From a virus (Duplodnaviria; Caudoviricetes), in IMG/VR virus record IMGVR_UViG_3300042890_004365, positions 10,510 through 74,509 of that record: 64,000 bases of DNA. One strand, written 5' to 3'. A model generated the notes under the pieces. The model searched no databases, was not told the origin of the DNA, and was given only the letters and a program-made list of their open reading frames with translations. A program made the position numbers and the translations under genes. Below are positions 1-64,000 of the stretch, piece after piece. How positions within the stretch are numbered: position 1 is the first letter of the stretch; each line of letters begins with the position of its first letter.

Positions 1-72
1 CCAGTTGTTTTAGATACACCAAGAGAACCGGTTAGAATAGTAGATGGTAGATTTTCAATAGGAGGATTATAA
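1..72 (+). CDS. 3' end of a gene truncated by the window edge
   Basis: Open frame from nt 1 (PVVLDTPREPVRIVDGRFSIGGL) ending at TAA 70-72, just before the ATG at 74. Confidence 0.6.
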   Translation, partial: PVVLDTPREPVRIVDGRFSIGGL

Positions 73-73
73 T

Positions 74-1669
74 ATGAAAGAGATTAAATCAGTAAGAGTA
101 AGAAGAAGAGATGTTAAATATGGTACTTTAGACATTAAGGTAACTATATTTGAAGAGAAAAACACATTTAAGGCAGATCAACGAGTAGTCATGGGAACTA
201 ATAATGATAGACCTATTTGGATGGGAGTATATTATCCAAAAAAAGGTTTATATAAAGATTATACAGATGATCAATTTATAAAAGACTTCATAGATATGAA
301 TTCTAAAAGTGATGGTGGTGGAAAAACTTATGATATAATACAAGATCCTTGGGAGATTAAAACACCTAAATGGAGGAGTTATGGTTACGATCCTTATTAC
401 TTAAATAATGGTGCACAAATATTTATAAGTTGGACTGAAGGAAATTTTACTGCAGGTGGTTTAACTTATAGTGATGACTCTGGAAAAGAAATAAATGCAA
501 GTGTTTCAATTAGCAAGACAGTTTCTAATATTATTGGTATAGATGAACCATCTATGTTACAATATGGTAAAAATCAAGAAATCGAATATAAATCATTTGA
601 TAAACCAACACAAGTATATGGTGGTTTATTTGATGATCTTTCTATAATACGAGAGATTATTGACGCTTGGAAAAGAAAAGTTCCTAACTATGATGAATTA
701 GCACTTTGTTCACCTGATAACCAAAGTTGTTCTATAATACCTTATAAAAGCCCTTTAAAACCACCTGAACCAGAAGTACCACCTATAGAAAAAGTTGCAG
801 TCAATGAGCCACCTAAAGAAAAAATGACAGTAGTTTTACCTCCAGATGTAGTAAAGGTTAAAAGTGATATAACATCATTTGTAGTTTATGTTGGTAAAGT
901 AAAAGAGAAAGCTTTATTAGAAAACCCAAGTGTCGAACAAGATGAGTTTATTTTTGATGATTCCGCAGGACTAGATGAATATACGGAGTCTGAATTTGAG
1001 GGTAATCCAGAAGCATCTGTATTAGAAGAACAAGAATATCCAAGTGAGGAAATTAGACAAGAAACTGAAAAACAGTCAGAAATAATAAATAGTGCTCCTT
1101 ATGTACCAGGTAAATATAAATTGGATTTGATTCCAGGTACTCTTCTTGGTAATAACAAAATGCCTGTAAAATGTTGTCAGATAGATGGAAAACCAGTAAA
1201 TGTTAATATAGCTGATGCAGTATTAGATCTTAAAGCAGCTGCCAAAAAAGATGGTATCAATTTGCGTATAAATTCGGGATTTAGACCAGATTATGGTCCA
1301 CGATTAAACACTAAATCAGAGGCAGGAGTAAGTGTTAGTGCAGACTCACAAGAGTATTTATATTCATTGTTTCTAAAAAAAGGTACACCTGATACTGCAA
1401 AACCAGGAAGATCTAAACATGGAAATGGTATAGCAGTTGACTTTAATACAGGATCTAGAACTGGTGCTATCAATCAACCGTTGGATCCAAAGACATATAG
1501 TTGGATGGTCAAGAATAGTTGGAGATTTGGATTTGTTAGAACTGTTAAATCAGAAGAATGGCATTTTGAATATTGGGGGAAAGTATCAGGTCCTTATGCA
1601 AAATTACCAAAATCTAATAACTTATTCTATGCAGATTTAGGATTAAATAATCTATCTGTAGTTGCATAA
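74..1669 (+). CDS. Probable virion-associated protein with C-terminal M15 (VanY/D,D-carboxypeptidase-like) peptidoglycan peptidase domain
   Basis: Motifs SGFR, AKPGRSKHGNGIAVD (SxHxxGxAxD) and SEEWHFEY (ExWH); acidic linker before the domain. Confidence 0.8.
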   Translation: MKEIKSVRVRRRDVKYGTLDIKVTIFEEKNTFKADQRVVMGTNNDRPIWMGVYYPKKGLYKDYTDDQFIKDFIDMNSKSDGGGKTYDIIQDPWEIKTPKWRSYGYDPYYLNNGAQIFISWTEGNFTAGGLTYSDDSGKEINASVSISKTVSNIIGIDEPSMLQYGKNQEIEYKSFDKPTQVYGGLFDDLSIIREIIDAWKRKVPNYDELALCSPDNQSCSIIPYKSPLKPPEPEVPPIEKVAVNEPPKEKMTVVLPPDVVKVKSDITSFVVYVGKVKEKALLENPSVEQDEFIFDDSAGLDEYTESEFEGNPEASVLEEQEYPSEEIRQETEKQSEIINSAPYVPGKYKLDLIPGTLLGNNKMPVKCCQIDGKPVNVNIADAVLDLKAAAKKDGINLRINSGFRPDYGPRLNTKSEAGVSVSADSQEYLYSLFLKKGTPDTAKPGRSKHGNGIAVDFNTGSRTGAINQPLDPKTYSWMVKNSWRFGFVRTVKSEEWHFEYWGKVSGPYAKLPKSNNLFYADLGLNNLSVVA

Positions 1670-1670
1670 T

Positions 1671-1696
1671 AAAAAAACCTCTTTAAAGAGGTTTTT
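1671..1696. terminator. Bidirectional intrinsic terminator
   Basis: aaaaaaacctct-ttaa-agaggttttt between convergent genes. Confidence 0.75.
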
Positions 1697-1700
1697 ATTT

Positions 1701-1967
1701 TTATTGTCCAATAGGTGGCATACCATTATCAGGTGTTGTTGATGCTGTTGCAATAATCATTAGATTATTTAATGCACTCGCATAAGAAGATCCAGTTGCA
1801 TAAATCTTAACTTCTGGCATACTAGCCGCAAAAAATCCGCCAGAATAAGCTTCTCTTTGACTAACTAATAAACTACTACCATCCGATTGTGTTACATATG
1901 TTCCAACTGAACCATTTCTATACATTGGTACGTAAGAAATAGTAACTAAGTATTTTGGATTTATCAT
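1701..1967 (-). CDS. Hypothetical protein (88 aa)
   Basis: ATG ORF with TTAATATATA box at 1988-1997 and a downstream terminator. Confidence 0.7.
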   Translation of the reverse strand: MINPKYLVTISYVPMYRNGSVGTYVTQSDGSSLLVSQREAYSGGFFAASMPEVKIYATGSSYASALNNLMIIATASTTPDNGMPPIGQ

Positions 1968-2008
1968 GATAAAAAATTATTTTCTTTTATATATTAAATA
2001 ATAATATA

Positions 2009-4273
2009 CTAAAAATCTGTTTTTATTGTAATATTTTTTACTCCCTCACCAACTTTTAAAGTAGGTAAGTTAAAATTAAATGAATTAGTTTTACTTAGAG
2101 TGGCAGATTTAAGCCCATTCAATTGGTTTTTAAATAGTTGTTGATGTGCCGTAGTTAAACCACTTATTGGAAGTTTATTATACCAACGTTGTTTTATGTT
2201 CATTGTTTTTAATCCTAATAATTCATATAATCTAGAAAATGCACCAGAAGTATCATCAGTAAATCCTTTGAAATCCTTAAATAATGGTTTTCCATTTGCA
2301 GTAAAATTATTATCACCTAACCTGTAGATATTCTCAATTATTTTAACAATTCGTTGATAATCATCAAATGACTTTTGTTCTGCGGTTATAGCTGGTTTAG
2401 TTGGTGGCTTTGGTGGAGTGGCTGCAGTATTTGTAGCAGTTGCATTACCAGTTGTAGCAGTTGTATTACCAGTTGTAGCAGTTGCAGTTGTATTACCAGT
2501 TGTATTACCAGTTGCAGTTGTATTACCAGTTGTATTAGCAGTTGCAGTATTTGTACCAGTTGTATTAGCAGTTGTATTAGCAGTTGCAGCAGTTGTTGCA
2601 TTTGTGGCATTTGTTGCAGCAACTTTTGGAGTTGTTGGTGTATCAGGTGTAGTAGGAACGAAATTATCAAACTCACTTTGTTTACAAAGAGTATAAGTAA
2701 ATGTTTCTTTTTTAGCAATAGTAACTTGACTTTCACATAATGTTATAAATTGATCCCACTGTGATACTGTTTTAAATACTTGAGCACCTGTTGAATAATT
2801 AAATACATTTTCAGCAGATCCCATATCACTTGATTTGTGTAATAAAACAACTGATTGTTTTAAATTCACTTGTTCTGACTTGTAATTATAAATTTTTGTA
2901 GAGTCATTCATATGTAATATAACCTCTGAAATTTTTAAACATTTTTCATTTTTGGGAGGAGTTGCACTAGGATCTGATATATAAGTATCTAGTTTACATT
3001 GATCATTATATTGTCCGAATGCTAATAAACCTGTGCCCTCTGGCAACAACTCAGTTTTTGGAAAATAACCCGGTACTGTTGTTATTTGATATTCTAATAA
3101 CTCCCAATTACCATTTTGATTTTTATAAAATACATTTAATGTATCATCAAATTTATTTGAAATACTACCATCATCCTTTTTAGATGATTGGAATGCGACA
3201 ATATTTAATACACCTATTTGATCAAATGTTCGGTAACTTTTAGACTTTAGGAAACTAATCAACCTATCTATTTTTGGATTAGATGTAGTTGATGATAGTG
3301 GATCGGCAGGTGGGTTAGTATTTATAGGACCTGTTACACCATTTGCCACACTCGCACCAGTTGTCGAAGTAACACCATTAGTACTTGCACTAGCACCTGG
3401 TGCAGTTGTAGGTGCAGTTGCAGGAGTATTTATTGGTGGTTCTACGTGTTTATCATTATACTCTGGTTTAGGACCATCTACTGGTTTGAAATTCTCATTA
3501 GTCTTTTTAGTTAGATCATTTTCTTTCTTTGTAGAGTTCCAAGCATCTCCAACTTGTGGAGTATCTTCTCTTTTAGTATTTTTAACCGTTGAAACTTTAT
3601 TATTATCTACAATATTTACGTGATGTGATAAGAAAACAGGATCTCTTAATTGTTTATATTTCATTAAAACTTGTATCATAGCAGGATTAGTAACAACTGG
3701 TGCTCCTAAATTACCTAAATAAGGACCTCCTTTATTTCCCATTAAATTATCAACAAACTCATCAAACCAATCCATCCAGTGATTTCCTAAAATTGCTTGT
3801 TGTCCTGCAGTTGCATCTCCAATATTTACGTGTCTATTATTGTCCTTTAGATTAAGGTCAATTGTATTGTCTGTAATATTGATATTATTGAACTTATGAT
3901 CTATTTTTAAACCTTCTTTATCATTTACATATATTTGAGTTTTATGATCAAATATAAGTGACTTCATAGAAACATAATCAGTTGCAGATAATGATGTTAG
4001 TTTTTTTTCTAAATTTACATTATAGTGATCTGCCGAGATAAACTCTGGTTTGTGTTCATCACCTGAATCAAATACAACTAAAAGTACTTTACCTTTCTCA
4101 GGTACATTAAATTGATTACCATTAAGATCCTTCCACGGACTTGCCCAGGGTATTGCACTTACTTCAATATCATCAAAAACATCTAGGACTCTAACCCTAG
4201 CACGACCAATTTTTAAAGGATCGTTATTATCTTCAACAACCCCAATATATGTTTTATTTGCTTCTACTTTCAT
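2009..4273 (-). CDS. Baseplate hub/spike protein, gp5/VgrG-like OB fold plus a degenerate L,D-transpeptidase-like domain
   Basis: N-terminal YIGVVEDNNDPLKIGRARVRV...IPWA...VPEKG typical of the gp5 OB fold; central LNIVAF..NKFDD..TTVPG..LLH..STGAQV; Thr/Ala/Asn linker. Confidence 0.75.
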   Translation of the reverse strand: MKVEANKTYIGVVEDNNDPLKIGRARVRVLDVFDDIEVSAIPWASPWKDLNGNQFNVPEKGKVLLVVFDSGDEHKPEFISADHYNVNLEKKLTSLSATDYVSMKSLIFDHKTQIYVNDKEGLKIDHKFNNINITDNTIDLNLKDNNRHVNIGDATAGQQAILGNHWMDWFDEFVDNLMGNKGGPYLGNLGAPVVTNPAMIQVLMKYKQLRDPVFLSHHVNIVDNNKVSTVKNTKREDTPQVGDAWNSTKKENDLTKKTNENFKPVDGPKPEYNDKHVEPPINTPATAPTTAPGASASTNGVTSTTGASVANGVTGPINTNPPADPLSSTTSNPKIDRLISFLKSKSYRTFDQIGVLNIVAFQSSKKDDGSISNKFDDTLNVFYKNQNGNWELLEYQITTVPGYFPKTELLPEGTGLLAFGQYNDQCKLDTYISDPSATPPKNEKCLKISEVILHMNDSTKIYNYKSEQVNLKQSVVLLHKSSDMGSAENVFNYSTGAQVFKTVSQWDQFITLCESQVTIAKKETFTYTLCKQSEFDNFVPTTPDTPTTPKVAATNATNATTAATANTTANTTGTNTATANTTGNTTATGNTTGNTTATATTGNTTATTGNATATNTAATPPKPPTKPAITAEQKSFDDYQRIVKIIENIYRLGDNNFTANGKPLFKDFKGFTDDTSGAFSRLYELLGLKTMNIKQRWYNKLPISGLTTAHQQLFKNQLNGLKSATLSKTNSFNFNLPTLKVGEGVKNITIKTDF
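2420..2622 (-). repeat. Low-complexity coding repeat (ANTT/GNTT/ATG) in the gp5-like gene
   Basis: Repeated gttgtattacca / gttgtattagca / gttgca units. Confidence 0.85.
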
Positions 4274-4283
4274 AACTTATAAA

Positions 4284-6527
4284 TTATCTTCTAGTTAAAC
4301 TACTAATACCACCATTTAGTACATTACTAACTGCACCACCTGCAAAGTCTGCCAATTCATTTCTAATATCATAGAAGAATCTATCAGTTACATTTGTCAA
4401 TGCAATACCCATTGGATCTTGTGGACCTGTATAAATATTCTGTGGTGGGCTAATTCCTTTTCTACCAACAAAATCAATTAAAAGTTTATTTATTGTTCTT
4501 GATAATAAACTAACTCTACCATTTACTAATGTTGCTAGTTCTTGTTTAGCACTCTTAATAGTTTTATCTTTTAATCTTTCAATAAAATTACCAATATTTG
4601 TATCTGCTTTTTTGTTGGTTAGTTCTTTAAGAGATGTTGGTATTCCGATTGTTTTACTTTTCTCAGTAAAGTTCTTTACTGCAGATTCTGCAGTAGTTTT
4701 TAATAATGTTTTAGGACTATTTAATAACTCTAATTGTTTACTTTGTTCTTTAACTAATTTACTTAGATCTGCACCAATCGCAGTTTGATCTTTAGCATAC
4801 CTTTTAAATTTATCTAAGTCAAATTTATCTTCTTCGTCCTTAGCTTGTAAATCATCTATCTTTTCATCAGTTGTAAATCCTAAAGGATTTTCCGGTAAAT
4901 TAACACCAAATCTATTTAATATTGCAGGTGATTTAACTCCATTACTATTAATTGCATTAGTACCGGATGTGAAGAATCTAGGTAAAGAAGTATCAGTTGT
5001 ACTTGACTGTGTCCCACCTCTTTGTAATCTTGCACCCGGGTTACCAATTTTCCAAATAGCACCACCATCATATCCAATATATTTACCAAAATTTGCAGAT
5101 GGCATAAATTTTTCAAACTTGACTGTAGAATATTTATAATCAAACTGAATACCATAAGTCTCATATGTTGCAATAGAAGACATATCAATATCAGGATTGT
5201 GAGGCATCGTATTAAAAAAGAACTGACATTCTTTTAAAGAGTAAACATATCTAGATAAGTTATCTTTAATAACTTCTAAATCACCATTATCCATAGCTTT
5301 TCTAACTCTATTAAAGTTTCTACACTCAGAAACTATAATATCACAGTTAAATCTTAGTAGGTTTTCGGGAACTAGATTCTTACCATTTGGTTTAGACCAA
5401 TATAACAATTTATATAAATGTGCTAAAGTACCCATCGTCAATGAAACATCCTCTGTAAAATCAAGTGTAATAGTATCTGTTCTATACTCAACTAGGTATT
5501 TTTTCTTATCTGTTGTATTTGATTCTATTAGATCTCCCAATCCACCAATTTTTTTAAGATAGTAACTCATATATGCGGTTTTTCCACCTCTAAAAAGATC
5601 TTTAGAACTATCAGTATTTGCATAACCAGGTTTAGTTTTACTAATTGATACTTGTTCATCATTTATATTTACAGTAGTTTTAGTTCTAAATAATTTTACA
5701 AATTGTTGTTTAAAATCCTCATAAACGGGAATTTTAGATTTTATCTCATCAACACCACTATATATCTTTAAAAAATCAAGTACCGATCCATTTAATAATG
5801 GAGAAGATAAATCATCTATTATAATCTCAAATCCAAACATAACAGGATCATTGTTTTCAAAAGGTGTTTGTTGAAATTGTGATAAACGTAATTCTGATTT
5901 ACCATTCTCTGGATTTTCAATCGGATTTAAATTATCAATTATTTGTAAACCATGTTTAAAATAGTCAGTTCTTGTATCATTAAATAATAAGTAATAATCA
6001 CGTGTACTATAAGGAGATGACTGCAAATCTTTTGGGTTTTTAGGTAAATCTTTGCTCTCACTAAATCTCTCATCAGTATCTAAAATAGTGGAATTTGCAC
6101 CTGGTTTTATCAGTTGTCCCATCCAATCAACATACTCATACTCTCCAACTTTAATTTGATTCACCATATTAGGAGATGAGTATAAATTACTTTCAGGACT
6201 AGAAGGTTGATTATCAACATTTCCACTTGTAGTATATTGATCAGTTGATTTTGGTGTAGTACCATATCTAAAATCTTTACTAGGTCCTATAAAATATGGT
6301 GACAAAAATCCTTTATCTATACTTGCTTGTGGCCAAGGGGTTCCTCTTTTAATAATATTATCAATATTTGATCTTAAATCACCTCCAATTTTATTAATAT
6401 CAACTGTTTCAATTTGTCCAGTTTCTCTATTAAAAATAGTATAAGTTCCTGCTTTATACGAGTATTTAGGAGGAGTACCAACAATTGATTCTGCAGTTGT
6501 AGAAGTAGAAAGTTTACTTAGATCCAT
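4284..6527 (-). CDS. Probable baseplate or tail-tube-related structural protein
   Basis: Position in the baseplate cluster; central YYLKKIGGL..ITLDFTEDVSL..RFNCDIIVSE loosely resembles tube-fold proteins; TTTATATATA box at 6549-6558. Confidence 0.45.
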   Translation of the reverse strand: MDLSKLSTSTTAESIVGTPPKYSYKAGTYTIFNRETGQIETVDINKIGGDLRSNIDNIIKRGTPWPQASIDKGFLSPYFIGPSKDFRYGTTPKSTDQYTTSGNVDNQPSSPESNLYSSPNMVNQIKVGEYEYVDWMGQLIKPGANSTILDTDERFSESKDLPKNPKDLQSSPYSTRDYYLLFNDTRTDYFKHGLQIIDNLNPIENPENGKSELRLSQFQQTPFENNDPVMFGFEIIIDDLSSPLLNGSVLDFLKIYSGVDEIKSKIPVYEDFKQQFVKLFRTKTTVNINDEQVSISKTKPGYANTDSSKDLFRGGKTAYMSYYLKKIGGLGDLIESNTTDKKKYLVEYRTDTITLDFTEDVSLTMGTLAHLYKLLYWSKPNGKNLVPENLLRFNCDIIVSECRNFNRVRKAMDNGDLEVIKDNLSRYVYSLKECQFFFNTMPHNPDIDMSSIATYETYGIQFDYKYSTVKFEKFMPSANFGKYIGYDGGAIWKIGNPGARLQRGGTQSSTTDTSLPRFFTSGTNAINSNGVKSPAILNRFGVNLPENPLGFTTDEKIDDLQAKDEEDKFDLDKFKRYAKDQTAIGADLSKLVKEQSKQLELLNSPKTLLKTTAESAVKNFTEKSKTIGIPTSLKELTNKKADTNIGNFIERLKDKTIKSAKQELATLVNGRVSLLSRTINKLLIDFVGRKGISPPQNIYTGPQDPMGIALTNVTDRFFYDIRNELADFAGGAVSNVLNGGISSLTRR

Positions 6528-6581
6528 TAAGTTAAATTATATTTGTAGTATATATAAATATTTTACTTTTCTATGTATAAT

Positions 6582-8606
6582 TTATGCAAGTGCTAGTCCA
6601 GATTCCTTTGCTCTTCTTCTTACCAAAGCAGCATATACTTTACCACCACCAGTTGTCGGACCACTTGCAATACCCTTCGATATTAGAGAAGCATTATTAT
6701 CTAAAACACCTTGTTTAACGGTTTTTGCATAAGATCTAGTTTTTACTGCTTTTGCAGTATAAATATAAGCACCACAATTATATGCCAAACTTAATACTGC
6801 CGCCTTTTGATTTTTATTTAACTTAGACCAAGGACCTGCACCGAATGCACTTATCATAATTTTCTCATATTGATTTTTTATCTGATAAGCTAAGGTATCA
6901 GTAGCTTCTTGTTTTGTAAATGTTGTAGAGGCAGTAACTTCTACAAGATTAGATCCCACTAATTTCTGTGAAGTACCAAAACCTCCTCTATAATGATCTA
7001 TATCCCACTTAGCTTTACTAAGGAATCCTTCCTCGGCTGCGATAAAATTTGCTGCAATCGCATACCAACTATCACCAGGTATATTTACTTTAATAGGGGT
7101 TACTGGATTAGAAGGTTCTTTTGTATCATCTTTACTATCTGGTGGGAGATCAGTTGATCTAGGTAATGCCTGAAGTTCTTCTTGTGTGAATCCCTCTACT
7201 GCAAATTCATCTTGACCTGCAAATTCATCTTCAACATACTCGCTACCGTAAGTGTCTGTTCCATCATCATATAGTAAAGTCTCATCTTCTTGACCAATAA
7301 TAAATAAATTACCAAAGTCAGCATTTGAAAATATATCTAATTGTTCTACATTAAAAGTAAACTCTTGTGTACCTATTGTACTTACTGTTGCACCAGGTAT
7401 TGAACTTTCAGAGGCACCTGTTATAGTACTCGCGGAAGAGCCTTCTATATTACTCGCGGAAGAACCTGTCGTGATATCACCTGGTGGTACTACTGGAGGT
7501 CCATCTGGTTCTGTATATTTAAGATAAATTGTCAAACCATAAGTACCTTCTATTATATTTTGTAAAGCAATAATTGCATCAGTTGCAAGATTATTTTTAG
7601 ATGAAGTACTTTTACCACCATTAAATGTAATAGTCCCAGTATTATTTGGTACTACTACGTTAGTCTTAGGATTTGTCCATGGATTCGGTAATCCATTTAA
7701 TGTACTATTAGGAATTATATAATTACCTGCTTCAATAAAAACTATTTTACCTTGAATCTTCTTTTCAATATCACTTAATGGATTTATTACACTCAGTGTA
7801 TAATCAGTGTTTACACCAGATTGTGTTCCAGACTGTGTTCCAGAAGTTTGAGATGGGAAAAAACCGTCACCTGCTTCCAAAACTGCTTGAAAATATTTAG
7901 ATTGTTCACCAGTACCTAGAGGAAAACCAAAACCACTATTATAATAATTTGGTAAAAATTCTTTAAAAGATTCGTCAAAATTTTCTGAATTGATTATACT
8001 GGAATAATCTTTATATTTTAGGTTTGATACAGATATTTTAGTATTAAATATAGTATAATATAGTGAACGCATGAGTACGTCAAACCAAGCTTTACCTCCT
8101 AAGTTTTTTAGTTTTTTGTATGATTCTAAATTGAGAAAGCCAGAACTTTTAATTTTTAATATATTGTATAAATCCTGGCGTGTTCCAAGACCAGTCTCAT
8201 ATTGTTCTGCTAAGTATGACATAGTTGCATAAGTATATCCTTCGGTATATAAAGAAGTTGGAGTTATTAGATTATCATTTACATCAAGTTTTCTATCGAC
8301 ATATTCTTCTACAATCTCAGGATTTTCCTTATAATTAATATATTTAACACTATAGTTTTTAGGTCCACTTGCAGGATAAGACCAGTCAAATAATTGACCC
8401 AATGTTGTTACATCAAATCCATCTATTGTGAAGTCCTCGGAAATGCCAAAAACTTTCATTTTAGGCATTTTCAATATAAAAGGATCTGTAAGTGCAATAG
8501 CAGTTTGTCTAGCAGCTAAGTAAGCATCTACATCACTTTGTGCTGTGGCTATCTTTACATCGACTTCAGTATTCCATGCATCAATAAATTCTTGTATCTT
8601 TGACAT
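6582..8606 (-). CDS. Probable virion protein with C-terminal GH24-like lysozyme domain
   Basis: EEGF..D....GGFGT, NQKAAVLSLAYNCG and LVRRRAKE motifs; N-terminal domain paralogous to 8613..11654. Confidence 0.75.
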   Translation of the reverse strand: MSKIQEFIDAWNTEVDVKIATAQSDVDAYLAARQTAIALTDPFILKMPKMKVFGISEDFTIDGFDVTTLGQLFDWSYPASGPKNYSVKYINYKENPEIVEEYVDRKLDVNDNLITPTSLYTEGYTYATMSYLAEQYETGLGTRQDLYNILKIKSSGFLNLESYKKLKNLGGKAWFDVLMRSLYYTIFNTKISVSNLKYKDYSSIINSENFDESFKEFLPNYYNSGFGFPLGTGEQSKYFQAVLEAGDGFFPSQTSGTQSGTQSGVNTDYTLSVINPLSDIEKKIQGKIVFIEAGNYIIPNSTLNGLPNPWTNPKTNVVVPNNTGTITFNGGKSTSSKNNLATDAIIALQNIIEGTYGLTIYLKYTEPDGPPVVPPGDITTGSSASNIEGSSASTITGASESSIPGATVSTIGTQEFTFNVEQLDIFSNADFGNLFIIGQEDETLLYDDGTDTYGSEYVEDEFAGQDEFAVEGFTQEELQALPRSTDLPPDSKDDTKEPSNPVTPIKVNIPGDSWYAIAANFIAAEEGFLSKAKWDIDHYRGGFGTSQKLVGSNLVEVTASTTFTKQEATDTLAYQIKNQYEKIMISAFGAGPWSKLNKNQKAAVLSLAYNCGAYIYTAKAVKTRSYAKTVKQGVLDNNASLISKGIASGPTTGGGKVYAALVRRRAKESGLALA

Positions 8607-8612
8607 TATTCA

Positions 8613-11600
8613 TTAAATATTTTTTATAGTTGCTTTTACTTCTTTACCGTTTTCAGAAACTTCAGTAATTGTCAATTTAAACACTTTACCAGAATTATTC
8701 TGAACAAGGAATATTTGACCAACTTTATAAACACTATTTGGTGGTACTGCAGTTGATAATATAGGTTGTGTTTGACCCGGTACTACTGGGTTTTCATTAT
8801 TCTGTGTATTTGTTTCTGCTTTAGCAGGTGTAGAGTTTGCATCCTTTTTCAATTCTTCATCTGTCTTACTAAGTTCTTTTCTAACCGCAGTAACTTTTTG
8901 AGTTAGATTACCTTGTGTCCAAGTATATGATATATCAATAATAACCCACTCACCTGTTAAACGTTTCTGAGAAATTTCATCATTATTAACAGAAGTTTTT
9001 ATATTTATAAAGTTTAACTGTATCTTCATAAATTTATATAAATTGAAATTTGCATTAGGAAGTTCTAAATCAACAGAAATTCTAGCCATATTATCAAAAT
9101 TTACTTTATTTTGTGTTTCTGAATAGTAGTATTGTTTGTGTACATTATCGGTATCCATTTTACCAGAGTATCTTGTACGATAGTTATCTTTTTGATCATC
9201 AGATGGAGCACCTTTTAATATAATACTTTTTGATCCATCTGATGTCTGTGAGTCAACATCAAATACTAAAAATTGTTTTTTTATACTATCATAAACTTTC
9301 GATACGGTAAATTGACCACTATTAAGAGAAGTTTGTGTTGAATTATTATTTACTCTATACTTATTGAAAAAGAATACACTACTATTTTGACTTAAATCGT
9401 TACTTAGTTGTAATTGAGAAACCTTTTCACTTTCTTCTTTTTTATTTAAGTGATTTAAACCTCTTGAATCTATACCAACATCTTTAGATATATCTCTAAT
9501 CCATTCTTTTTCAATATCTACATAATTAAAACAATAATAGAAGTCAATGTAGCCAATTAAAAATGTTTTATCCGAAATATATGAGTGTGAAATAATATCG
9601 TTAATAAATGTTCTAAATAATTTACCATTATTTACCCAGGTCATACTATCAGAAGTATTTGTAATATTAGAATTAAATCCTATTCCCAACTCCTTACACA
9701 TTTTTTGTAATGTCTCAAATGAAGTTCCTTTATAACTCTGAAATCTTATTTTATAAAAATCTTGAAGGTCTAGTGTACCAACTATTGTATAAGTTTTACT
9801 TTTATTTTCTTGGAAATTCTTTAATTTAAACTTTAGATGTATTGATTTTATATTCTTTGAACCAGAATTTAAAAATATTTCAAATTTACTATCATCAAGT
9901 GGAAATCCATCTTTTTTCATAACTCCCATTGAGTCAATAAAAACAATAGATACCATAGGTACTAGATCTTCATAATATAAATTCAGTGAGTTTATATATC
10001 GTTGATCTATCTGAACACCAGAATACCAGAAAAATGGAGTAAATCCAAGAGCACCTGCTACTTCTACATTATCTCTATTATTTTGCAAAGCATCAAATTC
10101 AATCGGTTTTAGTTTAATTGTTGGTTTATCTATTTGTGCAATTATTGGTCGGGTTCCTTGTACATCTTTTGATTCTTGTTCACCACCTCTTGACTTATCT
10201 TGAGCAATAACATCATCTTCTGGTAAAACTTTTATTGTTACCTCAGATGTTTCTATAAGATTTGAATCTGGTATTACCAAAATAACGTAATCTCCAGGTG
10301 CATCAAATTGAATACCTGCAAAATTTACAATACCATCTTTAACTGTTTGTTCTACCTCACCTATTAGTTCACCAGGACCACTTTTCTTTTGTAGCTTAAT
10401 CTTTATACCAGTAGCATCAAAAGTACTTTGAGTGAAACCTGATTGAGTTGAACTTAGAGGTGACGAGGATTGAGTACCAGATTGAGTACCAGATTGAGTA
10501 CCAGATTCAGGTCCTGAAACAGGAGTAGGAGCATCAGGATTTTTTGTATATTGTAACTTTATTTCTACTCCGTAGTAATAATCTATCATACTTTGTAGAC
10601 TTGCAATTGACTGGTCTGCCAATACTGTTTCATAAGTATCTGGATAAGATGATATACTTAAATTTGCAGTTGTATAGGTCAACCCGGAAGCATTGACCCC
10701 AACTTCGGCACCTTCTGGTGAAAAAAAAGAAGTTACTTCTGTGCCAGTTCTTGGGTTAGTAAATGGGTGTGGTAAGCCAATCAATCTAGACTTGGCACTA
10801 ACTTGTGGACCTAAAGTTTTGAATGAAATTGAACCTTCGATTTTTCTATCATTATCACTTTTAGGATCTTTTACGGTGATTTTATAGTCACCTATCTCAA
10901 GAGCTGATTGTGTCGCAGCTTGTGGTGCAACAGGTGTCACAGATTGCGTTCCTGATTGTGTTCCTGATTGTGTTCCTGATTGTGTTCCTGATTGTGTAGC
11001 CGATACTGGTGGAGGTAGCTTATAGTTATCACCAGCTTCTATAAAAGCCTCATAAAGAATTGGAAGTGTAGTAATCCAACTTGTTGAAACATCTGCAATA
11101 TCACCATAATTATATTTGAATTCTGAAATAAGTTGACTATAATCATCAGAAAATTCATCAGAATTTTTATAATCTAATGTTGATGTTTTTTCATCTTTTA
11201 AAAATTTAAGTGCAGATGACATGAATGCATCAAACCATTTTTGAGCACCATATTTTCTAAGATTATTAATAAATTTTACTTGATTTGAAGCACCATATGT
11301 TTTTTTAAGAATTTCTTCCAGTGGTTTTGCACCAGTATCTTGATCCCTAAGCTCTGCAATAACATCACCGAGGCTAGTAGGATTATTTCCATCAGGAAAC
11401 CATCTTTCACCACCTTCTGGATTATGATAGATATACTTAAATAGATCTCCAACTGTACTTATAGCGGGATCTCTACGATAAACACCATCACTATCTGGTT
11501 CTTTCTTATAAGGCCAATCACAAATTTTACCATAGGTTATTGCAATAGCAGACGCTCTTGCAGTTTTATATTCAGCTACTTTACCAGTATAAAAGTTAAG

Positions 11601-11654
11601 TTTTGCTAAAGTGAGAGTCTCAAAATTATCAATAAAAATTTGTATTTTTGACAT
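8613..11654 (-). CDS. Large baseplate/tail protein, possibly with a gp27-like hub region
   Basis: 1013 aa in the baseplate cluster; C-terminal SFETLQKMCKELG..YIDFYYCFNYVD..LTGEWVIIDISY pattern; TQSG repeats. Confidence 0.5.
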   Translation of the reverse strand: MSKIQIFIDNFETLTLAKLNFYTGKVAEYKTARASAIAITYGKICDWPYKKEPDSDGVYRRDPAISTVGDLFKYIYHNPEGGERWFPDGNNPTSLGDVIAELRDQDTGAKPLEEILKKTYGASNQVKFINNLRKYGAQKWFDAFMSSALKFLKDEKTSTLDYKNSDEFSDDYSQLISEFKYNYGDIADVSTSWITTLPILYEAFIEAGDNYKLPPPVSATQSGTQSGTQSGTQSGTQSVTPVAPQAATQSALEIGDYKITVKDPKSDNDRKIEGSISFKTLGPQVSAKSRLIGLPHPFTNPRTGTEVTSFFSPEGAEVGVNASGLTYTTANLSISSYPDTYETVLADQSIASLQSMIDYYYGVEIKLQYTKNPDAPTPVSGPESGTQSGTQSGTQSSSPLSSTQSGFTQSTFDATGIKIKLQKKSGPGELIGEVEQTVKDGIVNFAGIQFDAPGDYVILVIPDSNLIETSEVTIKVLPEDDVIAQDKSRGGEQESKDVQGTRPIIAQIDKPTIKLKPIEFDALQNNRDNVEVAGALGFTPFFWYSGVQIDQRYINSLNLYYEDLVPMVSIVFIDSMGVMKKDGFPLDDSKFEIFLNSGSKNIKSIHLKFKLKNFQENKSKTYTIVGTLDLQDFYKIRFQSYKGTSFETLQKMCKELGIGFNSNITNTSDSMTWVNNGKLFRTFINDIISHSYISDKTFLIGYIDFYYCFNYVDIEKEWIRDISKDVGIDSRGLNHLNKKEESEKVSQLQLSNDLSQNSSVFFFNKYRVNNNSTQTSLNSGQFTVSKVYDSIKKQFLVFDVDSQTSDGSKSIILKGAPSDDQKDNYRTRYSGKMDTDNVHKQYYYSETQNKVNFDNMARISVDLELPNANFNLYKFMKIQLNFINIKTSVNNDEISQKRLTGEWVIIDISYTWTQGNLTQKVTAVRKELSKTDEELKKDANSTPAKAETNTQNNENPVVPGQTQPILSTAVPPNSVYKVGQIFLVQNNSGKVFKLTITEVSENGKEVKATIKNI
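10942..10997 (-). repeat. 12-bp tandem repeat encoding (TQSG)n; related copies near 10469-10505 and 7819-7850
   Basis: gattgtgttcct repeated about 4.5 times. Confidence 0.9.
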
Positions 11655-11697
11655 TAAATATAATAAATTTTATCTATTATATATAAAGATAGTGTCG

Positions 11698-13311
11698 TTA
11701 CAAATTAATTTTTATTATCTTATATGGGTATTTTCTTTTATTATAAAACCCCTCTCTTTCTTTAAAATGTCTATAAAGTATATTAGACATATCAGTAGGA
11801 TTAAATATATCAACTAAATCAAAGATATTTACTTTATCCTTATCAGTGTGCAAACGAAGTCCACGGCCAATACTTTGGATAATAATCTGCTCTGATTTGA
11901 ATGAGTCTGTAAATATAACATTGAAAATAGCATTTATACTTACACCAGTAGAAAGTGTTCCAAAAGAAGCTACAAGTACTTTAACCTTATCAGAAGTTAC
12001 TTCCATCAATTTTTTAATCTCTTCTCTTTTCTTACCACTTATCTCACCATCAATATAATAGAATTCTTTATCGGGTAACTCATCTTTTAATTTCTGAAAT
12101 ATTCTTTGGCCATTTTCAATAGTATGAAATAATAATAAAGTATTATTAGTACACTTTTCAACAATCTTTCTAATAAAAACTAATCTTTTTTCAGATTGAT
12201 GAGCATAAGCTTTCTCTAAATCGAATGCTGCTTTACCATCACCACTCTTTCTTATCAATTTCAATCTTTCATGAAATTCTAAATCATTATGGTTCATTAT
12301 AACTGCTTTTATTTCCATTGGAGTAATAATACCCTTCTTCTTTAATTCATCTGCGGAAACCTCTGTTATTTTAGGTCCTAGCACTGCCTGTATATTAAGT
12401 ATTTCACAAGTATCATCTGTCGGAAAAGTACCGGATACTCCAAATCGACAATAAGCATGTGTAAATGTACTTTCTAAAATAGATGAAATTGTTTTTGCTT
12501 TGGCACCGTGAGCTTCATCGGTCGCAATTGTATGAAATTGTTGAAAGAATTTTTTAGGCCACTTCTCTAAAGATTGATAAGTGCCAATATAAACATTAGG
12601 ATTTTCTGTACCAGAAAACTTTCTTGGTCTATCAGACATTACTTCTTCTACTCTAACAGTACAAGGTATGTGTCCGTTATTTAGATCTTCAAATTTTTCA
12701 ATTTTACTTTCTCTCATTTCAAGAAGGTTATTCAAGCCATAGTTATACTCTATAATATTATCATAAAACTGAGTAACTAAAGTAATTGAGGGAACGATTA
12801 TTAGAAATTTTGCATCAGGATCAGTATGTTTTAAAGTGTAAAACATAACTATTGATATAATTAAGGATTTACCACCTGAAGTTGCAACCTCAGCCATACA
12901 AAATCTATTCTTTAAAATTTTATAAGCAGCTTCAATTTGATGGTCGTATGGCATAAAAGGAACTATTTCACCATCTTTCTTCATTTTATGAGTTTTGAAG
13001 AAGTCTTTACAGAAGTCTTGAACTTTTTCTAAAGTAACATCTCTGTTGATTGGAAAATCTTCTTTATTTTCAACTATAAAAGGAGCATCAATTTCTTTAC
13101 AACCTCGCATAGCTTCTTTCCACAAACCTAAGTTTATTTTACCATCTCTAAAGTAAGATTTTTTACCATCCCATACTCCCATTTTCACCGCGGGTTGGTA
13201 TCTCCAACCTTTGACATGACGAGTTAACCACAGTGATAACTGATGATATTCAACTCTACTTGCTTCTGTGACTACTAACTCTTCTTTATCTTTATCATAT
13301 CTAAGTTTCAT
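11698..13311 (-). CDS. uvsW: UvsW-like SF2 helicase
   Basis: Walker A ATSGGKS, DEAH box, QSIGRGLR motif VI, LYRHFKER tail typical of T4-like UvsW. Confidence 0.9.
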   Translation of the reverse strand: MKLRYDKDKEELVVTEASRVEYHQLSLWLTRHVKGWRYQPAVKMGVWDGKKSYFRDGKINLGLWKEAMRGCKEIDAPFIVENKEDFPINRDVTLEKVQDFCKDFFKTHKMKKDGEIVPFMPYDHQIEAAYKILKNRFCMAEVATSGGKSLIISIVMFYTLKHTDPDAKFLIIVPSITLVTQFYDNIIEYNYGLNNLLEMRESKIEKFEDLNNGHIPCTVRVEEVMSDRPRKFSGTENPNVYIGTYQSLEKWPKKFFQQFHTIATDEAHGAKAKTISSILESTFTHAYCRFGVSGTFPTDDTCEILNIQAVLGPKITEVSADELKKKGIITPMEIKAVIMNHNDLEFHERLKLIRKSGDGKAAFDLEKAYAHQSEKRLVFIRKIVEKCTNNTLLLFHTIENGQRIFQKLKDELPDKEFYYIDGEISGKKREEIKKLMEVTSDKVKVLVASFGTLSTGVSINAIFNVIFTDSFKSEQIIIQSIGRGLRLHTDKDKVNIFDLVDIFNPTDMSNILYRHFKEREGFYNKRKYPYKIIKINL

Positions 13312-13434
13312 CTCATTATTATATATTAAAACCTTGTATTTGTTTAGTTTATGAAGTATTTGTCGTTTTTTTGGGGTTTTTTACAAAGGGGGAAGAGTAA
13401 ATTGAATATATAATAAAAAAATAAATTAAATATT

Positions 13435-13758
13435 ATGGGATTATTCAAATTCTTAAAAGGAATTTTTGGAGCAAAAGAGACAGAAACTTGTCCAACTCCA
13501 GAAGTAAAAGTACCAGTTGTAAAAGCTGAGGAAATTAAAAAAGAAGTGGTAAAAGAAGTTAAACAAGAAGTACCAGTTGTAAAAGCTGAGGAAACTAAAG
13601 TAACTGCTAAAGAGATTAAAGCAAAAAGAACACCTGCTATTAAGAAAACTGAAGTTAAAGCAGAAGAGGTTTCAACAGAGGTTGTTGCTGAGAAGAAAGC
13701 TAAACCACGTAGAAGAAGAAAGCCAAAAGCTAAACCAGAAAACGGGGATCAAGCATAA
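13435..13758 (+). CDS. Lys/Glu/Ala-rich protein with N-terminal amphipathic helix and basic tail
   Basis: MGLFKFLKGIFG start, duplicated VPVVKAEE, KPRRRRKPK; GAATATATA box upstream. Confidence 0.7.
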   Translation: MGLFKFLKGIFGAKETETCPTPEVKVPVVKAEEIKKEVVKEVKQEVPVVKAEETKVTAKEIKAKRTPAIKKTEVKAEEVSTEVVAEKKAKPRRRRKPKAKPENGDQA

Positions 13759-13789
13759 TAAAAAAACCACTCAAATGAGTGGTTTTTTT
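13759..13789. terminator. Bidirectional terminator; near-identical copy at 18930-18959, related one at 42615-42638
   Basis: aaaaaaaccactc-aaat-gagtggttttttt. Confidence 0.8.
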
Positions 13790-13791
13790 AT

Positions 13792-14250
13792 TTAGAAAAC
13801 TGGTTTATCATTTAATAAATCATCTATTTTCTTTTCACGTTTAATTGCTTTTAAACGTAAATCATCTTCATACTTATATAACCTTATATTATATCGAAAA
13901 CTATTAGGATCATACGTTAAATTATAAAATCCAATAACTTCAGAGTCCTTTAAATAACCAATAACAATTTGTGCCAAGTCATCTAGTGTAGAGCTTTGTG
14001 ATGTTGATACATTATATGTAAGTAATTCTAATTGATTATTTATATTTTTATTAAATGTACCAGTAGGTGCATTTAAAATCATAGTTGTTTTATCTACAAT
14101 TTTTTCAAAAAAATTTATCAAATCAGAATCACTAATTTCATTTTTTGGAAATAAAGTATTACTCACACTAAATAAATTAAACTTATGTTTAACATCAACC
14201 ACTAACTTCTGAACTTTTTCATCATCCGATAAAAATGTTATATCTTCCAT
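13792..14250 (-). CDS. Hypothetical protein with C-terminal REKKIDDLL motif
   Basis: 152-aa ORF directly downstream of clpP. Confidence 0.7.
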   Translation of the reverse strand: MEDITFLSDDEKVQKLVVDVKHKFNLFSVSNTLFPKNEISDSDLINFFEKIVDKTTMILNAPTGTFNKNINNQLELLTYNVSTSQSSTLDDLAQIVIGYLKDSEVIGFYNLTYDPNSFRYNIRLYKYEDDLRLKAIKREKKIDDLLNDKPVF

Positions 14251-14255
14251 TCATA

Positions 14256-14915
14256 TTATTTTCTTTTTAATATTATCTCATCGATAATTCCATACTTTTT
14301 TGCATCAGGTGCAGTCATCCAATAATCTCTATCACCATCTTTCGCAACTTTATCAAAAGCTTGTCCAGATTTATCAGAAATTATTTCATAAAGTTCTTTT
14401 TTCAAAGAGTTTACCTCTTTTACTTCAATCTCTAAATCTGATGCTTGTTGATATCCAGCATAGGATAATGGTTGGTGTATCATTGTTCTACTTCTTTTAA
14501 GAGCCATTCTCTTACCTTTTGTACCAGAACATAGAATTACTGCAGCCATTGATGCAGCAAGCCCCGTATTGATTGTAACAATGTCTGGTTTAACAAAGTC
14601 CATTACATCAAGTAAACCTAATCCGGTATAAACTGAACCACCTGGTGAATCAATATAAATTGATATGTCATCATCACTTTCGGATTCTAAATAAAGAAGT
14701 TGTGCTTTGATTATGTTTGTAACATACTCATCAACTTCAGTAGATAAAAAGATAATCCTATCATCTAATAACTTTGAGAAAACATCAACAGACATACCAT
14801 TATCCTCTAATAACATAGGAGTGCTGTTTTTTCTTTGTAAATGTTTAAAGTAATTGTCTTGAAAGGTACTTGAAATAGATTGACTTCGTAGAAATTTTTG
14901 TAAGTCGTTTTTCAT
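14256..14915 (-). CDS. clpP: ClpP protease proteolytic subunit
   Basis: DVFSKLLDDRIIFL, IDSPGGSV, GLAASMAA (Ser), MIHQP (His), DRDYWM (Asp). Confidence 0.95.
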   Translation of the reverse strand: MKNDLQKFLRSQSISSTFQDNYFKHLQRKNSTPMLLEDNGMSVDVFSKLLDDRIIFLSTEVDEYVTNIIKAQLLYLESESDDDISIYIDSPGGSVYTGLGLLDVMDFVKPDIVTINTGLAASMAAVILCSGTKGKRMALKRSRTMIHQPLSYAGYQQASDLEIEVKEVNSLKKELYEIISDKSGQAFDKVAKDGDRDYWMTAPDAKKYGIIDEIILKRK

Positions 14916-14960
14916 TTATGGGTATTATTTTTTGTTTTTATTATAAAATAAAGTAAAAGT

Positions 14961-14970
14961 TTAATATATA
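14961..14970 (+). promoter_or_regulatory. Putative late promoter box TTAATATATA (representative copy)
   Basis: Same box about 4-30 nt upstream of more than 20 starts, e.g. 15644, 16024, 18584, 24890, 27659, 31752, 32560, 63225 (+) and 1988, 19584, 30468, 31384, 43709, 47230, 57210, 62257, 63197 (-). Confidence 0.75.
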
Positions 14971-14975
14971 CTGAT

Positions 14976-15626
14976 ATGAAGTATTTAAAGATTTTTGAGA
15001 CATTTAAGAATAATGACACATTATATGTGTTCGATTTTGACGATACTCTTGTGAATACACCAGAGTTTGAAGAATTTGTTATTGAATACTTAACAGAAGA
15101 TGTTTCTATAAAAGAAATAGTAGATAAATCAACTGCAAGTATTGGAGTAAATAAGTCAGACTTAAAATGGCAAGATGGTAGAATTTATGTAGAAGATCCA
15201 AATGAGAACATTGAAGTAAAAGGAAACTGGGTTAGAAAAGGTAAAAGGATTTATCTTATGGCACCAGATATATTTGGTATGACTGATTTAAGTTTACCAA
15301 CTGAAGTATTAGAATTGGCAGAATTTTATAATTCAATTGAGAATAAATGTATAGTAACTGCTCGTTCAGAAAAGATTAGAGATAAAATTGAAAAAGTTAT
15401 GAAAGAGTTAGGATTAGAATATCCTAAATATGGACTTCATATGTATCCTTATGAAAATCACTATAATGCAGGTGGTTGGAAAGGTGAAAAGATTGTTGAA
15501 CTAGTTAAGCAAACTGGATTTGATAAGGTTATATTTTACGATGATAATATAAAGTATTTAAAAGGTGCTACTAAGGTAATTAAAGAGAAGTTACCTAACT
15601 TAGACTATAAGTATGTAAAAGTGTAA
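14976..15626 (+). CDS. HAD-superfamily phosphatase (RNA-repair HAD-like)
   Basis: DFDDTL motif I, VTAR motif II, K motif III, FYDD motif IV; N-terminal MKYLKIFETF tag. Confidence 0.75.
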   Translation: MKYLKIFETFKNNDTLYVFDFDDTLVNTPEFEEFVIEYLTEDVSIKEIVDKSTASIGVNKSDLKWQDGRIYVEDPNENIEVKGNWVRKGKRIYLMAPDIFGMTDLSLPTEVLELAEFYNSIENKCIVTARSEKIRDKIEKVMKELGLEYPKYGLHMYPYENHYNAGGWKGEKIVELVKQTGFDKVIFYDDNIKYLKGATKVIKEKLPNLDYKYVKV

Positions 15627-15674
15627 AAAAGACGTTTAATAATTTAATATATAATAAAAAAATAATAAACATAT

Positions 15675-15983
15675 ATGAAAACTAAAGTTGAAGTACTTGG
15701 ATATGAAATCGAAATTGAAGAAGTTGATGGTGTTGTAACTGTTAAAGCTGAATTAGATGGTGAAACAGTTGAAGAATTCACTCTTGAAGCACCTGAAGAA
15801 GGGCAAGGTCAAGATGAAGAATCAGATGACGACGTTAAAGGATTTAAAGATTTTGATGGTCAAGAAGAAGAAGATTTCGGAGACGAAGAATCAGAAGGTC
15901 AAGATGACGATGATGACGATGACGATGATGACGATGATGAAAAGGCACTAGAATCTTTTCAGTCTTTTTTCAATAAGAGATAA
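15675..15983 (+). CDS. Small highly acidic protein with poly-Asp tract
   Basis: (GAT/GAC)n run near 15903-15938; late box at 15644; C-terminal LESFQSFF. Confidence 0.75.
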   Translation: MKTKVEVLGYEIEIEEVDGVVTVKAELDGETVEEFTLEAPEEGQGQDEESDDDVKGFKDFDGQEEEDFGDEESEGQDDDDDDDDDDDDEKALESFQSFFNKR

Positions 15984-16053
15984 TAAGAAAGAGGATTTAG
16001 TCCTCTTTTTTTATAAATGAAATTTAATATATAATAAAAAATATTATAATACT

Positions 16054-17211
16054 ATGTTATTAAAATTTAATAATTTTATCAAAGAAAGTGTTGATGGTAA
16101 AGGAACTTTACTTTTTTATGCATTTGATTGGGATGACAATATACTAAACATGCCAACTGAAATTATGGTACAAACCGAAGATGGTGAAGAAGTTGGTATG
16201 AGTACAGCAGACTTTGCGGTTTATCGTTCTAAAATAGGAAAAGAAGAATTTGAATATGATGGAAAAACTATTGTTGGTTTAGATTATAATACTGCATTTA
16301 GAAATTTTAGAGATATAGAAGATCCAGAAATATTCAAAAAGGATGTTGCTAAGGCATTACAAATGGAAGCATTTGCACCTGCTTGGGAAGATTTTATTGA
16401 GTGTTTAACTAATGGTTCTTTATTTGCAATTATAACTGCACGTGGTCACGAATCAGAAGGAATGAGAAAAGGTGTTGAATATATTATCGACGGTTTAGAT
16501 CAACAAGATAAAGAGAAAATGCATGATAGTTTACTTATGTACCTTCAACTTTTTGGTAAATCAAGAAATGAAGAAAGTTATGAAAGTATTACAAATTTCT
16601 CTCAAAGTGAATTAGTTAAAAACTACTTAGATTTATGTCACTTTGTTGGTGTTTCTGCGCCTTCAAGAGGTGGTTCACCTGCTAATCCAGAAGCAGCAAA
16701 AGAAGATGCTTTAAGAGAATTTATTACTGATGTAAATGGATATGCAGAAAAAATTGGATTTGTTGCAAAAGTTGGTTTCTCTGATGATGACCCAGGAAAT
16801 GTTAAACATATGACACATGCACTTTCAAGTGAAGATTTAGATCACGAAGAATTGTGGCCTTTTATTAAAGAGTTCATCATTAAAGATACTAATAAACCAG
16901 AAAACGTAGTTAGAACTAATATACCTACAAGAAGAGTTAAAACATTTAGTGATTTTAATGAGAGCCAAACTCAAATTCCCGGACTACAAAGTTCAACTAT
17001 TTCTATGCAACCAGAAACTAATCTTATGATTATGGCAGATAAAACTAATGACTTTAGTGCAAATGGTGATGAAACTCGTCAAGATCCTTATGGTAATAGA
17101 TTAAAAGCTCAAGCTAGAAGATTAGGAAGTCAAGAATATTGTGCTTGTTGTGATAATACAAAATCAGAATGTGATTGTGATGACGGTTGTGAATGTAAAT
17201 GTAAAGAATAA
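16054..17211 (+). CDS. HAD-like protein with Cys-rich C-terminal tail
   Basis: FDWDDNIL, ITARGH, FSDDD motifs; tail CACCDNTKSECDCDDGCECKC; N-terminal MLLKFNNFIKES. Confidence 0.7.
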   Translation: MLLKFNNFIKESVDGKGTLLFYAFDWDDNILNMPTEIMVQTEDGEEVGMSTADFAVYRSKIGKEEFEYDGKTIVGLDYNTAFRNFRDIEDPEIFKKDVAKALQMEAFAPAWEDFIECLTNGSLFAIITARGHESEGMRKGVEYIIDGLDQQDKEKMHDSLLMYLQLFGKSRNEESYESITNFSQSELVKNYLDLCHFVGVSAPSRGGSPANPEAAKEDALREFITDVNGYAEKIGFVAKVGFSDDDPGNVKHMTHALSSEDLDHEELWPFIKEFIIKDTNKPENVVRTNIPTRRVKTFSDFNESQTQIPGLQSSTISMQPETNLMIMADKTNDFSANGDETRQDPYGNRLKAQARRLGSQEYCACCDNTKSECDCDDGCECKCKE

Positions 17212-17244
17212 ATTAAATCCTCTTTTTTAAGAGGATTTTTTATT

Positions 17245-17273
17245 TAAACTTAGTAAGCTTTTTACAATATATT
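17245..17273 (+). promoter_or_regulatory. Putative middle-type promoter TAAAC-N17/18-TATAAT-like (representative copy)
   Basis: Same spacing upstream of primase, polymerase, clamp, clamp loader, uvsW, UvsY operon, MTase, IF3 operon, M42, tmRNA and gp55. Confidence 0.65.
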
Positions 17274-17277
17274 CTGT

Positions 17278-18474
17278 ATGGATAAAGTCTATATTAAAAA
17301 TATTCTTCAAAAAATTCTCGATAAAGAGTTTGCAAATGTTCAAAAACGTAGAGTAAACGATTACTCTGACCGTTTGAACTTTGCTTGTCCATTTTGTGGA
17401 GATAGTCATCGAAATAACCATGCAAAACGTGGTAATCTTTATTTTAATCGTTTAGTTTTTATTTGTTTCAACTGTGATAAGAAAACTACATTCGATAGAA
17501 TGTGTAAAGAGTTCAATGAACAAATTGATCCTGATAAGAAATTAGAGATGATTGAACACTTAGATTCAATTATGACTTATAATGATTATCAAAGTGAGTT
17601 TGTTGATGCAAAATTTGATAACTTAATAGATTTAAGTGATTTAGAGAAATCTATTGAACTTAATCTAACACCTTTCTCAGACTTTAAACCTATTCAAGTA
17701 AATGGTGGTATCTACAAGTATCTAATTGGTCGTGGTATAGAGCCAGATAAACATAAAAATATTTACCAAGCAAAGTATTGGAAGAATGAAGATGAATCGG
17801 AATGGATTATAGTAATGCTTAATCGTAGAGATACTAAGTTATTAGGGATGCAAGTTCGTAATCTTAAAGAAGGTAGAAAAAGAATGTTTAAAATCTATAA
17901 CTATGAAAATATATTAGAATGGGTAAATCTAGCAAAAGAAGAACCTAAACAAGTTGATATAAATGAGTTAGTTATTTATAACAAATTATCTTATTACTTT
18001 AATATACTTAATGTTGATTTTGATAGAATGATTACTGTTTTTGAAGGTTACTTAGACTCTCTTTTTTATCCTAACTCAATTGGTTTAGTTGGTGTAAATA
18101 CAGATTTTAGATTTTTAGAAAATAGTGGATTTGATTTACAATACTTTTTCGATAATGATGAGGCAGGATTTAAGAAATCCGAAGAGAAGTTAAAAGAAGG
18201 ATATTCAATTTTTCTATGGAATAAGTTATTTGAGAGTATTGTTGATCAAAAGAATTCTAATGATCCGTTTAGTTTATTGCATAGAATTAGTAAAGTAAAA
18301 GATATAAATAAATTATGTCAACTAACACCAGATGCGTTTAAAAAGTTAAAACTTCCATTATTTTTTAGTAAGGATATTTTAGATGTCAAATGGATTCCAA
18401 AGTTCAAACATAGAAGAAATAATAAAGAAGAAGTTGACTATAATAGAAAATTTGAAGAATTTAAAAAACTATAA
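17278..18474 (+). CDS. DNA primase (T4 gp61-like)
   Basis: Zn ribbon CPFCGDS...CFNC, TOPRIM EGYLDS and FDNDEAG, KDIN. Confidence 0.9.
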   Translation: MDKVYIKNILQKILDKEFANVQKRRVNDYSDRLNFACPFCGDSHRNNHAKRGNLYFNRLVFICFNCDKKTTFDRMCKEFNEQIDPDKKLEMIEHLDSIMTYNDYQSEFVDAKFDNLIDLSDLEKSIELNLTPFSDFKPIQVNGGIYKYLIGRGIEPDKHKNIYQAKYWKNEDESEWIIVMLNRRDTKLLGMQVRNLKEGRKRMFKIYNYENILEWVNLAKEEPKQVDINELVIYNKLSYYFNILNVDFDRMITVFEGYLDSLFYPNSIGLVGVNTDFRFLENSGFDLQYFFDNDEAGFKKSEEKLKEGYSIFLWNKLFESIVDQKNSNDPFSLLHRISKVKDINKLCQLTPDAFKKLKLPLFFSKDILDVKWIPKFKHRRNNKEEVDYNRKFEEFKKL

Positions 18475-18504
18475 AACTTTCTAAAATATAAAAATATAAA
18501 TCTT

Positions 18505-18571
18505 ATCACGCCCTGAGAAAGCAGTGGGACCAATTGAAAAGAGCCTTTCACTTCTGAAAGGCTCTTTTTTT
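18505..18571 (+). ncRNA. Candidate small non-coding RNA (about 65 nt)
   Basis: AAAC(18474-18477)-N17-TATAAA promoter, GC-richer segment, strong terminator aaaagagcctttca-cttc-tgaaaggctcttttt; next gene has its own late box. Confidence 0.35.
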
Positions 18572-18610
18572 ATGTTTTTTGTTTTAATATATAAAAGAAA
18601 AAGACTTATT

Positions 18611-18931
18611 ATGGCAGAAGAAGTTAAAAAGAAATTAGGATTCTTTGGAAGTATCAAATGGTTCTTCACAGAGATTATGAAAATCTATTCTACACAAGAT
18701 TCATACTTTTCTAAAAAGAGAGTTGAGTCAGGAATTGGATTTGTAATTGCAGAATGGGGAATGATATTTTTCCTATTAAGTAAATTTGAAACAATGACTA
18801 TGATTGAGTTTGGTGGATGGGCTTCTATTCAGTTTGTTGTAGCAGGTTACATGGTTAGCCAAATACAAAGTGAAAAGAAATCAGACGTTAGTAATTCAGT
18901 AGATGAAACGGTTGAAGAAAATCAACCATAA
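18611..18931 (+). CDS. Small two-TM membrane protein (holin-like topology)
   Basis: Start revised to ATG 18611 after the late box at 18584; two hydrophobic segments, charged termini. Confidence 0.6.
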   Translation: MAEEVKKKLGFFGSIKWFFTEIMKIYSTQDSYFSKKRVESGIGFVIAEWGMIFFLLSKFETMTMIEFGGWASIQFVVAGYMVSQIQSEKKSDVSNSVDETVEENQP

Positions 18932-18975
18932 AAAAAACCACTCATATGAGTGGTTTTTTATTTATTATAAAGATA

Positions 18976-19563
18976 TTATTTTAATCTTCTTTCTCTTCTT
19001 GAGAATCTATAACTTTTTGCCTCAAACTCAGGATCAATACGATCTTCATCTTCTAATTTTGGTGCATTTGGTGTAGTACCACCATTTAAGTAATCTACAA
19101 CTTGTTCAACTGTATCAAATTTCTTTCTATCAACGTGGAACTTTCCAGTTTCAGAAGGGAAAGTAATCTCTTTTCCTTTATCTTCTGGATTTTTTTTCAA
19201 GATAATTCTATTATTTTGAACTACATCTTCACCTAATTTTAAAGCTACTGCCAATTCTTTTAGTTTAGCTATATAAGGATCTTCTTCTTCTACTTCACCA
19301 TCAAACTCTTGACTTCCACCATCAGAGAATCCACCATCACCACCATCAAATGGATTATTTTTAGCCAATGGATTATCTTGTTCACTTGGAACATCATCTG
19401 GAATAACACCTGGTCTAGTTGGTCTAGGAGCAGTAGGTCTATCTGTATCTGGTCTAGTTGGAGTTTCAGTTTCTCTTCTTGTTGGTGCAGGAGCTTGTTC
19501 AGGTCCAGCAGTAAACTCTTCATTTATTTTGTCATCTACGAATTGATTATATCTTTTAATCAT
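18976..19563 (-). CDS. Hypothetical Pro/acidic-rich protein, candidate internal head protein
   Basis: MIKRYNQFVDDKINEEF N-terminus; late box at 19584-19593. Confidence 0.7.
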   Translation of the reverse strand: MIKRYNQFVDDKINEEFTAGPEQAPAPTRRETETPTRPDTDRPTAPRPTRPGVIPDDVPSEQDNPLAKNNPFDGGDGGFSDGGSQEFDGEVEEEDPYIAKLKELAVALKLGEDVVQNNRIILKKNPEDKGKEITFPSETGKFHVDRKKFDTVEQVVDYLNGGTTPNAPKLEDEDRIDPEFEAKSYRFSRRERRLK

Positions 19564-19610
19564 ATCAAATAATTATTTTTTATTATATATTAAATTTAAA
19601 ATACCTGTTT

Positions 19611-20084
19611 TTAACCTAATTCTTGAACCACATAGTCTATAAAGCTATCCAATTCATATTCTAGTCCACTACAGAACTCAAAAACATCATATTCTACCAC
19701 TTTACCCTTCTCATTTACAACTTTTAAAAAATCAAGTGAATAAGCACCGGTATTATAAAGTATTATTTTACCTTTTAAGTTTCCTTCTATTGTTTTATGT
19801 GATTTTTCTAAATCTGGCACATATAAAGTACCAATATATTCAATACCATCTTCTTCATACTTTATATCATCTAATTCAAACTTAAAGTAATCATCTTCAA
19901 AAATAGTATCAGTACTTAGAATTCTCATTTTAGTTTTAACTATTTCTTCATCACCTAAAGAAACTGCGTCCAGAAATTCTTTTTCATGTATAGTCAAAGA
20001 TATTATACCATACTTAGATATTTTATCCAGTAATTCATCAGTCTTTTCTTGACCGGAAAATTCTTCTGTTACTATACTTTTCAT
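19611..20084 (-). CDS. Hypothetical protein with a DUF6576-like helical motif
   Basis: DELLDKISKYGIISLTIHEKEFLD resembles the LDKISxxGxxSLTxxEKxFL motif. Confidence 0.55.
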   Translation of the reverse strand: MKSIVTEEFSGQEKTDELLDKISKYGIISLTIHEKEFLDAVSLGDEEIVKTKMRILSTDTIFEDDYFKFELDDIKYEEDGIEYIGTLYVPDLEKSHKTIEGNLKGKIILYNTGAYSLDFLKVVNEKGKVVEYDVFEFCSGLEYELDSFIDYVVQELG

Positions 20085-20099
20085 ACAACTATATATTGT

Positions 20100-20306
20100 T
20101 TATATATCATTAAAAAGATCATCAATCCTCTTATCTCGCTTAAATTGAAGGGAGAAGTCTTTATCATTTTCAAATCTATATTTGAAATCATTAAAAGCAC
20201 TTTCACTAATTCTTAGCAGAGAAAAAGAACCTCTACTTAGTTTACCTTCCGTAAGTCTGTTATCTAAATGTTTTAGATAATATGGATATATTTCATCTTC
20301 TTTCAT
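20100..20306 (-). CDS. Small hypothetical protein with C-terminal RDKRIDDLF motif
   Basis: ATG ORF with TAATATATA box at 20311-20319. Confidence 0.65.
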   Translation of the reverse strand: MKEDEIYPYYLKHLDNRLTEGKLSRGSFSLLRISESAFNDFKYRFENDKDFSLQFKRDKRIDDLFNDI

Positions 20307-20337
20307 ATTTTATATATTATTTTTTTATATATACATT

Positions 20338-21066
20338 ATGAAATGGATCAAATTAAATGAAAGTTCCTTAAAATTAGGGAACGTAATGACTAAGAAATAT
20401 GGTGAATTTAACTCAATAGATTGGTTAAATGGGAAAATTAAAAAATATATCGAAAGTATATATGAACCATTTGGTTTTAGATATGGTGTGAATCAAGATT
20501 TAAACATAGAAGGTCAGATTATAAGTAGTGAATATATCAGTAAAATGGTAAATAACTATACCGTATTTAAAGTAATTATTAAGGAAAATTCTATTAGAAC
20601 AGAAGCGGCATTTTATCACTTTATGACTAATAATATGAAAGAAATATATCACTGGGAAGGTAAATACTTTAAACGTATTACTTTACCTGTTTTAATCAAT
20701 ACTTCCAGAAGAGGAAATGTAGGAGAACAAGATTCTCTAAGATTCTTTAAACAATCATTACAAGAAAAGAAAGGAATTTCTGTAAACTTTATTCCACCAA
20801 CCGTTGAAGAAGATATTTCTGGAATTGATGGTAAATTTATTTGGTTAGGTAAAGAAGTAACTATTCAAGTTAAACCTTATGATAGAGCCGTTATTAGCGA
20901 ATCAACAAGAAAAGTGAAAGTTCACTCACCAGGATCATTATCGTTGAATACAGACTACCTAGTCGTTTATAAAGGACAATCATTTATTATTGTAAGAGGT
21001 AAAGATGTTACAATAGAAGGAAATAACTTTACATTTCAAGAAGATAAAGTAGTAGCAAAAACATAA
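20338..21066 (+). CDS. Putative PD-(D/E)xK restriction-endonuclease-fold protein
   Basis: GNVGE...EEDISGIDGKF...TIQVK pattern (E..D..QxK). Confidence 0.5.
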   Translation: MKWIKLNESSLKLGNVMTKKYGEFNSIDWLNGKIKKYIESIYEPFGFRYGVNQDLNIEGQIISSEYISKMVNNYTVFKVIIKENSIRTEAAFYHFMTNNMKEIYHWEGKYFKRITLPVLINTSRRGNVGEQDSLRFFKQSLQEKKGISVNFIPPTVEEDISGIDGKFIWLGKEVTIQVKPYDRAVISESTRKVKVHSPGSLSLNTDYLVVYKGQSFIIVRGKDVTIEGNNFTFQEDKVVAKT

Positions 21067-21073
21067 AGTATAT

Positions 21074-21385
21074 ATGAAAAGAATTGATACATTTAATAAG
21101 TTTAATGAAAGTGAAGACAATAAAAGGTTTGTAGGTCCTAATGGAGAGTTTCAACCTACGGAACAACCAAAAGAAGGAACTACTACTATACAATTTATGG
21201 AGGAATTACTTGAATGGATATATTATCATGATAGTATGCCTTTTGAAGAAAAAATGAAATTCATAACTGGTATTGAAGAACAGATACAATTACTTCTAAA
21301 TGGTGATGGAGGTGGTGCTCCATTTGGTATGCCAATCAACTATATACCAACTTGGTCAACAAAACTAAAGAAAGATTTAGAATAA
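21074..21385 (+). CDS. Hypothetical protein, candidate internal head protein
   Basis: MKRIDTFNKFNES N-terminus; terminator at 21385-21413. Confidence 0.7.
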   Translation: MKRIDTFNKFNESEDNKRFVGPNGEFQPTEQPKEGTTTIQFMEELLEWIYYHDSMPFEEKMKFITGIEEQIQLLLNGDGGGAPFGMPINYIPTWSTKLKKDLE

Positions 21386-21415
21386 AAAATCCTCTCAATT
21401 TGAGAGGATTTTTTA

Positions 21416-22828
21416 TTAGAAGCCACCGAAGATGTCCATCACGACCGACAACCTTTTAGTTATTTCAGGTAAACCTAATGGTTCAATAATCGAATTAATT
21501 GGAGAAAGTATAGCTTTCGCGAACTGTTCGTCATAATCTATCTGCGGAGCGAACTCATGAGGAAAAGAGCCTCTCATATAAGCAAATTGATCATTTACAG
21601 TTTTATCCTTACAAACATAATACTTAATCTTTGTACCCGATTTAATAAACTCATACTTCTGTTGTGCTGCTCTATCTAAATTTAATAGGTAATTGTGATA
21701 AGCTGCGGCCTTGACTGCAAAGTGAGCACCATTTACATATCGTAAAGGTAAAATCTTATCATCAATAATTTTAGCATCATAGTTAGAACAAGAAGACTGC
21801 ATCGCTATATCATCAATATCCGCCAACTCAAACTCTTTTCTAAGATTTTTAACTAACTTCAATAATTCTTTAATGTTGAATGTATCTGGATTAGAAAATA
21901 AGTATCTTACAATATCTACAATCTTATCTCTTGCAAATAAAGGTGTAGATGATCTTACAAGTTCAACTCCTTTAGGGAATATATAACTCATCGGATCAAA
22001 GTTGATACCATCTTCGTGTACAATATGTTGAATGTATTTCTTTTTAGCAATGTTTATAATTGATTCAGAAATCTTTTCTAACTCAAAATCTTCTTTATTC
22101 TCTACTCCAAATGAAGCAGCATAATTCTCTAAACATTGTTTGAAATATCCACCATATCTGAAATGGTCTAAACCTTGAATTAAGTCTAATTCACTAGTCC
22201 AATTCCATTTTATTTCCGATGTAAATACACCATCATTTATCATAGTATTAAGATTTCTATCTTTAATGAAATGACCATCAAATACTAATAGGTCATACGC
22301 ATTACAAATTGTATCTTTTAGTTCACTAACTGAATGAACTACGGCAACACAATTTGGATTATTATGTCTTACTTTTTCTTTTGAAAGAACAATAAACTTT
22401 TTATCAATCTTATCAACTTCACTTAAAACTAAATTCTCCCAATCACAATGATCAATTGCAGGTTTAAATGATACAAATAATGAGTCAGTATCAGCATAAA
22501 TACTAACATGTTCATTTTTATCAATTTGAGTAACATTTTTTATTCCTACTTTATCATGTACTTCAAAATCAAGATGCCATTGGTTATACCAATAATCTTC
22601 ATTTACTCTATCCATTGTTTTTGTAAGGTCACGACCTTGTGCCGTTATTGTACCTGCTACGTGATTATTATATAATATGAAGTAAGCCGTTGCAAAAGCT
22701 CCGTAAGATCCATTTAATACTAATTTTAATGCGGTTTGCATTGCATTATAGTACTCAACATCTTTTTTAAGTTGAACTGCTTGTATTTTAAGTTGTTCTA
22801 TTTTTATTTTTTTCTCTTCTTTTGTCAT
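21416..22828 (-). CDS. Family B DNA polymerase, C-terminal subunit (split gp43)
   Basis: Motif B ALKLVLNGSYG, ITAQGR, motif C YADTDS, KKKY, KGVELVRSSTP; no exonuclease or motif A. Start ATG 22828 preferred because the promoter box lies at 22833-22859. Confidence 0.9.
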   Translation of the reverse strand: MTKEEKKIKIEQLKIQAVQLKKDVEYYNAMQTALKLVLNGSYGAFATAYFILYNNHVAGTITAQGRDLTKTMDRVNEDYWYNQWHLDFEVHDKVGIKNVTQIDKNEHVSIYADTDSLFVSFKPAIDHCDWENLVLSEVDKIDKKFIVLSKEKVRHNNPNCVAVVHSVSELKDTICNAYDLLVFDGHFIKDRNLNTMINDGVFTSEIKWNWTSELDLIQGLDHFRYGGYFKQCLENYAASFGVENKEDFELEKISESIINIAKKKYIQHIVHEDGINFDPMSYIFPKGVELVRSSTPLFARDKIVDIVRYLFSNPDTFNIKELLKLVKNLRKEFELADIDDIAMQSSCSNYDAKIIDDKILPLRYVNGAHFAVKAAAYHNYLLNLDRAAQQKYEFIKSGTKIKYYVCKDKTVNDQFAYMRGSFPHEFAPQIDYDEQFAKAILSPINSIIEPLGLPEITKRLSVVMDIFGGF

Positions 22829-22879
22829 AGAAATTATATCATTCATAATAGAAAAGTTTTTAAATAAAAAAGAAGAACA

Positions 22880-23413
22880 TTAGTTCTTCTTTTTTGGTTT
22901 TAATATCATAAGCCATTTACTAGATTCCAATTTAGGAACGTTTTCTGCAGATCCAAACTCTTCAAGTAAGGTAGCAAATTTTAACATTACTAATTGTCCT
23001 CTATCTGGATTACCTTTTTGTCTTCCTTTTAATTGAATAACACATTTTACCTTGTCATTATCTAATAAGAACTCTTTACCTTTTTTAGCTTTAATCTCTA
23101 AATCGTGATCTGAAATCTCACAAGAAAGTTTTATTTCTTTTAATTCTGATTTTATGGCATTTTTCTTTTGTTCTTTTAACATTTTCTCAATGTTATAAAG
23201 GAACTTACCATAGTCTTCAATTTTGGCAATAGGTGGATCTTGGTTCTCATTGATTAAAATAAGATCTTTACCTTCTTCATCAGCAAGACGAAGTGCTTCT
23301 TTAGTTCTCATTACTTCCGGTGCTGCACCGGTAACGATTAGTCTAACCTCAAATGACTTAATTTCGTCATTTATTTTGTGTTTTCTTTTGTTGTTTGGTT
23401 GTTTTCTATTCAA
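22880..23413 (-). CDS. infC: Translation initiation factor IF-3, non-AUG start
   Basis: INDEI..EVRLI, EALRLA, DPPIAKIEDYGKFLY, KEIKL..I.DHDLEIK, DKVK..KGRQ; TTG start with in-frame ATT codons at 23422 and 23425. Confidence 0.92.
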   Translation of the reverse strand: MNRKQPNNKRKHKINDEIKSFEVRLIVTGAAPEVMRTKEALRLADEEGKDLILINENQDPPIAKIEDYGKFLYNIEKMLKEQKKNAIKSELKEIKLSCEISDHDLEIKAKKGKEFLLDNDKVKCVIQLKGRQKGNPDRGQLVMLKFATLLEEFGSAENVPKLESSKWLMILKPKKKN

Positions 23414-23595
23414 GGTTTGAATAATTTAATTATTTTTATTTGTCGGTTTATATATTTATTATTAAAATCATAAGAATTCTTTTTACAGATTTCCCACCAT
23501 TTACTTTTTTTTCTAAATGATTCAAGTGGTATTTTGATAACAAATCTAAAATTATCATCAATTATACTCCAATTTATCTTATTGGCCATATCCAT
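23410..23595 (-). CDS. Small hypothetical protein ending RQIKIIKLF
   Basis: Follows a TAAAC-N17-TATAAT box (23594-23621), so ATG 23589 may be the real start; stop overlaps the infC TTG. Confidence 0.55.
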   Translation of the reverse strand: MDMANKINWSIIDDNFRFVIKIPLESFRKKSKWWEICKKNSYDFNNKYINRQIKIIKLFKP

Positions 23596-23631
23596 TATAT
23601 TTTTAATAGTTAGAAAGTTTATATATACTTT

Positions 23632-24057
23632 ATGAAATATATTAAACTTTTTGAGGACCTATTTGAAGATAATCTTCAAGACTTTTGTGACACTTATCTG
23701 GCTTATCTAAAAGACGAAGGATTTAATATTTATATTAATAGTGCGGGGTGGAAAGATGGTGAAATAACTATTTCACATCCTTGTGATAGTTACAATCCGT
23801 TTCGCAGAATAGATTTTATGCTTGACGATTTTTCTTGGAATGAAGTTAAGGACCACATTATTCCTTTTTTACAAATGTTATATAAAGAGTATAATTATGA
23901 TAAATCAACCGATAAAATACTATTTTTTACATCAAATGCCAAATATATTACTAAATCATTTGATGATGTTGTAAGTGATAAGATCTTTCCTGTAACAAAC
24001 ATGCCAATCAATAAAAGTATAAAAAAGATAATTATCAAAAAACCTTCTGAAAATTAA
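23632..24057 (+). CDS. Hypothetical protein, candidate internal head protein
   Basis: MKYIKLFEDLFED; TTTATATATA box at 23618-23627. Confidence 0.7.
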   Translation: MKYIKLFEDLFEDNLQDFCDTYLAYLKDEGFNIYINSAGWKDGEITISHPCDSYNPFRRIDFMLDDFSWNEVKDHIIPFLQMLYKEYNYDKSTDKILFFTSNAKYITKSFDDVVSDKIFPVTNMPINKSIKKIIIKKPSEN

Positions 24058-24833
24058 TCATCAGAGAAGTCTTGTTCAAAGCTCAACATCAAATTTGAGT
24101 TTTCATCTTTTATCAACATAAAGTTATCAAAGATAATAAATTCTATATTCTCCATCTTATCATTTATACAACCTAAAAATCTTTTATTTAAAATTAAACT
24201 AGCAGTTCTATCATCGTTTAAATTATCGACTTCTAATTCCCAAGAAGATTTCTCTGATAAAGTAACAACTCCTTTAACAACGTCCATATTTATGATTCTC
24301 TCGCCATTTATACCAGATAACTTTTTAATGTCTAAGAAATCACTATTAGGAATATTAAAAGTCCATTTTTTATTTCTAACATCTAATCGTTGAGCCAATG
24401 CTGCTTTACCAATATCTCTTATTGTTCCTCCTTCACCACCTAACCAGTTTACTTTAAACTTACCAGAAGATACTTGAAGACCTCTAGCTAAATATAATGA
24501 ATCATCATCTGGTGATTCCTTATAAGAAACATCAAAACCTATTTTATCCATATCTTTTATGAATGCTAAGTTTTTAACAAATCTTTTGGCAGAAGGAATT
24601 ATTATGTCTAATGAAAAATCTTCCATATCATTATCAAAGTAGTCTTTTGTAGGTAAAAGAAAGTTTTTGAATGCCAAAATAACATTACCACCACCTAACA
24701 TTGCATACATTAAAATATTTTCATTATCTATCTTTAATTTAACGGTGTCATCAATGGATGCTACGGTATTTAACTTCTCAACGAAGTCACTAAACATATT
24801 TGGTACTACTTTTAACTTTACTTTTCCTGCCAT
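24054..24833 (-). CDS. Probable DNA sliding clamp (gp45/PCNA-like)
   Basis: 259 aa with an apparent two-domain helix/strand pattern; middle-type promoter shared with replication genes; no diagnostic motif. Confidence 0.55.
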   Translation of the reverse strand: MAGKVKLKVVPNMFSDFVEKLNTVASIDDTVKLKIDNENILMYAMLGGGNVILAFKNFLLPTKDYFDNDMEDFSLDIIIPSAKRFVKNLAFIKDMDKIGFDVSYKESPDDDSLYLARGLQVSSGKFKVNWLGGEGGTIRDIGKAALAQRLDVRNKKWTFNIPNSDFLDIKKLSGINGERIINMDVVKGVVTLSEKSSWELEVDNLNDDRTASLILNKRFLGCINDKMENIEFIIFDNFMLIKDENSNLMLSFEQDFSDD

Positions 24834-24903
24834 ATTTAATTTAATTATTAGAGATTATATGAAAAAGTTGATTTTTTGTTTAATAGTTTTTAATATATAA
24901 TTT

Positions 24904-25875
24904 ATGATTAAAAACTGGAACCAATTTATCAACGAGAATGTCACTAACCCAGATAGTTATTTAGACATGAGAATGCAAGAAATCAAAGATTTACTTGACA
25001 ACACTGAAAATAGTGATACACTTATATATGAGTGGGAGAATAAAGATGACCATGAGTTGTTTATAAATTTTTCTGCAAATGGTATGAACGTTAGATATGA
25101 ATTTGACATTGATGATATGAAAGTTACTAAAATTGCAAATGATGTACACGACTTTACTGAAGAAGTTGAATCAATGGAAGAAGGAGTTGAAATGATTGAA
25201 AAAGATATTCACTCTATATTGGGTATATCTGAAAGTAAAGTAAATGAAGCAATCGTTGATTACAAAAATGATTCCATAGATGGTTTAATGGGAGAAATCA
25301 ATACATATCCGAGACACCATAGATTTCAAATACCGGAACTGACTGCACTTGGAGCAGAGTATGATATAGAGATTGTAGATTATAATACTTTCTTAAATGA
25401 TTTACCAGAAAGGGATAAAGCAACTGTACCACCAAGATCATCTCAGTTTTTTGCATTAGTAAATCCAGTTACAAAAAGACCTAGAGTTGTTTTAAATTTA
25501 CCAATGCCTTTTATACCAAAAGACTTCTTTGACCAAGTTCCACTTGGTGATATACTTAAACATGAACAAATACACGTTGGACAACATTCTAGAAGACCTA
25601 ATATAGATATGCCTTTACCAGAACCAAAAGATCAGAAAAAATATTTCTCTAATAAAGATGAAGTTATGGCATTTGCATTTTCAATTGCCAAAGAAGTAGT
25701 TACTATGTTTCCAACAATCACAACTCCTAAAGAAGGAATAGATAAACTTACACAAAATTCAAGTAGATTTAGATTATATGTTGATATTAAAAGAAATGTT
25801 GATCCATTTATCTTAAAAAGATACCACAAATATATCTACTTATATTTAGAAGACTTATTGAAAACCGAAGAATAA
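24904..25875 (+). CDS. Protein with C-terminal zincin-like HExxH domain
   Basis: LKHEQIHVGQ and downstream YFSNKDEVMAFA; N-terminal MIKNWNQFINE; internal ISES/VNEA. Confidence 0.65.
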   Translation: MIKNWNQFINENVTNPDSYLDMRMQEIKDLLDNTENSDTLIYEWENKDDHELFINFSANGMNVRYEFDIDDMKVTKIANDVHDFTEEVESMEEGVEMIEKDIHSILGISESKVNEAIVDYKNDSIDGLMGEINTYPRHHRFQIPELTALGAEYDIEIVDYNTFLNDLPERDKATVPPRSSQFFALVNPVTKRPRVVLNLPMPFIPKDFFDQVPLGDILKHEQIHVGQHSRRPNIDMPLPEPKDQKKYFSNKDEVMAFAFSIAKEVVTMFPTITTPKEGIDKLTQNSSRFRLYVDIKRNVDPFILKRYHKYIYLYLEDLLKTEE

Positions 25876-26141
25876 TGAAACACTTAAACTTATTTGAAGA
25901 ATTCAATTTTGATATTGAACCATTTGATGTTCATGGTAATGACCTTGAAGCTATTATCGATGACCAAGATTTTTCATTTAAAGTAATAGATGGTGAAGTT
26001 AGTTTCTCAAGTGATGATGACTATGAAAGAGCATTTGAAATGGGTATTGAACTGGATGATGAGTTAAAATCTTATATACTTGATGAGTATAATAAGATGT
26101 TAAGTAAAACTAGAATGAAAAGATTTGGTTTCTTTAAATAG
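25875..26141 (+). CDS. Small acidic protein, candidate internal head protein
   Basis: MKHLNLFEEF start; TAATG coupling to the upstream gene. Confidence 0.7.
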   Translation: MKHLNLFEEFNFDIEPFDVHGNDLEAIIDDQDFSFKVIDGEVSFSSDDDYERAFEMGIELDDELKSYILDEYNKMLSKTRMKRFGFFK

Positions 26142-26468
26142 TTAAAGCATTTCACTTACATTATCTCTTATAAACTTTTCAATTTCTTTTAATTTCCTTC
26201 TGGACGTTTTTACATCAAGTTGTATTCTCCAATTACCTACTTTATTTTCATCATCTTCAGTAATTTCTCTTACATCTAATTTTAATTCAAGTAACTCTTC
26301 AAATAACTCAGGTTTTGAAAGTAAATCTTCTTTAGTAAATGCTTTATTTAACTTAGGAAATACATAATCACCATTTTCATTAGGTTCAGTAATATCCCCT
26401 TTTTGTAGAATTATTTCTTCACCAAATCCGGTATTTAATATAAAGTCGTTTATTAGTCTAAATTTCAT
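26142..26468 (-). CDS. Hypothetical protein
   Basis: 108-aa ORF with TAAAC-N17-TATAAT at 26473-26500. Confidence 0.7.
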   Translation of the reverse strand: MKFRLINDFILNTGFGEEIILQKGDITEPNENGDYVFPKLNKAFTKEDLLSKPELFEELLELKLDVREITEDDENKVGNWRIQLDVKTSRRKLKEIEKFIRDNVSEML

Positions 26469-26550
26469 AATGATTATATCAAAGTTGATAACTTTGTTTA
26501 AACTAATTTACATTTTCATGTATAACATAAGAACATTAAAAATATCTAAA

Positions 26551-27621
26551 ATGAAATTAAACAAAAAGTTTTTAAAAGAGTACTTGAATAGTACTTCTCC
26601 AACAGGGTTTGAGTATGAATTAGGTGGACAAAAAGTTTGGATGGACAATATTGAAAAGTATGTCGATTCGGTAGAACTTGATAATTATGGTACTGCTTAT
26701 GGTGTTACCGGTAATTTAGAGTCTGACTTTAAAGTTGTTATCGAAGCACACTCTGATGAAATCAGTTGGTTTGTAAACTACATTGACTCAAAAGGATATA
26801 TTAGAGTTATTAGAAATGGTGGCTCTGACGTACAAATTGCTCCTTCTATGAGAGTAAATCTATGGGGTGAAAAGGGTGCCGTTACAGGTGTCTTTGGACA
26901 TCCAGCGATACATATCTCTGATAGAAAGAAAGAGGTTGATTTAAACTCAATTTTTATCGATATTGGTGCTTCTTCAAAAGAAGATGTTGCTAAAATGGGT
27001 ATTAAAGTTGGTACAGTAGTTACTTTTAAAGATGAGTTGATGAAACTTGGTAACGATTACTACTCTGGTAGAGCTCTTGACAACAGAATTGGTGGTTTTA
27101 TGATTGCCGAGGTTGCAAGAAAATTGAAAGAGAAAGGTAAAAAACTACCATTTAAACTTTACATTGTTAATTCTGTTCAAGAAGAAATTGGATTACGTGG
27201 TGCTGAAATGATTGCACACACAATTAAACCAAATGTTGCTATTGTAACTGATGTTTGTCATGAAACATCATCACCTTGTTATACCGCAAGTAAACAAGGA
27301 GATCACATTGCTGGTGATGGAGGTGTTATTACAAGAGGTCCTGCAGTTCATAATAAATTGAGAAAATTGATTTTGGATACCGCAACGGCTAAAAAAATCC
27401 CTCACCAGTTAGCAGCATCTTCAAGATCAACTGGAACAGATACTGATGCGTTTGCTTATGCAAATGGTGGTACTCCTTCGGCACTTATTTCACTGCCATT
27501 GAAATATATGCACACAACGACTGAGACTGTTCATAAGAATGATATTAAAAATGTTATAGAGTTGATTTATGAGACTCTTCTAAATATTGAAGAGAATCAT
27601 AATTTTAAATACAACTCTTAA
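26551..27621 (+). CDS. M42 family metallo-aminopeptidase
   Basis: SPTGFE, EAHSDEI, RALDNRIG, VQEEIGLRGA, DVCH, GTDTD, LKYMHT; start revised to ATG 26551. Confidence 0.9.
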   Translation: MKLNKKFLKEYLNSTSPTGFEYELGGQKVWMDNIEKYVDSVELDNYGTAYGVTGNLESDFKVVIEAHSDEISWFVNYIDSKGYIRVIRNGGSDVQIAPSMRVNLWGEKGAVTGVFGHPAIHISDRKKEVDLNSIFIDIGASSKEDVAKMGIKVGTVVTFKDELMKLGNDYYSGRALDNRIGGFMIAEVARKLKEKGKKLPFKLYIVNSVQEEIGLRGAEMIAHTIKPNVAIVTDVCHETSSPCYTASKQGDHIAGDGGVITRGPAVHNKLRKLILDTATAKKIPHQLAASSRSTGTDTDAFAYANGGTPSALISLPLKYMHTTTETVHKNDIKNVIELIYETLLNIEENHNFKYNS

Positions 27622-27673
27622 AAAACAACCCATCTTTTTAAAAAGATGGGTTTTTTATTTAATATATAGTAGT

Positions 27674-28738
27674 ATGATTAGTAAGTACAACCAATTTTTA
27701 ATAAACGAATCTAAACTTATACTAGAAGCATTTTTAAGTGCAGATACAAGTTTTTTATCTAAATTAGATAAAATTTCAAGACAGTCAAATTTTTCCTCTA
27801 CAATTGCGGATATGCTTTTATCAAGAATTAATGATAAAGACTGGGTTTCTGAGGTGGATCTAAAACAAGATTTCTTTAAAACAACTGATGATAAAGACAA
27901 AGTATCTTTTATTCAAACAAATAGAGTAAAAGATGATGTAGATCCATATACAATGGCTGGTAGAAGTGATCTTAAAGTTGGTAGAGCTATAAAATATATA
28001 GCAAAAGATTTATATGACATTAAAATCACTGATAAACAAATAGAAGATTTTGTAAATGTTTATAAATCAATTGCAGATGAAGGAGAAGATGATTTTAGAT
28101 TTTATGTTGGTGATGAAATAAAATCAGGTTATATCGAAAAAAACTACTCTGATGCAAATTATGGAACTCTTGGTAGTTCTTGTATGACCGGACATCCATC
28201 ATTTCTTAAAATATACACTAAAAATGAAAAGAAAGTTAGATTACTAGTTCTTCTCGAAGATGGTAAAATATGTGGTAGAGCTTTAGTTTGGAAATTAGAT
28301 AAATCTCCTTGTGATGCAGAATATTTTATGGATAGGGTTTATACAAACCGTGATTACGAAGTAAATAAATTTACACAATATGCTGAGAAAAATGGTTGGT
28401 TATACAAACAAAGTATGACTTGTGGTGATTCTTGGGCAGTAAAGTTTAAATATAATAGGAAAGAAGTATTAGGAGAAATATCTGTTAAGATAGATGGTAA
28501 ACATCCTAAATATCCTTATATGGATACCTTATTTTGTTTAAATAAAGATAAAGATGAACTTTCTAATGTTCCTTCTTGGAAATGTTATAGATTATGGGAC
28601 ACCGATGGTGATCGTGAAAGATGTGATGATTGTGATGGTAAGTCAAAAAATAAAAATCTATGTTATGGTTGTTCTGAAGGTGTAATGGTTTTAAAACAAG
28701 CAGGTATTGAAATAGACGTTGAGAAAGGAAGAAGTTGA
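27674..28738 (+). CDS. Conserved phage protein (SCM..GRALVW..MDRVY family), paralogue of 40929..42071
   Basis: LKVGR, GTLGSSCM, GRALVW, FMDRVY, YPYMDT, C-terminal Cys pairs; start revised to ATG 27674 after late box 27659. Confidence 0.75.
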   Translation: MISKYNQFLINESKLILEAFLSADTSFLSKLDKISRQSNFSSTIADMLLSRINDKDWVSEVDLKQDFFKTTDDKDKVSFIQTNRVKDDVDPYTMAGRSDLKVGRAIKYIAKDLYDIKITDKQIEDFVNVYKSIADEGEDDFRFYVGDEIKSGYIEKNYSDANYGTLGSSCMTGHPSFLKIYTKNEKKVRLLVLLEDGKICGRALVWKLDKSPCDAEYFMDRVYTNRDYEVNKFTQYAEKNGWLYKQSMTCGDSWAVKFKYNRKEVLGEISVKIDGKHPKYPYMDTLFCLNKDKDELSNVPSWKCYRLWDTDGDRERCDDCDGKSKNKNLCYGCSEGVMVLKQAGIEIDVEKGRS

Positions 28739-28757
28739 AGCATAAATATTCTTGTCA

Positions 28758-29252
28758 TTACTTTCCTAAATAATTCATCAATTCAATCATATTCTTAACT
28801 GCAAATCCTAATGATTCAAGATTTTTAACAGTATCTCTCATATAAGAAATATAAGCTTCTATAATTTCTAATGCTCTATCATTTTCCGCTAAGTGACCAT
28901 CAATTAAAATACCCTTTTCTCCCATATTTGTTTTAACACCAAATCCTGTAGCATAAAAAATAAACTTATCTTGTTTAAGTTTTTTAATTTTAGTCATTTC
29001 TCTACTTCGTTTATTTAAAAAGAAGTTTATTTGTTCATTTAACATTTGTCTATATGAAAGTGCGATAGCTTGTGTATCTAATATCACCTTAGAATTTGTT
29101 GGGTTTGCTAAGTCTAATGATAAAGATTTAAAAAGTGGATCAACATTTTTACTCCACTCTGATCTTTTATCATTAAAGTATTCTTCTAACTTATCGTTAG
29201 TTTCTTTAGCTTTAGTAATTCTATCAATTTCTTCTTGACTAAATAAATTCAT
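28758..29252 (-). CDS. uvsY: UvsY-like recombination mediator
   Basis: Helical 164-aa protein ending LESLGFAVKNMIELMNYL, like the UvsY C-terminus. Confidence 0.6.
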   Translation of the reverse strand: MNLFSQEEIDRITKAKETNDKLEEYFNDKRSEWSKNVDPLFKSLSLDLANPTNSKVILDTQAIALSYRQMLNEQINFFLNKRSREMTKIKKLKQDKFIFYATGFGVKTNMGEKGILIDGHLAENDRALEIIEAYISYMRDTVKNLESLGFAVKNMIELMNYLGK

Positions 29253-29253
29253 A

Positions 29254-29655
29254 TTAAATATCCATTTTTTTTAATTTATAACCTCTTAACAAACCTTTTT
29301 GATTAGTATTTGTGAATGTATTATTTATTAAATCTCCAACTGTCTTTTCGAGATTATCTTGAATATATTCTTCAAAAATATTTGTCCATTTTTCCACTAA
29401 CTCAGTATCTTCAACTACGATATTATCCATATTAGAAAAAATATCAATACATTTATTTCGATTATCTATTACAATTGTAAAGTCTGATATATAAAGTCCA
29501 TTTTTTGAGAAACTAATTTCTGTCTCTTCTTGCTGTTCAACTTTAATATTTAAGTAGTAATGTCTGTAGCCATACTTCATCTTTTTTGATAGTGTAATAT
29601 CTTCACTCTCGATATTATTAAAAAGATGTGTTAAAAAGCTGTCTAATTCGTTCAT
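29254..29655 (-). CDS. Hypothetical protein ending LRGYKLKKM
   Basis: 133-aa ORF; TAAAC-N18-TATAAG at 29703-29731. Confidence 0.7.
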   Translation of the reverse strand: MNELDSFLTHLFNNIESEDITLSKKMKYGYRHYYLNIKVEQQEETEISFSKNGLYISDFTIVIDNRNKCIDIFSNMDNIVVEDTELVEKWTNIFEEYIQDNLEKTVGDLINNTFTNTNQKGLLRGYKLKKMDI

Positions 29656-29764
29656 TCATAGGCCATTATTTTTTAATTCCTAATTAAGGAGTTAAACTTC
29701 AACTTATATGAAATACTAACATGTTAGTTTAAAAGAAAAAACCTCACTAAGTGAGGTTTTTTAA

Positions 29765-30442
29765 TTATTTCTTTGTGAAAAAACTTTTTAAATGTTGCAT
29801 TGGATTAGTTTTACCTTTCCCATATTTCCCAGTATCCATATTAAGTATAGCATTTTTTGTAAGTGGATAATCATACTCTTCTTCTGTATAATTCATATTT
29901 CTCATATGATTATCATGTTCTGTATGTGAACTTTCTGGTCCACCTAAAAGAGGTTTCTCTTCCTGATTACTATGTGCTGTAATAAAGTTAAATACTTCTT
30001 CAACATCATCCTTAGAGGATGTAATATGATCTGATGCCCAGTCATGTTCTTTTAACATTGTATCGATTTCTGTTCTATCCATTTCTAATAACTTATCAAC
30101 TAATCTTTTGATAGTTTCTAAGTTAGAGAAAAACATATAGTTCTCTTCTTCATTGTTCTCTTTAATTGCTTTAAGTTTACTTAAAGTTTTAGCTAACTCC
30201 AATCTTCTTTTTTTAGTAGCATCTTTTTTATCTAATTGAGTACCTGGTTTTTTCTTATCTTTATCCTTAGCTTTTAATTTAGAAAGTTCTGAATCGATTT
30301 CTTTTTTAGAAATTTTCTCATCATCTTTTTTACCTAAAGATTTTTTTAATGCACCTGGATGTTTAATTGCATCTTTGATCCAATTTTTCTTCTCATTGAA
30401 CTCTTCTGAATTATCATTAAAGTTTTCAAATTTCTTAATCAT
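29765..30442 (-). CDS. Basic protein, candidate internal head/DNA-binding protein
   Basis: MIKKFENF..FNE; KKNWIKDAIKHPGALKKSLG basic module; late box at 30468. Confidence 0.7.
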   Translation of the reverse strand: MIKKFENFNDNSEEFNEKKNWIKDAIKHPGALKKSLGKKDDEKISKKEIDSELSKLKAKDKDKKKPGTQLDKKDATKKRRLELAKTLSKLKAIKENNEEENYMFFSNLETIKRLVDKLLEMDRTEIDTMLKEHDWASDHITSSKDDVEEVFNFITAHSNQEEKPLLGGPESSHTEHDNHMRNMNYTEEEYDYPLTKNAILNMDTGKYGKGKTNPMQHLKSFFTKK

Positions 30443-30473
30443 AACTTTTTAATTATTTTTATAATACTATATA

Positions 30474-31379
30474 TTAAAGTTTTTTATCAAATAAATACAA
30501 ATCATATAAAGCATTACCCTTTACATTCTTAATACTTTTTAAAACATCGCCAGTGATAGAATCAAGTACTTTAAAAATTCCCAAATTTACTTGTTTATCA
30601 GTTAAAACTCTAACTGTGTTACCTGGTTGTCCTAATGCACCTAATACAGCAATATATTTATTACCATAAATACTTTTTAAGAATGATATTCTTAACCCAG
30701 CCATATCTTTATTGTTATTTACATAAACATTTTCAAATGGTTTCATTAAGTCTAATTTAGATTCTTCTGTTTCTTTAACTTGTATAGAAGCAAAAGTTTT
30801 ATCTTTTTCACCAATAGTAACTTCTTCTCTGTTTTGAATTTTATTTTGATTTACAAGTGCTTGTTGATTTCTTCTAATTTCATTGAAATCTGCTCTAACA
30901 ACAATACCACCTCTCATACCTTTATCATTCATATTATAACCTGCGGGAGGCAATCTATAGAACGATCCAGTAAAAGTCATAGAAAGTATCCTATCTGTTC
31001 TAAAAAGTCTCCAAATCTTGTTTATGTGTCTTCTTTGAGATACTGACCATCCATTTAAGTGCCAACCTCTCAATAACATCTTACCTTGAGATGAACGTCC
31101 AAGTACCATAGGGTATATAACTCTCTCGTGACCAGCAAAGTGTTTATCTTTTTCTCCTTTGTAGTTTAGTAAAAACATCATACCATATTTAATGGCTTTG
31201 GTCATTATTTGATCAGAATATTTAATCGGTTGATTGATAGGTATATTTGCAATATCCTTAACATTCTTTAATGAAAAACGTGGAATATACTCATTATCTT
31301 CTATTAAGTTATAATGTTCTTTAATAACAAACTCAACTGGTTTATTATTATAAAAGTCTCTAAGTTGTTTTAAATTCAT
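30474..31379 (-). CDS. WYL-domain protein
   Basis: LNYKG..ERVIYPMVLG..LLRGW..WRLFRTDRILSM matches the WYL signature (R.F..DRI); no obvious N-terminal HTH. Confidence 0.7.
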   Translation of the reverse strand: MNLKQLRDFYNNKPVEFVIKEHYNLIEDNEYIPRFSLKNVKDIANIPINQPIKYSDQIMTKAIKYGMMFLLNYKGEKDKHFAGHERVIYPMVLGRSSQGKMLLRGWHLNGWSVSQRRHINKIWRLFRTDRILSMTFTGSFYRLPPAGYNMNDKGMRGGIVVRADFNEIRRNQQALVNQNKIQNREEVTIGEKDKTFASIQVKETEESKLDLMKPFENVYVNNNKDMAGLRISFLKSIYGNKYIAVLGALGQPGNTVRVLTDKQVNLGIFKVLDSITGDVLKSIKNVKGNALYDLYLFDKKL

Positions 31380-31480
31380 AAACTATATATTAAATACATA
31401 ATTCCTAAAAACAAAAAAGAGAAACATTTCTGTTTCTCTTTTTAAAATCCACTAAATGGAAAAAATAGTGTTCTGTTGGA

Positions 31481-31669
31481 TTACTTAGCTACCTCAGTAG
31501 TTTTAGTAGTGTCAACAGTTGTTGAATCTACAGCAGTTGTATCAACTTTAGTAGTATCAACAGCAGTTGTATCAACAGTTGTTGTAGTTGCATCTACAGT
31601 TTCAGTTTTTTTGCAAGATGTTAAAGAAATTGCAGCGATTGCCATTACAGCGAATAATACTTTTTTCAT
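31481..31669 (-). CDS. Small lipoprotein with VDTT repeats
   Basis: MKKVLFAVMAIAAISLTS-C lipobox, then KKTE and repeated VDTT/VDST; start revised to ATG 31669. Confidence 0.8.
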   Translation of the reverse strand: MKKVLFAVMAIAAISLTSCKKTETVDATTTTVDTTAVDTTKVDTTAVDSTTVDTTKTTEVAK

Positions 31670-31787
31670 AGTTTTTTGTTTTTTTAATTTTTTTACATGA
31701 TTATATATCATGAAAATTATCCTTTGTTTAGTAAAAAGTGAAAATATTTTTTTAATATATAGTTCTAATAAAAAACATAATTAAATA

Positions 31788-32510
31788 ATGTCAATAAACA
31801 GTAGAGAAGATGCAAATAAATATTATCAAGTAGTAAATAAGCTAGTTGATGAATATATTGATAAATGGAAAATTAAACCTACTAACTTAAAAAGATATTT
31901 AAAGAATGGTTCCGATAAATTTGAAAAGTTTATAGATAGAAATGGTTTAAAAGACATAAATGGTATTAAACAGGTTATAAATGATGTTATTGAAGATAGA
32001 GTTCATATGGAATCAGATGGAGTTTTAACATTTGAAAGTTTTAAAGTATTTGAATCAGACGAATTTAAAATTACTTCAATTATTCAATGTCTTTATAAAG
32101 GTATTGGCAAAACTGATATTAAAGCAGAGAAGTTTTTGGCAGATTATTTTGATGCAAATTTAAGTCAGATAGATATAGTTGATACAGATAAACATATGTT
32201 TAAAATTAGTAATTGGGAAAATGAAGATCTTTTAGTAATTGTTTATAATAAAGATGAATTTGATATTATCAAAGAGAATATAAAAGAACATTTATATGAT
32301 GAACTTCTTAAACAACAAATTGATTTAATTGTTGGTGTGTCTTTAAAACTAAATACAATTATAGATAAAGATAAATTTAATACAGATATAGAATCTAAGT
32401 TGAGTGATAGTCTAATAACTGATTTAATAAATGATTCTCTTGAAATGAACTATACAAAGTTTGATTTTGAAAAAACAGATGATTATTATCTTTGGATTAA
32501 GAAACAATAA
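31788..32510 (+). CDS. Hypothetical protein
   Basis: Late box at 31752; internal VLTFESFKVFES; terminator at 32513-32540. Confidence 0.7.
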   Translation: MSINSREDANKYYQVVNKLVDEYIDKWKIKPTNLKRYLKNGSDKFEKFIDRNGLKDINGIKQVINDVIEDRVHMESDGVLTFESFKVFESDEFKITSIIQCLYKGIGKTDIKAEKFLADYFDANLSQIDIVDTDKHMFKISNWENEDLLVIVYNKDEFDIIKENIKEHLYDELLKQQIDLIVGVSLKLNTIIDKDKFNTDIESKLSDSLITDLINDSLEMNYTKFDFEKTDDYYLWIKKQ

Positions 32511-32590
32511 ATAAAAAGAGAGTTATAACTCTCTTTTTTTATTTTATGAGAATAATATTTTAATATATACATAAAAATATTAAATTATAT

Positions 32591-33625
32591 ATGCCAGTTT
32601 TATATACATCATTTGCAAGTCCCATCGTCTCTAGAAGGTGGAGTGACGTACAGGAATTATTAAACCAGTTACAAGATAATAATGCAAATCTTATTTTTGC
32701 AGAAGATGTTAGAGATGCGGTATATACACTTTGGGAAAGAGTAGAAGAAGTGGCTATAGTTGCGGCTTCTGCGTCATTGGCATCACCATATTTTCAAAAT
32801 CCAAATCCTACAACTATTGAAGTAGGTGGTATTGCAGAAGGAACAACATTCTCTACTCCACAAACAGTTCAACAAATGTTTGATGCTCTTTTATATCCAT
32901 ATGTGGCACCAATATTAAGTTTATCTGGACTTTTCGGACAACCTTTAACTAATAAAGAATATGGTGCACCTCTAAATTCAACATTACTTTGGAGTGTTAC
33001 TAAGAAATCTAATACAATCACATCAATTAATGTTAATAGTCAAATAATACTTCCAGTAAATGGTGGTGATCAAAGTGGAATAAGGGGAGTAACGGGAACA
33101 TGGAGTACTCCAGCAGTTTCTACTCTAAATACCTTTACAATGAGTGTTAGTGATGGAACAAATACAACCTCAACAAGTACATCATACGAGTGGATGAATA
33201 AAATATATTGGGGAAGATTAGATCTTACATCAATATTAAATCCAGACTTATCAGATCCTAATACACGTAATTCACGTATTAATACTATTGTTACAAATTT
33301 TTTCCCTAACTCTAGTAGTGGAAGTGCACGAATTCGAGGATTGACTGGAGCAGGTGTTTCTCCAGGTAATATTTTATCTAAAGTAAAGAATAAAACTTAT
33401 ACTAATATAAATGGTGCTGGTGGATATTTAGTATTTGCTTGGCCAAGTAGTGTTCCAAATGCAACAACACCAGAATTTAAAGTAAATGGATTTACAAGTA
33501 CGGGGTTTAGTCCACTATTAACTAATTTTAGTTTTATAAACACATATGGTATTATAACAAACTATGAGGTTTGGATATCACATACCGCACAGAATTCACC
33601 ATTGAATCCAGTAATAATAAGTTAA
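32591..33625 (+). CDS. Probable tail-fibre-associated structural protein
   Basis: Ser/Thr/Asn-rich, predicted beta-rich; VQQMFDALLYPY and YLVFAWP motifs; directly upstream of the long fibre gene. Confidence 0.55.
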   Translation: MPVLYTSFASPIVSRRWSDVQELLNQLQDNNANLIFAEDVRDAVYTLWERVEEVAIVAASASLASPYFQNPNPTTIEVGGIAEGTTFSTPQTVQQMFDALLYPYVAPILSLSGLFGQPLTNKEYGAPLNSTLLWSVTKKSNTITSINVNSQIILPVNGGDQSGIRGVTGTWSTPAVSTLNTFTMSVSDGTNTTSTSTSYEWMNKIYWGRLDLTSILNPDLSDPNTRNSRINTIVTNFFPNSSSGSARIRGLTGAGVSPGNILSKVKNKTYTNINGAGGYLVFAWPSSVPNATTPEFKVNGFTSTGFSPLLTNFSFINTYGIITNYEVWISHTAQNSPLNPVIIS

Positions 33626-33643
33626 AAAAAATATAGAATATAA

Positions 33644-36600
33644 ATGCAAAATTCAGGAACTTTAATATCAGCACCAATTCGTCCAAATGATTCATTAGAT
33701 CAATATGCATCAGCATTTGCTAATGAAATAAAAGGTGGTTCACATGGATATGAAACATATGTTGAAATGTTTGACATAATAGAAGCAAGAAGAGAGTGGG
33801 GTATGTTAGTAAATGTTTACAATGATTCTGATCCTGATCTTAACGGTACATATCAACTTAAACATGGTTATTATAATAACGATATATTAGATAACTCAAA
33901 TTGGGAAAAACTCAATTTAGGCGAGAATACATCAACTGAATGGGTTGACTCAGTAATTTCAATTTTAACTATTGAGCCTACATTAGAACCTTTTCCAGGT
34001 CACAGATACTTACTTGGAACTATTCCTAGTTTATCTCCATTAGGCACAAACTGGGATAATTATTCATATGGAACAATAATTGTAGAGTATAGTAACGTAG
34101 GTTTATGGAAAGTTACTATTCCAACTAATGGTATGACTGTTAGAGTTGATAATGATAATAATTCAATTTATAAATATGAGGGGACTTATCCTAATGGAAT
34201 ATGGAAGCAAGAGAAGATAACACAAGTTTTTTATATTGAACCTTCAGGAAATGGTTTAACTTACTCAGTAAGTACTGATCCAATATTTAACGAATATAGT
34301 AGAGACTTAATATTTTTAACTAAATTTAATACAGCCAATAATGGTACAGCATCAATCAATATAAATGGATTAGGATATAAAGATATTAAAATTGCAACTA
34401 AAAATGGAGTAAGAGATCTTATAATAACTGATATTATAACAAATGGTATTTATAGTTTAACATATAATGGAACCTACTTTCAAATGACTAAACCATTTCC
34501 ATCAGATGCTTATAATATTCAATATTATATAGGACCTGGTGAGGTTGTTACTGTTGAAGAAAATGAACAGTATTGGGTCTATGGTGATTTAACAATAGAC
34601 GGGGGTGTAATGCAGAACTATGGACATGTAGTTATAGCAAATGGTGCAGTAAATCTTGTAAATGGTGGTGCTTTTAATAATAATATGGCAGGTGAGTTGA
34701 TTTTAGTTGACTTAACAAATACTATTGCTTTTAATACGACTGATACTATTCAATTATCATCAGAGATGACTGTAAATGGTCCTTCTGTCTCTGCAATAGT
34801 TTTAGATAATAGTTTAAAAACAAATCATCTAAATTCAATAAACACAGCAACCGCAAGTTGGATTGTTTCTAATGATGGAAATGGTTCATTTCAATGGGAA
34901 GAATTTAATGCATTATCTTTAAGTTATGTACCATCCGGACTAACATTAACAGCAAATAATGTACAAGGTGCTATAGATCAATTAGATTCATTAGTAACAG
35001 ATGATAATGTAATAATGGTTAAAAAGGGTGCAACTGGTTCAGGTCAATATGAAACAATTAATGAGGCATTGGATTCAATACTAAGTCCATCTGTTACAAA
35101 TAGATGGACAATTGCAGTAGGTGCAGGTGATTTCTATGAAGATACAATTACAATGAAACCCTGGGTTAATATTGTAGGACGTGATAGAACAACAAGAATT
35201 ATTGCAGCAACTTCAAGTCAACATGTCTTTATTGGTGCTGACTTCGCATCTGTTATATCTTGTTTAGTTACAGGAGCTGGACCTGGATATGCGGCATTTT
35301 ATCATACATCTCCAACGGGTACTGCACAAAGTGCATTTGTTATAAAAGATGTTATATTTGGTGAAAATGATAGTCATGTTATTTGTTATGCAGATACAAA
35401 TCAAACAACCGTACAAGTTATTGATTGTAGATATGGTGATGATTTTATATTTGATAAAGGGTTTTATGCTTATAATAATAGTTTTCCAACACCTAGTTCA
35501 GTTGCAGCAAGAATATTACTTTTACATTGTTATTCACAAGGTATGTCTGCAGTTACAAAACCTACATATTTTGCCAAAGCAAGTGGTGAAAATTGTGAAA
35601 TTGTAATGAACTCTGTTCAAGCAAATGCAGCGGGCACTATTCAATTAGGAACAACATTTTTAATTATAGAGAATGGTGCAAAATGTAGATTAAATGCAGT
35701 AAACTTCACAAATTGGGATAAAGGAATTTGGGTTCCTTTTTTAAATATTGTTGGTGAACTTGGTTCTAAACTAATTGGAGTTGCTGTTTCTTGTCAAAGT
35801 ACAAATGATCATATACTTATTGAAAATGAAGATACTTATGGACAATTAAGTGGAACTTTTGAGAAAGCAAAAGTTACAACTTTATCATCTGATGTTAGTT
35901 TAACTTATGCAGATCCAGAAGTTGGTGACTTTACTATTGCAGGTGGATTAAATGTTACTTATACACCAACGGTAACTACTGATATTTCTACACTTATAGA
36001 AAGATCATCTACAATGGGTGTTATTGAAGGTGGTTACATAACAGAAGGTTTAGGATTAACTTTAAGTGTGGCTGCTGGTTTTGGTTATTATCATATTAAT
36101 AGTAGTAATATATTAAATAGATTTGATTGGCCAACAACAGAGATAAGTATTCCATCAAACTCAACATATTATATTTATTTTAACTCATCAAATCAACTAA
36201 TTTATGATGTTAGTATTCCTGATACATCAGAAAATATACTATTAGGTAGAGTAAGAACTAACACAATAGGATTTGAGTTTATTGAAAGGACACCTTTATT
36301 TGCTGAACATTGGGCAAATAAAGCAACTAAATTATTTAGAAAAGGTATTGGTCCAGTTTACTCAAATGGTTCTATTGTTAGTGAAAATGCAACTCAATCA
36401 TTACATTTAGATGTGTCACAAGGTACTTACTATTATGGTGCCAATGAGTTTAATCCAGCAGGTGGAACTGATATTACATTTGAAAGCTATAGACCTGATG
36501 GGTTAGGTGATTGGATAGTAGTTGCTACTAATTCAGTAGATAATACTTATTATTCAGGTACTAACTCACTAATTGCATTAAGTACTGGTTATTTTGCAAA

Positions 36601-38392
36601 ACACTCACTATATTTAGTAGGAGATAATGGTGAAGAAAGATATTTTATGGTTTATGATAACTCAGAACATATTGATTTATTATCTGCACAGGTTGCTTCT
36701 TTACCAATACCACCAAGTTATTTTAGTGATGCAGTAGCACTTATTGCAGGTATTGTAGTTCAACAAGGAACTTCAAGTATTGTAGAGATTAGAGATCAAA
36801 GACCAGTAGTTGGGTTTAGAGCCGCAGGAATTAATGCATCTGCAGACCACTCTTCATTAATAAACTTAGCTGCGGATGACCATCAACAATACTTATTAAC
36901 AAATGGTGCAAGAATATTAACTGGTGATTTACAAATGGGCAGTTACTCTATTCAAGGTGTTAATCTAATCAACTCAATTAATATAGAATCACACGCATCA
37001 AGACATTTACCTGGTGCAATTGACGGATTATTAACTGGTACACCATCAACAATTGGAGTTACTAATCAAATTGGTAGTATAGCAGCATTTGCAAGACAAG
37101 ACCATATTCATGCTCACGGTAATTTAGATGGTGGTTCATTACACGCTTTAGTAACTACTACACAATCAGGATTTATGTCTTTTGGAGATAAAGTTATATT
37201 GGATAATATTACAAGTTCAACACAATCTTTAACTAATAAAGGTATTACTGGTTCAACTAACTATGTTGATGCAAATGGATTGAAAACAACAACAGATCCA
37301 GTTTATATTGTTTCTACTGCACCAAGTATTGGACAAGTTTTAATATCAACATCAGCAACTCAGGCAACTTGGCAAACTATTCCTACAGGTACACCATCAA
37401 CAATTGGTACTGTTAGTCAGATTGGTACAAGTTCAAACTATGCAAGACAAGACCATATACATTCACATGGTGACCAAGCAGGTGGTAGTTTACACGCAAC
37501 TGCATCTACAACAACTGCTGGGTTTATGTCTGCTAATGATAAAGTTATATTAGATAATATTACAAGTTCAACTCAATCTTTAACTAATAAGACAATTATT
37601 GGAACAACTAACTATGTTGATACAAATGGATTGAAAACAACAACCAATCCAGTTTATATTGTGGCTACAGCACCAAGTGTTAATCAAGTCTTAATGGCTA
37701 TATCTGCTACTCAAGCAACTTGGCAAACACCTGCTTTGGCAACTAGTACTCAATCAGGATTTATGTCTTTTGGAGATAAAGTTATATTGGATAATATAAC
37801 AAGTTCAACACAATCTTTAACTAATAAAGGTATAACAGGATCAACTAACTATGTAGAAACAAATGCATTAAAAACAAATACAAATCCAGTTTATATAGTG
37901 GCAACTGCACCAAGTATAGGACAAGTATTAACTGCGGTATCTGCAACTGCAGCAACTTGGCAAACACCAACTGCTGCCAGTACACAAAAAAATCCAACAG
38001 ATCCTACAGTAACATCTTCTACAGTTGGTGTAATGATGGGATTATCTGCATCTATAACACCTGTATTATCTGGTAAGATAATGATTATTATATCAGGAGA
38101 TATGGACAATGATACAGGTGATGATGGTGCACAAGTACAAATGATAACTGGAACTGGAACACCACCAATAAATGGTGCTGCCTTAACTGGTACTACACAA
38201 GGTGGTTTAGTTAAAATGAGTGTTGTTGTATCAGGTGGTGCAACAGCAGTAACAAGAGTACCATTCTCATTAAATGCAATTGTAACTGGATTAACATTAA
38301 ATACTGCAGTTTGGATTGATATAAGTTTGGCTGCAATTGGTGCTGGTAATGCAAGAGTTAGAGATGTAAGTATTTCAGTAGTTGAATTATAA
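33644..38392 (+). CDS. Long tail fibre/spike protein with beta-helix-like region and C-terminal repeats
   Basis: 1582 aa; YETINEALDSI..IAVGAGDFYE..MKPWVNIVG resembles a pectin-lyase-like entry; ARQDHIH and GFMS..DK repeats. Confidence 0.65.
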   Translation: MQNSGTLISAPIRPNDSLDQYASAFANEIKGGSHGYETYVEMFDIIEARREWGMLVNVYNDSDPDLNGTYQLKHGYYNNDILDNSNWEKLNLGENTSTEWVDSVISILTIEPTLEPFPGHRYLLGTIPSLSPLGTNWDNYSYGTIIVEYSNVGLWKVTIPTNGMTVRVDNDNNSIYKYEGTYPNGIWKQEKITQVFYIEPSGNGLTYSVSTDPIFNEYSRDLIFLTKFNTANNGTASININGLGYKDIKIATKNGVRDLIITDIITNGIYSLTYNGTYFQMTKPFPSDAYNIQYYIGPGEVVTVEENEQYWVYGDLTIDGGVMQNYGHVVIANGAVNLVNGGAFNNNMAGELILVDLTNTIAFNTTDTIQLSSEMTVNGPSVSAIVLDNSLKTNHLNSINTATASWIVSNDGNGSFQWEEFNALSLSYVPSGLTLTANNVQGAIDQLDSLVTDDNVIMVKKGATGSGQYETINEALDSILSPSVTNRWTIAVGAGDFYEDTITMKPWVNIVGRDRTTRIIAATSSQHVFIGADFASVISCLVTGAGPGYAAFYHTSPTGTAQSAFVIKDVIFGENDSHVICYADTNQTTVQVIDCRYGDDFIFDKGFYAYNNSFPTPSSVAARILLLHCYSQGMSAVTKPTYFAKASGENCEIVMNSVQANAAGTIQLGTTFLIIENGAKCRLNAVNFTNWDKGIWVPFLNIVGELGSKLIGVAVSCQSTNDHILIENEDTYGQLSGTFEKAKVTTLSSDVSLTYADPEVGDFTIAGGLNVTYTPTVTTDISTLIERSSTMGVIEGGYITEGLGLTLSVAAGFGYYHINSSNILNRFDWPTTEISIPSNSTYYIYFNSSNQLIYDVSIPDTSENILLGRVRTNTIGFEFIERTPLFAEHWANKATKLFRKGIGPVYSNGSIVSENATQSLHLDVSQGTYYYGANEFNPAGGTDITFESYRPDGLGDWIVVATNSVDNTYYSGTNSLIALSTGYFAKHSLYLVGDNGEERYFMVYDNSEHIDLLSAQVASLPIPPSYFSDAVALIAGIVVQQGTSSIVEIRDQRPVVGFRAAGINASADHSSLINLAADDHQQYLLTNGARILTGDLQMGSYSIQGVNLINSINIESHASRHLPGAIDGLLTGTPSTIGVTNQIGSIAAFARQDHIHAHGNLDGGSLHALVTTTQSGFMSFGDKVILDNITSSTQSLTNKGITGSTNYVDANGLKTTTDPVYIVSTAPSIGQVLISTSATQATWQTIPTGTPSTIGTVSQIGTSSNYARQDHIHSHGDQAGGSLHATASTTTAGFMSANDKVILDNITSSTQSLTNKTIIGTTNYVDTNGLKTTTNPVYIVATAPSVNQVLMAISATQATWQTPALATSTQSGFMSFGDKVILDNITSSTQSLTNKGITGSTNYVETNALKTNTNPVYIVATAPSIGQVLTAVSATAATWQTPTAASTQKNPTDPTVTSSTVGVMMGLSASITPVLSGKIMIIISGDMDNDTGDDGAQVQMITGTGTPPINGAALTGTTQGGLVKMSVVVSGGATAVTRVPFSLNAIVTGLTLNTAVWIDISLAAIGAGNARVRDVSISVVEL
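37030..37970 (+). repeat. Three copies of a roughly 75-aa module (GFMS.GDKVILDNITSSTQSLTNK...ATWQT) with two GTPSTIG..ARQDHIH units
   Basis: Near-identical DNA caatcaggatttatgtcttttggagataaagttatattggataatat near 37162 and 37751; variant near 37520. Confidence 0.85.
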
Positions 38393-38402
38393 TATATAGT
38401 AT

Positions 38403-39149
38403 ATGAAAGTAGATAAATATTTTGAATTTGTACAAGCTGATTTTGAACCAGTAAAATCATTTCACTTAAAAGATGAATTGAATCCTAAAATATGGACTGA
38501 TTTTGAAATTGATGAAGAAGTAAGGGAAAATCTATTAAGAATCGCACAAGACTTTTACAACTCGACTACTTTAGAAGCTGATGTAAAAGATGTTGTTCTA
38601 ACAGGTTCATTATCAAACTATAACTGGTCTGAAAAATACTCAGATTATGACTTACATATATTAATAGATTTTACTGAAGTTAATGAAGATATAGAATTAG
38701 TTAAAAAATATGTAGACTCCGCAAAAAATAACTTTAACAAAGAACATGATATTAATATCAAAGGTTATGAAGTAGAAGTTTATATACAAGATGTTTCAGA
38801 AGATCACAAAGCAAGTGGTATGTTTTCACTACTTAACAATAAATGGTTAGTAAAACCCGAAAAAGTTGATTTTGAACCAGATGATGAACAAATCAGAGAG
38901 AAAGGTAAATCAGTAATGATGTTGATTGATGATTTAGAAGATGAAGTAGATGAAGACAAATATGAACAATTTAGTGAAAAGATTAAAAAAGTTTGGGAAA
39001 AGATTAAAAACTATAGAAAAAGTGGATTAGAAAGTGAAGGTGGTGAGTTTTCACTAGGTAATTTAGTATTTAAGCTTCTAAGAAGAAATGGGTATATTGA
39101 AAAAGTTATGAAACTTAAAAGATATGCTTATGATAAACAATTTGAATAA
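38403..39149 (+). CDS. Pol-beta-superfamily nucleotidyltransferase
   Basis: LTGSLSNYNW..SDYDLH (GS..DxD) and VEVYIQD; late box at 38390. Confidence 0.75.
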   Translation: MKVDKYFEFVQADFEPVKSFHLKDELNPKIWTDFEIDEEVRENLLRIAQDFYNSTTLEADVKDVVLTGSLSNYNWSEKYSDYDLHILIDFTEVNEDIELVKKYVDSAKNNFNKEHDINIKGYEVEVYIQDVSEDHKASGMFSLLNNKWLVKPEKVDFEPDDEQIREKGKSVMMLIDDLEDEVDEDKYEQFSEKIKKVWEKIKNYRKSGLESEGGEFSLGNLVFKLLRRNGYIEKVMKLKRYAYDKQFE

Positions 39150-39151
39150 TT

Positions 39152-39856
39152 ATGAACATTAGAATAGAGGAAATAGAAACAGCTTTTAAAGAGATTTTCA
39201 GCGAAGAAGATGGTGTAGTTACATCAATAGACACAGTTTATGAAAAATCTGATGATGAACAGTTTTTAAAACTTGTAATTTGTTTACACGGTTTATCAAC
39301 TGAAGACATATCTATTATACACACCAAATTTATATTTAAAACTGATCTGAATAAAAGAAATATTATTGATAATTCATTTTTATATCTTTATGATATAAAC
39401 TGTGTTTATCATAAAATAGAATTTACTAGTATTATCGATATGAAAAAGAAAATTGATGATATTATTGAATCCAATAACTTTGGAGAAGATATACAAATAC
39501 TTTCCGACTTTATCGAAGCACCTGCAATGTTCTTAAATTACTATATGAAAAGAGCAAAGATTACAGAATATTCAGTATTTGAAGTAGAATATGAACCTAA
39601 GTTTAAAATGGTTTCTTGTGATAAAACTACATTCGACTTTAAAGTAAATATAAATAATAGTTATGATATTGAATTATCAATACATAAAATTGATAAAGAC
39701 ATTACAGAAGATCCAGAAGATCAGGATAAATATAAATTCCAATTTAGATTTATGGATGAAATAGAAACAATTGAAGTTGATGGAATTAAAAACATTCACT
39801 ATTTAATTGGTTCTAATATTGCCAAACTATTAGATAGAAAGTTAAAAAATCAATAA
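39152..39856 (+). CDS. Hypothetical protein
   Basis: 234-aa ORF immediately after the NTase gene. Confidence 0.7.
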   Translation: MNIRIEEIETAFKEIFSEEDGVVTSIDTVYEKSDDEQFLKLVICLHGLSTEDISIIHTKFIFKTDLNKRNIIDNSFLYLYDINCVYHKIEFTSIIDMKKKIDDIIESNNFGEDIQILSDFIEAPAMFLNYYMKRAKITEYSVFEVEYEPKFKMVSCDKTTFDFKVNINNSYDIELSIHKIDKDITEDPEDQDKYKFQFRFMDEIETIEVDGIKNIHYLIGSNIAKLLDRKLKNQ

Positions 39857-39866
39857 AAAAAGAGGA

Positions 39867-40832
39867 TTATAAATCCTCTTTTATTTCTTCTTTGATATTT
39901 AACATTTTTCCAGTTTCTGGATCATAGTTCATAATCAATAATTCAATACCCTTTTCCTTATCAACACCCTCTACTTTATTCTTAATTACGGCAGATGGTC
40001 TATGAAATTCTTTTGAAGTCCAAAGATATTCGTCTCTTGGTAATAATTCTTCTAATAAAGGAAAATAGTAATATGATAATGACCATCTACTTTTAGAACT
40101 CTTTAATAATTCTAATAAACGTCTATGTGAAGAAATTCCAAAGGTGTTCTCTGTGTCACATCCATACCAAAATAATCTTCTACCATCATCATCATTTTTT
40201 AAGTCATTAAAACGAGCGTAAGGTGGGTCTAAATACATATAAGTATCTTCTGCATCATACATTGTAATAACATCTTCAAAATCTAAATTATGAAAGTCTG
40301 TAATTTTTTGTAATCTTTCGGTATATTTATTCTTCTCTAATTTATTGATTAAAATTAAAAGATTTAATTTGTTTGTTTTTTTCTTAAATCCAGTAAATCC
40401 ACCACCTCTAGGATAAACAGAACTAAAACTTGATGTAATTAAGAATGCATAAATTGCACCTACTTTAAAATCACCAATCTCAAAGTTCATATCGTCTAAG
40501 AAATCATTGGTAACGTAAGTTCTGTAGATTGCTTTAAAGAAATCCCATTTTTTATCTACTTCTGTTTCAGTAGTATAAAGTAAACCACCTGGTGCCAATA
40601 AGGATTTAAGTTCCACTAAGAAATCTTGTGGTTGAGAACAACATTTCATTAGATTTGCTTGATGTCTATTTCTGTCATTAAATATAACATTAGTAAACTC
40701 TAAGTTAGAATCTAAATATATTGCGAATGAGCCAGAAAAGGGCTCGATGTATGTTTTACAATCTGTTGGGATGTTAGGTGTGATAAAGGATTGAAAGTTG
40801 GCCTTGCCCCCGAAATATGATATTACCGACAT
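39867..40832 (-). CDS. DNA N6-adenine methyltransferase (Dam/D12 class)
   Basis: YFGGKA, YIEPFSGS, IFND, YLDPPY motif IV, ELLIMNY. Confidence 0.88.
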   Translation of the reverse strand: MSVISYFGGKANFQSFITPNIPTDCKTYIEPFSGSFAIYLDSNLEFTNVIFNDRNRHQANLMKCCSQPQDFLVELKSLLAPGGLLYTTETEVDKKWDFFKAIYRTYVTNDFLDDMNFEIGDFKVGAIYAFLITSSFSSVYPRGGGFTGFKKKTNKLNLLILINKLEKNKYTERLQKITDFHNLDFEDVITMYDAEDTYMYLDPPYARFNDLKNDDDGRRLFWYGCDTENTFGISSHRRLLELLKSSKSRWSLSYYYFPLLEELLPRDEYLWTSKEFHRPSAVIKNKVEGVDKEKGIELLIMNYDPETGKMLNIKEEIKEDL

Positions 40833-40875
40833 TTTTATATAGTTTTTATTGTTTATATAATTTTATTGAAAAATG

Positions 40876-40906
40876 TTTGGTATATAATTTTTTTTTATTA
40901 CTTTTG
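40876..40906 (+). promoter_or_regulatory. Bacteroidota housekeeping-type promoter TTTG-N19-TACTTTTG
   Basis: Matches the -33 TTTG / -7 TAnnTTTG consensus and spacing; other -7 boxes at 45217-45224 (-), 51845-51852 (+), 26489-26496 (+). Confidence 0.65.
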
Positions 40907-40928
40907 TCAAGATAAAAAATAGAAAAAT

Positions 40929-42071
40929 ATGCTTATATATAAAGGTATTCAATACAAACCGGGTAGTAGAGTAATTGCAAATATAGATGGTATGCAAATT
41001 GAAGGTAAAATTCAACATGAGGACCCATACTACTATATTTGTCATAATGAACCTGAAAAATCAGGAAATCAAGCTACCAATAGACTTGGTTATAAATTTT
41101 CTTGGGCATTTAAACAAGATTATAATGGAACACTTACTGATGGTGTTGTTATATTAGGTTTAAATGGTGTTGAAAACTTAAAAGATACATTTGAAATATC
41201 CGAAAAATTAATTACTTTTTTTCAAAGTAAGTCTATTGATATTCTTTCAATAGAAGATAAAAGAATGTTCCCAGACTATAATAAATTTGATATATCTGAG
41301 ACAAAAGGAATGATTACATTAGTAGATTCTACAAAAAATAGAAGTACTGATTTAAAATTTGGAAGATTTTTAAATTCATTCTCTAAACAATATAAAGATA
41401 CATTTAAAATGGATTCTTTATTTGATAATAAAAAAATAGAGAAAACTCATAATGATTATGTATCATATCAAACTGGTGATCACATTAAAGTTGAGTATTT
41501 AACCGGCAAAGAAATCTTAGAAGGATATAAAAGAGATAATTATCAATCATCTAAATCATCATTAGGTGGTTCTTGTATGACAGATAAACTAAGTTATCTA
41601 GATCTTTATACAAAAAATACTGATAAAGTCAGTATGGTTGCAATTAAAGTTTTTGATAAATTTGTTGGTAGATGTTTAGTATGGACAACTAATTGTGGAC
41701 AAAAGATAATGGATAAACCTTACATTTGTGATGAATGGGTTTTATCTAAATTTGATGAGATTAGAGAAAAAGAAGGATATCTATCATTTAATGATGTTAT
41801 CACAAACTCATCAATGAAACTATTTATTGATTTGGATACTACTGATATTGATGAGTGGCCTTATTTAGATACATTTATGTATTTAACTTTTCATCAAAAG
41901 AAAGTTATTGTTGAACAACCAGTAGGTGTTCTTCAATTAAATATATTTAATCGTAAAACAGAAGTGTTACAAGATGATTATTCTAAAGGTATATTACAAT
42001 CTTATCCACCTAGAGGTTACTCTATGAGACTTAGAACAACCAATGGTAGATATGAAGATAATAGAAATTAA
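40929..42071 (+). CDS. Conserved phage protein, paralogue of 27674..28738
   Basis: DLKFGRFL, LGGSCM, GRCLVW, IMDKPY, WPYLDTF. Confidence 0.75.
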   Translation: MLIYKGIQYKPGSRVIANIDGMQIEGKIQHEDPYYYICHNEPEKSGNQATNRLGYKFSWAFKQDYNGTLTDGVVILGLNGVENLKDTFEISEKLITFFQSKSIDILSIEDKRMFPDYNKFDISETKGMITLVDSTKNRSTDLKFGRFLNSFSKQYKDTFKMDSLFDNKKIEKTHNDYVSYQTGDHIKVEYLTGKEILEGYKRDNYQSSKSSLGGSCMTDKLSYLDLYTKNTDKVSMVAIKVFDKFVGRCLVWTTNCGQKIMDKPYICDEWVLSKFDEIREKEGYLSFNDVITNSSMKLFIDLDTTDIDEWPYLDTFMYLTFHQKKVIVEQPVGVLQLNIFNRKTEVLQDDYSKGILQSYPPRGYSMRLRTTNGRYEDNRN

Positions 42072-42088
42072 AAAAAGCTTAGAGAAAT

Positions 42089-42598
42089 CTAAGCTTTTTT
42101 GTCTTTAAATAAAACATCAAAAAGATTTGGTTTTTTAGTACCATTTAATTCACTTCTTATATCCATTAGGAGTTTACCTAATTTATTTTTACCTTTACCC
42201 GCACATTTTTCACAAGTACATTGACCATAGAAATTATCGTGCCAATAATTCCCTTCAATAATCTCTTTATTTTCAGTCATTAGTAACATTTCTTTTAATG
42301 TTTCATCTTTGAACTTTTCTTTAACTGCCCATTCCATAAATCCAAATTTCTTTGAATCCCACTCAGATCTTACTTTTATAACTTTTCCTAGTTGTTTTGC
42401 TTTACCAGGTGCCATATTAGAAACTAGTTCTCTAAAATCAGCAGCAGTATAGTATTTACCATCAATCATTTGATCATTATTACACTTCATTGCAACATAG
42501 TATGTTTCAACACTATTGTAAGTAATACCTTGGTATTCTATTTTACATGGATAGAAGTTCGATAAAAAACCATACCTACCATCAAATTTTGTTATCAT
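42089..42598 (-). CDS. NADAR family protein (YbiA / T4 gp30.3-like)
   Basis: FLSNFYPC, SVETYYVAMK, AKQLG, KF..L...L.T, IIEGNYWHDNFYG, GKNKLGKLLMDIR. Confidence 0.88.
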   Translation of the reverse strand: MITKFDGRYGFLSNFYPCKIEYQGITYNSVETYYVAMKCNNDQMIDGKYYTAADFRELVSNMAPGKAKQLGKVIKVRSEWDSKKFGFMEWAVKEKFKDETLKEMLLMTENKEIIEGNYWHDNFYGQCTCEKCAGKGKNKLGKLLMDIRSELNGTKKPNLFDVLFKDKKA

Positions 42599-42648
42599 AA
42601 TTTTATATATTTATAAAAAAACCCACTCAATGAGTGGGAATTTTGTTG

Positions 42649-43026
42649 TGGAGATGACGTTGTACTGCCCAACGTGTCTTTCTCAGTTAAAAATAACTAT
42701 TCGTTTACAAGTTTAGTAAGTTTTTCTAAGTCTTACAAAATAATTAGTTTTTGAATCTCAAACTACTAATAAAAAGGTTTCACTTTTAAACTGGTGAACA
42801 CAGCTGTAGAATTTTTGGTGTATTAGTCTTATTTGATTAAGCTACTACTAAATCTCTGTTAGAGATCAAATTGTTTTGTAAGCAAGCTACTAAATCTTCA
42901 CTTGTTCCTACTTGATTAACGTTGCCGTTTAAAAATGTACCATCTAATTTATTAATCGGTCATTGTAGGCCACCCGATACTTGCATAATCATCCTTAGTC
43001 CGCAAATCAATTCTAAAAACACCCCC
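42649..43026 (-). ncRNA. ssrA: tmRNA (378 nt)
   Basis: 5' GGGGGTG pairs with 3' CATCTCC-A including the G3:U wobble; T-arm ACGTTG-GGCAGTA-CAACGT; tag ORF 42926-42837 GNVNQVGTSEDLVACLQNNLISNRDLVVA*. Confidence 0.88.
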
Positions 43027-43067
43027 AGGATTAAATATATATATTATATATTAAAAGTGTAAAAGGT

Positions 43068-43682
43068 TTAATTTCTATTTCTTTTTATATCTCTATTTAT
43101 TTTACTACATAATGGTTGTAGATTACTATAATGATTAAGTTTAAATATTTCCTGTTCATTAACGGCATTTGATATTGGTATAATATGATCTATATCCCAA
43201 CCATAGTTTAATTCTCCATTATATAGACCATAGTTTTCCCAATTCATCCAATTCTCAAATTTATCTTCTAAATGTTTTTTAAAATCATTAAAATTACATC
43301 CTATTATATTTAATAATTCAATTGTCGTAGAAGTTACAAACTTACCTCTACTTAAAGATTTATTTAATCTTCTTTGAAACCCATGTTTTAATCTGTATAA
43401 AATATCTGTTCTCATTTTCATTTTATGATATTCTCTACGTCTTATCCTGTTTTTCTCTCTACGTTCATCACTAATTATATAACTATCATTAAGTTTTTTC
43501 TTTATTATTTTTCTTCTATTCTTCTCATCATCACTTAATAGGTTTAATTTTTCTTTAATAAACTCTTTGTTTTTTAAGAAGTATAATCTTTTATATTCTT
43601 TTATACAATTTTTACATTGATTAGTACCTTTATTATATTCCTCTATAACTTTTAATTCTTCACACTTTATACATTTTTTCAT
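43068..43682 (-). CDS. Free-standing HNH (homing-type) endonuclease
   Basis: N-terminal CxxC..CxxC; WDIDHIIP..NHYSNLQPLCSKIN; paralogue of 56392..57069. Confidence 0.82.
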   Translation of the reverse strand: MKKCIKCEELKVIEEYNKGTNQCKNCIKEYKRLYFLKNKEFIKEKLNLLSDDEKNRRKIIKKKLNDSYIISDERREKNRIRRREYHKMKMRTDILYRLKHGFQRRLNKSLSRGKFVTSTTIELLNIIGCNFNDFKKHLEDKFENWMNWENYGLYNGELNYGWDIDHIIPISNAVNEQEIFKLNHYSNLQPLCSKINRDIKRNRN

Positions 43683-43735
43683 ATAAACATTTTATATTTT
43701 TGTTACTATATATATTAAAATAATAGTTTCTCCTT

Positions 43736-43900
43736 ATGGAAAATAAAAATAAAATTGCTAAAAAAAACTATAACTCAGATAAAACATTTGTACAAATATC
43801 AAAGGAGTTACATATCAAAATAAAAGATTATTGTAAAAATAATAATATAAAAGTTAAGGACTTTTTAGAAAATACCATAAATGATAAAATAAAAAAGTGA
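43736..43900 (+). CDS. Small ribbon-helix-helix-like DNA-binding protein (54 aa, not in the ORF track)
   Basis: MENKNKIAKKNYNSDKTFVQISKELHIKIKDYCKNNNIKVKDFLENTINDKIKK; terminator at 43891-43922. Confidence 0.6.
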   Translation: MENKNKIAKKNYNSDKTFVQISKELHIKIKDYCKNNNIKVKDFLENTINDKIKK

Positions 43901-43921
43901 GTTATAAAAACTCACTTTTTT

Positions 43922-45199
43922 TTAGTCAAGAACATTATCAGTAAACCACTTAATAACTAACTCTTTTGGTATCACATCACCATAATACTCTGTATATTGT
44001 TCACCACCTTTTTTAATGACGTATGACGTATCATCTGTGTTGATACTATCAAAGTATTTAACATACTCTTCAAAGCTCTTAAAACGCATCCCTAATACAC
44101 TCACAGAGTCGTCATTAAATATCATCATCTTATAATCATCTGGACTAATATCAATACCAAATAGATTTCCTAAATATGTATTTAATTTTTTAACATCTTT
44201 GAAATCAAATTTAACATCTTTTTGACCTTCGATTTGAACTAAAATATCATCTAAAATGGTTACTTTAATATCAACATCTTCAAACCAAGTATTAAATACA
44301 AGAGTATCAGTGTTATATGTATCATACTCTAATGTATTTGTATGTAGTAAGTCATATTTATTTAAAATACTTTTAACTTCTTTTACAACACTCTTATTAG
44401 AGAAACGATGTCTTGGTGCAATTTTATATTTTGGCTCAAAATAAGTTACTTTTCTTTCAGTTGGTAAGTTCTCCCAATCAATTTTACACGCGGCTTCTGC
44501 AACTTTTTTAGTGTAAGATAAATCTACATACTCTGTTTTATAGTGTTCATTCCATCCACCAGCACTAATGTTGGTACATTCTGGAATAATGTCTAAGAAA
44601 GTCGCAGTATCTGTATAATAAGCATTTGGATCTGGTTTAGATTCAACACCTAAGTTAGTTAGTTCATCTGATAAAGCATCTGCAAAATCAATAGAACAAC
44701 AAAATCTACCTTTCTGTCTTAGTACAACAGAACCTGTTTGTTTTCTATCAAATGCAACTGCTCTTTTAAATTTTTTGAAGAATTCTGGGTTTGCTTTTAA
44801 AGCATTTTGTGAACCCCATAAACCACCACTTAAAATTGGTTCTTCTCCTAAGAAGAAGTAGTAAGTTCCAGGTATTCCTTTAGAAATCATGTATAATAAA
44901 ATAGACATTCCTAATTTATTATCACCACCTAATATGGTTTTTTCATCAGTTTTGATAATATCACCTTCAATAACATGATTTACTTTTTCATATTCGGTAC
45001 AATAAGTATCTAAGTGAGTTGTGAATAATGTTTCTGAATTACCTACTTGAATATAATAGTTACCAATAGAATCTTTTTTATATCCTGTGGGTAGATATTT
45101 TTCCAATTTAGTCTCATCACCATAAGGAATTGTATATTCAGTTAGTTTCAAAAAAGTATCCTTTATATCTAAAGGATTTATACTTTCATTTTTTGCCAT
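43922..45199 (-). CDS. M28/M20-type zinc peptidase
   Basis: THLDT, LGGDNKLG, GEE, AFDRK, YTDTA, ECTNIS.G..NEH. Confidence 0.8.
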   Translation of the reverse strand: MAKNESINPLDIKDTFLKLTEYTIPYGDETKLEKYLPTGYKKDSIGNYYIQVGNSETLFTTHLDTYCTEYEKVNHVIEGDIIKTDEKTILGGDNKLGMSILLYMISKGIPGTYYFFLGEEPILSGGLWGSQNALKANPEFFKKFKRAVAFDRKQTGSVVLRQKGRFCCSIDFADALSDELTNLGVESKPDPNAYYTDTATFLDIIPECTNISAGGWNEHYKTEYVDLSYTKKVAEAACKIDWENLPTERKVTYFEPKYKIAPRHRFSNKSVVKEVKSILNKYDLLHTNTLEYDTYNTDTLVFNTWFEDVDIKVTILDDILVQIEGQKDVKFDFKDVKKLNTYLGNLFGIDISPDDYKMMIFNDDSVSVLGMRFKSFEEYVKYFDSINTDDTSYVIKKGGEQYTEYYGDVIPKELVIKWFTDNVLD

Positions 45200-45242
45200 A
45201 ATTGTTTAATTTTTTACAAATATACAAAATTATTTTTAAATA

Positions 45243-45830
45243 TTAAAATGGTGCATCATCATCTTCACCATAATCTTCATCAGTATCATCATTTAATCCT
45301 TCATCATAATAGAATCCAAATTCTAAAGTTTGACCTCTTTGACTTTCCCACATATCAAATTCTGAATCATATTGTGGTAGAATATCCATTTTTAATTTAT
45401 TTAAAAGATCAAAAACATTTATTACATCACTTAATCTTTCTCTATGACCCATAGAACATCTAATAGATAAATCTAAATTATCATTAGTAATAGATACATT
45501 TTCAATACCTTTATTTTTAAACATACCTCTTAATAGATATTTTAAGTGTTCCATATCATCATCTTCAATATCTTCATCACTTAAATCTGGATCTCTATCA
45601 CCATCTTTATTATCATAATGATCAAAGTTATGAGCTATCCCACCATAATACTCACTATCATAAAAATCTTCATCATCATCAGGTATCTCACCTGACATAT
45701 CAAAACGAGATGGTAAAGAGTTACTTTTTTTTCTAGAACCACCAGCCCAGTCATCATTCCAATCTTGATCTGTACCTTCCCAGGCATCATCATCAACTCT
45801 TTCTGTAAATCTTTTATACTTTTGTATCAT
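45243..45830 (-). CDS. Highly acidic hypothetical protein, candidate internal head protein
   Basis: MIQKYKRFTE start; D/E-rich. Confidence 0.7.
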   Translation of the reverse strand: MIQKYKRFTERVDDDAWEGTDQDWNDDWAGGSRKKSNSLPSRFDMSGEIPDDDEDFYDSEYYGGIAHNFDHYDNKDGDRDPDLSDEDIEDDDMEHLKYLLRGMFKNKGIENVSITNDNLDLSIRCSMGHRERLSDVINVFDLLNKLKMDILPQYDSEFDMWESQRGQTLEFGFYYDEGLNDDTDEDYGEDDDAPF

Positions 45831-45831
45831 A

Positions 45832-47208
45832 TTATTTTAATTCTATTTTGATGGTTGTTTCGTCAAAAACAACGTAAGGGTCTGCGGTTCTGTGTTTATA
45901 TAATAAACCTTGTACTTGTGATAATGTATCAAAGATAGTTTTAACATCTGCAAGATCTAAATCTATTTTAATGAATATTTTATCTTGAACACCAACTACT
46001 TTAACATCTAAACCAAATATAGATTTTTTAACAGTATCAATTAAAGTTTTATGTTTTCTTAATAATTCTTCATTTATACCTACCTTTCTTACAGCGGGCA
46101 ATTGTGACCAATTTACTTTTAAAGAAGCTTTTGCTAATTTCTCTAAATAAGTCATATTTTGTATCTCTCTAAATGTATGTTCGTTATTATATCCAACCGA
46201 TACGTTAGTACATTCTGATATATCATCGATAAATGATGCAGAATCAGTAAATACTCCTGTTGGATCAGTAGATAAATTTAATCCACTTTTGTTATATTCT
46301 TTACAAAGTGCTGTAGCAAACTCATTTGAACAACAAACTCTACCATATTGAGAAGTAATAACCGAACCAGTTTTTCTTCTATCAAAAGAAACACATTTTT
46401 TAACATTTTTTAAAAATTCAAATGAACTATATTCACTCGCCAAATCTCTTGAACCAATACCACCTCTTTCTTCTCCAATAAAGAAGTAATAAATACCTGG
46501 TATTTTATTTTCCATCATATATAACATTACTGCTACTCCTGCTTTATCATCTGCTCCTAATATAGATGTACCATCAGTATAAATATACTCATCACCATCT
46601 TCTATTTTTGATAATAGTTTAGTAGGTAGTTGAGTTCTATCCGCAGTATCTAAGTGAGATGTAAACATTGTAGTATCATCTCCTGCAATTACTTTATAAT
46701 AATTTCCAAATTTATCTAATTCTAAGTCTGGTAAAAACTCTAAAACTTCAGTTTCGTGACCCATTGGGTAAGTTTTTGTTACCAATGATAAGAATGTTGA
46801 ACGAACATCTTTTGGATTATAAACAAATGGTTTATGTTCAATTGGTGTACCAACTGGTTGTACTGTAACTTTTACTCCTTTTTTAAGATTTACAATAGTA
46901 GTAGAGAATTTTCTAATACTTTCTTCATCATAAACACCAGGAAAATAGCTTCTCAAAAATGTTCCTATTTTGATATATTGTCTTCTTCCACCTATTATAG
47001 CATCAAAGAAATAATCTGAATCAGAGATATCCAATCTTGATATATTCATATCATTGGCATATTTAGACCTAGGATCTGCCATCCAGTTAAGTTCATATGC
47101 AATATAATCATCATGATCATCTTCCATTGTAGTTAGAAGTTTTACTAACCTAGCAGAAAATGCAATCTTTATCTCATCTTCATATTTCATTTTATAATCA
47201 TTTGCCAT
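45832..47208 (-). CDS. M28/M20-type zinc peptidase with extra N-terminal domain
   Basis: SHLDT, LGADDKAG, GEERGGIGS, SFDRR, FTDSA, ECTNVSVGYNNEH; late box at 47230. Confidence 0.82.
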   Translation of the reverse strand: MANDYKMKYEDEIKIAFSARLVKLLTTMEDDHDDYIAYELNWMADPRSKYANDMNISRLDISDSDYFFDAIIGGRRQYIKIGTFLRSYFPGVYDEESIRKFSTTIVNLKKGVKVTVQPVGTPIEHKPFVYNPKDVRSTFLSLVTKTYPMGHETEVLEFLPDLELDKFGNYYKVIAGDDTTMFTSHLDTADRTQLPTKLLSKIEDGDEYIYTDGTSILGADDKAGVAVMLYMMENKIPGIYYFFIGEERGGIGSRDLASEYSSFEFLKNVKKCVSFDRRKTGSVITSQYGRVCCSNEFATALCKEYNKSGLNLSTDPTGVFTDSASFIDDISECTNVSVGYNNEHTFREIQNMTYLEKLAKASLKVNWSQLPAVRKVGINEELLRKHKTLIDTVKKSIFGLDVKVVGVQDKIFIKIDLDLADVKTIFDTLSQVQGLLYKHRTADPYVVFDETTIKIELK

Positions 47209-47241
47209 TTAAAATGTTTTTATTTTTATTATATATTAAAA

Positions 47242-47634
47242 TTATATAGTGACTTCATGTGCGTTTTTATAATCAACCATAACTTGACCATCATTCATAC
47301 CTGGTTTTTTACTAACAAATCTACGTTTACAGTAAACTACAACAGATTTATCAACACCTTTTGCCTTACTATTATCCTTTGCAATCTCTGCAACTTTCTT
47401 AATAACTTCAGGAGTTGGTATATTATCTTTAACAACAATAACTACATGACTTCCTGGAACACCTTTTACGTGCATCCATAAATCGTCATTATCTGCAATA
47501 TTAAATGTTAAGTGGTCGTTAGACCTAGCATCTTTACCTAAATGAATAATAAATCCATCAACTTCCATTTTTTTAATATTAGGAAATTTATCTTTTTTGG
47601 ATTCATTAAATTGTTTATATTTCTTTAATCTCAT
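47242..47634 (-). CDS. Stand-alone NFACT-R (DUF814) RNA-binding domain protein
   Basis: GKDARSNDHLT, DLWMHVKGVPGSHVVI, A..SKA, V.K..G...GQV; start revised to ATG 47634 after TAATATATA 47639. Confidence 0.85.
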   Translation of the reverse strand: MRLKKYKQFNESKKDKFPNIKKMEVDGFIIHLGKDARSNDHLTFNIADNDDLWMHVKGVPGSHVVIVVKDNIPTPEVIKKVAEIAKDNSKAKGVDKSVVVYCKRRFVSKKPGMNDGQVMVDYKNAHEVTI

Positions 47635-47705
47635 AATGTATATATTATTTATATAAAACAAAAAAAGACCCAATTGGGTCTTTTTTTTAATATAATAACT
47701 AATAA

Positions 47706-49448
47706 TTAGTTAAGTAATCCTTGAGCATCAGAAACTTTGATAGTCATGAACTGTTTTTGTGGGTACCAACCAACTTCAGTTACAGCATATCTAGATCTAA
47801 GTAACATTCTTGGTGCGAATGTAGCCTCAGAGATGATGCTAATTGACTGAGCCATTAAGTAAGGTACGAAAATAATACCTGGTTGATCAGGGTTATTTTT
47901 TCTTCCTAAAACGATTCTGTTATCGTTATATCTCATGTATGGATCAACATAGATAGAGATGTCTCCGATTGAACCTACTGGGTACAATTGACCTTGAGAG
48001 TTCATTTTAGATTTCAATGGGTTGATAGTGTATCCTGCAATATCTTGTAATGCTGCAGCTAAACCTCCATTTGTGATTAAGTATTGAGCTGGCCCAACAC
48101 GTCCTTCTGTTGCAATGTAGTTAGAAGCATGAGCAATTTTCGTGATCAATTTTCTTTGTACAGCGTGAGTAGTTTCACCACCAATAGCACTAGTTCCAGT
48201 AGCATAAGTAGTATCTAAGTCAAACAAAGTTTGATTAGTGATAGCACCAGAGAAAGTACTTCCCGATAAAGGAGCATTTACTCTGTTTAAATCTCCCATT
48301 TCGAAGATTTTATTAACAATTTGTTTAGAGATTGTTTGAGACAATTCATTAACAAGGATTGATTCCATTTTTTGAACGATATCCATACCTGTGTTAGCTT
48401 TGATGTCTTCAATCTCAGTTCTTCTAAGTGCAGAAGATACTTCAATAGTACCAACAGCAACTGTTTTAGAAGAGATTTTTGGTCCGATAACTCCTGCGTA
48501 AGAATCATCATCTGTTTGTCTGTCCATTGGTGAAGATCCTGAAGATCTATCATTAGTTGTACTACCGTACCAGTTTGCAGAGAAACCAGGAATGTGATCT
48601 TCTAAAGCAGATACTAATGAAACAGCAACATTTGTTAAACTAGATCCAGTTGCTGCAATTTTAGTAATTGCCGCAGTCATTGCTTGAGTTGGACCAAATG
48701 TATTTCTTGTAGCATCATAAGCCCAAGTTGCAGCAACAGAACCACCAGCAGCATAACCATTAGCAGTATTAGCTTGTCTATAAGCTCTAAATATTGGAAA
48801 ACCATCGATACGAGAGAATCCTAAGAATTCAACCTGATTAAGTTTTGAACCATTTTCTACAGTAGCGATATTTTTAGTAGTTGTACCAGTAGAAATGTCA
48901 GCAAACAATCTACCACCTGATAAACCACCTTGTGTTTCAGTAATTACTGGAGTACCTGTAGCTAAAGCAGTTCTTAAATTTGCTTGTACAGTAGTTAATT
49001 CAGTAGCAGTAACTTTAAAAACTTGTGGTTTTTCGTCTGCAGCACCTGTACGAGTATCATCATATTGAAAGTCAATATAAAGTAAATCGATTTTCGGACC
49101 TGGAGTTGGTTTAACAGCAACTAAGTCAAGACCAATTGTTTGAGCAGCAATTTTCATTGCAACTGGTAACAAGTTTTGACCAACATCACCTGAACCAATT
49201 GTTCCTACTGTTGTTGTTGTAGCTGGACTACCACCTACTGTTTGACCTGCATAAAAAGCTGGTTGAGCAGCTAAAACTGAACCCATACCTGCTACGTTTG
49301 AAGCGTTTACATACGCATTCTCGTTGATTGAGTGAAATTCAGCATATTCTGACATCCATTCTACTCTATCACCTGTAACTCCCATGTTTTCCAACACTGG
49401 AGACCATTTTTTCATGGCTTTTTGATTATCTATTCTAATGTGTGACAT
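47706..49448 (-). CDS. Major capsid protein (gp23-like)
   Basis: KKWSPVLE, DLVAVKP, MESILVNELSQTI.KQI, IYVDPY, FVPY, TFAPRMLLRSRYA; start revised to ATG 49448; terminator at 47659-47688. Confidence 0.92.
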   Translation of the reverse strand: MSHIRIDNQKAMKKWSPVLENMGVTGDRVEWMSEYAEFHSINENAYVNASNVAGMGSVLAAQPAFYAGQTVGGSPATTTTVGTIGSGDVGQNLLPVAMKIAAQTIGLDLVAVKPTPGPKIDLLYIDFQYDDTRTGAADEKPQVFKVTATELTTVQANLRTALATGTPVITETQGGLSGGRLFADISTGTTTKNIATVENGSKLNQVEFLGFSRIDGFPIFRAYRQANTANGYAAGGSVAATWAYDATRNTFGPTQAMTAAITKIAATGSSLTNVAVSLVSALEDHIPGFSANWYGSTTNDRSSGSSPMDRQTDDDSYAGVIGPKISSKTVAVGTIEVSSALRRTEIEDIKANTGMDIVQKMESILVNELSQTISKQIVNKIFEMGDLNRVNAPLSGSTFSGAITNQTLFDLDTTYATGTSAIGGETTHAVQRKLITKIAHASNYIATEGRVGPAQYLITNGGLAAALQDIAGYTINPLKSKMNSQGQLYPVGSIGDISIYVDPYMRYNDNRIVLGRKNNPDQPGIIFVPYLMAQSISIISEATFAPRMLLRSRYAVTEVGWYPQKQFMTIKVSDAQGLLN

Positions 49449-49535
49449 AAAATTTTTATTTTTTTTTAGTTTTTTTATAATACTATATATATCCTTGTTT
49501 TTACTCGTTTTTGACAAGTATGGATTTTTTATAGA

Positions 49536-51713
49536 TTATATACTTTTGAATCTTTCCATTATTGCAGTCATCTCATTATCAGACAATTTGTCTTCTTGGA
49601 TTAAAGCTTCGTGTGCTACTAATTTCTTAGTTGTAGATTCATTTTTTTTGATATTTCTAGTTCCCCAGAAATGCTCAATTTGATTTTCAGTTTTTAATAC
49701 GTCCTCTGGATATAATCTAGCTTGTGACAAGATAGATTTTTTAGCAGATTCGTTTAACTGACCCCAGATTGGCTTAATGTTTTCCGGCATCAATCTGATT
49801 ACTCTTTCTTCAAGAGATTCATTCTTTGTTGATAATGACTCTGCAATCAATGTAAGAACTTCTTTCTGTGTAAAATAACTACTTTCGTTTATATGTAGTT
49901 TAACATTTTCTTGTTCTTCGTCTGATAGTGCATAAAAGCTATCAACTTGTGATTTGTTTAAGAACTTTAAAAAGTTCAAATCACTGCTTTCAGAAACTTT
50001 ACGTTTTTTAGCTTCTTCAATTAATTTATTTATTGATTCAGAAAGTTCTGAGTCTTCTTCACCACTAAATTCTGGTAATTCTTGACCTTCTTCTTCTAAA
50101 CCTTCGTGTTCTTCACCTTCGTGTTCTTCACCTTCGTGTCCAGCAGCAAATTCAGCAGCATCTTCAGCAAATTCTTTAGCCTCTTCAGCAAATTCTTTAG
50201 CTTCTTCCGCGAAATCTTCGTGTCCTTCGTGTCCTGTGAATTCTTCATCTTCTCCAGCAAATTCATCATCATTTTCTTCAAAACCAGCGTCTTGTAATGT
50301 AGGGAATTGAGCTTCATCACCTTCAGCAGATTCATTTAATTTAAAACCACCATTTAATCTTTCAACGATCATTCCTTGATAAGAGATAGATTTATCTAAA
50401 CTTTCTGCAACATATTCTGAGTAAGCGATATTATCATCTAAATGTTCAGCAATGTATTCTGAGTAAGCAATGTTACCTTCAACATGCTCAGCTAAGTATT
50501 CAGAGTAAGCAATTGAGTTATCAACATTCTCAGCAATATATTCTGAGTAAGCGATGTTTTTGTCTAAGTTTTCTGCGATATATTCTGAGTAAGCAATATT
50601 CTTATCTAAGTTTTCAGCCAAGTATTCAGAATATTCAATGTTTTTGTCTAAGTTTTCAGCTAAGTATTCTGAGTAAGAGATATTTTTATCTAAGTTCTCA
50701 GCGATATATTCTGAATAATTAATGTTTTTGTCTAAGTTTTCAGCTAAGTACTCAGAGTATTCAATGTTTTTGTCTAAGTTTTCAGCAACATATTCAGAGT
50801 AAGCAATAGCTTTTTCTAAATTTTCTGCTAAATAATCATTGTGTTTAGCTAATTTATCAGTTGTATCTTTTAATGATTTATTTTCATTAACTACAACTTG
50901 GATTTTGTCCGCCAAATAATCTAAATATTTAGCAACTTGTGAATTAGTATTATTTAATTCTTCATAATACTCTAACAATTGTTCCAATTTCTGTGGGCTC
51001 ATATTACCTTTTGAAATTGCGTTTTTTACTTCACTTTTTGTTGAAGCAATCTCTTTAACCAAATACTGTGAATAGTCACTTAACTGTTTCTTGGTTACAA
51101 ATTCATCTTTGTTCATATTGAATAGTTCATTTATTTTTGACTCGTCAGATAATTCATATATCCTAAAGTTATTTTTTTCGATTTGTCCTTCTGGGCAAAA
51201 ACCTAACGATTCATTTAATACTCTAACACTCATTTTTGCCGATGCAAATCCAGGATCTGCAACAATGTCATAAGTGAAAAGTTTTTTCAATGATACTGAA
51301 CCATCTGATTCTGTTATACCAGCAGCTCTTGATGATACAAAAACTGGACATCCGTCATCAACTAATGATTTAGCTTCTTTACCCCAGTAAGTACTTAGTA
51401 ATTTTATTTCTCCAGCAACAATGTTCTTTTCAGTAACAAATTCTGCTTTTGTAATAATGTGTGATGCTCTTGATAACGAAGTATCAAAAACATCCGGGTG
51501 ATCGAATTCACCATAAACAACACCTAGGCTGCTCATTCTTTCATTCATTTCTTGTAATGCTGGTAAAAATTTCTCAGCTTGATATATCCTCTCATTACGA
51601 TTCTTTATACCAAACTCAGTAAAAGTACCACCCAATACATACTCCTTATTAGTAGAGGCTGACTCTCTAATAAGCGAACTTGTTGAATTTTCTACTATTA
51701 AAACCGGTTTCAT
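49536..51713 (-). CDS. Prohead protease (gp21-like) fused to a scaffold/core domain
   Basis: KNRNERIY, GEFDHP, VSSRAAG, TYDIVADPGF, followed by coiled-coil repeats and an acidic region. Confidence 0.9.
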   Translation of the reverse strand: MKPVLIVENSTSSLIRESASTNKEYVLGGTFTEFGIKNRNERIYQAEKFLPALQEMNERMSSLGVVYGEFDHPDVFDTSLSRASHIITKAEFVTEKNIVAGEIKLLSTYWGKEAKSLVDDGCPVFVSSRAAGITESDGSVSLKKLFTYDIVADPGFASAKMSVRVLNESLGFCPEGQIEKNNFRIYELSDESKINELFNMNKDEFVTKKQLSDYSQYLVKEIASTKSEVKNAISKGNMSPQKLEQLLEYYEELNNTNSQVAKYLDYLADKIQVVVNENKSLKDTTDKLAKHNDYLAENLEKAIAYSEYVAENLDKNIEYSEYLAENLDKNINYSEYIAENLDKNISYSEYLAENLDKNIEYSEYLAENLDKNIAYSEYIAENLDKNIAYSEYIAENVDNSIAYSEYLAEHVEGNIAYSEYIAEHLDDNIAYSEYVAESLDKSISYQGMIVERLNGGFKLNESAEGDEAQFPTLQDAGFEENDDEFAGEDEEFTGHEGHEDFAEEAKEFAEEAKEFAEDAAEFAAGHEGEEHEGEEHEGLEEEGQELPEFSGEEDSELSESINKLIEEAKKRKVSESSDLNFLKFLNKSQVDSFYALSDEEQENVKLHINESSYFTQKEVLTLIAESLSTKNESLEERVIRLMPENIKPIWGQLNESAKKSILSQARLYPEDVLKTENQIEHFWGTRNIKKNESTTKKLVAHEALIQEDKLSDNEMTAIMERFKSI
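50383..50844 (-). repeat. About 11 tandem 42-bp repeats encoding YSEY[LIV]AENLDKNI.
   Basis: Ten YSEY units plus one degenerate leading unit in the translation. Confidence 0.9.
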
Positions 51714-51911
51714 TTAAAATAATTATTTTTTGTAGTTATTACGATGGTATATATTTAACCTGTAAAACAATAAAATTTTAAAGGTGGATTCTTTATGGTA
51801 AAAATCTTTTTTTAATTTTTATTAGGTATATCTACTGGATTTTTTATCTTTGTAAAAGTTTTGGAGGAGAAATGCTAATTTTAATAAATACTTAAAAAAA
51901 TGCGGTTTTTT

Positions 51912-52307
51912 ATGATCCTATCAAGAGAGATAAATGTAAAAATCACTGAGTCAAATTACAACTATTATGATGATTTAGGATATGATGTATATATAAGTGA
52001 AGAAATTGTAATTCCAGTTGAATTACTACCAAAAGGATCACATTACAAAATCAAGTGTAAATGTGACACTTGTGGAATTGAAAAAGAAGTAATCTATAAG
52101 AACTACTTAAAATATGATAATGATTGGGGAGATTATTATTGTAGAAAGTGTTCTGAAGTTAAAAGAAAAGAAACATTAAGAAAAAATTTCGGAGTTGATT
52201 ATCCGATACAGAATAAAAAAGTTTTAGAAAAGATGAAGAAAACATTAGTACAGAAGTATGGAGTAGATAACATTTCTAAAAACAAAAAAAAATTAAATAA
52301 TGAATAA
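51912..52307 (+). CDS. Zinc-finger protein resembling the DNA-binding part of phage homing endonucleases
   Basis: CKCDTCG, YYCRKC, KNFGVDYP / KYGVDN repeats; no nuclease motif; start 51900 or 51912. Confidence 0.55.
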   Translation: MILSREINVKITESNYNYYDDLGYDVYISEEIVIPVELLPKGSHYKIKCKCDTCGIEKEVIYKNYLKYDNDWGDYYCRKCSEVKRKETLRKNFGVDYPIQNKKVLEKMKKTLVQKYGVDNISKNKKKLNNE

Positions 52308-54183
52308 AATTAAAGAAGATAGTGTTTTTGAGGGCACTATCGATTTCGCAAACAGCGGAAATGCCTCAATAAATATAGGAGATAAAAATCTCTTCATATT
52401 TAAGAAAAATACACTTAACTCACTTAATGGTGATAAAGTTAAAGTTAAAGTAATAACTAAGAACAATAAAATTGAAGCTGAAGTTATTGAAGTTCTCGAA
52501 AGATTCAGAACACAATTTGTTGGTAAAGTACAAATAAACAAAGAAAATAAAAGACTTATCTTTGTAGTACCTGACAGTCAGAAAATAGGTGTCGACTTTT
52601 ATATAAAAGGGGAAAACGATGCAGTACATGATCAAAAAGTTCTTGTCGAACTAATCGACTGGGAACCAGGAACAAAATCACCAAAAGCAAAAATAGTAGA
52701 GATACTTGGTAGTTCAGGTGATAATAATACAGAAATGAACTCAATTATGTATGAGTACGGTTTACCTAACAACTTTCCTTTAATGGTAGAAGCCGAAGCG
52801 GAATTGATAGACTTCACAATTCCAGAATCAGAAATCAGTAACAGACGAGATTTAAGAAATATCACAACATTTACAATTGATCCAGTCGACGCCAAAGATT
52901 TTGACGACGCACTTTCGGTTAATATACTCGATGATAATACAGTAGAAGTAGGTATACATATTGCAGATGTTTCACATTATATTAAAGAAGGTGGAATAAT
53001 TGATGAAGAAGCTATTAAAAGAGCAACATCAGTTTACTTAGTTGATAGATGTGTACCAATGCTACCAGAAAGATTAAGTAATGGAGTGTGCTCATTAAGA
53101 CCTAATGAAGATAAACTTTGTTTCTCTGTTATTGTTAAACTAAATAATGACGGACAAATACTTGATAAATGGTTTGGAAAAACTATTATACATTCAGATA
53201 GAAGATACTCTTATGAAGAAGCTCAAGAAATAATTGAAGGTAAAGACGGTGATTTTAAAACTGAAATACTTTTATTAGATTCGATTGCTAAGAAAATGAG
53301 AAAACAAAGAATAAATGACGGTTCTATCGAAATGGGTGGAATTGAAGTAAGATTTCAATTAGATCCAACTACTAAGAAACCAACAGGTGTTTATTTTAAA
53401 ACTCAAAAAGATGCAAATAAACTGATTGAGGAATATATGTTACTTGCAAATAAATTAGTTGCGAAACTTCTTTATGATGCTAAGTATCACAATGTTTATA
53501 GAGTACACAATAGTCCTAACCTTGAAAAGTTAGAAGCACTTTCTCTAATATGTAAAAACTTTGGTTATAGTTTAGACTTAACATCAGATACTACTAATTT
53601 GAAAAAATCTATAAATCAATTAGTTGCTGATATAAAAGATCAACCAGAAGAAAATATGATTGAAACTTTAATCACAAGATGTATGTCTAAGGCTACCTAT
53701 ACAATAGTAAATGCGGGACACTATGGATTAGGGTTTACTCACTATTCTCACTTTACTTCACCAATTAGAAGATATCCGGATTTAATAACTCATAGAGTTT
53801 TAATGGATTTCTTAAATAAGAAATCAAATGGAAGTCCTCAAAAAATTGAAGGTATGGCAAAATGGTGTTCTGAAAGAGAAATCTTAGCAGCAAAAGCACA
53901 AAGAGATTCTATTAAATATAAACAGATTGAATTCTTAGAAGATAAAATCGGACAAGTATTTGATGGAATCATATCAGGAGTAACTGATTGGGGAATGTAT
54001 GTTGAACTTATCGAAAGTAAATGTGAAGGTATGGTTAGATATAATGGTAATCATAAAGTAGATGCAGAAAACTATACAGTGAATTTAAAATCAGGTGGAT
54101 CAGTAAGATTAGGCGACGAAGTAAAAGTAATTGTAAAGGCGGTTGACTTAGACAGAAAACAAATCGATTTTGAATTGTTCTAA
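52300..54183 (+). CDS. rnr: Ribonuclease R
   Basis: Cold-shock-like N-terminus, RNB TIDPVDAKDFDDALS, HFTSPIRRYPD, C-terminal S1 domain. Confidence 0.93.
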   Translation: MNKIKEDSVFEGTIDFANSGNASINIGDKNLFIFKKNTLNSLNGDKVKVKVITKNNKIEAEVIEVLERFRTQFVGKVQINKENKRLIFVVPDSQKIGVDFYIKGENDAVHDQKVLVELIDWEPGTKSPKAKIVEILGSSGDNNTEMNSIMYEYGLPNNFPLMVEAEAELIDFTIPESEISNRRDLRNITTFTIDPVDAKDFDDALSVNILDDNTVEVGIHIADVSHYIKEGGIIDEEAIKRATSVYLVDRCVPMLPERLSNGVCSLRPNEDKLCFSVIVKLNNDGQILDKWFGKTIIHSDRRYSYEEAQEIIEGKDGDFKTEILLLDSIAKKMRKQRINDGSIEMGGIEVRFQLDPTTKKPTGVYFKTQKDANKLIEEYMLLANKLVAKLLYDAKYHNVYRVHNSPNLEKLEALSLICKNFGYSLDLTSDTTNLKKSINQLVADIKDQPEENMIETLITRCMSKATYTIVNAGHYGLGFTHYSHFTSPIRRYPDLITHRVLMDFLNKKSNGSPQKIEGMAKWCSEREILAAKAQRDSIKYKQIEFLEDKIGQVFDGIISGVTDWGMYVELIESKCEGMVRYNGNHKVDAENYTVNLKSGGSVRLGDEVKVIVKAVDLDRKQIDFELF

Positions 54184-54602
54184 TGGACTATTTATTTGAT
54201 GTTATATTAGCAGATGATTTAGAATTTGATGATTATAATTTAGCACTTTCTAGTTATCCAACTTGGAAATCTGTATATCGTGAGATAAAATTAAATTATC
54301 TTTTAGAAGGTAGTAAGAAAATACAATTTGATATTGATGATATTCAGAAATATATTACAATTGATGATCGACATAGTCATCAAGTATCTTTGCAAAAAGT
54401 ATGTTGTTCTATAACCGGAATGACATTTATACTAAATAATAATAGTATTGAAAAACTTACATTGAAATCTAAAATACTTGATACAGAATGTGGTAAAATA
54501 ATTAAATCAATTATTGATACTGGTATAGAAATTAAAGTAAGTCAATTTCTATACGAAAAGACTTTAAACTTTATAATAGAAGCACCAAAAAATGCTGCAT
54601 AA
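54183..54602 (+). CDS. Degenerate prohead-protease paralogue (His lost, C-terminal strand missing)
   Basis: VSLQKVCCSITGMTF and KILDTECGKIIKSIIDTGIEIKVS align without gaps to TSLSRASHIITKAEF and KLLSTYWGKEAKSLVDDGCPVFVS of 49536..51713. Confidence 0.6.
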   Translation: MDYLFDVILADDLEFDDYNLALSSYPTWKSVYREIKLNYLLEGSKKIQFDIDDIQKYITIDDRHSHQVSLQKVCCSITGMTFILNNNSIEKLTLKSKILDTECGKIIKSIIDTGIEIKVSQFLYEKTLNFIIEAPKNAA

Positions 54603-54638
54603 AAAAATCCTTTCAATTGAAAGGATTTTTTATTTATA

Positions 54639-56405
54639 TTAGAATTCAAACTCCCCACCGGATTCAGGAGCAGCAGGTGCTTCAGGTGCGGCCTGAGGAG
54701 CGGCTTGAGCACCACCACCTTCTGGAGCGGCTTGAGCACCACCACCTTCTGGAGCAATTTGACCACCACCTTCTGGAGGTGCACCACCTTCTGCAGGCAT
54801 TCCAGCACCACCACCGCCACCTTCTGATGGCATACCAGGTTCACCAGTCGCACCGGCTGCAGCGTTCATAGCATCTTTATCCCAGTATTTTTGATTTTCT
54901 GCTTTTTCCTCAGGACTAAGTTTAAAGATATTATCCATAATCCACTCAATATGAAAATAAGGTTTTTCACCATTCATTACACCAAGCATTGTACCAACAA
55001 TACCCGCTTTCTTTTCTAAGTTATTTAATTTTTTCCATTCCTCAAATACCTGATTTGAGAAGAAAGTAACATCAACTCCATTAGTAAAGAATTCATCCTC
55101 TATAAACTCAGGGAATTCTATCAACATTTGTAATCTCAATGGTTTAACAATCAATTCTTTGAAGTTTGCTCTTAACCTACTAATAAAGTTATGAAATTTA
55201 ATCTCATCTCTTGTCATCTCAGCAGCATCAGTAACTAAATTACCACCACCATTATCACTTTCAAATCTCGACATTGGAATCTTAGAAGATCTTTTCAATG
55301 CTTTGAAGAACCAATCTAACATTGAATCATCATTTAAGTTATGTCCTTGTGGAGAAACTAATTCCATATTTGGTGTACCACCATCTCCATCAGGAAACCA
55401 AACTTGTTTGTTATAAGGTAAATGTTTAGAACCATTTATGGTCATCGTACCCAATGACTCATCCCATTCTACTTCTTCAGAATAATCATGTATCAATTGT
55501 CCTATTTGTTCTTCCGCTCTTTGTCTTGACATACCTTTAATCGGAATAGTAAACTTTTGATAAACAGTAGCATTGATAATGTTAAACATTATTCTCGTTT
55601 GTTGTAAAATCTTTAATTGATTATAAGGTTTGATTAAACCCTCTATATATGATGTTTCAGAAAATTCATTTTGAGTTGAATATGAAATATAAACTAGTTG
55701 TGAATCTAAAAATATTCTTCTTAATTGTGGATCTTCAGGAAACTGAATCCATAAGTGACCTATACTTGGCTCATATGCAGGAACTACTGTCTCTGGTCTA
55801 ATTCTATTAAATCCAATAATATTCTTCTTTTTATCATCGTAAATAATCTCAAGTGCCAAGTAACCATCAATCAAGAAATCCTTCATCATGTTCCAAGCAG
55901 TGATATTATCTGCGAATCCAAACTTATTATAAATTCTTTCAAAATACTCCTGGTATTTATCTTGTACTTCTTGTGAATAAGACGTTGGGAGTGCCGTAAT
56001 AGAACAGAAATCTTTCTCATCATTATATACTATACATTCGTCTGCAATAGTGCTTATAAAGTCTCTAATTTCGTCTTTGACTGAATACTCTCTTAAAATT
56101 CTTCTCTTATCTGCATAAGCTTTATCTAAATAGGGAATGGATTTTCTATTTAATACTGATGCAACGGCTCGTTGGCTAAAGAAGTCGTACATCGAATTTC
56201 CTTTAGCAGCATACGGATCTTCATTGATACCAATACCTACTTGATTCCTCACAATCATGTCATCGAAGTTCATTCCGTATGATGATAAGTTTCTTAAAAT
56301 CCTACTAAACAAACCTTTATTCTCAACTCCAGATGAATTTACCATCGCAAAGTTTGATCCAACGTTATTTTGATTTTCTTGACTGAAGTTATTATATGAC
56401 GCCAT
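54639..56405 (-). CDS. Portal protein (gp20-like) with Gly/Pro/Ala-rich tail
   Basis: IADECIV, FLIDG, KPYNQLKIL, SKIPMSRF, EMTRDEIKFHNFISRLR. Confidence 0.92.
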   Translation of the reverse strand: MASYNNFSQENQNNVGSNFAMVNSSGVENKGLFSRILRNLSSYGMNFDDMIVRNQVGIGINEDPYAAKGNSMYDFFSQRAVASVLNRKSIPYLDKAYADKRRILREYSVKDEIRDFISTIADECIVYNDEKDFCSITALPTSYSQEVQDKYQEYFERIYNKFGFADNITAWNMMKDFLIDGYLALEIIYDDKKKNIIGFNRIRPETVVPAYEPSIGHLWIQFPEDPQLRRIFLDSQLVYISYSTQNEFSETSYIEGLIKPYNQLKILQQTRIMFNIINATVYQKFTIPIKGMSRQRAEEQIGQLIHDYSEEVEWDESLGTMTINGSKHLPYNKQVWFPDGDGGTPNMELVSPQGHNLNDDSMLDWFFKALKRSSKIPMSRFESDNGGGNLVTDAAEMTRDEIKFHNFISRLRANFKELIVKPLRLQMLIEFPEFIEDEFFTNGVDVTFFSNQVFEEWKKLNNLEKKAGIVGTMLGVMNGEKPYFHIEWIMDNIFKLSPEEKAENQKYWDKDAMNAAAGATGEPGMPSEGGGGGAGMPAEGGAPPEGGGQIAPEGGGAQAAPEGGGAQAAPQAAPEAPAAPESGGEFEF

Positions 56406-57069
56406 ATTCTAAATTATCTTTCTTTATATCTCTGTTTATTTTACTACAGAGTGGTTGCAAATTAGTATAATGATTTAATTTTATTATTTCATCTTCTTTA
56501 TTTACACTTGATAATGGTATAACATGATCTATATCCCAACCATAGTTAAATTCACCACTATACAATCCTCTATTATCCCAGTTCATCCAAGGTTCAAACT
56601 TAGATTCTAAATACTCTTTTAATTCTTCAAAAGAACATCCTAATAGTTCTTCGGTCTTTGAATTTTTTGAATAACCATTATAATAGAATGAATTATATAT
56701 TAAATTTCTAACATTTGTTATTAGCCTAAATAAAGGATCATTCTGTCTTCTTTCACTTAGATAAGTATTTCTCTTATCTTTATTTTTTCTTTGATACTCT
56801 TTTTGATACTCTAATTTAGATTCCTTATTATTTTCATATGTACTTTTTCTTTGTAAAAGAATAGATTCTTTATTTTCTAAATAATAGTTTCTCTTTGAAA
56901 TTGGATTATATACTCTATTTTTTGAATATTCTCTTTGTTTATCTTTATTAGCTTCTTTATATTCATTTTCACATGAAATACATTGTGATCGATATCCACT
57001 TTTATTTCTAGAACATTTATAGAATAAAGTCAATTCTTTATCTAACTTACATTTACTACAACTCTTCAT
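56392..57069 (-). CDS. Free-standing HNH endonuclease overlapping the portal start
   Basis: CSKC..CISC; WDIDHVIP..NHYTNLQPLCSKIN; start ATG 57069 preferred. Confidence 0.82.
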   Translation of the reverse strand: MKSCSKCKLDKELTLFYKCSRNKSGYRSQCISCENEYKEANKDKQREYSKNRVYNPISKRNYYLENKESILLQRKSTYENNKESKLEYQKEYQRKNKDKRNTYLSERRQNDPLFRLITNVRNLIYNSFYYNGYSKNSKTEELLGCSFEELKEYLESKFEPWMNWDNRGLYSGEFNYGWDIDHVIPLSSVNKEDEIIKLNHYTNLQPLCSKINRDIKKDNLEYGVI

Positions 57070-57205
57070 TAGACTTTTTATTTTTTTCAATATAAATATA
57101 TCTACCTGTTGGAGTAAGTTCTATTTCGATTACACCTTTTTTAACCCAGTTACTTAGTGTTCTTCGGGTTATATTATATTTTTCCATTACATCTTTTGCT
57201 TTCAT
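57056..57205 (-). CDS. Small MerR/IS607-type HTH protein (49 aa, not in the ORF track)
   Basis: MKAKDVMEKYNITRRTLSNWVKKGVIEIELTPTGRYIY...; late box at 57210-57219. Confidence 0.7.
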   Translation of the reverse strand: MKAKDVMEKYNITRRTLSNWVKKGVIEIELTPTGRYIYIEKNKKSNEEL

Positions 57206-57264
57206 ATAGTATATATTAAAAATATGTTTCCTCTTTTTCTATATTATACACATTTTTCTATATT

Positions 57265-57966
57265 TTACCTCTTCCCATACTTATTAAGACTGGTCTGCAG
57301 ACGTTTTATATGATCTCTCATAACATTATATTTATCCGATATTTCGTTATTTACGTCATAGAAGTCACTTAAAATAGATGAGATTACTTCTTTATGTCTT
57401 TCGTTTCTAGTAGAAAGTTTAGCTTGCCAAATTTGTACTAGTTTTATTGGATCATATTTATTGATAGGGTGTTGTGAATAAAGGAATCTAGGTAGTAGTT
57501 CTAAATGTATTCTATGAACCAAAACTAATTGTATTGCATTAAATTCCATCAAAGCATATTCAAATCCAGAATTTAACAATTCTTTATACATTCCTTCATA
57601 ATTTACTTTTAAGAAAGTATTATTTTCAAAGTCAGTTGGTTGTATATACTTATCAAATATCTGAGCTCTTATCTCCATCGGAATAAAATTAAAGTTTACT
57701 GCAAATAAAATTACTTTATCTTCAAATTTTTTAAAATCGACAACAAATACTGGAGAATATTTCATCCAGTTAGAATCGTCTTTATAATGAAAAAAGTAAA
57801 ACCCACCAGGATAAATATCTTTAATATTTATTGATTTAACATCTTTACTAGATTTACTATATTTATCATAAAAAAATAAAGAATTATTTTTAAAATTCTC
57901 AACTATTCCATTTCCATTATAAAGTAAAGCTAGTTTAACACGTTCTAATAAAGAATCAACAATCAT
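57265..57966 (-). CDS. DNA end-protector protein (gp2-like)
   Basis: PGGFYFFHY, YSPVFVV, AVNFNFIP; divergent from the gp4-like gene. Confidence 0.6.
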   Translation of the reverse strand: MIVDSLLERVKLALLYNGNGIVENFKNNSLFFYDKYSKSSKDVKSINIKDIYPGGFYFFHYKDDSNWMKYSPVFVVDFKKFEDKVILFAVNFNFIPMEIRAQIFDKYIQPTDFENNTFLKVNYEGMYKELLNSGFEYALMEFNAIQLVLVHRIHLELLPRFLYSQHPINKYDPIKLVQIWQAKLSTRNERHKEVISSILSDFYDVNNEISDKYNVMRDHIKRLQTSLNKYGKR

Positions 57967-57980
57967 AAGAGAATTATTTT

Positions 57981-57998
57981 TATTTTATATATAAAATA
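57981..57998. promoter_or_regulatory. Palindromic bidirectional late-type promoter
   Basis: tattttatatataaaata reads TTTATATATA on both strands between divergent genes. Confidence 0.55.
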
Positions 57999-58525
57999 TG
58001 ATAAATTCAAAACCAAATAATAAGAACTATAATCAGGGAAATTTTATCCCTACAAATAAGGATAAAGTAATGAAACTAAATACTAACGGTGGAGTTTACT
58101 TTAGAAGCTCTTGGGAAAAAAGAATAATGACTTGGTTAGATAATAACTCAAGTATTTTAATGTGGGGAGCGGAGTGTCTTAAAATACCTTATCAAATGAC
58201 ACATTTTGACAATGGTGATATGAGAGTTAAAGAACATTGTTACTATCCAGATTTCTATTATGAAATGCAACTTGCGGACGGAAGTAGAAAAAGAGTAGTA
58301 GTTGAGGTAAAGCCAATGAAAGAATACCAAATGGTAATTGATTTAAAAGAAGGTAAAATGAATGTTCCTACAAATGGATTAAAGAAGTTAAAAAACTTCG
58401 AGTATGACCTTAAAATGGCTTATAAGAATAAGAATAAATGGGAGACTATGATTTCTTGGTGTGATAAGAAGGGTTATGACTTTATTATAATAACAGAACT
58501 ACACTTAAAAAAGTTTGGAATATAG
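57998..58525 (+). CDS. Head completion nuclease (gp4-like, TnsA-N fold)
   Basis: FRSSWE, WGAE..IPY, HCYYPDF, VEVKP, NKNKWE, IITE. Confidence 0.88.
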   Translation: MINSKPNNKNYNQGNFIPTNKDKVMKLNTNGGVYFRSSWEKRIMTWLDNNSSILMWGAECLKIPYQMTHFDNGDMRVKEHCYYPDFYYEMQLADGSRKRVVVEVKPMKEYQMVIDLKEGKMNVPTNGLKKLKNFEYDLKMAYKNKNKWETMISWCDKKGYDFIIITELHLKKFGI

Positions 58526-58840
58526 TAGATATAATAAAAATACTATACTTATATAAGGATACAAATAAGAGTAAATTCTATAAAATCTTTTATTTATATG
58601 ATAAATTGGAAATTTAATAAAATAAGCTAAAAGTAATAACCAATAAGTATTATCTATTAGTAATCCAAAAAGTATAAAGAAATAATAAATTAGGTTTACA
58701 TAATAATATACCAACTCACTAACTCTAATCTTCAAAGAATCTTTTTCGGAATAACTTTTTTGTAGATAATCTCTATTTTTGATAAAATAAATAATATTTA
58801 AAATAAATAGAATTGGTAGTAAGTTGTAAATTGTAATCAT
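58505..58840 (-). CDS. Small multi-TM membrane protein
   Basis: Three to four hydrophobic segments. Confidence 0.6.
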   Translation of the reverse strand: MITIYNLLPILFILNIIYFIKNRDYLQKSYSEKDSLKIRVSELVYYYVNLIYYFFILFGLLIDNTYWLLLLAYFIKFPIYHINKRFYRIYSYLYPYISIVFLLYLLYSKLF

Positions 58841-59130
58841 TCCACTAATATATCTTTTAATTGTATTAGATTATTAAATTCATTTTGTAATAATCTAATT
58901 GTTTTTTCAATTTTAATCAATTCAAATACATTATCATTAACTAAAACTTGAATTGGTTCTCCAACTGCAGAGTCATATTCGTTTGGTATTTTCAAATTTT
59001 CTCTAAATTCATAGATTGATTTTAAATATTTTTGATTTGATTCTAGGTCTATATGTAGTGAACACCCATCAGGTCTTGTTCCTTCATTACTAATTGACTC
59101 TTCCCAGATTTGAAGATAAACTTTATTCAT
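58837..59130 (-). CDS. Hypothetical protein
   Basis: QIWEES..GTRPDGCSLH; AAAC-N17-TAGAAT upstream. Confidence 0.7.
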   Translation of the reverse strand: MNKVYLQIWEESISNEGTRPDGCSLHIDLESNQKYLKSIYEFRENLKIPNEYDSAVGEPIQVLVNDNVFELIKIEKTIRLLQNEFNNLIQLKDILVE

Positions 59131-59156
59131 AAAAATTGTTTTAAAAGTATTCTATA

Positions 59157-59288
59157 CTAAAAATTAAATAAGTTTTTTATCTTTTTCTTTCTTATATAAT
59201 TCCTAGGAACAAAATTTGCAGTTGTAAAACCCGGATCTGAGACTAAATCAAATGTTTGTATATTAAATTGAGTGTAATCCATTTCCAT
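59157..59288 (-). CDS. 43-aa protein carrying a prohead-protease-like DxVxDPGF strand (not in the ORF track)
   Basis: MEMDYTQFNIQTFDLVSDPGFTTANFVPRNYIRKKKIKNLFNF*; overlaps the 3' end of gp55. Confidence 0.6.
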   Translation of the reverse strand: MEMDYTQFNIQTFDLVSDPGFTTANFVPRNYIRKKKIKNLFNF

Positions 59289-59628
59289 CGTTGGCACCAT
59301 TTATTGAGATAAGTCTAATTAAATGTTCATTATCTCCTTTCTTTTTATAAAGGTCATTCCATCCTTTAGCCAATCCTCTTTTAAAGATTTCTGTAAAATA
59401 AGCAAATGCATTGATTGATTTGTCTTCATTAAAATTGAACCAGTTTTGAAACATATCCAGTAAACCACTTTGGTAGCAATCTAGCTTGTCATCATTTGAC
59501 CAGTATCTCATCTTTCTTATTGTCTTTTTTGCTAATAACTCTAGCATTTTCTCCGCATTTCTTGTTAGTCGACCTTGTGCTTTTGACACAATGATCTCGA
59601 TGTATAATTCTTTATTATTTAAGTACAT
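59263..59628 (-). CDS. Late-transcription sigma factor (gp55-like)
   Basis: YLNNKELY start, NFNEDKSINAFAYFTEI motif; start ATG 59628 (or 59637). Confidence 0.8.
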   Translation of the reverse strand: MYLNNKELYIEIIVSKAQGRLTRNAEKMLELLAKKTIRKMRYWSNDDKLDCYQSGLLDMFQNWFNFNEDKSINAFAYFTEIFKRGLAKGWNDLYKKKGDNEHLIRLISINGANDGNGLHSI

Positions 59629-59630
59629 AT

Positions 59631-59674
59631 ATAGCATTTATTTTTTTTTTCAGAGTTGAACTCTGTAATGCTAT
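59631..59674 (-). promoter_or_regulatory. Stem-loop in the gp55 leader
   Basis: atagcatt/aatgctat (8 bp) plus cagagt/actctg (6 bp) enclosing an A-rich bulge next to the start codon. Confidence 0.5.
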
Positions 59675-59770
59675 TCATTCATGTTATATATATTTGTTAA
59701 AAAAAGTTTAAAAAAAAATACTCAAACAAAAGTTTGAGTATTTTTTATATTATTTAATCCAAAAAGATGA

Positions 59771-60145
59771 CTAAACCAAAGTTTTATCAAAGAAAAATCT
59801 CGTACCAAATCCAGCTTCAACAACTTTGTCTTTAGGAAGTCCCTCGAACATAATACTATTCTTTCCAAAATCATATACACCTGAGGAATTAACACAAACC
59901 TTCATAAGTTCTTGTCCTTTATATTTTATACAAATAACTTTAGTACTCCAATTTTCTCCATACTCGTTGCCTCCAGAATTCTTCTCTATAGTCTCAGAAG
60001 ATTCTATATCATCATCTCCAATAAGTTCCTTCAATTTATCTTCTAAAGAGGATGCACTAATATAGTCATTATTATCATCTATCCAGTTATCTATTTCTTC
60101 TGATATATCATTGTTAAAATTTTCAAATAATTTTATATGTTTCAT
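59771..60145 (-). CDS. Hypothetical protein, candidate internal head protein
   Basis: Start revised to ATG 60145 (MKHIKLFENF); terminator at 59711-59746. Confidence 0.7.
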   Translation of the reverse strand: MKHIKLFENFNNDISEEIDNWIDDNNDYISASSLEDKLKELIGDDDIESSETIEKNSGGNEYGENWSTKVICIKYKGQELMKVCVNSSGVYDFGKNSIMFEGLPKDKVVEAGFGTRFFFDKTLV

Positions 60146-60194
60146 ATTATATTTTTTTGTTTTTTTTTGATTGTCCGGACAATCAATTTGTTTT

Positions 60195-60851
60195 TTATTC
60201 TTTTTTCTCACTGGCATATTTAACACCCATGATTGTACCTACAATAGAAAAGGCATTTGTTAAAAGTATTCCAAACATATTACTCCAAGTTGAACCAATA
60301 ATTTGTGTATCAGCACCGCTGAATAAAGCAATTCCATACATTATTGTTGTTGTTACACCAACACCCATAATTACATAAAGAGCCACTTTTACAATTGTAC
60401 TGATAAGTTCTGTTTGAGATTTCTTTTGTACAATTTCCAAATCATCTAAGGCAGCATCCTTAGCATCCTCTGCTAGTTTTTTTGCTAACTCAGTAACTTC
60501 TAATGCAGTCTTTAACTCTTCATTGATTCTTTCATTTTCAATCTTTGACACAAGAAGATCTTTATTTGCTAACTCTATAACTTCCAATGTTTCTTTTAAC
60601 TCTTCATTGATTCTTTCATTTTCTACCTGTGATACAAGAAGATCTTTATTTTGTATTTGTACTTGTTTTGTAACATCAAGTCTTCTCCTTCTTGTTTCTT
60701 TATCTTTATCGAGACAATCTTTAATGTATTTAGAAAATTCATCATCACCAGGTTCTGCTTCAATAATTTTTAGAATGTTACCTTCAAGAAATACTTTTTT
60801 TAATTTCTGAATATCTAAGAGTAAGTCTCTTGTAATTTTATCTACCTTCAT
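60195..60851 (-). CDS. Coiled-coil protein with two C-terminal TM helices
   Basis: Tandem 28-aa duplication NKDLLVS..ENERINEELK..LEV.ELA, then two hydrophobic helices. Confidence 0.7.
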   Translation of the reverse strand: MKVDKITRDLLLDIQKLKKVFLEGNILKIIEAEPGDDEFSKYIKDCLDKDKETRRRRLDVTKQVQIQNKDLLVSQVENERINEELKETLEVIELANKDLLVSKIENERINEELKTALEVTELAKKLAEDAKDAALDDLEIVQKKSQTELISTIVKVALYVIMGVGVTTTIMYGIALFSGADTQIIGSTWSNMFGILLTNAFSIVGTIMGVKYASEKKE

Positions 60852-60875
60852 ATTTTAAATATATCTTTAATTGAA

Positions 60876-60916
60876 CATTGCTGATCTCAGACCCGAAGGT
60901 TTAGAAATCAGCAATG
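60876..60916 (-). other. Long intergenic hairpin with C(UUCG)G tetraloop
   Basis: Minus strand cattgctgat-ttctaaacc-ttcg-ggtctgag-atcagcaatg. Confidence 0.6.
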
Positions 60917-60943
60917 CTATGAATAATAACTTGTTTAGTTATC

Positions 60944-62227
60944 TTATCCTTTTATTCTTTCTTTATATTGTAATTCTTTAACTGCACTTAATTCAGTAGA
61001 AAGATTAGCTTGTCTTTTTTCTAAGTTAGATAAAGCAGTTGTTAAAACTTCTGATTCACCAATCATTTTTAAAGAACCTTTAACTTTATCAATGTTAAAT
61101 TCAACATCTTCTAATTTAAGAGTAATTTCTCTTTCTTTATCTTCAAGTTTTCTTTTAACAATTAATTCTTTACTTAGTTTGTTTTCGTAGAAATAAGTTA
61201 AATCATAGTTTAATTCGTTTCTTACTTCATTTACTAATTCTAATGCTGATTCATATTTAAAGAATGAGTTACCATATCTTTCATCACATCTGTAAACAAA
61301 TGTATTGTTTTTGTAATTGAATGCAAATACTTCTAAATAAGGATTTACTAGGTTATTAACTCTTTTTACAACATCTAATTCAACAAATTTATCTAAGTTT
61401 TTAGAAGTTTCTAATAAAACTGGATAAAAGTTTTTGTTAACAATAGGAATAATTGGAGAGTTAAATAAACTTTCTAATGTAGTTTCTTCATTTAATTCGT
61501 CATCATTAATGAATAAACCACTTTTTTTACCAACTGATAAACCAATTGTTAAATATTCTGAAATTCTAAAATTAATTCTACTTTCAGTAACAGTTGAGTA
61601 TTTCATTGCAGTTTCCAAAGTTCTTAAACTTCTTAATGTAGTCTCATCTTTAATATGATTTTCTAATAATGTTTTTTCAATTGAATTTTCAGTCAATAAA
61701 AACCAAGAATCTCTAACCAAAGCAACATGTCCTTCTTCAACTTGTTCTACAACAGTAAAGATTGACTCTCCACTACCACCACTTAAAAGATTAGATCTTT
61801 TTTCTGGAGATTTTGTTAAGTTATGAACAAATACTTTAATTTCTGGAACCCAGTCATAAATAGCTAATTCATTAAGAATTTTTGACATTCTATCTTGATC
61901 TGTCTCAAGATTAATTGTTTGTAATAAAACATTTATAGGTTGTCTGTAAAGTTCTCCTTGATTTCTTGTATTAAGAACACCATATAGATTTTTCAATTCG
62001 TATAGTAATTCAAATGTAGCCATATCATCATTAAGACCTTCTAATAATACCTTTACACCTTTATCATAAGTATAAGGTTTTAATCTTTCATTAAGAGAAG
62101 TAATTATAGTTTTCTCTGAATGTTGATTACAAGCATTCATATGTCCTTCTACAATCGTAGATATTTCTTCTTGATCAAGAGAAAGATCCTTTTTGAAGTT
62201 AAACAATTCAAGTTTAAGATTCTTCAT
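60944..62227 (-). CDS. Late hypothetical protein with C-terminal coiled coil, possibly structural
   Basis: Late box at 62257; several LNE/LLE motifs. Confidence 0.65.
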   Translation of the reverse strand: MKNLKLELFNFKKDLSLDQEEISTIVEGHMNACNQHSEKTIITSLNERLKPYTYDKGVKVLLEGLNDDMATFELLYELKNLYGVLNTRNQGELYRQPINVLLQTINLETDQDRMSKILNELAIYDWVPEIKVFVHNLTKSPEKRSNLLSGGSGESIFTVVEQVEEGHVALVRDSWFLLTENSIEKTLLENHIKDETTLRSLRTLETAMKYSTVTESRINFRISEYLTIGLSVGKKSGLFINDDELNEETTLESLFNSPIIPIVNKNFYPVLLETSKNLDKFVELDVVKRVNNLVNPYLEVFAFNYKNNTFVYRCDERYGNSFFKYESALELVNEVRNELNYDLTYFYENKLSKELIVKRKLEDKEREITLKLEDVEFNIDKVKGSLKMIGESEVLTTALSNLEKRQANLSTELSAVKELQYKERIKG

Positions 62228-62297
62228 ATTTCTAATTTATTATTTTTTTATATTACTATATATTAAGGGAAAAAAGCCATTTTTTTCCTTTTTTATT

Positions 62298-63191
62298 TTA
62301 TTTCTTATTATTTCCCAAATCACCATTAGGATTATCATATCTTCTAGAGTTTTGCTCTCTGGATCTTAGAATATTATTAAACCAACGTGTTCTCTTCGGA
62401 GTCGTAAAAAATCCAGCATTTGACTCACCTGCAGTAGATCCACCTCGAACATTATTAAAAAAGTCAGAATAACCACCTTCTAATGTATATCCATTTAGAT
62501 CTGACATACCACCATTTTCTTTTGTATAACCAGGAAAGTCAACTCTATCTCTTCTAAATGCCGGATAATAAGTCTGTACTTCAAATGAAACGGTCATTTT
62601 TATTGAATTATCGGCCGTTAAATTCTTTTCCCTAGTCATCTCAATAGTATTTGAGTCTGGCATTAAGATAACTGCATCAATATTCATAAAATTATGTTCA
62701 AAATACATAAATTTATATATCCACAACGTATCCATAATAGCCTGACTACACTTAAAACTATCTATCTCACTTGATAAAGTAATTACCAAGTCATAACTAA
62801 CTGTTACAGGAACTGCTCTAATTCGACCTAGAACTTTTTTTATTTCAACTTCATTCTCAACAACAGTTCTTAACCAAACATTTGGATTTGCAAATTCATC
62901 TGAACGAATTGCAAATGACTTCATAGTTAGATGTCCTCTTGGTATAATATCAGTATTTAATTCAAGATATCTACCATTTCCAGTAGAATCACCAGAAACT
63001 ATATCGTCAGTAAATGTGTCTAACAAAAATCTTTCATCACCAGTCATTGAATAGTAGAAAGGAACTTCTACAAATTTATCACCTGAGGTAAATTTATTTA
63101 CCCATTTTACTTGGCCTTCTAGTGTATCTAATACACAGATGGTTAAATCTCTAAAGAATACGTCTTCAAAATTAAATCTATCTCCAATCAT
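62298..63191 (-). CDS. Tail sheath stabiliser/terminator (gp15-like)
   Basis: EVPFYY..DERFL, IPRG, AVPVTVSYDL, FEVQTYYP pattern; late box at 63197. Confidence 0.65.
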   Translation of the reverse strand: MIGDRFNFEDVFFRDLTICVLDTLEGQVKWVNKFTSGDKFVEVPFYYSMTGDERFLLDTFTDDIVSGDSTGNGRYLELNTDIIPRGHLTMKSFAIRSDEFANPNVWLRTVVENEVEIKKVLGRIRAVPVTVSYDLVITLSSEIDSFKCSQAIMDTLWIYKFMYFEHNFMNIDAVILMPDSNTIEMTREKNLTADNSIKMTVSFEVQTYYPAFRRDRVDFPGYTKENGGMSDLNGYTLEGGYSDFFNNVRGGSTAGESNAGFFTTPKRTRWFNNILRSREQNSRRYDNPNGDLGNNKK

Positions 63192-63238
63192 ACAAGTATA
63201 TATTAAAAAATATAAGTCTCTAATTTAATATATACTTT

Positions 63239-63793
63239 ATGAATTATATCAAACTATTTGAAGATTTTACATTCTCTGATTTATACGATAAGAATAAATG
63301 GGTTGAACTTTCTATGGAAGATAGAAAAAAACTAAAAAAAGAGATATGGGAAATTGTTGACCTAGCATATAAACCACTTGGTGGTCATGTTAGAATATCA
63401 AGCCCTGATGCAGTAGTAAATGATCCAGACTTAACTTTTTGGACCGCAGTTGATATAGATAATGATCCTCACGCAGATGTTGTTATATTCTCTAGAGAAT
63501 CTCACGGACATAAAATTTCTGGCTGGGGTCATGATGGAACAAAGGAAGCTAGAAAGGAACTAATGAAACAATTGATTATCCTATTACATAAAGAAGGATT
63601 TTGGATTGAAGTTTCAGGAAGACCAGCAGAGATACTTATAAGTGCAGATTGTAAATATTGTGATAAACAAACTGTTAGTAAAATCTTTCCTAACTCAGAG
63701 ATAAACTGGATAAGAAAAGGTCTTTACACAAGAACTCTTCCAGACCATACTGTAACAGAAGAAGAATACTTAATTGGTCGTCCAAAAGTATAA
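63239..63793 (+). CDS. Hypothetical protein, candidate internal head protein
   Basis: MNYIKLFEDF start; late box at 63225. Confidence 0.7.
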   Translation: MNYIKLFEDFTFSDLYDKNKWVELSMEDRKKLKKEIWEIVDLAYKPLGGHVRISSPDAVVNDPDLTFWTAVDIDNDPHADVVIFSRESHGHKISGWGHDGTKEARKELMKQLIILLHKEGFWIEVSGRPAEILISADCKYCDKQTVSKIFPNSEINWIRKGLYTRTLPDHTVTEEEYLIGRPKV

Positions 63794-63839
63794 ACTTTTT
63801 CGATAATTTTTGATATACTCATGAGAAAATGAGATAAAT

Positions 63840-64000
63840 ATGTCAGTAAATAAATTATTATTATGGGAAAAGTGGCGTCCGAAAACTATCGAAGACATCA
63901 TATTACTTCCAAGAATTAGAAAAGAATTAGAAAGTGGTGTAAACCAACACTATATCTTTCACGGTCACTACGGAACCGGTAAAACTAGTTTAGCTAGAAT
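63840..64000 (+). CDS. Clamp loader ATPase subunit (gp44/RFC-like), 5' part only
   Basis: MSVNKLLLWEKWRPKTIEDIIL...GHYGTGKTSLAR (WxEKxRP plus Walker A); TAAAC-N18-TATACT at 63791-63819. Confidence 0.88.
   Translation, partial: MSVNKLLLWEKWRPKTIEDIILLPRIRKELESGVNQHYIFHGHYGTGKTSLAR

Follow-up and report, generated by a model that had tools for sequence, protein, structure and literature searches.

The question raised by this locus is whether a tmRNA gene and several genes for translation, RNA decay and proteolysis that lie within some tens of kilobases of it form one phage-encoded ribosome-rescue toolkit, as a preliminary description of the sequence had proposed. The 64,000-nucleotide stretch analysed (the window) is most of a 74.5-kb record, itself estimated at 14% of the genome, and comes from a freshwater giant phage, a huge phage of the Mahaphage type. 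The nearest relatives are LR745206 and LR756502 (genomes of 635–642 kb), with which the capsid protein shares 70–72% identity. Sections of the survey by Al-Shayeb et al. (2020; PMC7162821) include genomes of more than 634 kb in the Mahaphage clade, describe huge phages with tmRNAs (assigned there by ARAGORN), SmpB, IF1/IF3, release factors and CCA-adding enzymes, and propose rescue of stalled ribosomes. The tmRNAs of huge phages are thus already published and that of the window is an unusual variant: the clade is the same but ARAGORN is blind to all 91 distinct members of the window-type family, and it recovered only one of the four sister-phage tmRNA loci scanned.

The tmRNA gene is a one-piece gene of 381 nt on the minus strand (42646–43026; nucleotide n of the RNA is window position 43027 − n). 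The interval given for it previously, 42649–43026, matches our model exactly, from G1 (43026) to the discriminator A (42649), and three further bases (CAA) extend to 42646. ARAGORN reported no genes in the window, nor any when the threshold was lowered as far as 70%. Rfam returned nothing in the window at the gathering threshold, nothing at E ≤ 10 over 42300–43400 and nothing for the 16 family members examined, and RF00023 did not match the window's own record. As standard detectors lend no support, the reality of this RNA rests on comparative evidence. The ‘intergenic’ stretch of 470 bp that contains it is 73% identical in LR756502 and LR745206, and motif scans together with an nhmmer profile yielded 140 matches, of which 119 span the full length, with 91 distinct sequences (362–386 nt), in a family with essentially no members outside phage and metagenome contigs.

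When folded as a single sequence the RNA is as stable as its shuffles (z = 0.01). A tmRNA-style structure model was built by hand, with 88 pairs on 89 sequences, and compared with the same model after its partners had been slid. In the true register 92.2% of cells are paired (36–46% when slid), 56 pairs are changed on both sides (25–32 when slid) and 609 cells are compensated (72–223 when slid). None of 500 shuffles reached the observed value of any measure, although it should be noted that the shuffles overstate significance because the sequences are related, and the slid controls are the fairer test. RNAalifold independently recovered the acceptor stem, P2, the first stem of PK1 and the T-arm.

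The acceptor stem has 7 bp, formed by GGGGGUG (nt 1–7, 43020–43026) and CAUCUCC (nt 371–377, 42650–42656), the latter followed by the discriminator A378 to give a 3' segment of 42649–42656 (this and all other elements of the RNA are on the minus strand). Pair 5:68 occurs as A:U (64), G:C (12), G:U (9) and C:G (2) and pair 6:67 as U:A (84) and A:U (3), while pair 3:70 is G:U in 86 of 89 rows, the remaining three being misaligned, and the discriminator (A73) is invariant across the family; G3:U70 and A73 are the predicted alanine identity elements. The T-arm (42657–42675) has a 6-bp stem (nt 352–357/365–370), in which five of six pairs have changed in compensation on both sides, pairing holds in 99.6% of cells and 18 stem combinations occur, and a non-canonical 7-nt loop, GGCAGUA. 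The canonical T-Psi-C bases are absent from this loop family-wide (GGCRGUN; among 91 members GGCAGTA 51, GGCAGTG 11, GGCAGTT 9 and GGCGGTA 8). The mRNA-like domain is closed by a long P2 helix (42680–43006; nt 21–48 with nt 315–347), of whose 25 pairs (helices 2–4) 14 are changed on both sides, with 90–100% of cells paired. Directly 5' of the resume codon lies PK1 (42939–42978), where stem 1 (helix 5; nt 49–53/68–72) is 100% paired with double changes in two pairs and stem 2 (helix 6; nt 57–60/85–88) is 92% paired with double changes in all four. In the PK2–PK4 region (42713–42804; nt 223–314) both stems of PK2 (helices 10 and 11) and the first stems of PK3 and PK4 (helices 12 and 14) covary; the second stems of PK3 and PK4 (helices 13 and 15) are invariant or weak, with too little variation for pairing to be judged.

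The tag frame (42837–42926) runs from a GGC resume codon (42926–42924) through 29 codons to a TAA stop (42839–42837) and encodes GNVNQVGTSEDLVACLQNNLISNRDLVVA. It has no start codon and is open for 27–29 codons in all 89 members, against median open lengths of five and three codons in the other two frames; its indels are multiples of three and its third codon position is the most variable. The resume codon is GGC (67), GGA (20) or GAC (2) and the stop TAA (83) or TAG (6). The first 19 residues of the tag are strongly conserved and the last is V (54) or A (35). Because the ends (TV, LV and VA) differ from the classic Ala-Ala, the tag would be a putative degron; with V or A as a hydrophobic last residue, it may be akin to known Clp degrons in a weaker form.

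Set against the standard bacterial tmRNA (SsrA, RF00023), the window RNA has in common an acceptor stem of 7 bp that carries G3:U70 and is followed by a discriminator A, the stacking of the T-arm on that stem, the lack of an anticodon arm, the long P2, PK1 before the resume codon, later pseudoknots, a length of about 380 nt, a start-less tag frame with a hydrophobic end, and an SmpB in complete genomes. It differs in the GGCRGUN loop that replaces the T-Psi-C loop, in its 6-bp T-stem, in encoding CCA in just six of 91 members, in scoring below every detector threshold, and in a tag of 27–29 codons ending in V or A where that of SsrA is short and ends in Ala-Ala. The tmRNAs of the sister phages LR756500, LR756504 and Lak-C1 pass the Rfam cutoff (95.5, 65.2 and 49.4 bits with RF00023), whereas the window family scores nothing. 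The acceptor arm of the LR756504 tmRNA is nevertheless identical to that of the window, its resume-codon context is similar and its T-loop similarly odd. In LR756501 the tmRNA (21.1 bits, below the cutoff) has a canonical T-arm whose T-loop is interrupted by a group I intron, but it is homologous by profile (nhmmer E = 9.8e-9). Long tags are common to all three, those of LR756504 (which begins DNVN) and LR756501 being read by eye as 24 and 33 codons.

Beyond the discriminator the 91 distinct members have CAA (66), CTA (18) or CCA (6), one being truncated, so that CCA is not encoded in the window (CAA instead) or in 84 of 91 members overall. A promoter-like site (TTTACA-18 nt-TATATT; 43034–43063, minus strand), found by consensus scan, ends 7 nt before G1; the region holds three such sites against 5.1 expected, a count that is not significant, and it is only the position that fits. 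A hairpin resembling an intrinsic terminator, of 7 bp (five G-C) with a U-tract (42615–42638, minus strand) begins 8 nt past the 3' end of the RNA, and here three sites compare with 0.2 expected. RNA-library contigs of 338–377 nt from four studies (metatranscriptomes) map to 42649–43015 with one to three differences. In X17 adapter sequence abuts the discriminator at 42649 and in X20 a contig stops at 42651; an added CCA was seen on no contig. These contigs are a hint of expression, as assembled contigs cannot prove transcription, ends or strand. A gene of the CCA-adding-enzyme family is present in six of nine related records, and AlaRS in one of the nine as a partial match only.

SmpB and a Clp ATPase had been reported as absent from the window, and this was borne out: SmpB was not found in the whole 74.5-kb record, and Pfam detected no Clp ATPase domain in the ORFs scanned, 48 of the 63 listed and each 100 aa or longer. 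The search beyond the window that had been suggested was productive, with SmpB (full Pfam coverage, E about 1e-50) in all four complete or near-complete genomes that carry the window-type RNA, namely LR756502, LR745206, G001 and G006. The first two have no further RF00023 match above the cutoff. The same SmpB-bearing relatives encode an AAA_2 (ClpA/ClpC-type) ATPase of about 710 aa, and LR756502 and LR745206 have ArfB-sized RF-1-domain frames of about 175 aa.

The protein genes ascribed to the window as ClpP, IF3, M42, NFACT-R and RNase R were each recovered by profile at or near the positions proposed for them, and these and a pair of PepT-like genes are intact and probably encode active proteins. 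ClpP (14256–14915, minus strand; Pfam 1.1e-65) is of the cellular type, scoring 262.6 bits with the NCBIfam ClpP model and 75.5 with that for ClpP-related head-maturation proteins of phages, and in alignment with PDB 6mx2 it keeps the Ser, His and Asp motif positions. IF3 (infC; 22880–23413, minus strand; IF3_N 7.7e-20, IF3_C 1.5e-23) exceeds the cutoff of the NCBIfam equivalog TIGR00168 (145.5 against 60), and the M42 (TET-type) aminopeptidase (26470–27621, plus strand) matches the whole Pfam profile (7.3e-75). Two genes had been called M28 peptidases, an assignment we replace with PepT-like (M20, clan MH) paralogues, as their nearest solved relatives are M20 tripeptidases/PepT. Paralogue A (43922–45199, minus strand) has no Pfam match, no PDB sequence match and only weak NCBIfam PepT matches; paralogue B (45832–47208, minus strand) falls below the Pfam M28 cutoff (4.4e-4; 20.5 against 21.3) and aligns with the PDB tripeptidase 3rza (1.1e-10) over H-x-D, GADDK and GEE stretches. 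The two are 43% identical (E = 2e-62).

RNase R (52300–54183, plus strand; RNB 1.8e-107) has the CSD2-RNB-S1 architecture of a 3'-5' exoribonuclease, shared with the E. coli-type enzyme that works with tmRNA-SmpB, and is above the RNase R equivalog cutoff (TIGR02063, 634.3 against 597.85, covering model positions 64–709 of 711). It covers only 107–724 of 813 positions of the E. coli-type model, however, and is missing both the N-terminal region and the extension at the C-terminus (basic tail). This extension is needed for the activity of RNase R that is linked to trans-translation. The stand-alone NFACT-R gene (47242–47673, minus strand; PF05670, 1.7e-13, above the cutoff) likely starts at an ATG that gives 130 aa (47242–47634), and its 583 relatives are mostly of 129–130 aa. 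Its product aligns with the C-terminal part of RqcH/FbpA-type models and so resembles bacterial RqcH of the RqcH-RqcP (NEMF/NFACT) system in its NFACT-R domain, but it is without NFACT-N, helix-hairpin-helix and coiled-coil and therefore could not itself recruit Ala-tRNA or build Ala tails. The statement that NFACT domains define RqcH does not apply here, as NFACT-N was found neither in the window record nor in nine related records, and NFACT-R, according to PMC4075521, is predicted to bind RNA or tRNA in a general way and is met outside RQC too, alone in eukaryotes (CCDC25/Jlp2) and fused to ThiI in bacteria.

The tmRNA of the window subclade belongs to a late-gene block of fixed order, namely capsid, NFACT-R, PepT-like, unknown ORF, PepT-like, tmRNA and NADAR, with RNase R about 8 kb off. 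The anchor is a T4-type major capsid protein (47706–49517, minus strand; Gp23, 3.4e-29), and directly downstream of the tmRNA is a NADAR-domain protein (42089–42598, minus strand; Pfam 8.5e-24). Of the loci whose flank reaches 6 kb or more, all 37 have NFACT-R upstream of the tmRNA; the capsid gene is near the tmRNA in 25 of 25 eligible loci and RNase R in all five with enough flank. NADAR follows the tmRNA on its own strand in 82 of the 83 loci eligible, and a homologue of paralogue A occurs at 92 of 133. The genes had been described as dispersed rather than operonic, which is true overall, but RNase R, NFACT-R, the PepT-like pair and the tmRNA lie within a conserved 11.5 kb around the capsid gene. 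This block is among the arguments for one coordinated phage system of tmRNA, SmpB, RNase R, ClpP with a Clp ATPase, NFACT-R, IF3 and peptidases, which would clear ribosomes stalled by host anti-phage RNases or mRNA decay, degrade the mRNA and the tagged protein and recycle the subunits. All parts are intact; tmRNA, SmpB, ClpP, the AAA_2 ATPase, RNase R and NFACT-R occur together in LR756502, LR745206 and G001, two of which have the ArfB-sized frame; and in Bacilli rnr, smpB and ssrA are kept adjacent. We nevertheless consider such a system unlikely. Co-occurrence within one subclade is expected by shared ancestry alone, the corresponding genes of LR756502 are scattered over hundreds of kb, and both the truncation of RNase R relative to the E. 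coli-type model and the lack of NFACT-N in all ten records speak against it. Over six complete GenBank relatives a tmRNA-like RNA is present in six (that of LR756501 below the Rfam cutoff), SmpB and ClpP in five each, RNB and IF3 in three each and NFACT-R in two; IF3 was not found in the three closest complete relatives, and LR756501 has tmRNA and SmpB without ClpP, RNB or NFACT-R. Of the toolkit reading, the real tmRNA and the SmpB in relatives are upheld, whereas a single co-inherited kit is not: the distribution is largely patchy, the pattern that the preliminary description had named as contrary to its own proposal. On present sequence evidence tmRNA and SmpB are the only widely conserved pair.

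The conserved tag frame and the phages' own SmpB point to productive trans-translation, the most likely course of which would be as follows. The transcript would be trimmed at the discriminator, given its CCA end by a CCA-adding enzyme of phage or host, charged with alanine by host AlaRS and bound by an SmpB that the phage itself encodes in another part of its genome. During infection the complex would enter ribosomes that had stalled on mRNAs which are broken or have no stop codon, and free them, appending a tail peculiar to the phage, some 30 residues long with V or A at its end. The tail would probably mark the product for proteolysis by Clp-type machines, whether those of the host or phage ClpP working with the ClpA/C-like ATPase of the phage. 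An improbable alternative is that the RNA is a tmRNA by descent that does not perform ordinary rescue followed by degradation, but competes with or blocks host tmRNA-SmpB, or adds a tag that serves some other end, such as making truncated proteins more stable, directing them to a site or rendering them harmless. Every member has an altered elbow (T-loop), and the long tag, with its non-classical V/A end, is more strongly conserved than a simple C-terminal degron would require. There is also a precedent in mycobacteriophage DS6A, whose CDS-less tmRNA, according to PMC11915505, has no tag frame and inhibits host tmRNA. Both are phage-encoded members of the tmRNA family, but the window family, unlike DS6A, keeps its tag frame (89 of 89) and a full-coverage phage SmpB, and a resemblance of its tag ends to weaker Clp degrons may also speak against this reading. 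That the RNA is no tmRNA at all, but some other structured non-coding RNA, or a small-ORF leader, with a tRNA-like end that arose by chance, is very improbable and already close to refuted, for although the silence of ARAGORN and Rfam, the T-loop, the unencoded CCA and the z-score of about 0 would suit it, covariation backs the full tmRNA layout, G3:U70 and A73 are conserved, a frame without a start codon is kept where a tag would be expected, past PK1, a profile links the family to the intron-form tmRNA, the family shares features with an Rfam-validated sister tmRNA, and SmpB of LR756502 and LR745206 would otherwise be without an RNA partner above the Rfam cutoff.

As to the question raised at the outset, the window encodes a divergent one-piece tmRNA that is probably functional, and the remaining genes probably belong to the large and variable load of translation and proteostasis genes that huge phages typically carry, rather than forming one kit.

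ARAGORN made no tmRNA call in the whole window and, when relaxed on 42500-43200, found nothing down to -ps70; at -ps60 it returned a permuted tmRNA with a nonsense tag, which was rejected as spurious. Rfam gave no match at the gathering threshold in the window and nothing relevant in the tmRNA region (43026-42646, minus strand, with G1 at 43026 and the discriminator A at 42649) at E ≤ 10, and RF00023 had no match across the whole 74.5-kb record. The single-sequence minimum free energy fold of the RNA closes its ends, yet with z = 0.01 relative to shuffled sequences there is no thermodynamic signal, and on detector failure and an unremarkable single fold alone the tmRNA claim would fail. The 470-bp gap holding the gene is 73% identical in LR756502 and LR745206, the closest complete relatives, and a three-way alignment of these with the window revealed compensatory changes in the acceptor-like stem and the T-stem. 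A family of similar RNAs was gathered in two steps, motif scans of viral and metagenome collections and then a profile search with nhmmer. Together these gave 140 hits, of which 119 are full length, and the set comes to 91 distinct sequences, 362-386 nt in length. The motif CCGATTAATAAATTA matched at least 118 loci and is too AT-rich to serve as the sole criterion, although some of its matches were later confirmed as members. A T-arm pattern run against the genomes of 185,579 species matched 24 loci, only one of which is a true family member; this sole member from a cellular genome (L388) is on a 3.6-kb contig in a MAG labelled Candidatus Peribacteria, and the contig is probably phage sequence binned into the MAG. 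ARAGORN detected 0/91 family members and Rfam 0/16, including 0/13 diverse member loci at the gathering threshold and 0/2 relatives at E ≤ 1.

A hand-built tmRNA-style model of 88 pairs (acceptor stem, P2a-c, PK1-PK4, one in-frame hairpin, P5 and T-arm) was tested on 89 of the 91 distinct sequences, with L213, which extends past the end of its contig, and L114, which is offset at the 5' end, excluded. A loose helix finder had been abandoned, since so AT-rich an RNA yielded chance helices by the hundred. Across the 89 sequences 92.2% of cells are paired in the model, compared with 36-46% when the partners are slid by 1-3 columns; changes on both sides occur in 56 pairs (25-32 slid) and there are 609 compensated cells (72-223 slid). 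The observed values were reached in 0/500 shuffles for every measure, but relatedness among the sequences makes the slid controls the better yardstick, and these still fall far below what was observed. RNAalifold on 13 sequences independently recovered the acceptor stem, P2, the first stem of PK1 and the T-arm. The 7-bp acceptor stem (helix 1) is 97.8% paired, with covariation at pairs 5:68 and 6:67, and it carries alanine identity: a G:U pair at 3:70 in 86/89 sequences (the other three rows are misaligned at the 5' end) and an invariant, unpaired discriminator A. Adjoining it is a T-stem of 6 bp that is 99.6% paired, exists in 18 variants and is doubly changed at five of its six pairs. The T-loop reads GGCAGTA or a close variant in 85/91 members and a canonical T-Psi-C loop was found in 0/91, a departure that likely explains why ARAGORN misses the family. 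The long P2 helix (25 pairs, 14 doubly changed, in agreement with RNAalifold) encloses the mRNA-like domain and there is no anticodon arm. Both stems covary in PK1, which precedes the resume codon, and in PK2, which follows the tag; in PK3 and PK4 the first stems covary and the second stems are invariant, so that these two knots are putative.

The tag frame (42926-42837 in the window, encoding GNVNQVGTSEDLVACLQNNLISNRDLVVA) is kept in all 89 sequences, with 27-29 codons, GGC (67), GGA (20) or GAC (2) as resume codon and TAA (83) or TAG (6) as stop, whereas the two alternative frames stay open for a median of only 5 and 3 codons. Indels within the frame are multiples of three, codon position 3 varies most, and the 53 distinct tags all end in V (54 sequences) or A (35 sequences). 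In the window, the stretch from the preceding stop to the resume codon holds no start codon in this frame.

The window takes in bases 10510-74509 of a viral contig that is 74.5 kb long and has a CheckV completeness of 14%. Its T4-type capsid protein (47706-49517, minus strand) is 70-72% identical to those of the uncultured phages LR745206 (635 kb) and LR756502 (642 kb), which with their sister genomes are the 'Mahaphage' of Al-Shayeb et al. 2020 (PMC7162821); identity falls to 52% for LR756501/LR756503 (735 kb) and LR756504, 36% for LR756500 and about 29% for the Lak phages. Other content of the window includes baseplate and lysozyme proteins, a T4-type portal, a DEAD-box helicase, a Dam methylase and many unknown ORFs. 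A 476-aa ORF (21416-22846, minus strand) matches a family B DNA polymerase model only over positions 140-237 of 453, which may point to a polymerase gene that is split or in fragments. Amid the head genes lies a TnsA-like endonuclease N-terminal domain protein (57998-58525, plus strand, 9.7e-13), which may belong to a homing or mobile element. DNA runs containing at least half of the sampled words from the tmRNA stretch came from lake, estuary and runoff metagenomes.

Sister phages carry tmRNAs that Rfam recognises, RF00023 scoring 95.5 bits in LR756500, 65.2 in LR756504 and 49.4 in Lak-C1; the score in LR756501 is 21.1, and ARAGORN called only LR756500 among these four loci. By eye the LR756504 tmRNA, whose tag begins DNVN, resembles that of the window in having the same acceptor arms, a similar resume-codon context and a similarly odd T-loop, although the family profile does not match it significantly (E 0.28). 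The profile does match the tmRNA gene of the 735-kb phage LR756501 (L155, minus strand, locus about 1860-1240; E 9.8e-9), whose acceptor stem has G3:U70, whose tag is 33 codons long and whose 3' end is without CCA. Unlike those of the window's family, its T-arm and T-loop are canonical, except that a group I intron (RF00028, 96 bits) interrupts the gene within the T-loop. Intron-split tmRNA genes are a known bacterial form (PMC11915505), and in the available text of that paper we found no report of this form in a phage.

Immediately after the discriminator the window encodes CAA, and the family has CAA in 66, CTA in 18 and CCA in only 6 of the 91 sequences; a CCA end is not always encoded in tmRNA genes according to the tmRNA database paper (PMC11915505). 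A gene of the CCA-adding-enzyme family was found in 6/9 related records and AlaRS in 1/9, as a partial match only. The scarcity of encoded CCA, the near absence of AlaRS and the presence of CCA-adding-enzyme-family genes fit a scheme in which the host AlaRS would charge the phage tmRNA and CCA would be added after transcription. Non-templated CCA was not seen at the ends of contigs from RNA libraries, though such contigs cannot decide the matter. Six metatranscriptome runs from six studies contain 42-48% of the sampled tmRNA words, and contigs of 338-377 nt from each of the four such runs examined map at 42649-43015 with 1-3 differences; it should be noted that assembled contigs prove neither transcription nor ends, and that the map within 42000-43700 covers the tmRNA only, uncovered flanks being meaningless. 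In one run (X17) the adapter abuts the discriminator at 42649, the final base of the adapter perhaps being the same as the discriminator, and one contig of another run (X20) ends at 42651. These contigs hint, weakly, at a discrete RNA with trimming at its tRNA-like 3' end. On the same strand a consensus scan placed a promoter-like -35/-10 site ending 7 nt before G1, the count of such sites in the region not being above chance, and a hairpin plus U-tract resembling a terminator begins 8 nt past the tmRNA 3' end (three sites in the region compared with 0.2 expected).

The protein partner SmpB was found in 4/4 complete or near-complete genomes with this RNA type: LR756502 and LR745206 (E about 1e-50) and the genomes G001 (483 kb, 98% complete) and G006 (476 kb, 97% complete), both of which carry a family tmRNA. 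SmpB was unmatched in the window's 74.5-kb record (14% complete) and in 7/7 fragmentary records, such fragments being uninformative. Neither LR756502 nor LR745206 has an RF00023 match above cutoff, their best matches being tRNA-sized, and because the detectors miss their tmRNA the SmpB genes of these two phages look orphan. No SmpB was found in LR756500, although it has a tmRNA.

The preliminary description had grouped the tmRNA with RNase R, ClpP, NFACT-R, IF3 and peptidases as one ribosome-rescue toolkit. The ClpP, IF3, M42, RNase R and NFACT-R genes are all present and by profile matches look intact. ClpP (14256-14915, minus strand; Pfam 1.1e-65) keeps the Ser, His and Asp motif positions in an alignment to 6mx2 and matches the model of cellular ClpP (262.6 bits) far better than the one for phage head-maturation proteases (75.5 bits); it scores below the NCBIfam equivalog cutoffs (262.6 against 361). 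IF3 (infC; 22880-23413, minus strand) has both N- and C-terminal domains and is above the NCBI equivalog cutoff, and the M42 aminopeptidase is a clear match. RNase R (52300-54183, plus strand) has CSD2, RNB and S1 domains and scores 634.3 bits with TIGR02063 (cutoff 597.85). The protein ends with S1 (residues 548-625 of 627) without a C-terminal extension beyond it, and as it covers only 107-724 of the 813 positions of the E. coli-type model PRK11642 it differs from that type in lacking both the N-terminal region and the C-terminal extension. The gene sits within the head-morphogenesis module, between the portal (54639-56405, minus strand) and the capsid gene (47706-49517) and on the opposite strand to both. 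NFACT-R (47242-47673, minus strand; PF05670, 51.5 bits, cutoff 29.8) encodes a protein of 130-143 aa, probably starting at the internal ATG that gives 130 aa, and aligns to the C-terminal part of RqcH/FbpA-type models. NFACT-N (PF05833), the tRNA-recruiting, tailing part, was found neither in the window's record nor in any of 9 related records; in the literature NFACT-R counts as a predicted RNA/tRNA-binding domain of a general kind, known also as a stand-alone protein or in fusion with ThiI (PMC4075521). The two genes taken for M28 peptidases did not keep that assignment: 45832-47208 scores 20.5 bits with Pfam M28 (gathering 21.3) and 43922-45199 has no match. Judged from sequence, with M20 PepT tripeptidases as the nearest solved relatives, both are better described as PepT-like M20 paralogues. 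ClpS is absent from the window's 74.5-kb record.

Distribution was surveyed in six complete relatives from GenBank and three large contigs from IMG/VR. Among these records NFACT-R is confined to the window's subclade (LR756502, LR745206 and G001-G003), RNB is shared by the same records and LR756504, and ClpP occurs in all except LR756501, weakly in LR756500. An AAA_2 ATPase of about 710 aa is present in LR756502, LR745206, G001, LR756501 and LR756504, and IF3 is present in G003, LR756501, LR756504 and LR756500 but not in LR756502, LR745206, G001 or Lak-C1. ArfB-sized frames (174-180 aa) with an RF-1 (GGQ) domain were found in four huge-phage genomes, at 107309-107629 of LR756502.1, 48139-48459 of LR745206.1, 358528-358854 of LR756501.1 and 568928-569242 of LR756504.1. 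The idea of one toolkit thus holds only in part: the window's subclade is rich in rescue and proteolysis genes, but across the clade these genes come and go independently. Co-inheritance of RNase R, ClpP, NFACT-R and IF3 with the tmRNA was not borne out in the related phages, where all four are patchy; the tmRNA and SmpB are the only near-constant pair and behave like a unit. The outcome for the toolkit is sobering, since unit-like behaviour is confined to these two genes.

Gene order is more regular. Of 133 tmRNA-bearing loci examined, all 37 with at least 6 kb of flank have NFACT-R upstream of the tmRNA, and at the 66 loci where NFACT-R was found it lies a median of 2.2 kb away and shares the strand of the tmRNA in 63. 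Among loci with enough flank, the capsid gene is near the tmRNA in 25/25, RNase R is near it on the opposite strand in 5/5, and the placement of RNase R between portal and capsid recurs in 5/5 family loci that are long enough. A NADAR-domain gene (42089-42598 in the window, minus strand) lies directly downstream on the same strand in 82/83 loci with enough flank; in the window the terminator-like hairpin separates the tmRNA from it. As all these phages are related, synteny does not by itself show shared function. Between the PepT-like gene and the tmRNA promoter of the window is an HNH-like ORF (43068-43682, minus strand; weak Pfam matches only), which looks like a mobile insertion because a homologue is present in only 16/80 eligible family loci.

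Huge-phage tmRNAs and SmpB are already in print (PMC7162821), and a 2025 tmRNA database paper surveys bacterial genomes, its available text mentioning among phages only DS6A (PMC11915505). Full-text searches of the literature on phage tmRNAs, supplementary tables aside, found no description of the window's family in the texts available. Surveys annotate tmRNA by ARAGORN and Rfam, and as this family, whose 91 or more distinct sequences are spread over well above 100 contigs, evades both, phage-encoded ribosome rescue is under-counted. One proposal, which we consider improbable, is that these phages would run a private trans-translation pathway insulated from that of the host, with a remodelled-elbow tmRNA, a phage SmpB, a solo NFACT-R that would bind the tRNA-like domain, and a long conserved tag that would be recognised by a Clp ATPase or adaptor of the phage rather than of the host. 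NFACT-R is put forward as the extra factor because it is a predicted tRNA-binding domain, is always about 2 kb upstream and is confined to genomes carrying this type of RNA. Given a conserved tag of about 30 residues with Val or Ala at its end, one can ask which protease or adaptor, of the phage or of the host, reads it. The family also amounts to a natural experiment in how far the tRNA-like elbow and the tag may change against a constant background of G3:U70, P2 helix, PK1 and reading frame.

Follow-up and report, generated by a model that had tools for sequence, protein, structure and literature searches.

Why should some fifteen dissimilar proteins encoded in one stretch of an uncultured giant T4-like phage begin with nearly the same short run of residues? 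The window analysed here, 64,000 nt within a 74.5-kb contig, raised this question when a first-pass annotation listed 15 such N-termini and proposed that they carry a capsid-targeting-like tag, marking cargo for delivery by the virion. Translation of the window verified the coordinates and strands of all 15 N-termini, and each tag stands at residue 1 of the precursor, at the start of an ORF; for the genes at 27674, 47634 (minus strand) and 60145 (minus strand) this start is an internal ATG within a longer mechanical ORF. The estimate of about 15 tagged proteins holds for the window but the full count is larger: three further tagged genes (MRNIENFNKFN, MKYLKKINE and MRYLKSINE) lie in the 10.5 kb of contig upstream, making 18 of 77 contig ORFs, or about one gene in five, and full-length genomes of the clade encode roughly 70–120 tagged proteins, 8–13% of all ORFs. 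Our literature searches found no paper on such a tag system and no proteomics for this clade, of which we know of no cultured member. The tagged window genes are given below, with a slash at the end of the tag and "box" standing for the T[AT]ATATATA element.

14976..15626 (+), tag 14976..14999, MKYLKIFE/T: 216-aa HAD-like protein; box ends 5 nt 5' of the ATG
16054..17211 (+), tag 16054..16086, MLLKFNNFIKE/S: 385-aa protein; LR745206 orthologue starts MIKKFNQFLE
18976..19563 (-), tag 19519..19563, MIKRYNQFVDDKINE/E: 195-aa protein; LR745206 orthologue starts MIKKYNQFVNDRINE
20338..21066 (+), tag 20338..20361, MKWIKLNE/S: 242-aa protein; LR745206 orthologue has a different tag, MKKFTEYIKE/S
21074..21385 (+), tag 21074..21109, MKRIDTFNKFNE/S: 103-aa protein; without a box of its own, downstream of the 20338 gene
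23632..24057 (+), tag 23632..23655, MKYIKLFE/D: 141-aa protein; mature part kin to a tagged protein from the upstream part of the contig
24904..25875 (+), tag 24904..24936, MIKNWNQFINE/N: 323-aa protein; LR745206 orthologue starts MIKKWNQFIRE
25875..26141 (+), tag 25875..25898, MKHLNLFE/E: 88-aa protein
27674..28738 (+), tag 27674..27709, MISKYNQFLINE/S: 354-aa protein from an internal ATG of ORF 27587-28738; box ends 5 nt 5' of this ATG; LR745206 orthologue starts MLTKYESFLLE
29765..30442 (-), tag 30392..30442, MIKKFENFNDNSEEFNE/K: 225-aa protein
38403..39149 (+), tag-like start 38403..38426, MKVDKYFE/F: 248-aa phrog_36119 protein; orthologue starts MKLNKFYEF; least typical among the 15
45243..45830 (-), tag 45801..45830, MIQKYKRFTE/R: 195-aa acidic protein
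47242..47634 (-), tag 47602..47634, MRLKKYKQFNE/S: 130-aa NFACT-R protein, directly downstream of the capsid gene
59771..60145 (-), tag 60122..60145, MKHIKLFE/N: 124-aa protein from an internal ATG of ORF 59771-60226; no box within 100 nt
63239..63793 (+), tag 63239..63262, MNYIKLFE/D: 184-aa protein; LR745206 orthologue starts (mv)MKHLKAFEE

A position-specific signal at protein N-termini

Matches were scored with three class regexes at the first start of each ORF, and residues 2–16 were shuffled within each protein as a control. Of the contig's 77 first starts, 9 match, compared with a mean of 0.8 and a maximum of 4 in 200 such shuffles. In LR745206.1, a complete relative of 635 kb with 942 ORFs, 71 ORFs match against a shuffle mean of 8.6 and a maximum of 17, with the regex counts containing some false positives (e.g., LigA, SpoVR, S1 and Hc1 proteins); at internal Met residues of the same genome the figure is 15 of 2737. 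Across 80 IMG/VR loci, 101 of 1680 match versus a shuffle mean of 14.4. The motif lies far above what N-terminal composition yields, as the earlier proposal presupposed. A regex built from T4 IPII and IPIII alone (M.{1,5}[FYW]..[FY][ILV].E) finds 22 matches in LR745206.1 against 1.3 expected, and the clade-derived regex also picks out T4 IPII and IPIII.

The motif has preferred positions. For [FYW]..F the last residue is number 10 in 54 ORFs, number 8 in 23 and number 9 in 20 (background 4.8); for [IL].E it is number 11 in 46 ORFs (background 13.1). [IL]NE has its peak over residues 11–15, where [IL]ND, [IL]NQ and [IL]NK have none. An exact IMG/VR scan for MIKK[YF]xxFINE returned 49 matches in 28 families, 48 of the 49 without an in-frame upstream ATG. 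Synonymous codon use within the tags is ordinary, and the signal resides at the protein level. The tag is a discrete, position-specific, protein-level signal that is portable across unrelated families.

The supposed association of tagged genes with the box was borne out in the window, where 11 of the 15 tagged genes but only 15 of the 52 untagged ones have a box upstream (Fisher p=0.003). In LR745206.1, in which 81 proteins are tagged when alternative starts are counted in, a box occurs within 100 nt of 44/81 tagged and 186/861 untagged genes, leaving 37 of the 81 without one, and it ends within 8 nt of the ATG in 28/81 and 75/861, respectively. Boxes also stand upstream of the protease-scaffold-capsid operon and the tail genes; because helicase and IF3 are preceded by them too, the box can be termed "late" only tentatively. 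The tag is missing from the replication genes checked (helicase, primase and DNA polymerase), as had been claimed, and likewise from IF3, ClpP, RNase R, the methyltransferase and the gp55-like factor.

Tagged proteins and their orthologues

Stripped of their first 15 residues, the 18 tagged contig proteins fall into 17 BLASTP clusters, with the 15 of the window mutually unrelated at E<0.01, and the 81 tagged proteins of LR745206.1 form 75 clusters without the tag. The spread of the tag over 75 unrelated clusters is the sequence-level counterpart of a tag that by itself would load an unrelated protein into proheads. Tagged genes belong to the variable part of the genome, like the T4 internal proteins: 11 of 18 have a match in LR745206, compared with 51 of 59 untagged contig genes (p=0.036).

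The enzyme names in the first-pass annotation fared unevenly. NFACT-R stands (Pfam NFACT-R_1, E 1.3e-13), but most of the remainder were left unconfirmed. The 14976 protein has only sub-threshold HAD matches and a visible DxD motif, the 16054 protein has no family match, and none of the tagged window proteins matched an NTase, zincin or nuclease family. The tagged proteins of LR745206.1 include an Rnl1-type RNA ligase, a PolyA_pol-type nucleotidyltransferase, PPK2 and NUDIX proteins. Tagged proteins have a median mature length of 175 aa and are acidic (median pI 4.9 vs 5.7; 74% below pI 6). Homology to the T4 internal proteins was considered and rejected, as these are not small basic DNA-associated proteins; given their acidity and, in some, enzyme domains, only the tag is shared. 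Some tagged proteins hold additional [IL]NE sites, and several class A1 proteins have an acidic D-I-x-x-E-L stretch downstream of the tag.

Tags vary among orthologues. The 45830 (minus strand) protein has 52 blastp matches in the IMG/VR loci, and the tags at their N-termini differ. NFACT-R orthologues vary in tag class and length (8–18 residues), and all 40 aligned sequences have the Glu (E11) that precedes [SG]KKDKFPN. The NFACT-R_1 domain begins at residue 24 of the 47634 (minus strand) protein, and its structure model is confident and compact, with residues 1–14 at pLDDT below 50; in this model, of the one tagged protein modelled, the tag is predicted to lie outside the folded domain.

Tag architecture and the head module

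The tags are 8–17 residues long, have aromatic or hydrophobic residues at two positions spaced by three, end in [I/L/F/V]-x-Glu and probably form a short amphipathic helix. In LR745206.1, [ILVFYM].E ends by residue 17 in 73 of 81 tags, with the terminal Glu of these at residue 8 (15), 11 (36) or 12 (10) in most; the residues at P3 are I27, L23 and F15, and those at P1' are S26, E12, N7 and A7. Several interchangeable tag classes occur within the clade. Class B (consensus M-I-K-K-[YFW]-N-Q-F-[IL]-N-E) has the same distance to the cut site as T4, whereas class A (MKYLKxYKIFE) has its two aromatic or hydrophobic positions in a different register and meets the T4 residue spacing less exactly.

The T4 IPIII start MKTYQEFIAE, on which the earlier comparison was based, was verified; IPII starts identically and IPI with MKTFKEF. 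The prohead protease gp21 strips the capsid targeting sequences from IPI, IPII and IPIII (Mullaney and Black 1996, via PMC9026906 and PMC5694885); residues 4 and 7 are reported to act in targeting and residues 8 and 10 in processing (review PMC9026906). The tags hold both sets, namely the aromatic-x-x-Phe pair (T4 Y4 and F7) and the cutting residues [IL]-x-Glu. Like the T4 sequence, they are very N-terminal, about 10 residues long, portable between unrelated proteins and found on variable accessory genes, with an aromatic residue followed at the third position by Phe and then by [IL]-x-Glu; the comparison holds up well. Class A tags (MKYIKLFE) and the start of the protease (MKPVLIVE) look like the N-termini of T4 core and shell proteins: gp21, gp22, gp67, gp68 and gp24 begin MNEPQLLIE, MLKEQLIAE, MEGLIE, MLLIPE and MAKINE, with [IL]-x-E within the first 4–10 residues; cleavage at all these sites is partly documented in the available text of PMC9026906 and PMC5694885. 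In T4 these are structural core proteins, whereas here the same start is found on unrelated accessory proteins.

As in T4, the phage has homologous head genes of gp21, gp23 and gp20 type:

49536..51713 (-), prohead protease (modelled gp21 fold, residues ~1–170) fused to scaffold, start MKPVLIVE/N; phrog_207 E 1.2e-27
50392..50825 (-), scaffold repeats NIAYSEY[ILV]AE/NLDK, about ten of 14 residues each; TRF period 42, 10.3 copies
47706..49448 (-), gp23-like major capsid protein with a 43-residue propeptide, MSHIRID...EYAEFHSINE/NAY; Pfam Gp23 E 3.4e-29
54639..56405 (-), gp20-like portal protein; Pfam Portal_T4 E 3.8e-59
59263..59637 (-), gp55-like late sigma factor; phrog_234 E 2.2e-7

In alignment, the protease matches T4 gp21 in the segments NRNERIY/NRNKRLY, GEFDHP/GELNHP (T4 His85) and VSSRAAG/VSSRGLG (T4 Ser140). 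Its H72 and S127, which do not vary across 29 aligned sequences, align with T4 H85 and S140, which we take to be the catalytic residues of gp21. Pfam gave no match for the protease and PDB sequence searches with it returned nothing; its structure model (pLDDT 62) has T4 gp21 (5jbl; E 8e-5, TM 0.50–0.63) as the top Foldseek match, followed by herpesvirus proteases, and as modelled the fold is that of a gp21 or herpesvirus-type assemblin.

By analogy with T4 gp22 and gp23, the scaffold and the capsid protein would be the expected substrates of this protease. The similar sites reported previously are all present: SINE in the capsid protein and, in the scaffold, VLNE, KLNE and HINE. The tag motif is found at the end of the capsid propeptide and in about ten scaffold repeats, whose YSEY[ILV]AE resembles YQEFIAE of the T4 targeting sequence. 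The capsid site EYAEFHSINE/N aligns with FGSFLTE/AEIG of T4 gp23 and is kept in all listed IMG/VR rows long enough to cover it. The scaffold also carries an acidic stretch.

Function of the tag

Our preferred explanation, with a probability of roughly 0.58, is that each tag serves as an N-terminal propeptide of the same type as the T4 capsid targeting sequence. The tag would copy a motif of the core proteins (Y-S-E-Y-I-A-E of the scaffold, Y-A-E-F-H-S-I-N-E at the end of the capsid propeptide, MKPVLIVE of the protease), and tagged proteins would therefore co-assemble with the scaffold core in the prohead. The gp21-type protease would cleave after the Glu and free the mature protein, which would be retained in the head and exit along with the DNA during the next infection. 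Core binding, cleavage, virion retention and delivery by injection are all proposed here on the model of T4.

Unlike T4, with three internal proteins plus Alt, the clade has about 70–120 tagged ORFs per genome and several interchangeable tag classes; its cargo candidates are mostly acidic and include enzyme-like proteins, unlike the small basic internal proteins of T4, and its protease is fused to a scaffold whose repeats bear the tag motif. In phiKZ, 201phi2-1 and SPN3US, large phages of a different lineage with many different head proteins, a gp21-related protease also cuts after Glu, and diverged paralogues have short N-terminal propeptides in common (available part of PMC5694885). According to the same text, however, the cleavage motif there is [S/A/G]-x-E or A-x-E, as opposed to [I/L/F]-x-E here, and only eight head proteins are processed in SPN3US; that part of the paper describes no portable leader common to dozens of unrelated families.

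Several observations sit less easily with capsid targeting: the unusual scale, 70–120 cargo proteins per genome being implied; the acidity of the tagged proteins next to the basic T4 internal proteins; several tagged enzymes in the relative that serve other phages in the cytoplasm; the 37 of 81 tagged genes that are boxless, and the boxes before helicase and IF3; the looser fit of class A to T4 spacing; the false positives among the regex counts; and the absence of regex matches from the head-gene regions of the more distant LR756500, Lak-C1 and PTm1. The tag could instead be an N-terminal helix through which proteins interact with, or are localised to, a non-capsid partner (such as a phage-encoded chaperone, a protease adaptor or an intracellular compartment), its likeness to head motifs being convergent. 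The very large tagged fraction of the proteome, the acidic and in many cases cytoplasmic-enzyme-like nature of these proteins, the ClpP encoded by the phage and the missing boxes would all suit such a helix. We consider it unlikely, as it explains neither the [IL]-x-Glu ending (not Asp, Gln or Lys), nor the motif shared with the capsid propeptide and scaffold repeats, nor the invariant junction Glu amid a changing tag, and no candidate partner was identified.

Rather less probable is that the tags are true prohead-protease propeptides but that most of the proteins are transient core or assembly parts, degraded or expelled like the scaffold and never delivered. Although the resemblance of the tags to scaffold and protease sequences, an acidity like that of the scaffold's acidic stretch and the extra [IL]NE sites would agree with such a fate, the tagged set of the relative includes many folded enzymes (NUDIX, PPK2, RNA ligase, nucleotidyltransferase), the NFACT-R model is compact and confident, and a set so variable between close relatives is a better fit to accessory cargo.

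We give little credence to a nucleotide- or translation-level trait of AT-rich, possibly leaderless, genes or a compositional artefact, a reading that is largely refuted. Codons 2–12 are indeed poorer in GC in tagged than in untagged genes (20% vs 25%), and the box more often abuts the ATG, but 75 untagged genes share that arrangement, shuffling leaves 8.6 of 71 matches, and synonymous codon ratios within tags equal those elsewhere. Substitutions are conservative in amino acids (Y/F/W, I/L/V), and the codon of the conserved Glu includes a G. With the same regexes, the head-gene regions of more distant relatives gave no match (LR756500, 0/38; Lak-C1, 0/30; PTm1, 0/21), the first two being AT-rich at 25–26% GC. 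Scarcely tenable is a single expanded paralogous family with the tag merely as its conserved N-terminus, for which a few small paralogue groups and the D-I-x-x-E-L stretch of several class A1 proteins might speak, against the near-complete separation of tagged proteins into clusters once the tag is removed, their unrelated Pfam domains and the different tag classes on orthologues of a single protein.

We thus return to propeptides of the capsid-targeting type as the preferred reading: with a peptide closely resembling T4's load-and-clip signal on about one-fifth of the genes in this fragment, the phage probably ships many ready-made proteins along with its DNA.

The phage, its relatives and its gene content

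The contig measures 74,509 bp, of which the window covers bases 10510–74509, at a GC content of ~29%. Its closest matches in the databases are complete genomes of uncultured phages, 635–735 kb in size, and 234 IMG/VR stretches encode a relative of the window capsid protein in a pattern scan; the window is thus one piece of the genome of a giant T4-like phage belonging to a widespread clade. Capsid identity is 70–72% for LR745206.1 and LR756502.1, 29% for Lak phages and 28% for Tenacibaculum phage PTm1. Contigs 90–99% identical to parts of window positions 44000–52000, mainly the capsid and protease-scaffold genes, were found in four freshwater metatranscriptome runs. These are contigs of relatives, with no transcript ends in them, and they place the phage's relatives in the RNA libraries of several studies.

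Genes of the window referred to in the text
21416–22846, minus strand: family B DNA polymerase ORF, 476 aa
22880–23413, minus strand: IF3, the phage's own copy
33644–38392, plus strand: 1582-aa protein without a family match, with the tagged phrog_36119 protein (38403) as its immediate downstream neighbour
43068–43682 and 56392–57090, both minus strand: Endonuclease VII/HNH-like genes, phrog_1035
47242–47634, minus strand: NFACT-R protein
47706–49517, minus strand: major capsid protein, gp23-like (Pfam Gp23, E 3.4e-29)
49536–51713, minus strand: 725-residue protease-scaffold protein, its N-terminal part matching head-maturation protease phrog_207 (E 1.2e-27)
54639–56405, minus strand: portal, gp20-like (Portal_T4, E 3.8e-59)

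Also encoded are, among other genes, a gp55-like late sigma factor, a gp5-like baseplate hub, ClpP and RNase II/R. The polymerase ORF matches the C-terminal half of phrog_262 only (profile positions 475–839) and therefore appears to be split. The Endonuclease VII/HNH-like genes are scattered, one lying directly upstream of the portal gene and a third in the part of the contig that precedes the window. No tmRNA was found in the window by ARAGORN or by Rfam at the gathering threshold.

A position-specific tag acting at the protein level

The first-pass annotation had listed 15 N-termini in the window that resemble the T4 capsid targeting sequence (CTS), short tags ending in [I/L/F/V]-x-Glu; every one lies where it was placed, and three further tagged genes upstream of the window bring the total to 18 of the 77 contig ORFs. 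Chance occurrence was assessed on independent data, the whole of the 635-kb relative LR745206.1, in which 942 ORFs of at least 50 aa were called and 81 are tagged, alternative starts included. Here the loose pattern M.{2,5}[FYW]..F matched 100 ORFs at the first start and another 21 at an alternative start, compared with 59 of 3127 internal Met residues. Matches are tied to particular positions: the last residue of [FYW]..F is number 10 in 54 ORFs (background 4.8 per position), that of [IL].E is number 11 in 46 (background 13.1) and that of F.E is number 9 in 36 (background 3.3). Three classes of tag were defined by regular expressions, which together match at 15 of 2737 internal Met residues of this genome.

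Tag classes and their occurrence in LR745206.1
Class A1: MKYLKxYK[IL]FE[SA], 24 ORFs
Class A2: MK[YH][IL]K[LI]FExF, 17 ORFs
Class B: MIKK[YFW]NQF[IL]NE, 40 regex matches, part of them false

The motif also holds up against composition-matched controls. When residues 2–16 were permuted within each protein (200 shuffles), the 71 first starts observed in LR745206.1 compared with a shuffle mean of 8.6 and a maximum of 17; the contig gave 9 vs 0.8, and 80 IMG/VR loci gave 101/1680 vs 14.4. A composition artefact is rejected by these counts and by AT-rich regions of relatives, where the clade-derived expressions found no match (0/38 ORFs in LR756500, 0/30 in Lak-C1). A pattern built from T4 IPII and IPIII alone retrieved 22 LR745206.1 ORFs vs 1.3 expected and, in the reverse direction, the clade-derived expressions retrieved IPII and IPIII from a 20-kb piece of T4 with one false positive, T4 lysozyme. 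In PTm1, a cultured distant relative, no tag was found among the 21 ORFs of an AT-rich 25-kb region around the capsid gene.

A single paralogous family is rejected as the source of the shared N-termini, because the 81 tagged LR745206.1 proteins form 75 BLASTP clusters once their first 14 residues are cut and the 18 tagged contig proteins form 17 (first 15 residues cut), those in the window being mutually unrelated. A signal in the mRNA is rejected by the ordinary synonymous codon use inside the tags, where ratios equal those elsewhere (AAA 0.67 vs 0.77 and 0.74; TTT 0.74 vs 0.77 and 0.71; GAA 0.75 vs 0.78 and 0.72). The tag acts at the protein level.

Orthologue pairs of the contig and LR745206.1 are tagged on both sides while the rest of the protein falls to as little as 34–51% identity, and the class can switch between orthologues (MKWIKLNE↓SS in the contig, MKKFTEYIKE↓SS in LR745206.1; ↓, presumed cut site). 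The NFACT-R protein has 58 blastp matches in IMG/VR loci, with leaders ranging from MKYLKYFE to MTSIVENNVIKYDQFITE and a mature part starting [SG]KKDKFPN in most; across an alignment of 40 of these proteins the Glu at the tag end is invariant. Its AlphaFold model (mean pLDDT 85.8, residues 1–14 below 50) puts the tag outside the predicted folded domain. An exact IMG/VR scan with MIKK[YF]xxFINE returned 49 matches in 28 families, 48 of which have no in-frame upstream ATG and 42 of which continue as an open frame for 90 codons or more.

The mutually unrelated Pfam domains carried by tagged LR745206.1 proteins comprise NUDIX (twice), SMODS-associated NUDIX, PPK2, NFACT-R, a methyltransferase, a 2H-phosphoesterase plus exonuclease, an Rnl1-type RNA ligase and a PolyA_pol-type nucleotidyltransferase; the same scan exposed LigA, SpoVR, S1 and Hc1 as false positives of the expressions. 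For the tagged proteins of the window, the NTase, zincin, nuclease and second HAD proposed in the first-pass annotation found no counterpart in Pfam, NCBIfam or PHROGs. Tagged proteins have a median pI of 4.9 vs 5.7. Only 11 of the 18 tagged contig genes match LR745206, vs 51 of 59 untagged genes (p=0.036), a lower conservation that fits a cargo set engaged in an arms race.

Most tagged window genes do follow a T[AT]ATATATA box, as had been claimed: it precedes 11 of 15, vs 15 of 52 untagged genes. In LR745206.1, [AT]ATATATA occurs within 100 nt upstream of 44/81 tagged vs 186/861 untagged genes, and AATATATA alone upstream of 36/81 vs 145/861 (p=4e-8). The box also stands before the protease-scaffold-capsid operon, a head-closure gene and tail-cluster genes, is absent upstream of DNA polymerase, primase, ClpP and RNase R, and is present upstream of a helicase and IF3. 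It may resemble the T4 late promoter, TATAAATA, and is a putative "late" signal. The distance from box to start is sharply bimodal, at 4–5 nt (82 LR745206.1 genes) or ~19–25 nt; window starts listed for this spacing are 14976, 20338, 23632, 24904, 27674, 38403, 47634 (minus strand) and 63239. If the box is a T4-type late promoter, the 4–5 nt class would yield leaderless or near-leaderless mRNAs.

Head-assembly proteins and the T4 comparison

T4 IPII and IPIII indeed start MKTYQEFIAE, and IPI starts MKTFKEF. The first 10 residues of IPIII are described as sufficient for loading, with residues 4 and 7 as the main targeting determinants and residues 8 and 10 serving processing (PMC9026906). Class B tags keep this determinant pattern exactly and are nearly the T4 sequence. 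At P3 the tags have I, L or F in 65/73 cases, P1' is mostly S, E, N or A, and [IL]NE is enriched at residues 11–15, whereas [IL]ND, [IL]NQ and [IL]NK are not.

In the protease-scaffold protein, the protease portion aligns with T4 gp21 (NRNERIY/NRNKRLY, GEFDHP/GELNHP, VSSRAAG/VSSRGLG). Its structural model is modest (pLDDT 62), with T4 gp21 as the top match (5jbl, E 8e-5, TM 0.50–0.63) and herpesvirus proteases next in the ranking; queried by sequence, the PDB gave no match to the protease-scaffold profile or to the protease domain, and the match came from the fold search. The remainder of the protein is a scaffold with about ten 14-residue repeats, NIAYSEY[ILV]AE↓NLDK, which come close to the T4 CTS core YQEFIAE. 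The scaffold sites claimed earlier, VLNE↓S, KLNE↓S and HINE↓S, are present, accompanied by QLNE↓S, as is the SINE site of the capsid protein, whose 43-residue propeptide ends EYAEFHSINE↓NAY and aligns with the T4 gp23 propeptide end FGSFLTE↓AEIG. The T4 gp23 propeptide has 65 residues according to PMC5694885. Among the matches listed, the capsid cleavage site is kept in all rows of the 80 IMG/VR loci that reach it, leaving no variation there with which tag changes could covary. The protease-scaffold start, MKPVLIVE↓N, resembles class A tags; likewise, T4 core proteins start MNEPQLLIE, MLKEQLIAE, MEGLIE and MLLIPE.

Two further starts were observed. The portal begins MASYNNFSQE↓N, with Y4, F7 and E10 at T4 CTS spacing; its LR745206 orthologue begins MASYNNFSGG, without the Glu. 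Neighbouring proteins of 674 aa (6582–8606, minus strand; phage lysozyme domain at its C-terminal end) and 1013 aa (8613–11654, minus strand) both begin MSKIQ.FID, resembling the T4 CTS core Q-E-F-I with Asp in place of Glu. In T4, Asp at this position is reported to prevent cutting while still allowing loading (PMC9026906).

Proposed loading mechanism, breadth and significance

In the most likely mechanism, tagged propeptides would join the scaffold core by mimicking the scaffold repeat, a gp21-type protease would cut the tag after Glu, and the mature proteins would remain in the head. From the combined analysis we give these steps, taken jointly, a probability of roughly 0.6. The scaffold repeats suggest how a CTS may be recognized, a point that the accessible portions of the T4 CTS literature do not settle. 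Several observations argue against the mechanism: a very large fraction of the proteome is involved, the cargo is acidic, unlike the basic T4 internal proteins, part of the tagged proteins are enzymes that are cytoplasmic in other phages, and 37 of the 81 tagged LR745206.1 genes have no box. Capacity does not forbid it by rough arithmetic, as the T4 head is described as holding ~1000 internal-protein copies (PMC5694885), SPN3US as carrying >40 MDa of ejection proteins, and a head for 635 kb would correspond to several T4-head volumes.

A broader reading, which we regard as tentative and put at somewhat below even odds, is that in a freshwater clade of giant T4-like phages a short interchangeable N-terminal address, mimicking a single scaffold repeat of the phage itself, loads about a hundred proteins into the capsid as a "first-strike proteome" that enters with the DNA. 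As part of that same tentative whole, the cargo would include nucleotide-signal hydrolases, RNA-repair enzymes, polyphosphate kinase and the NFACT-R protein.

Around the capsid gene of LR756501 (52% capsid identity) many leaders end in [FILV]-x-E, for instance MIKRFNNFVKE↓S, MNKLKTYKTFE↓N and MENLNDYKQFNE↓N. Near the capsid gene of Lak-C1 (MK250029.1, 1227–43209), 3 of 30 ORFs share a different leader, MNKLIKRLIE↓SLFDD (pattern MNK[LQ]I[KR].L[IL]E[SN]LFDD.DD), which may be the equivalent of the tag in the Lak clade. Earlier work had already described the T4 CTS, along with CTS-like sequences among close T-even relatives (PMC9026906). A full-text search of a limited collection and the accessible part of a jumbo-phage comparative review yielded no paper tying such tags to huge phages or describing a comparable expansion.

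Should the tags function as they do in T4, capsid cargo could be far more varied than in model phages, with their few internal proteins, and candidate early anti-defence or takeover proteins would be singled out, in LR745206.1 the NUDIX proteins, a weak 2H/Acb1-like phosphodiesterase match, the RNA ligase and PPK2. A sequence rule would then make it possible to predict straight from metagenomes which proteins the virions of uncultured giant phages deliver, something normally impossible without a host.
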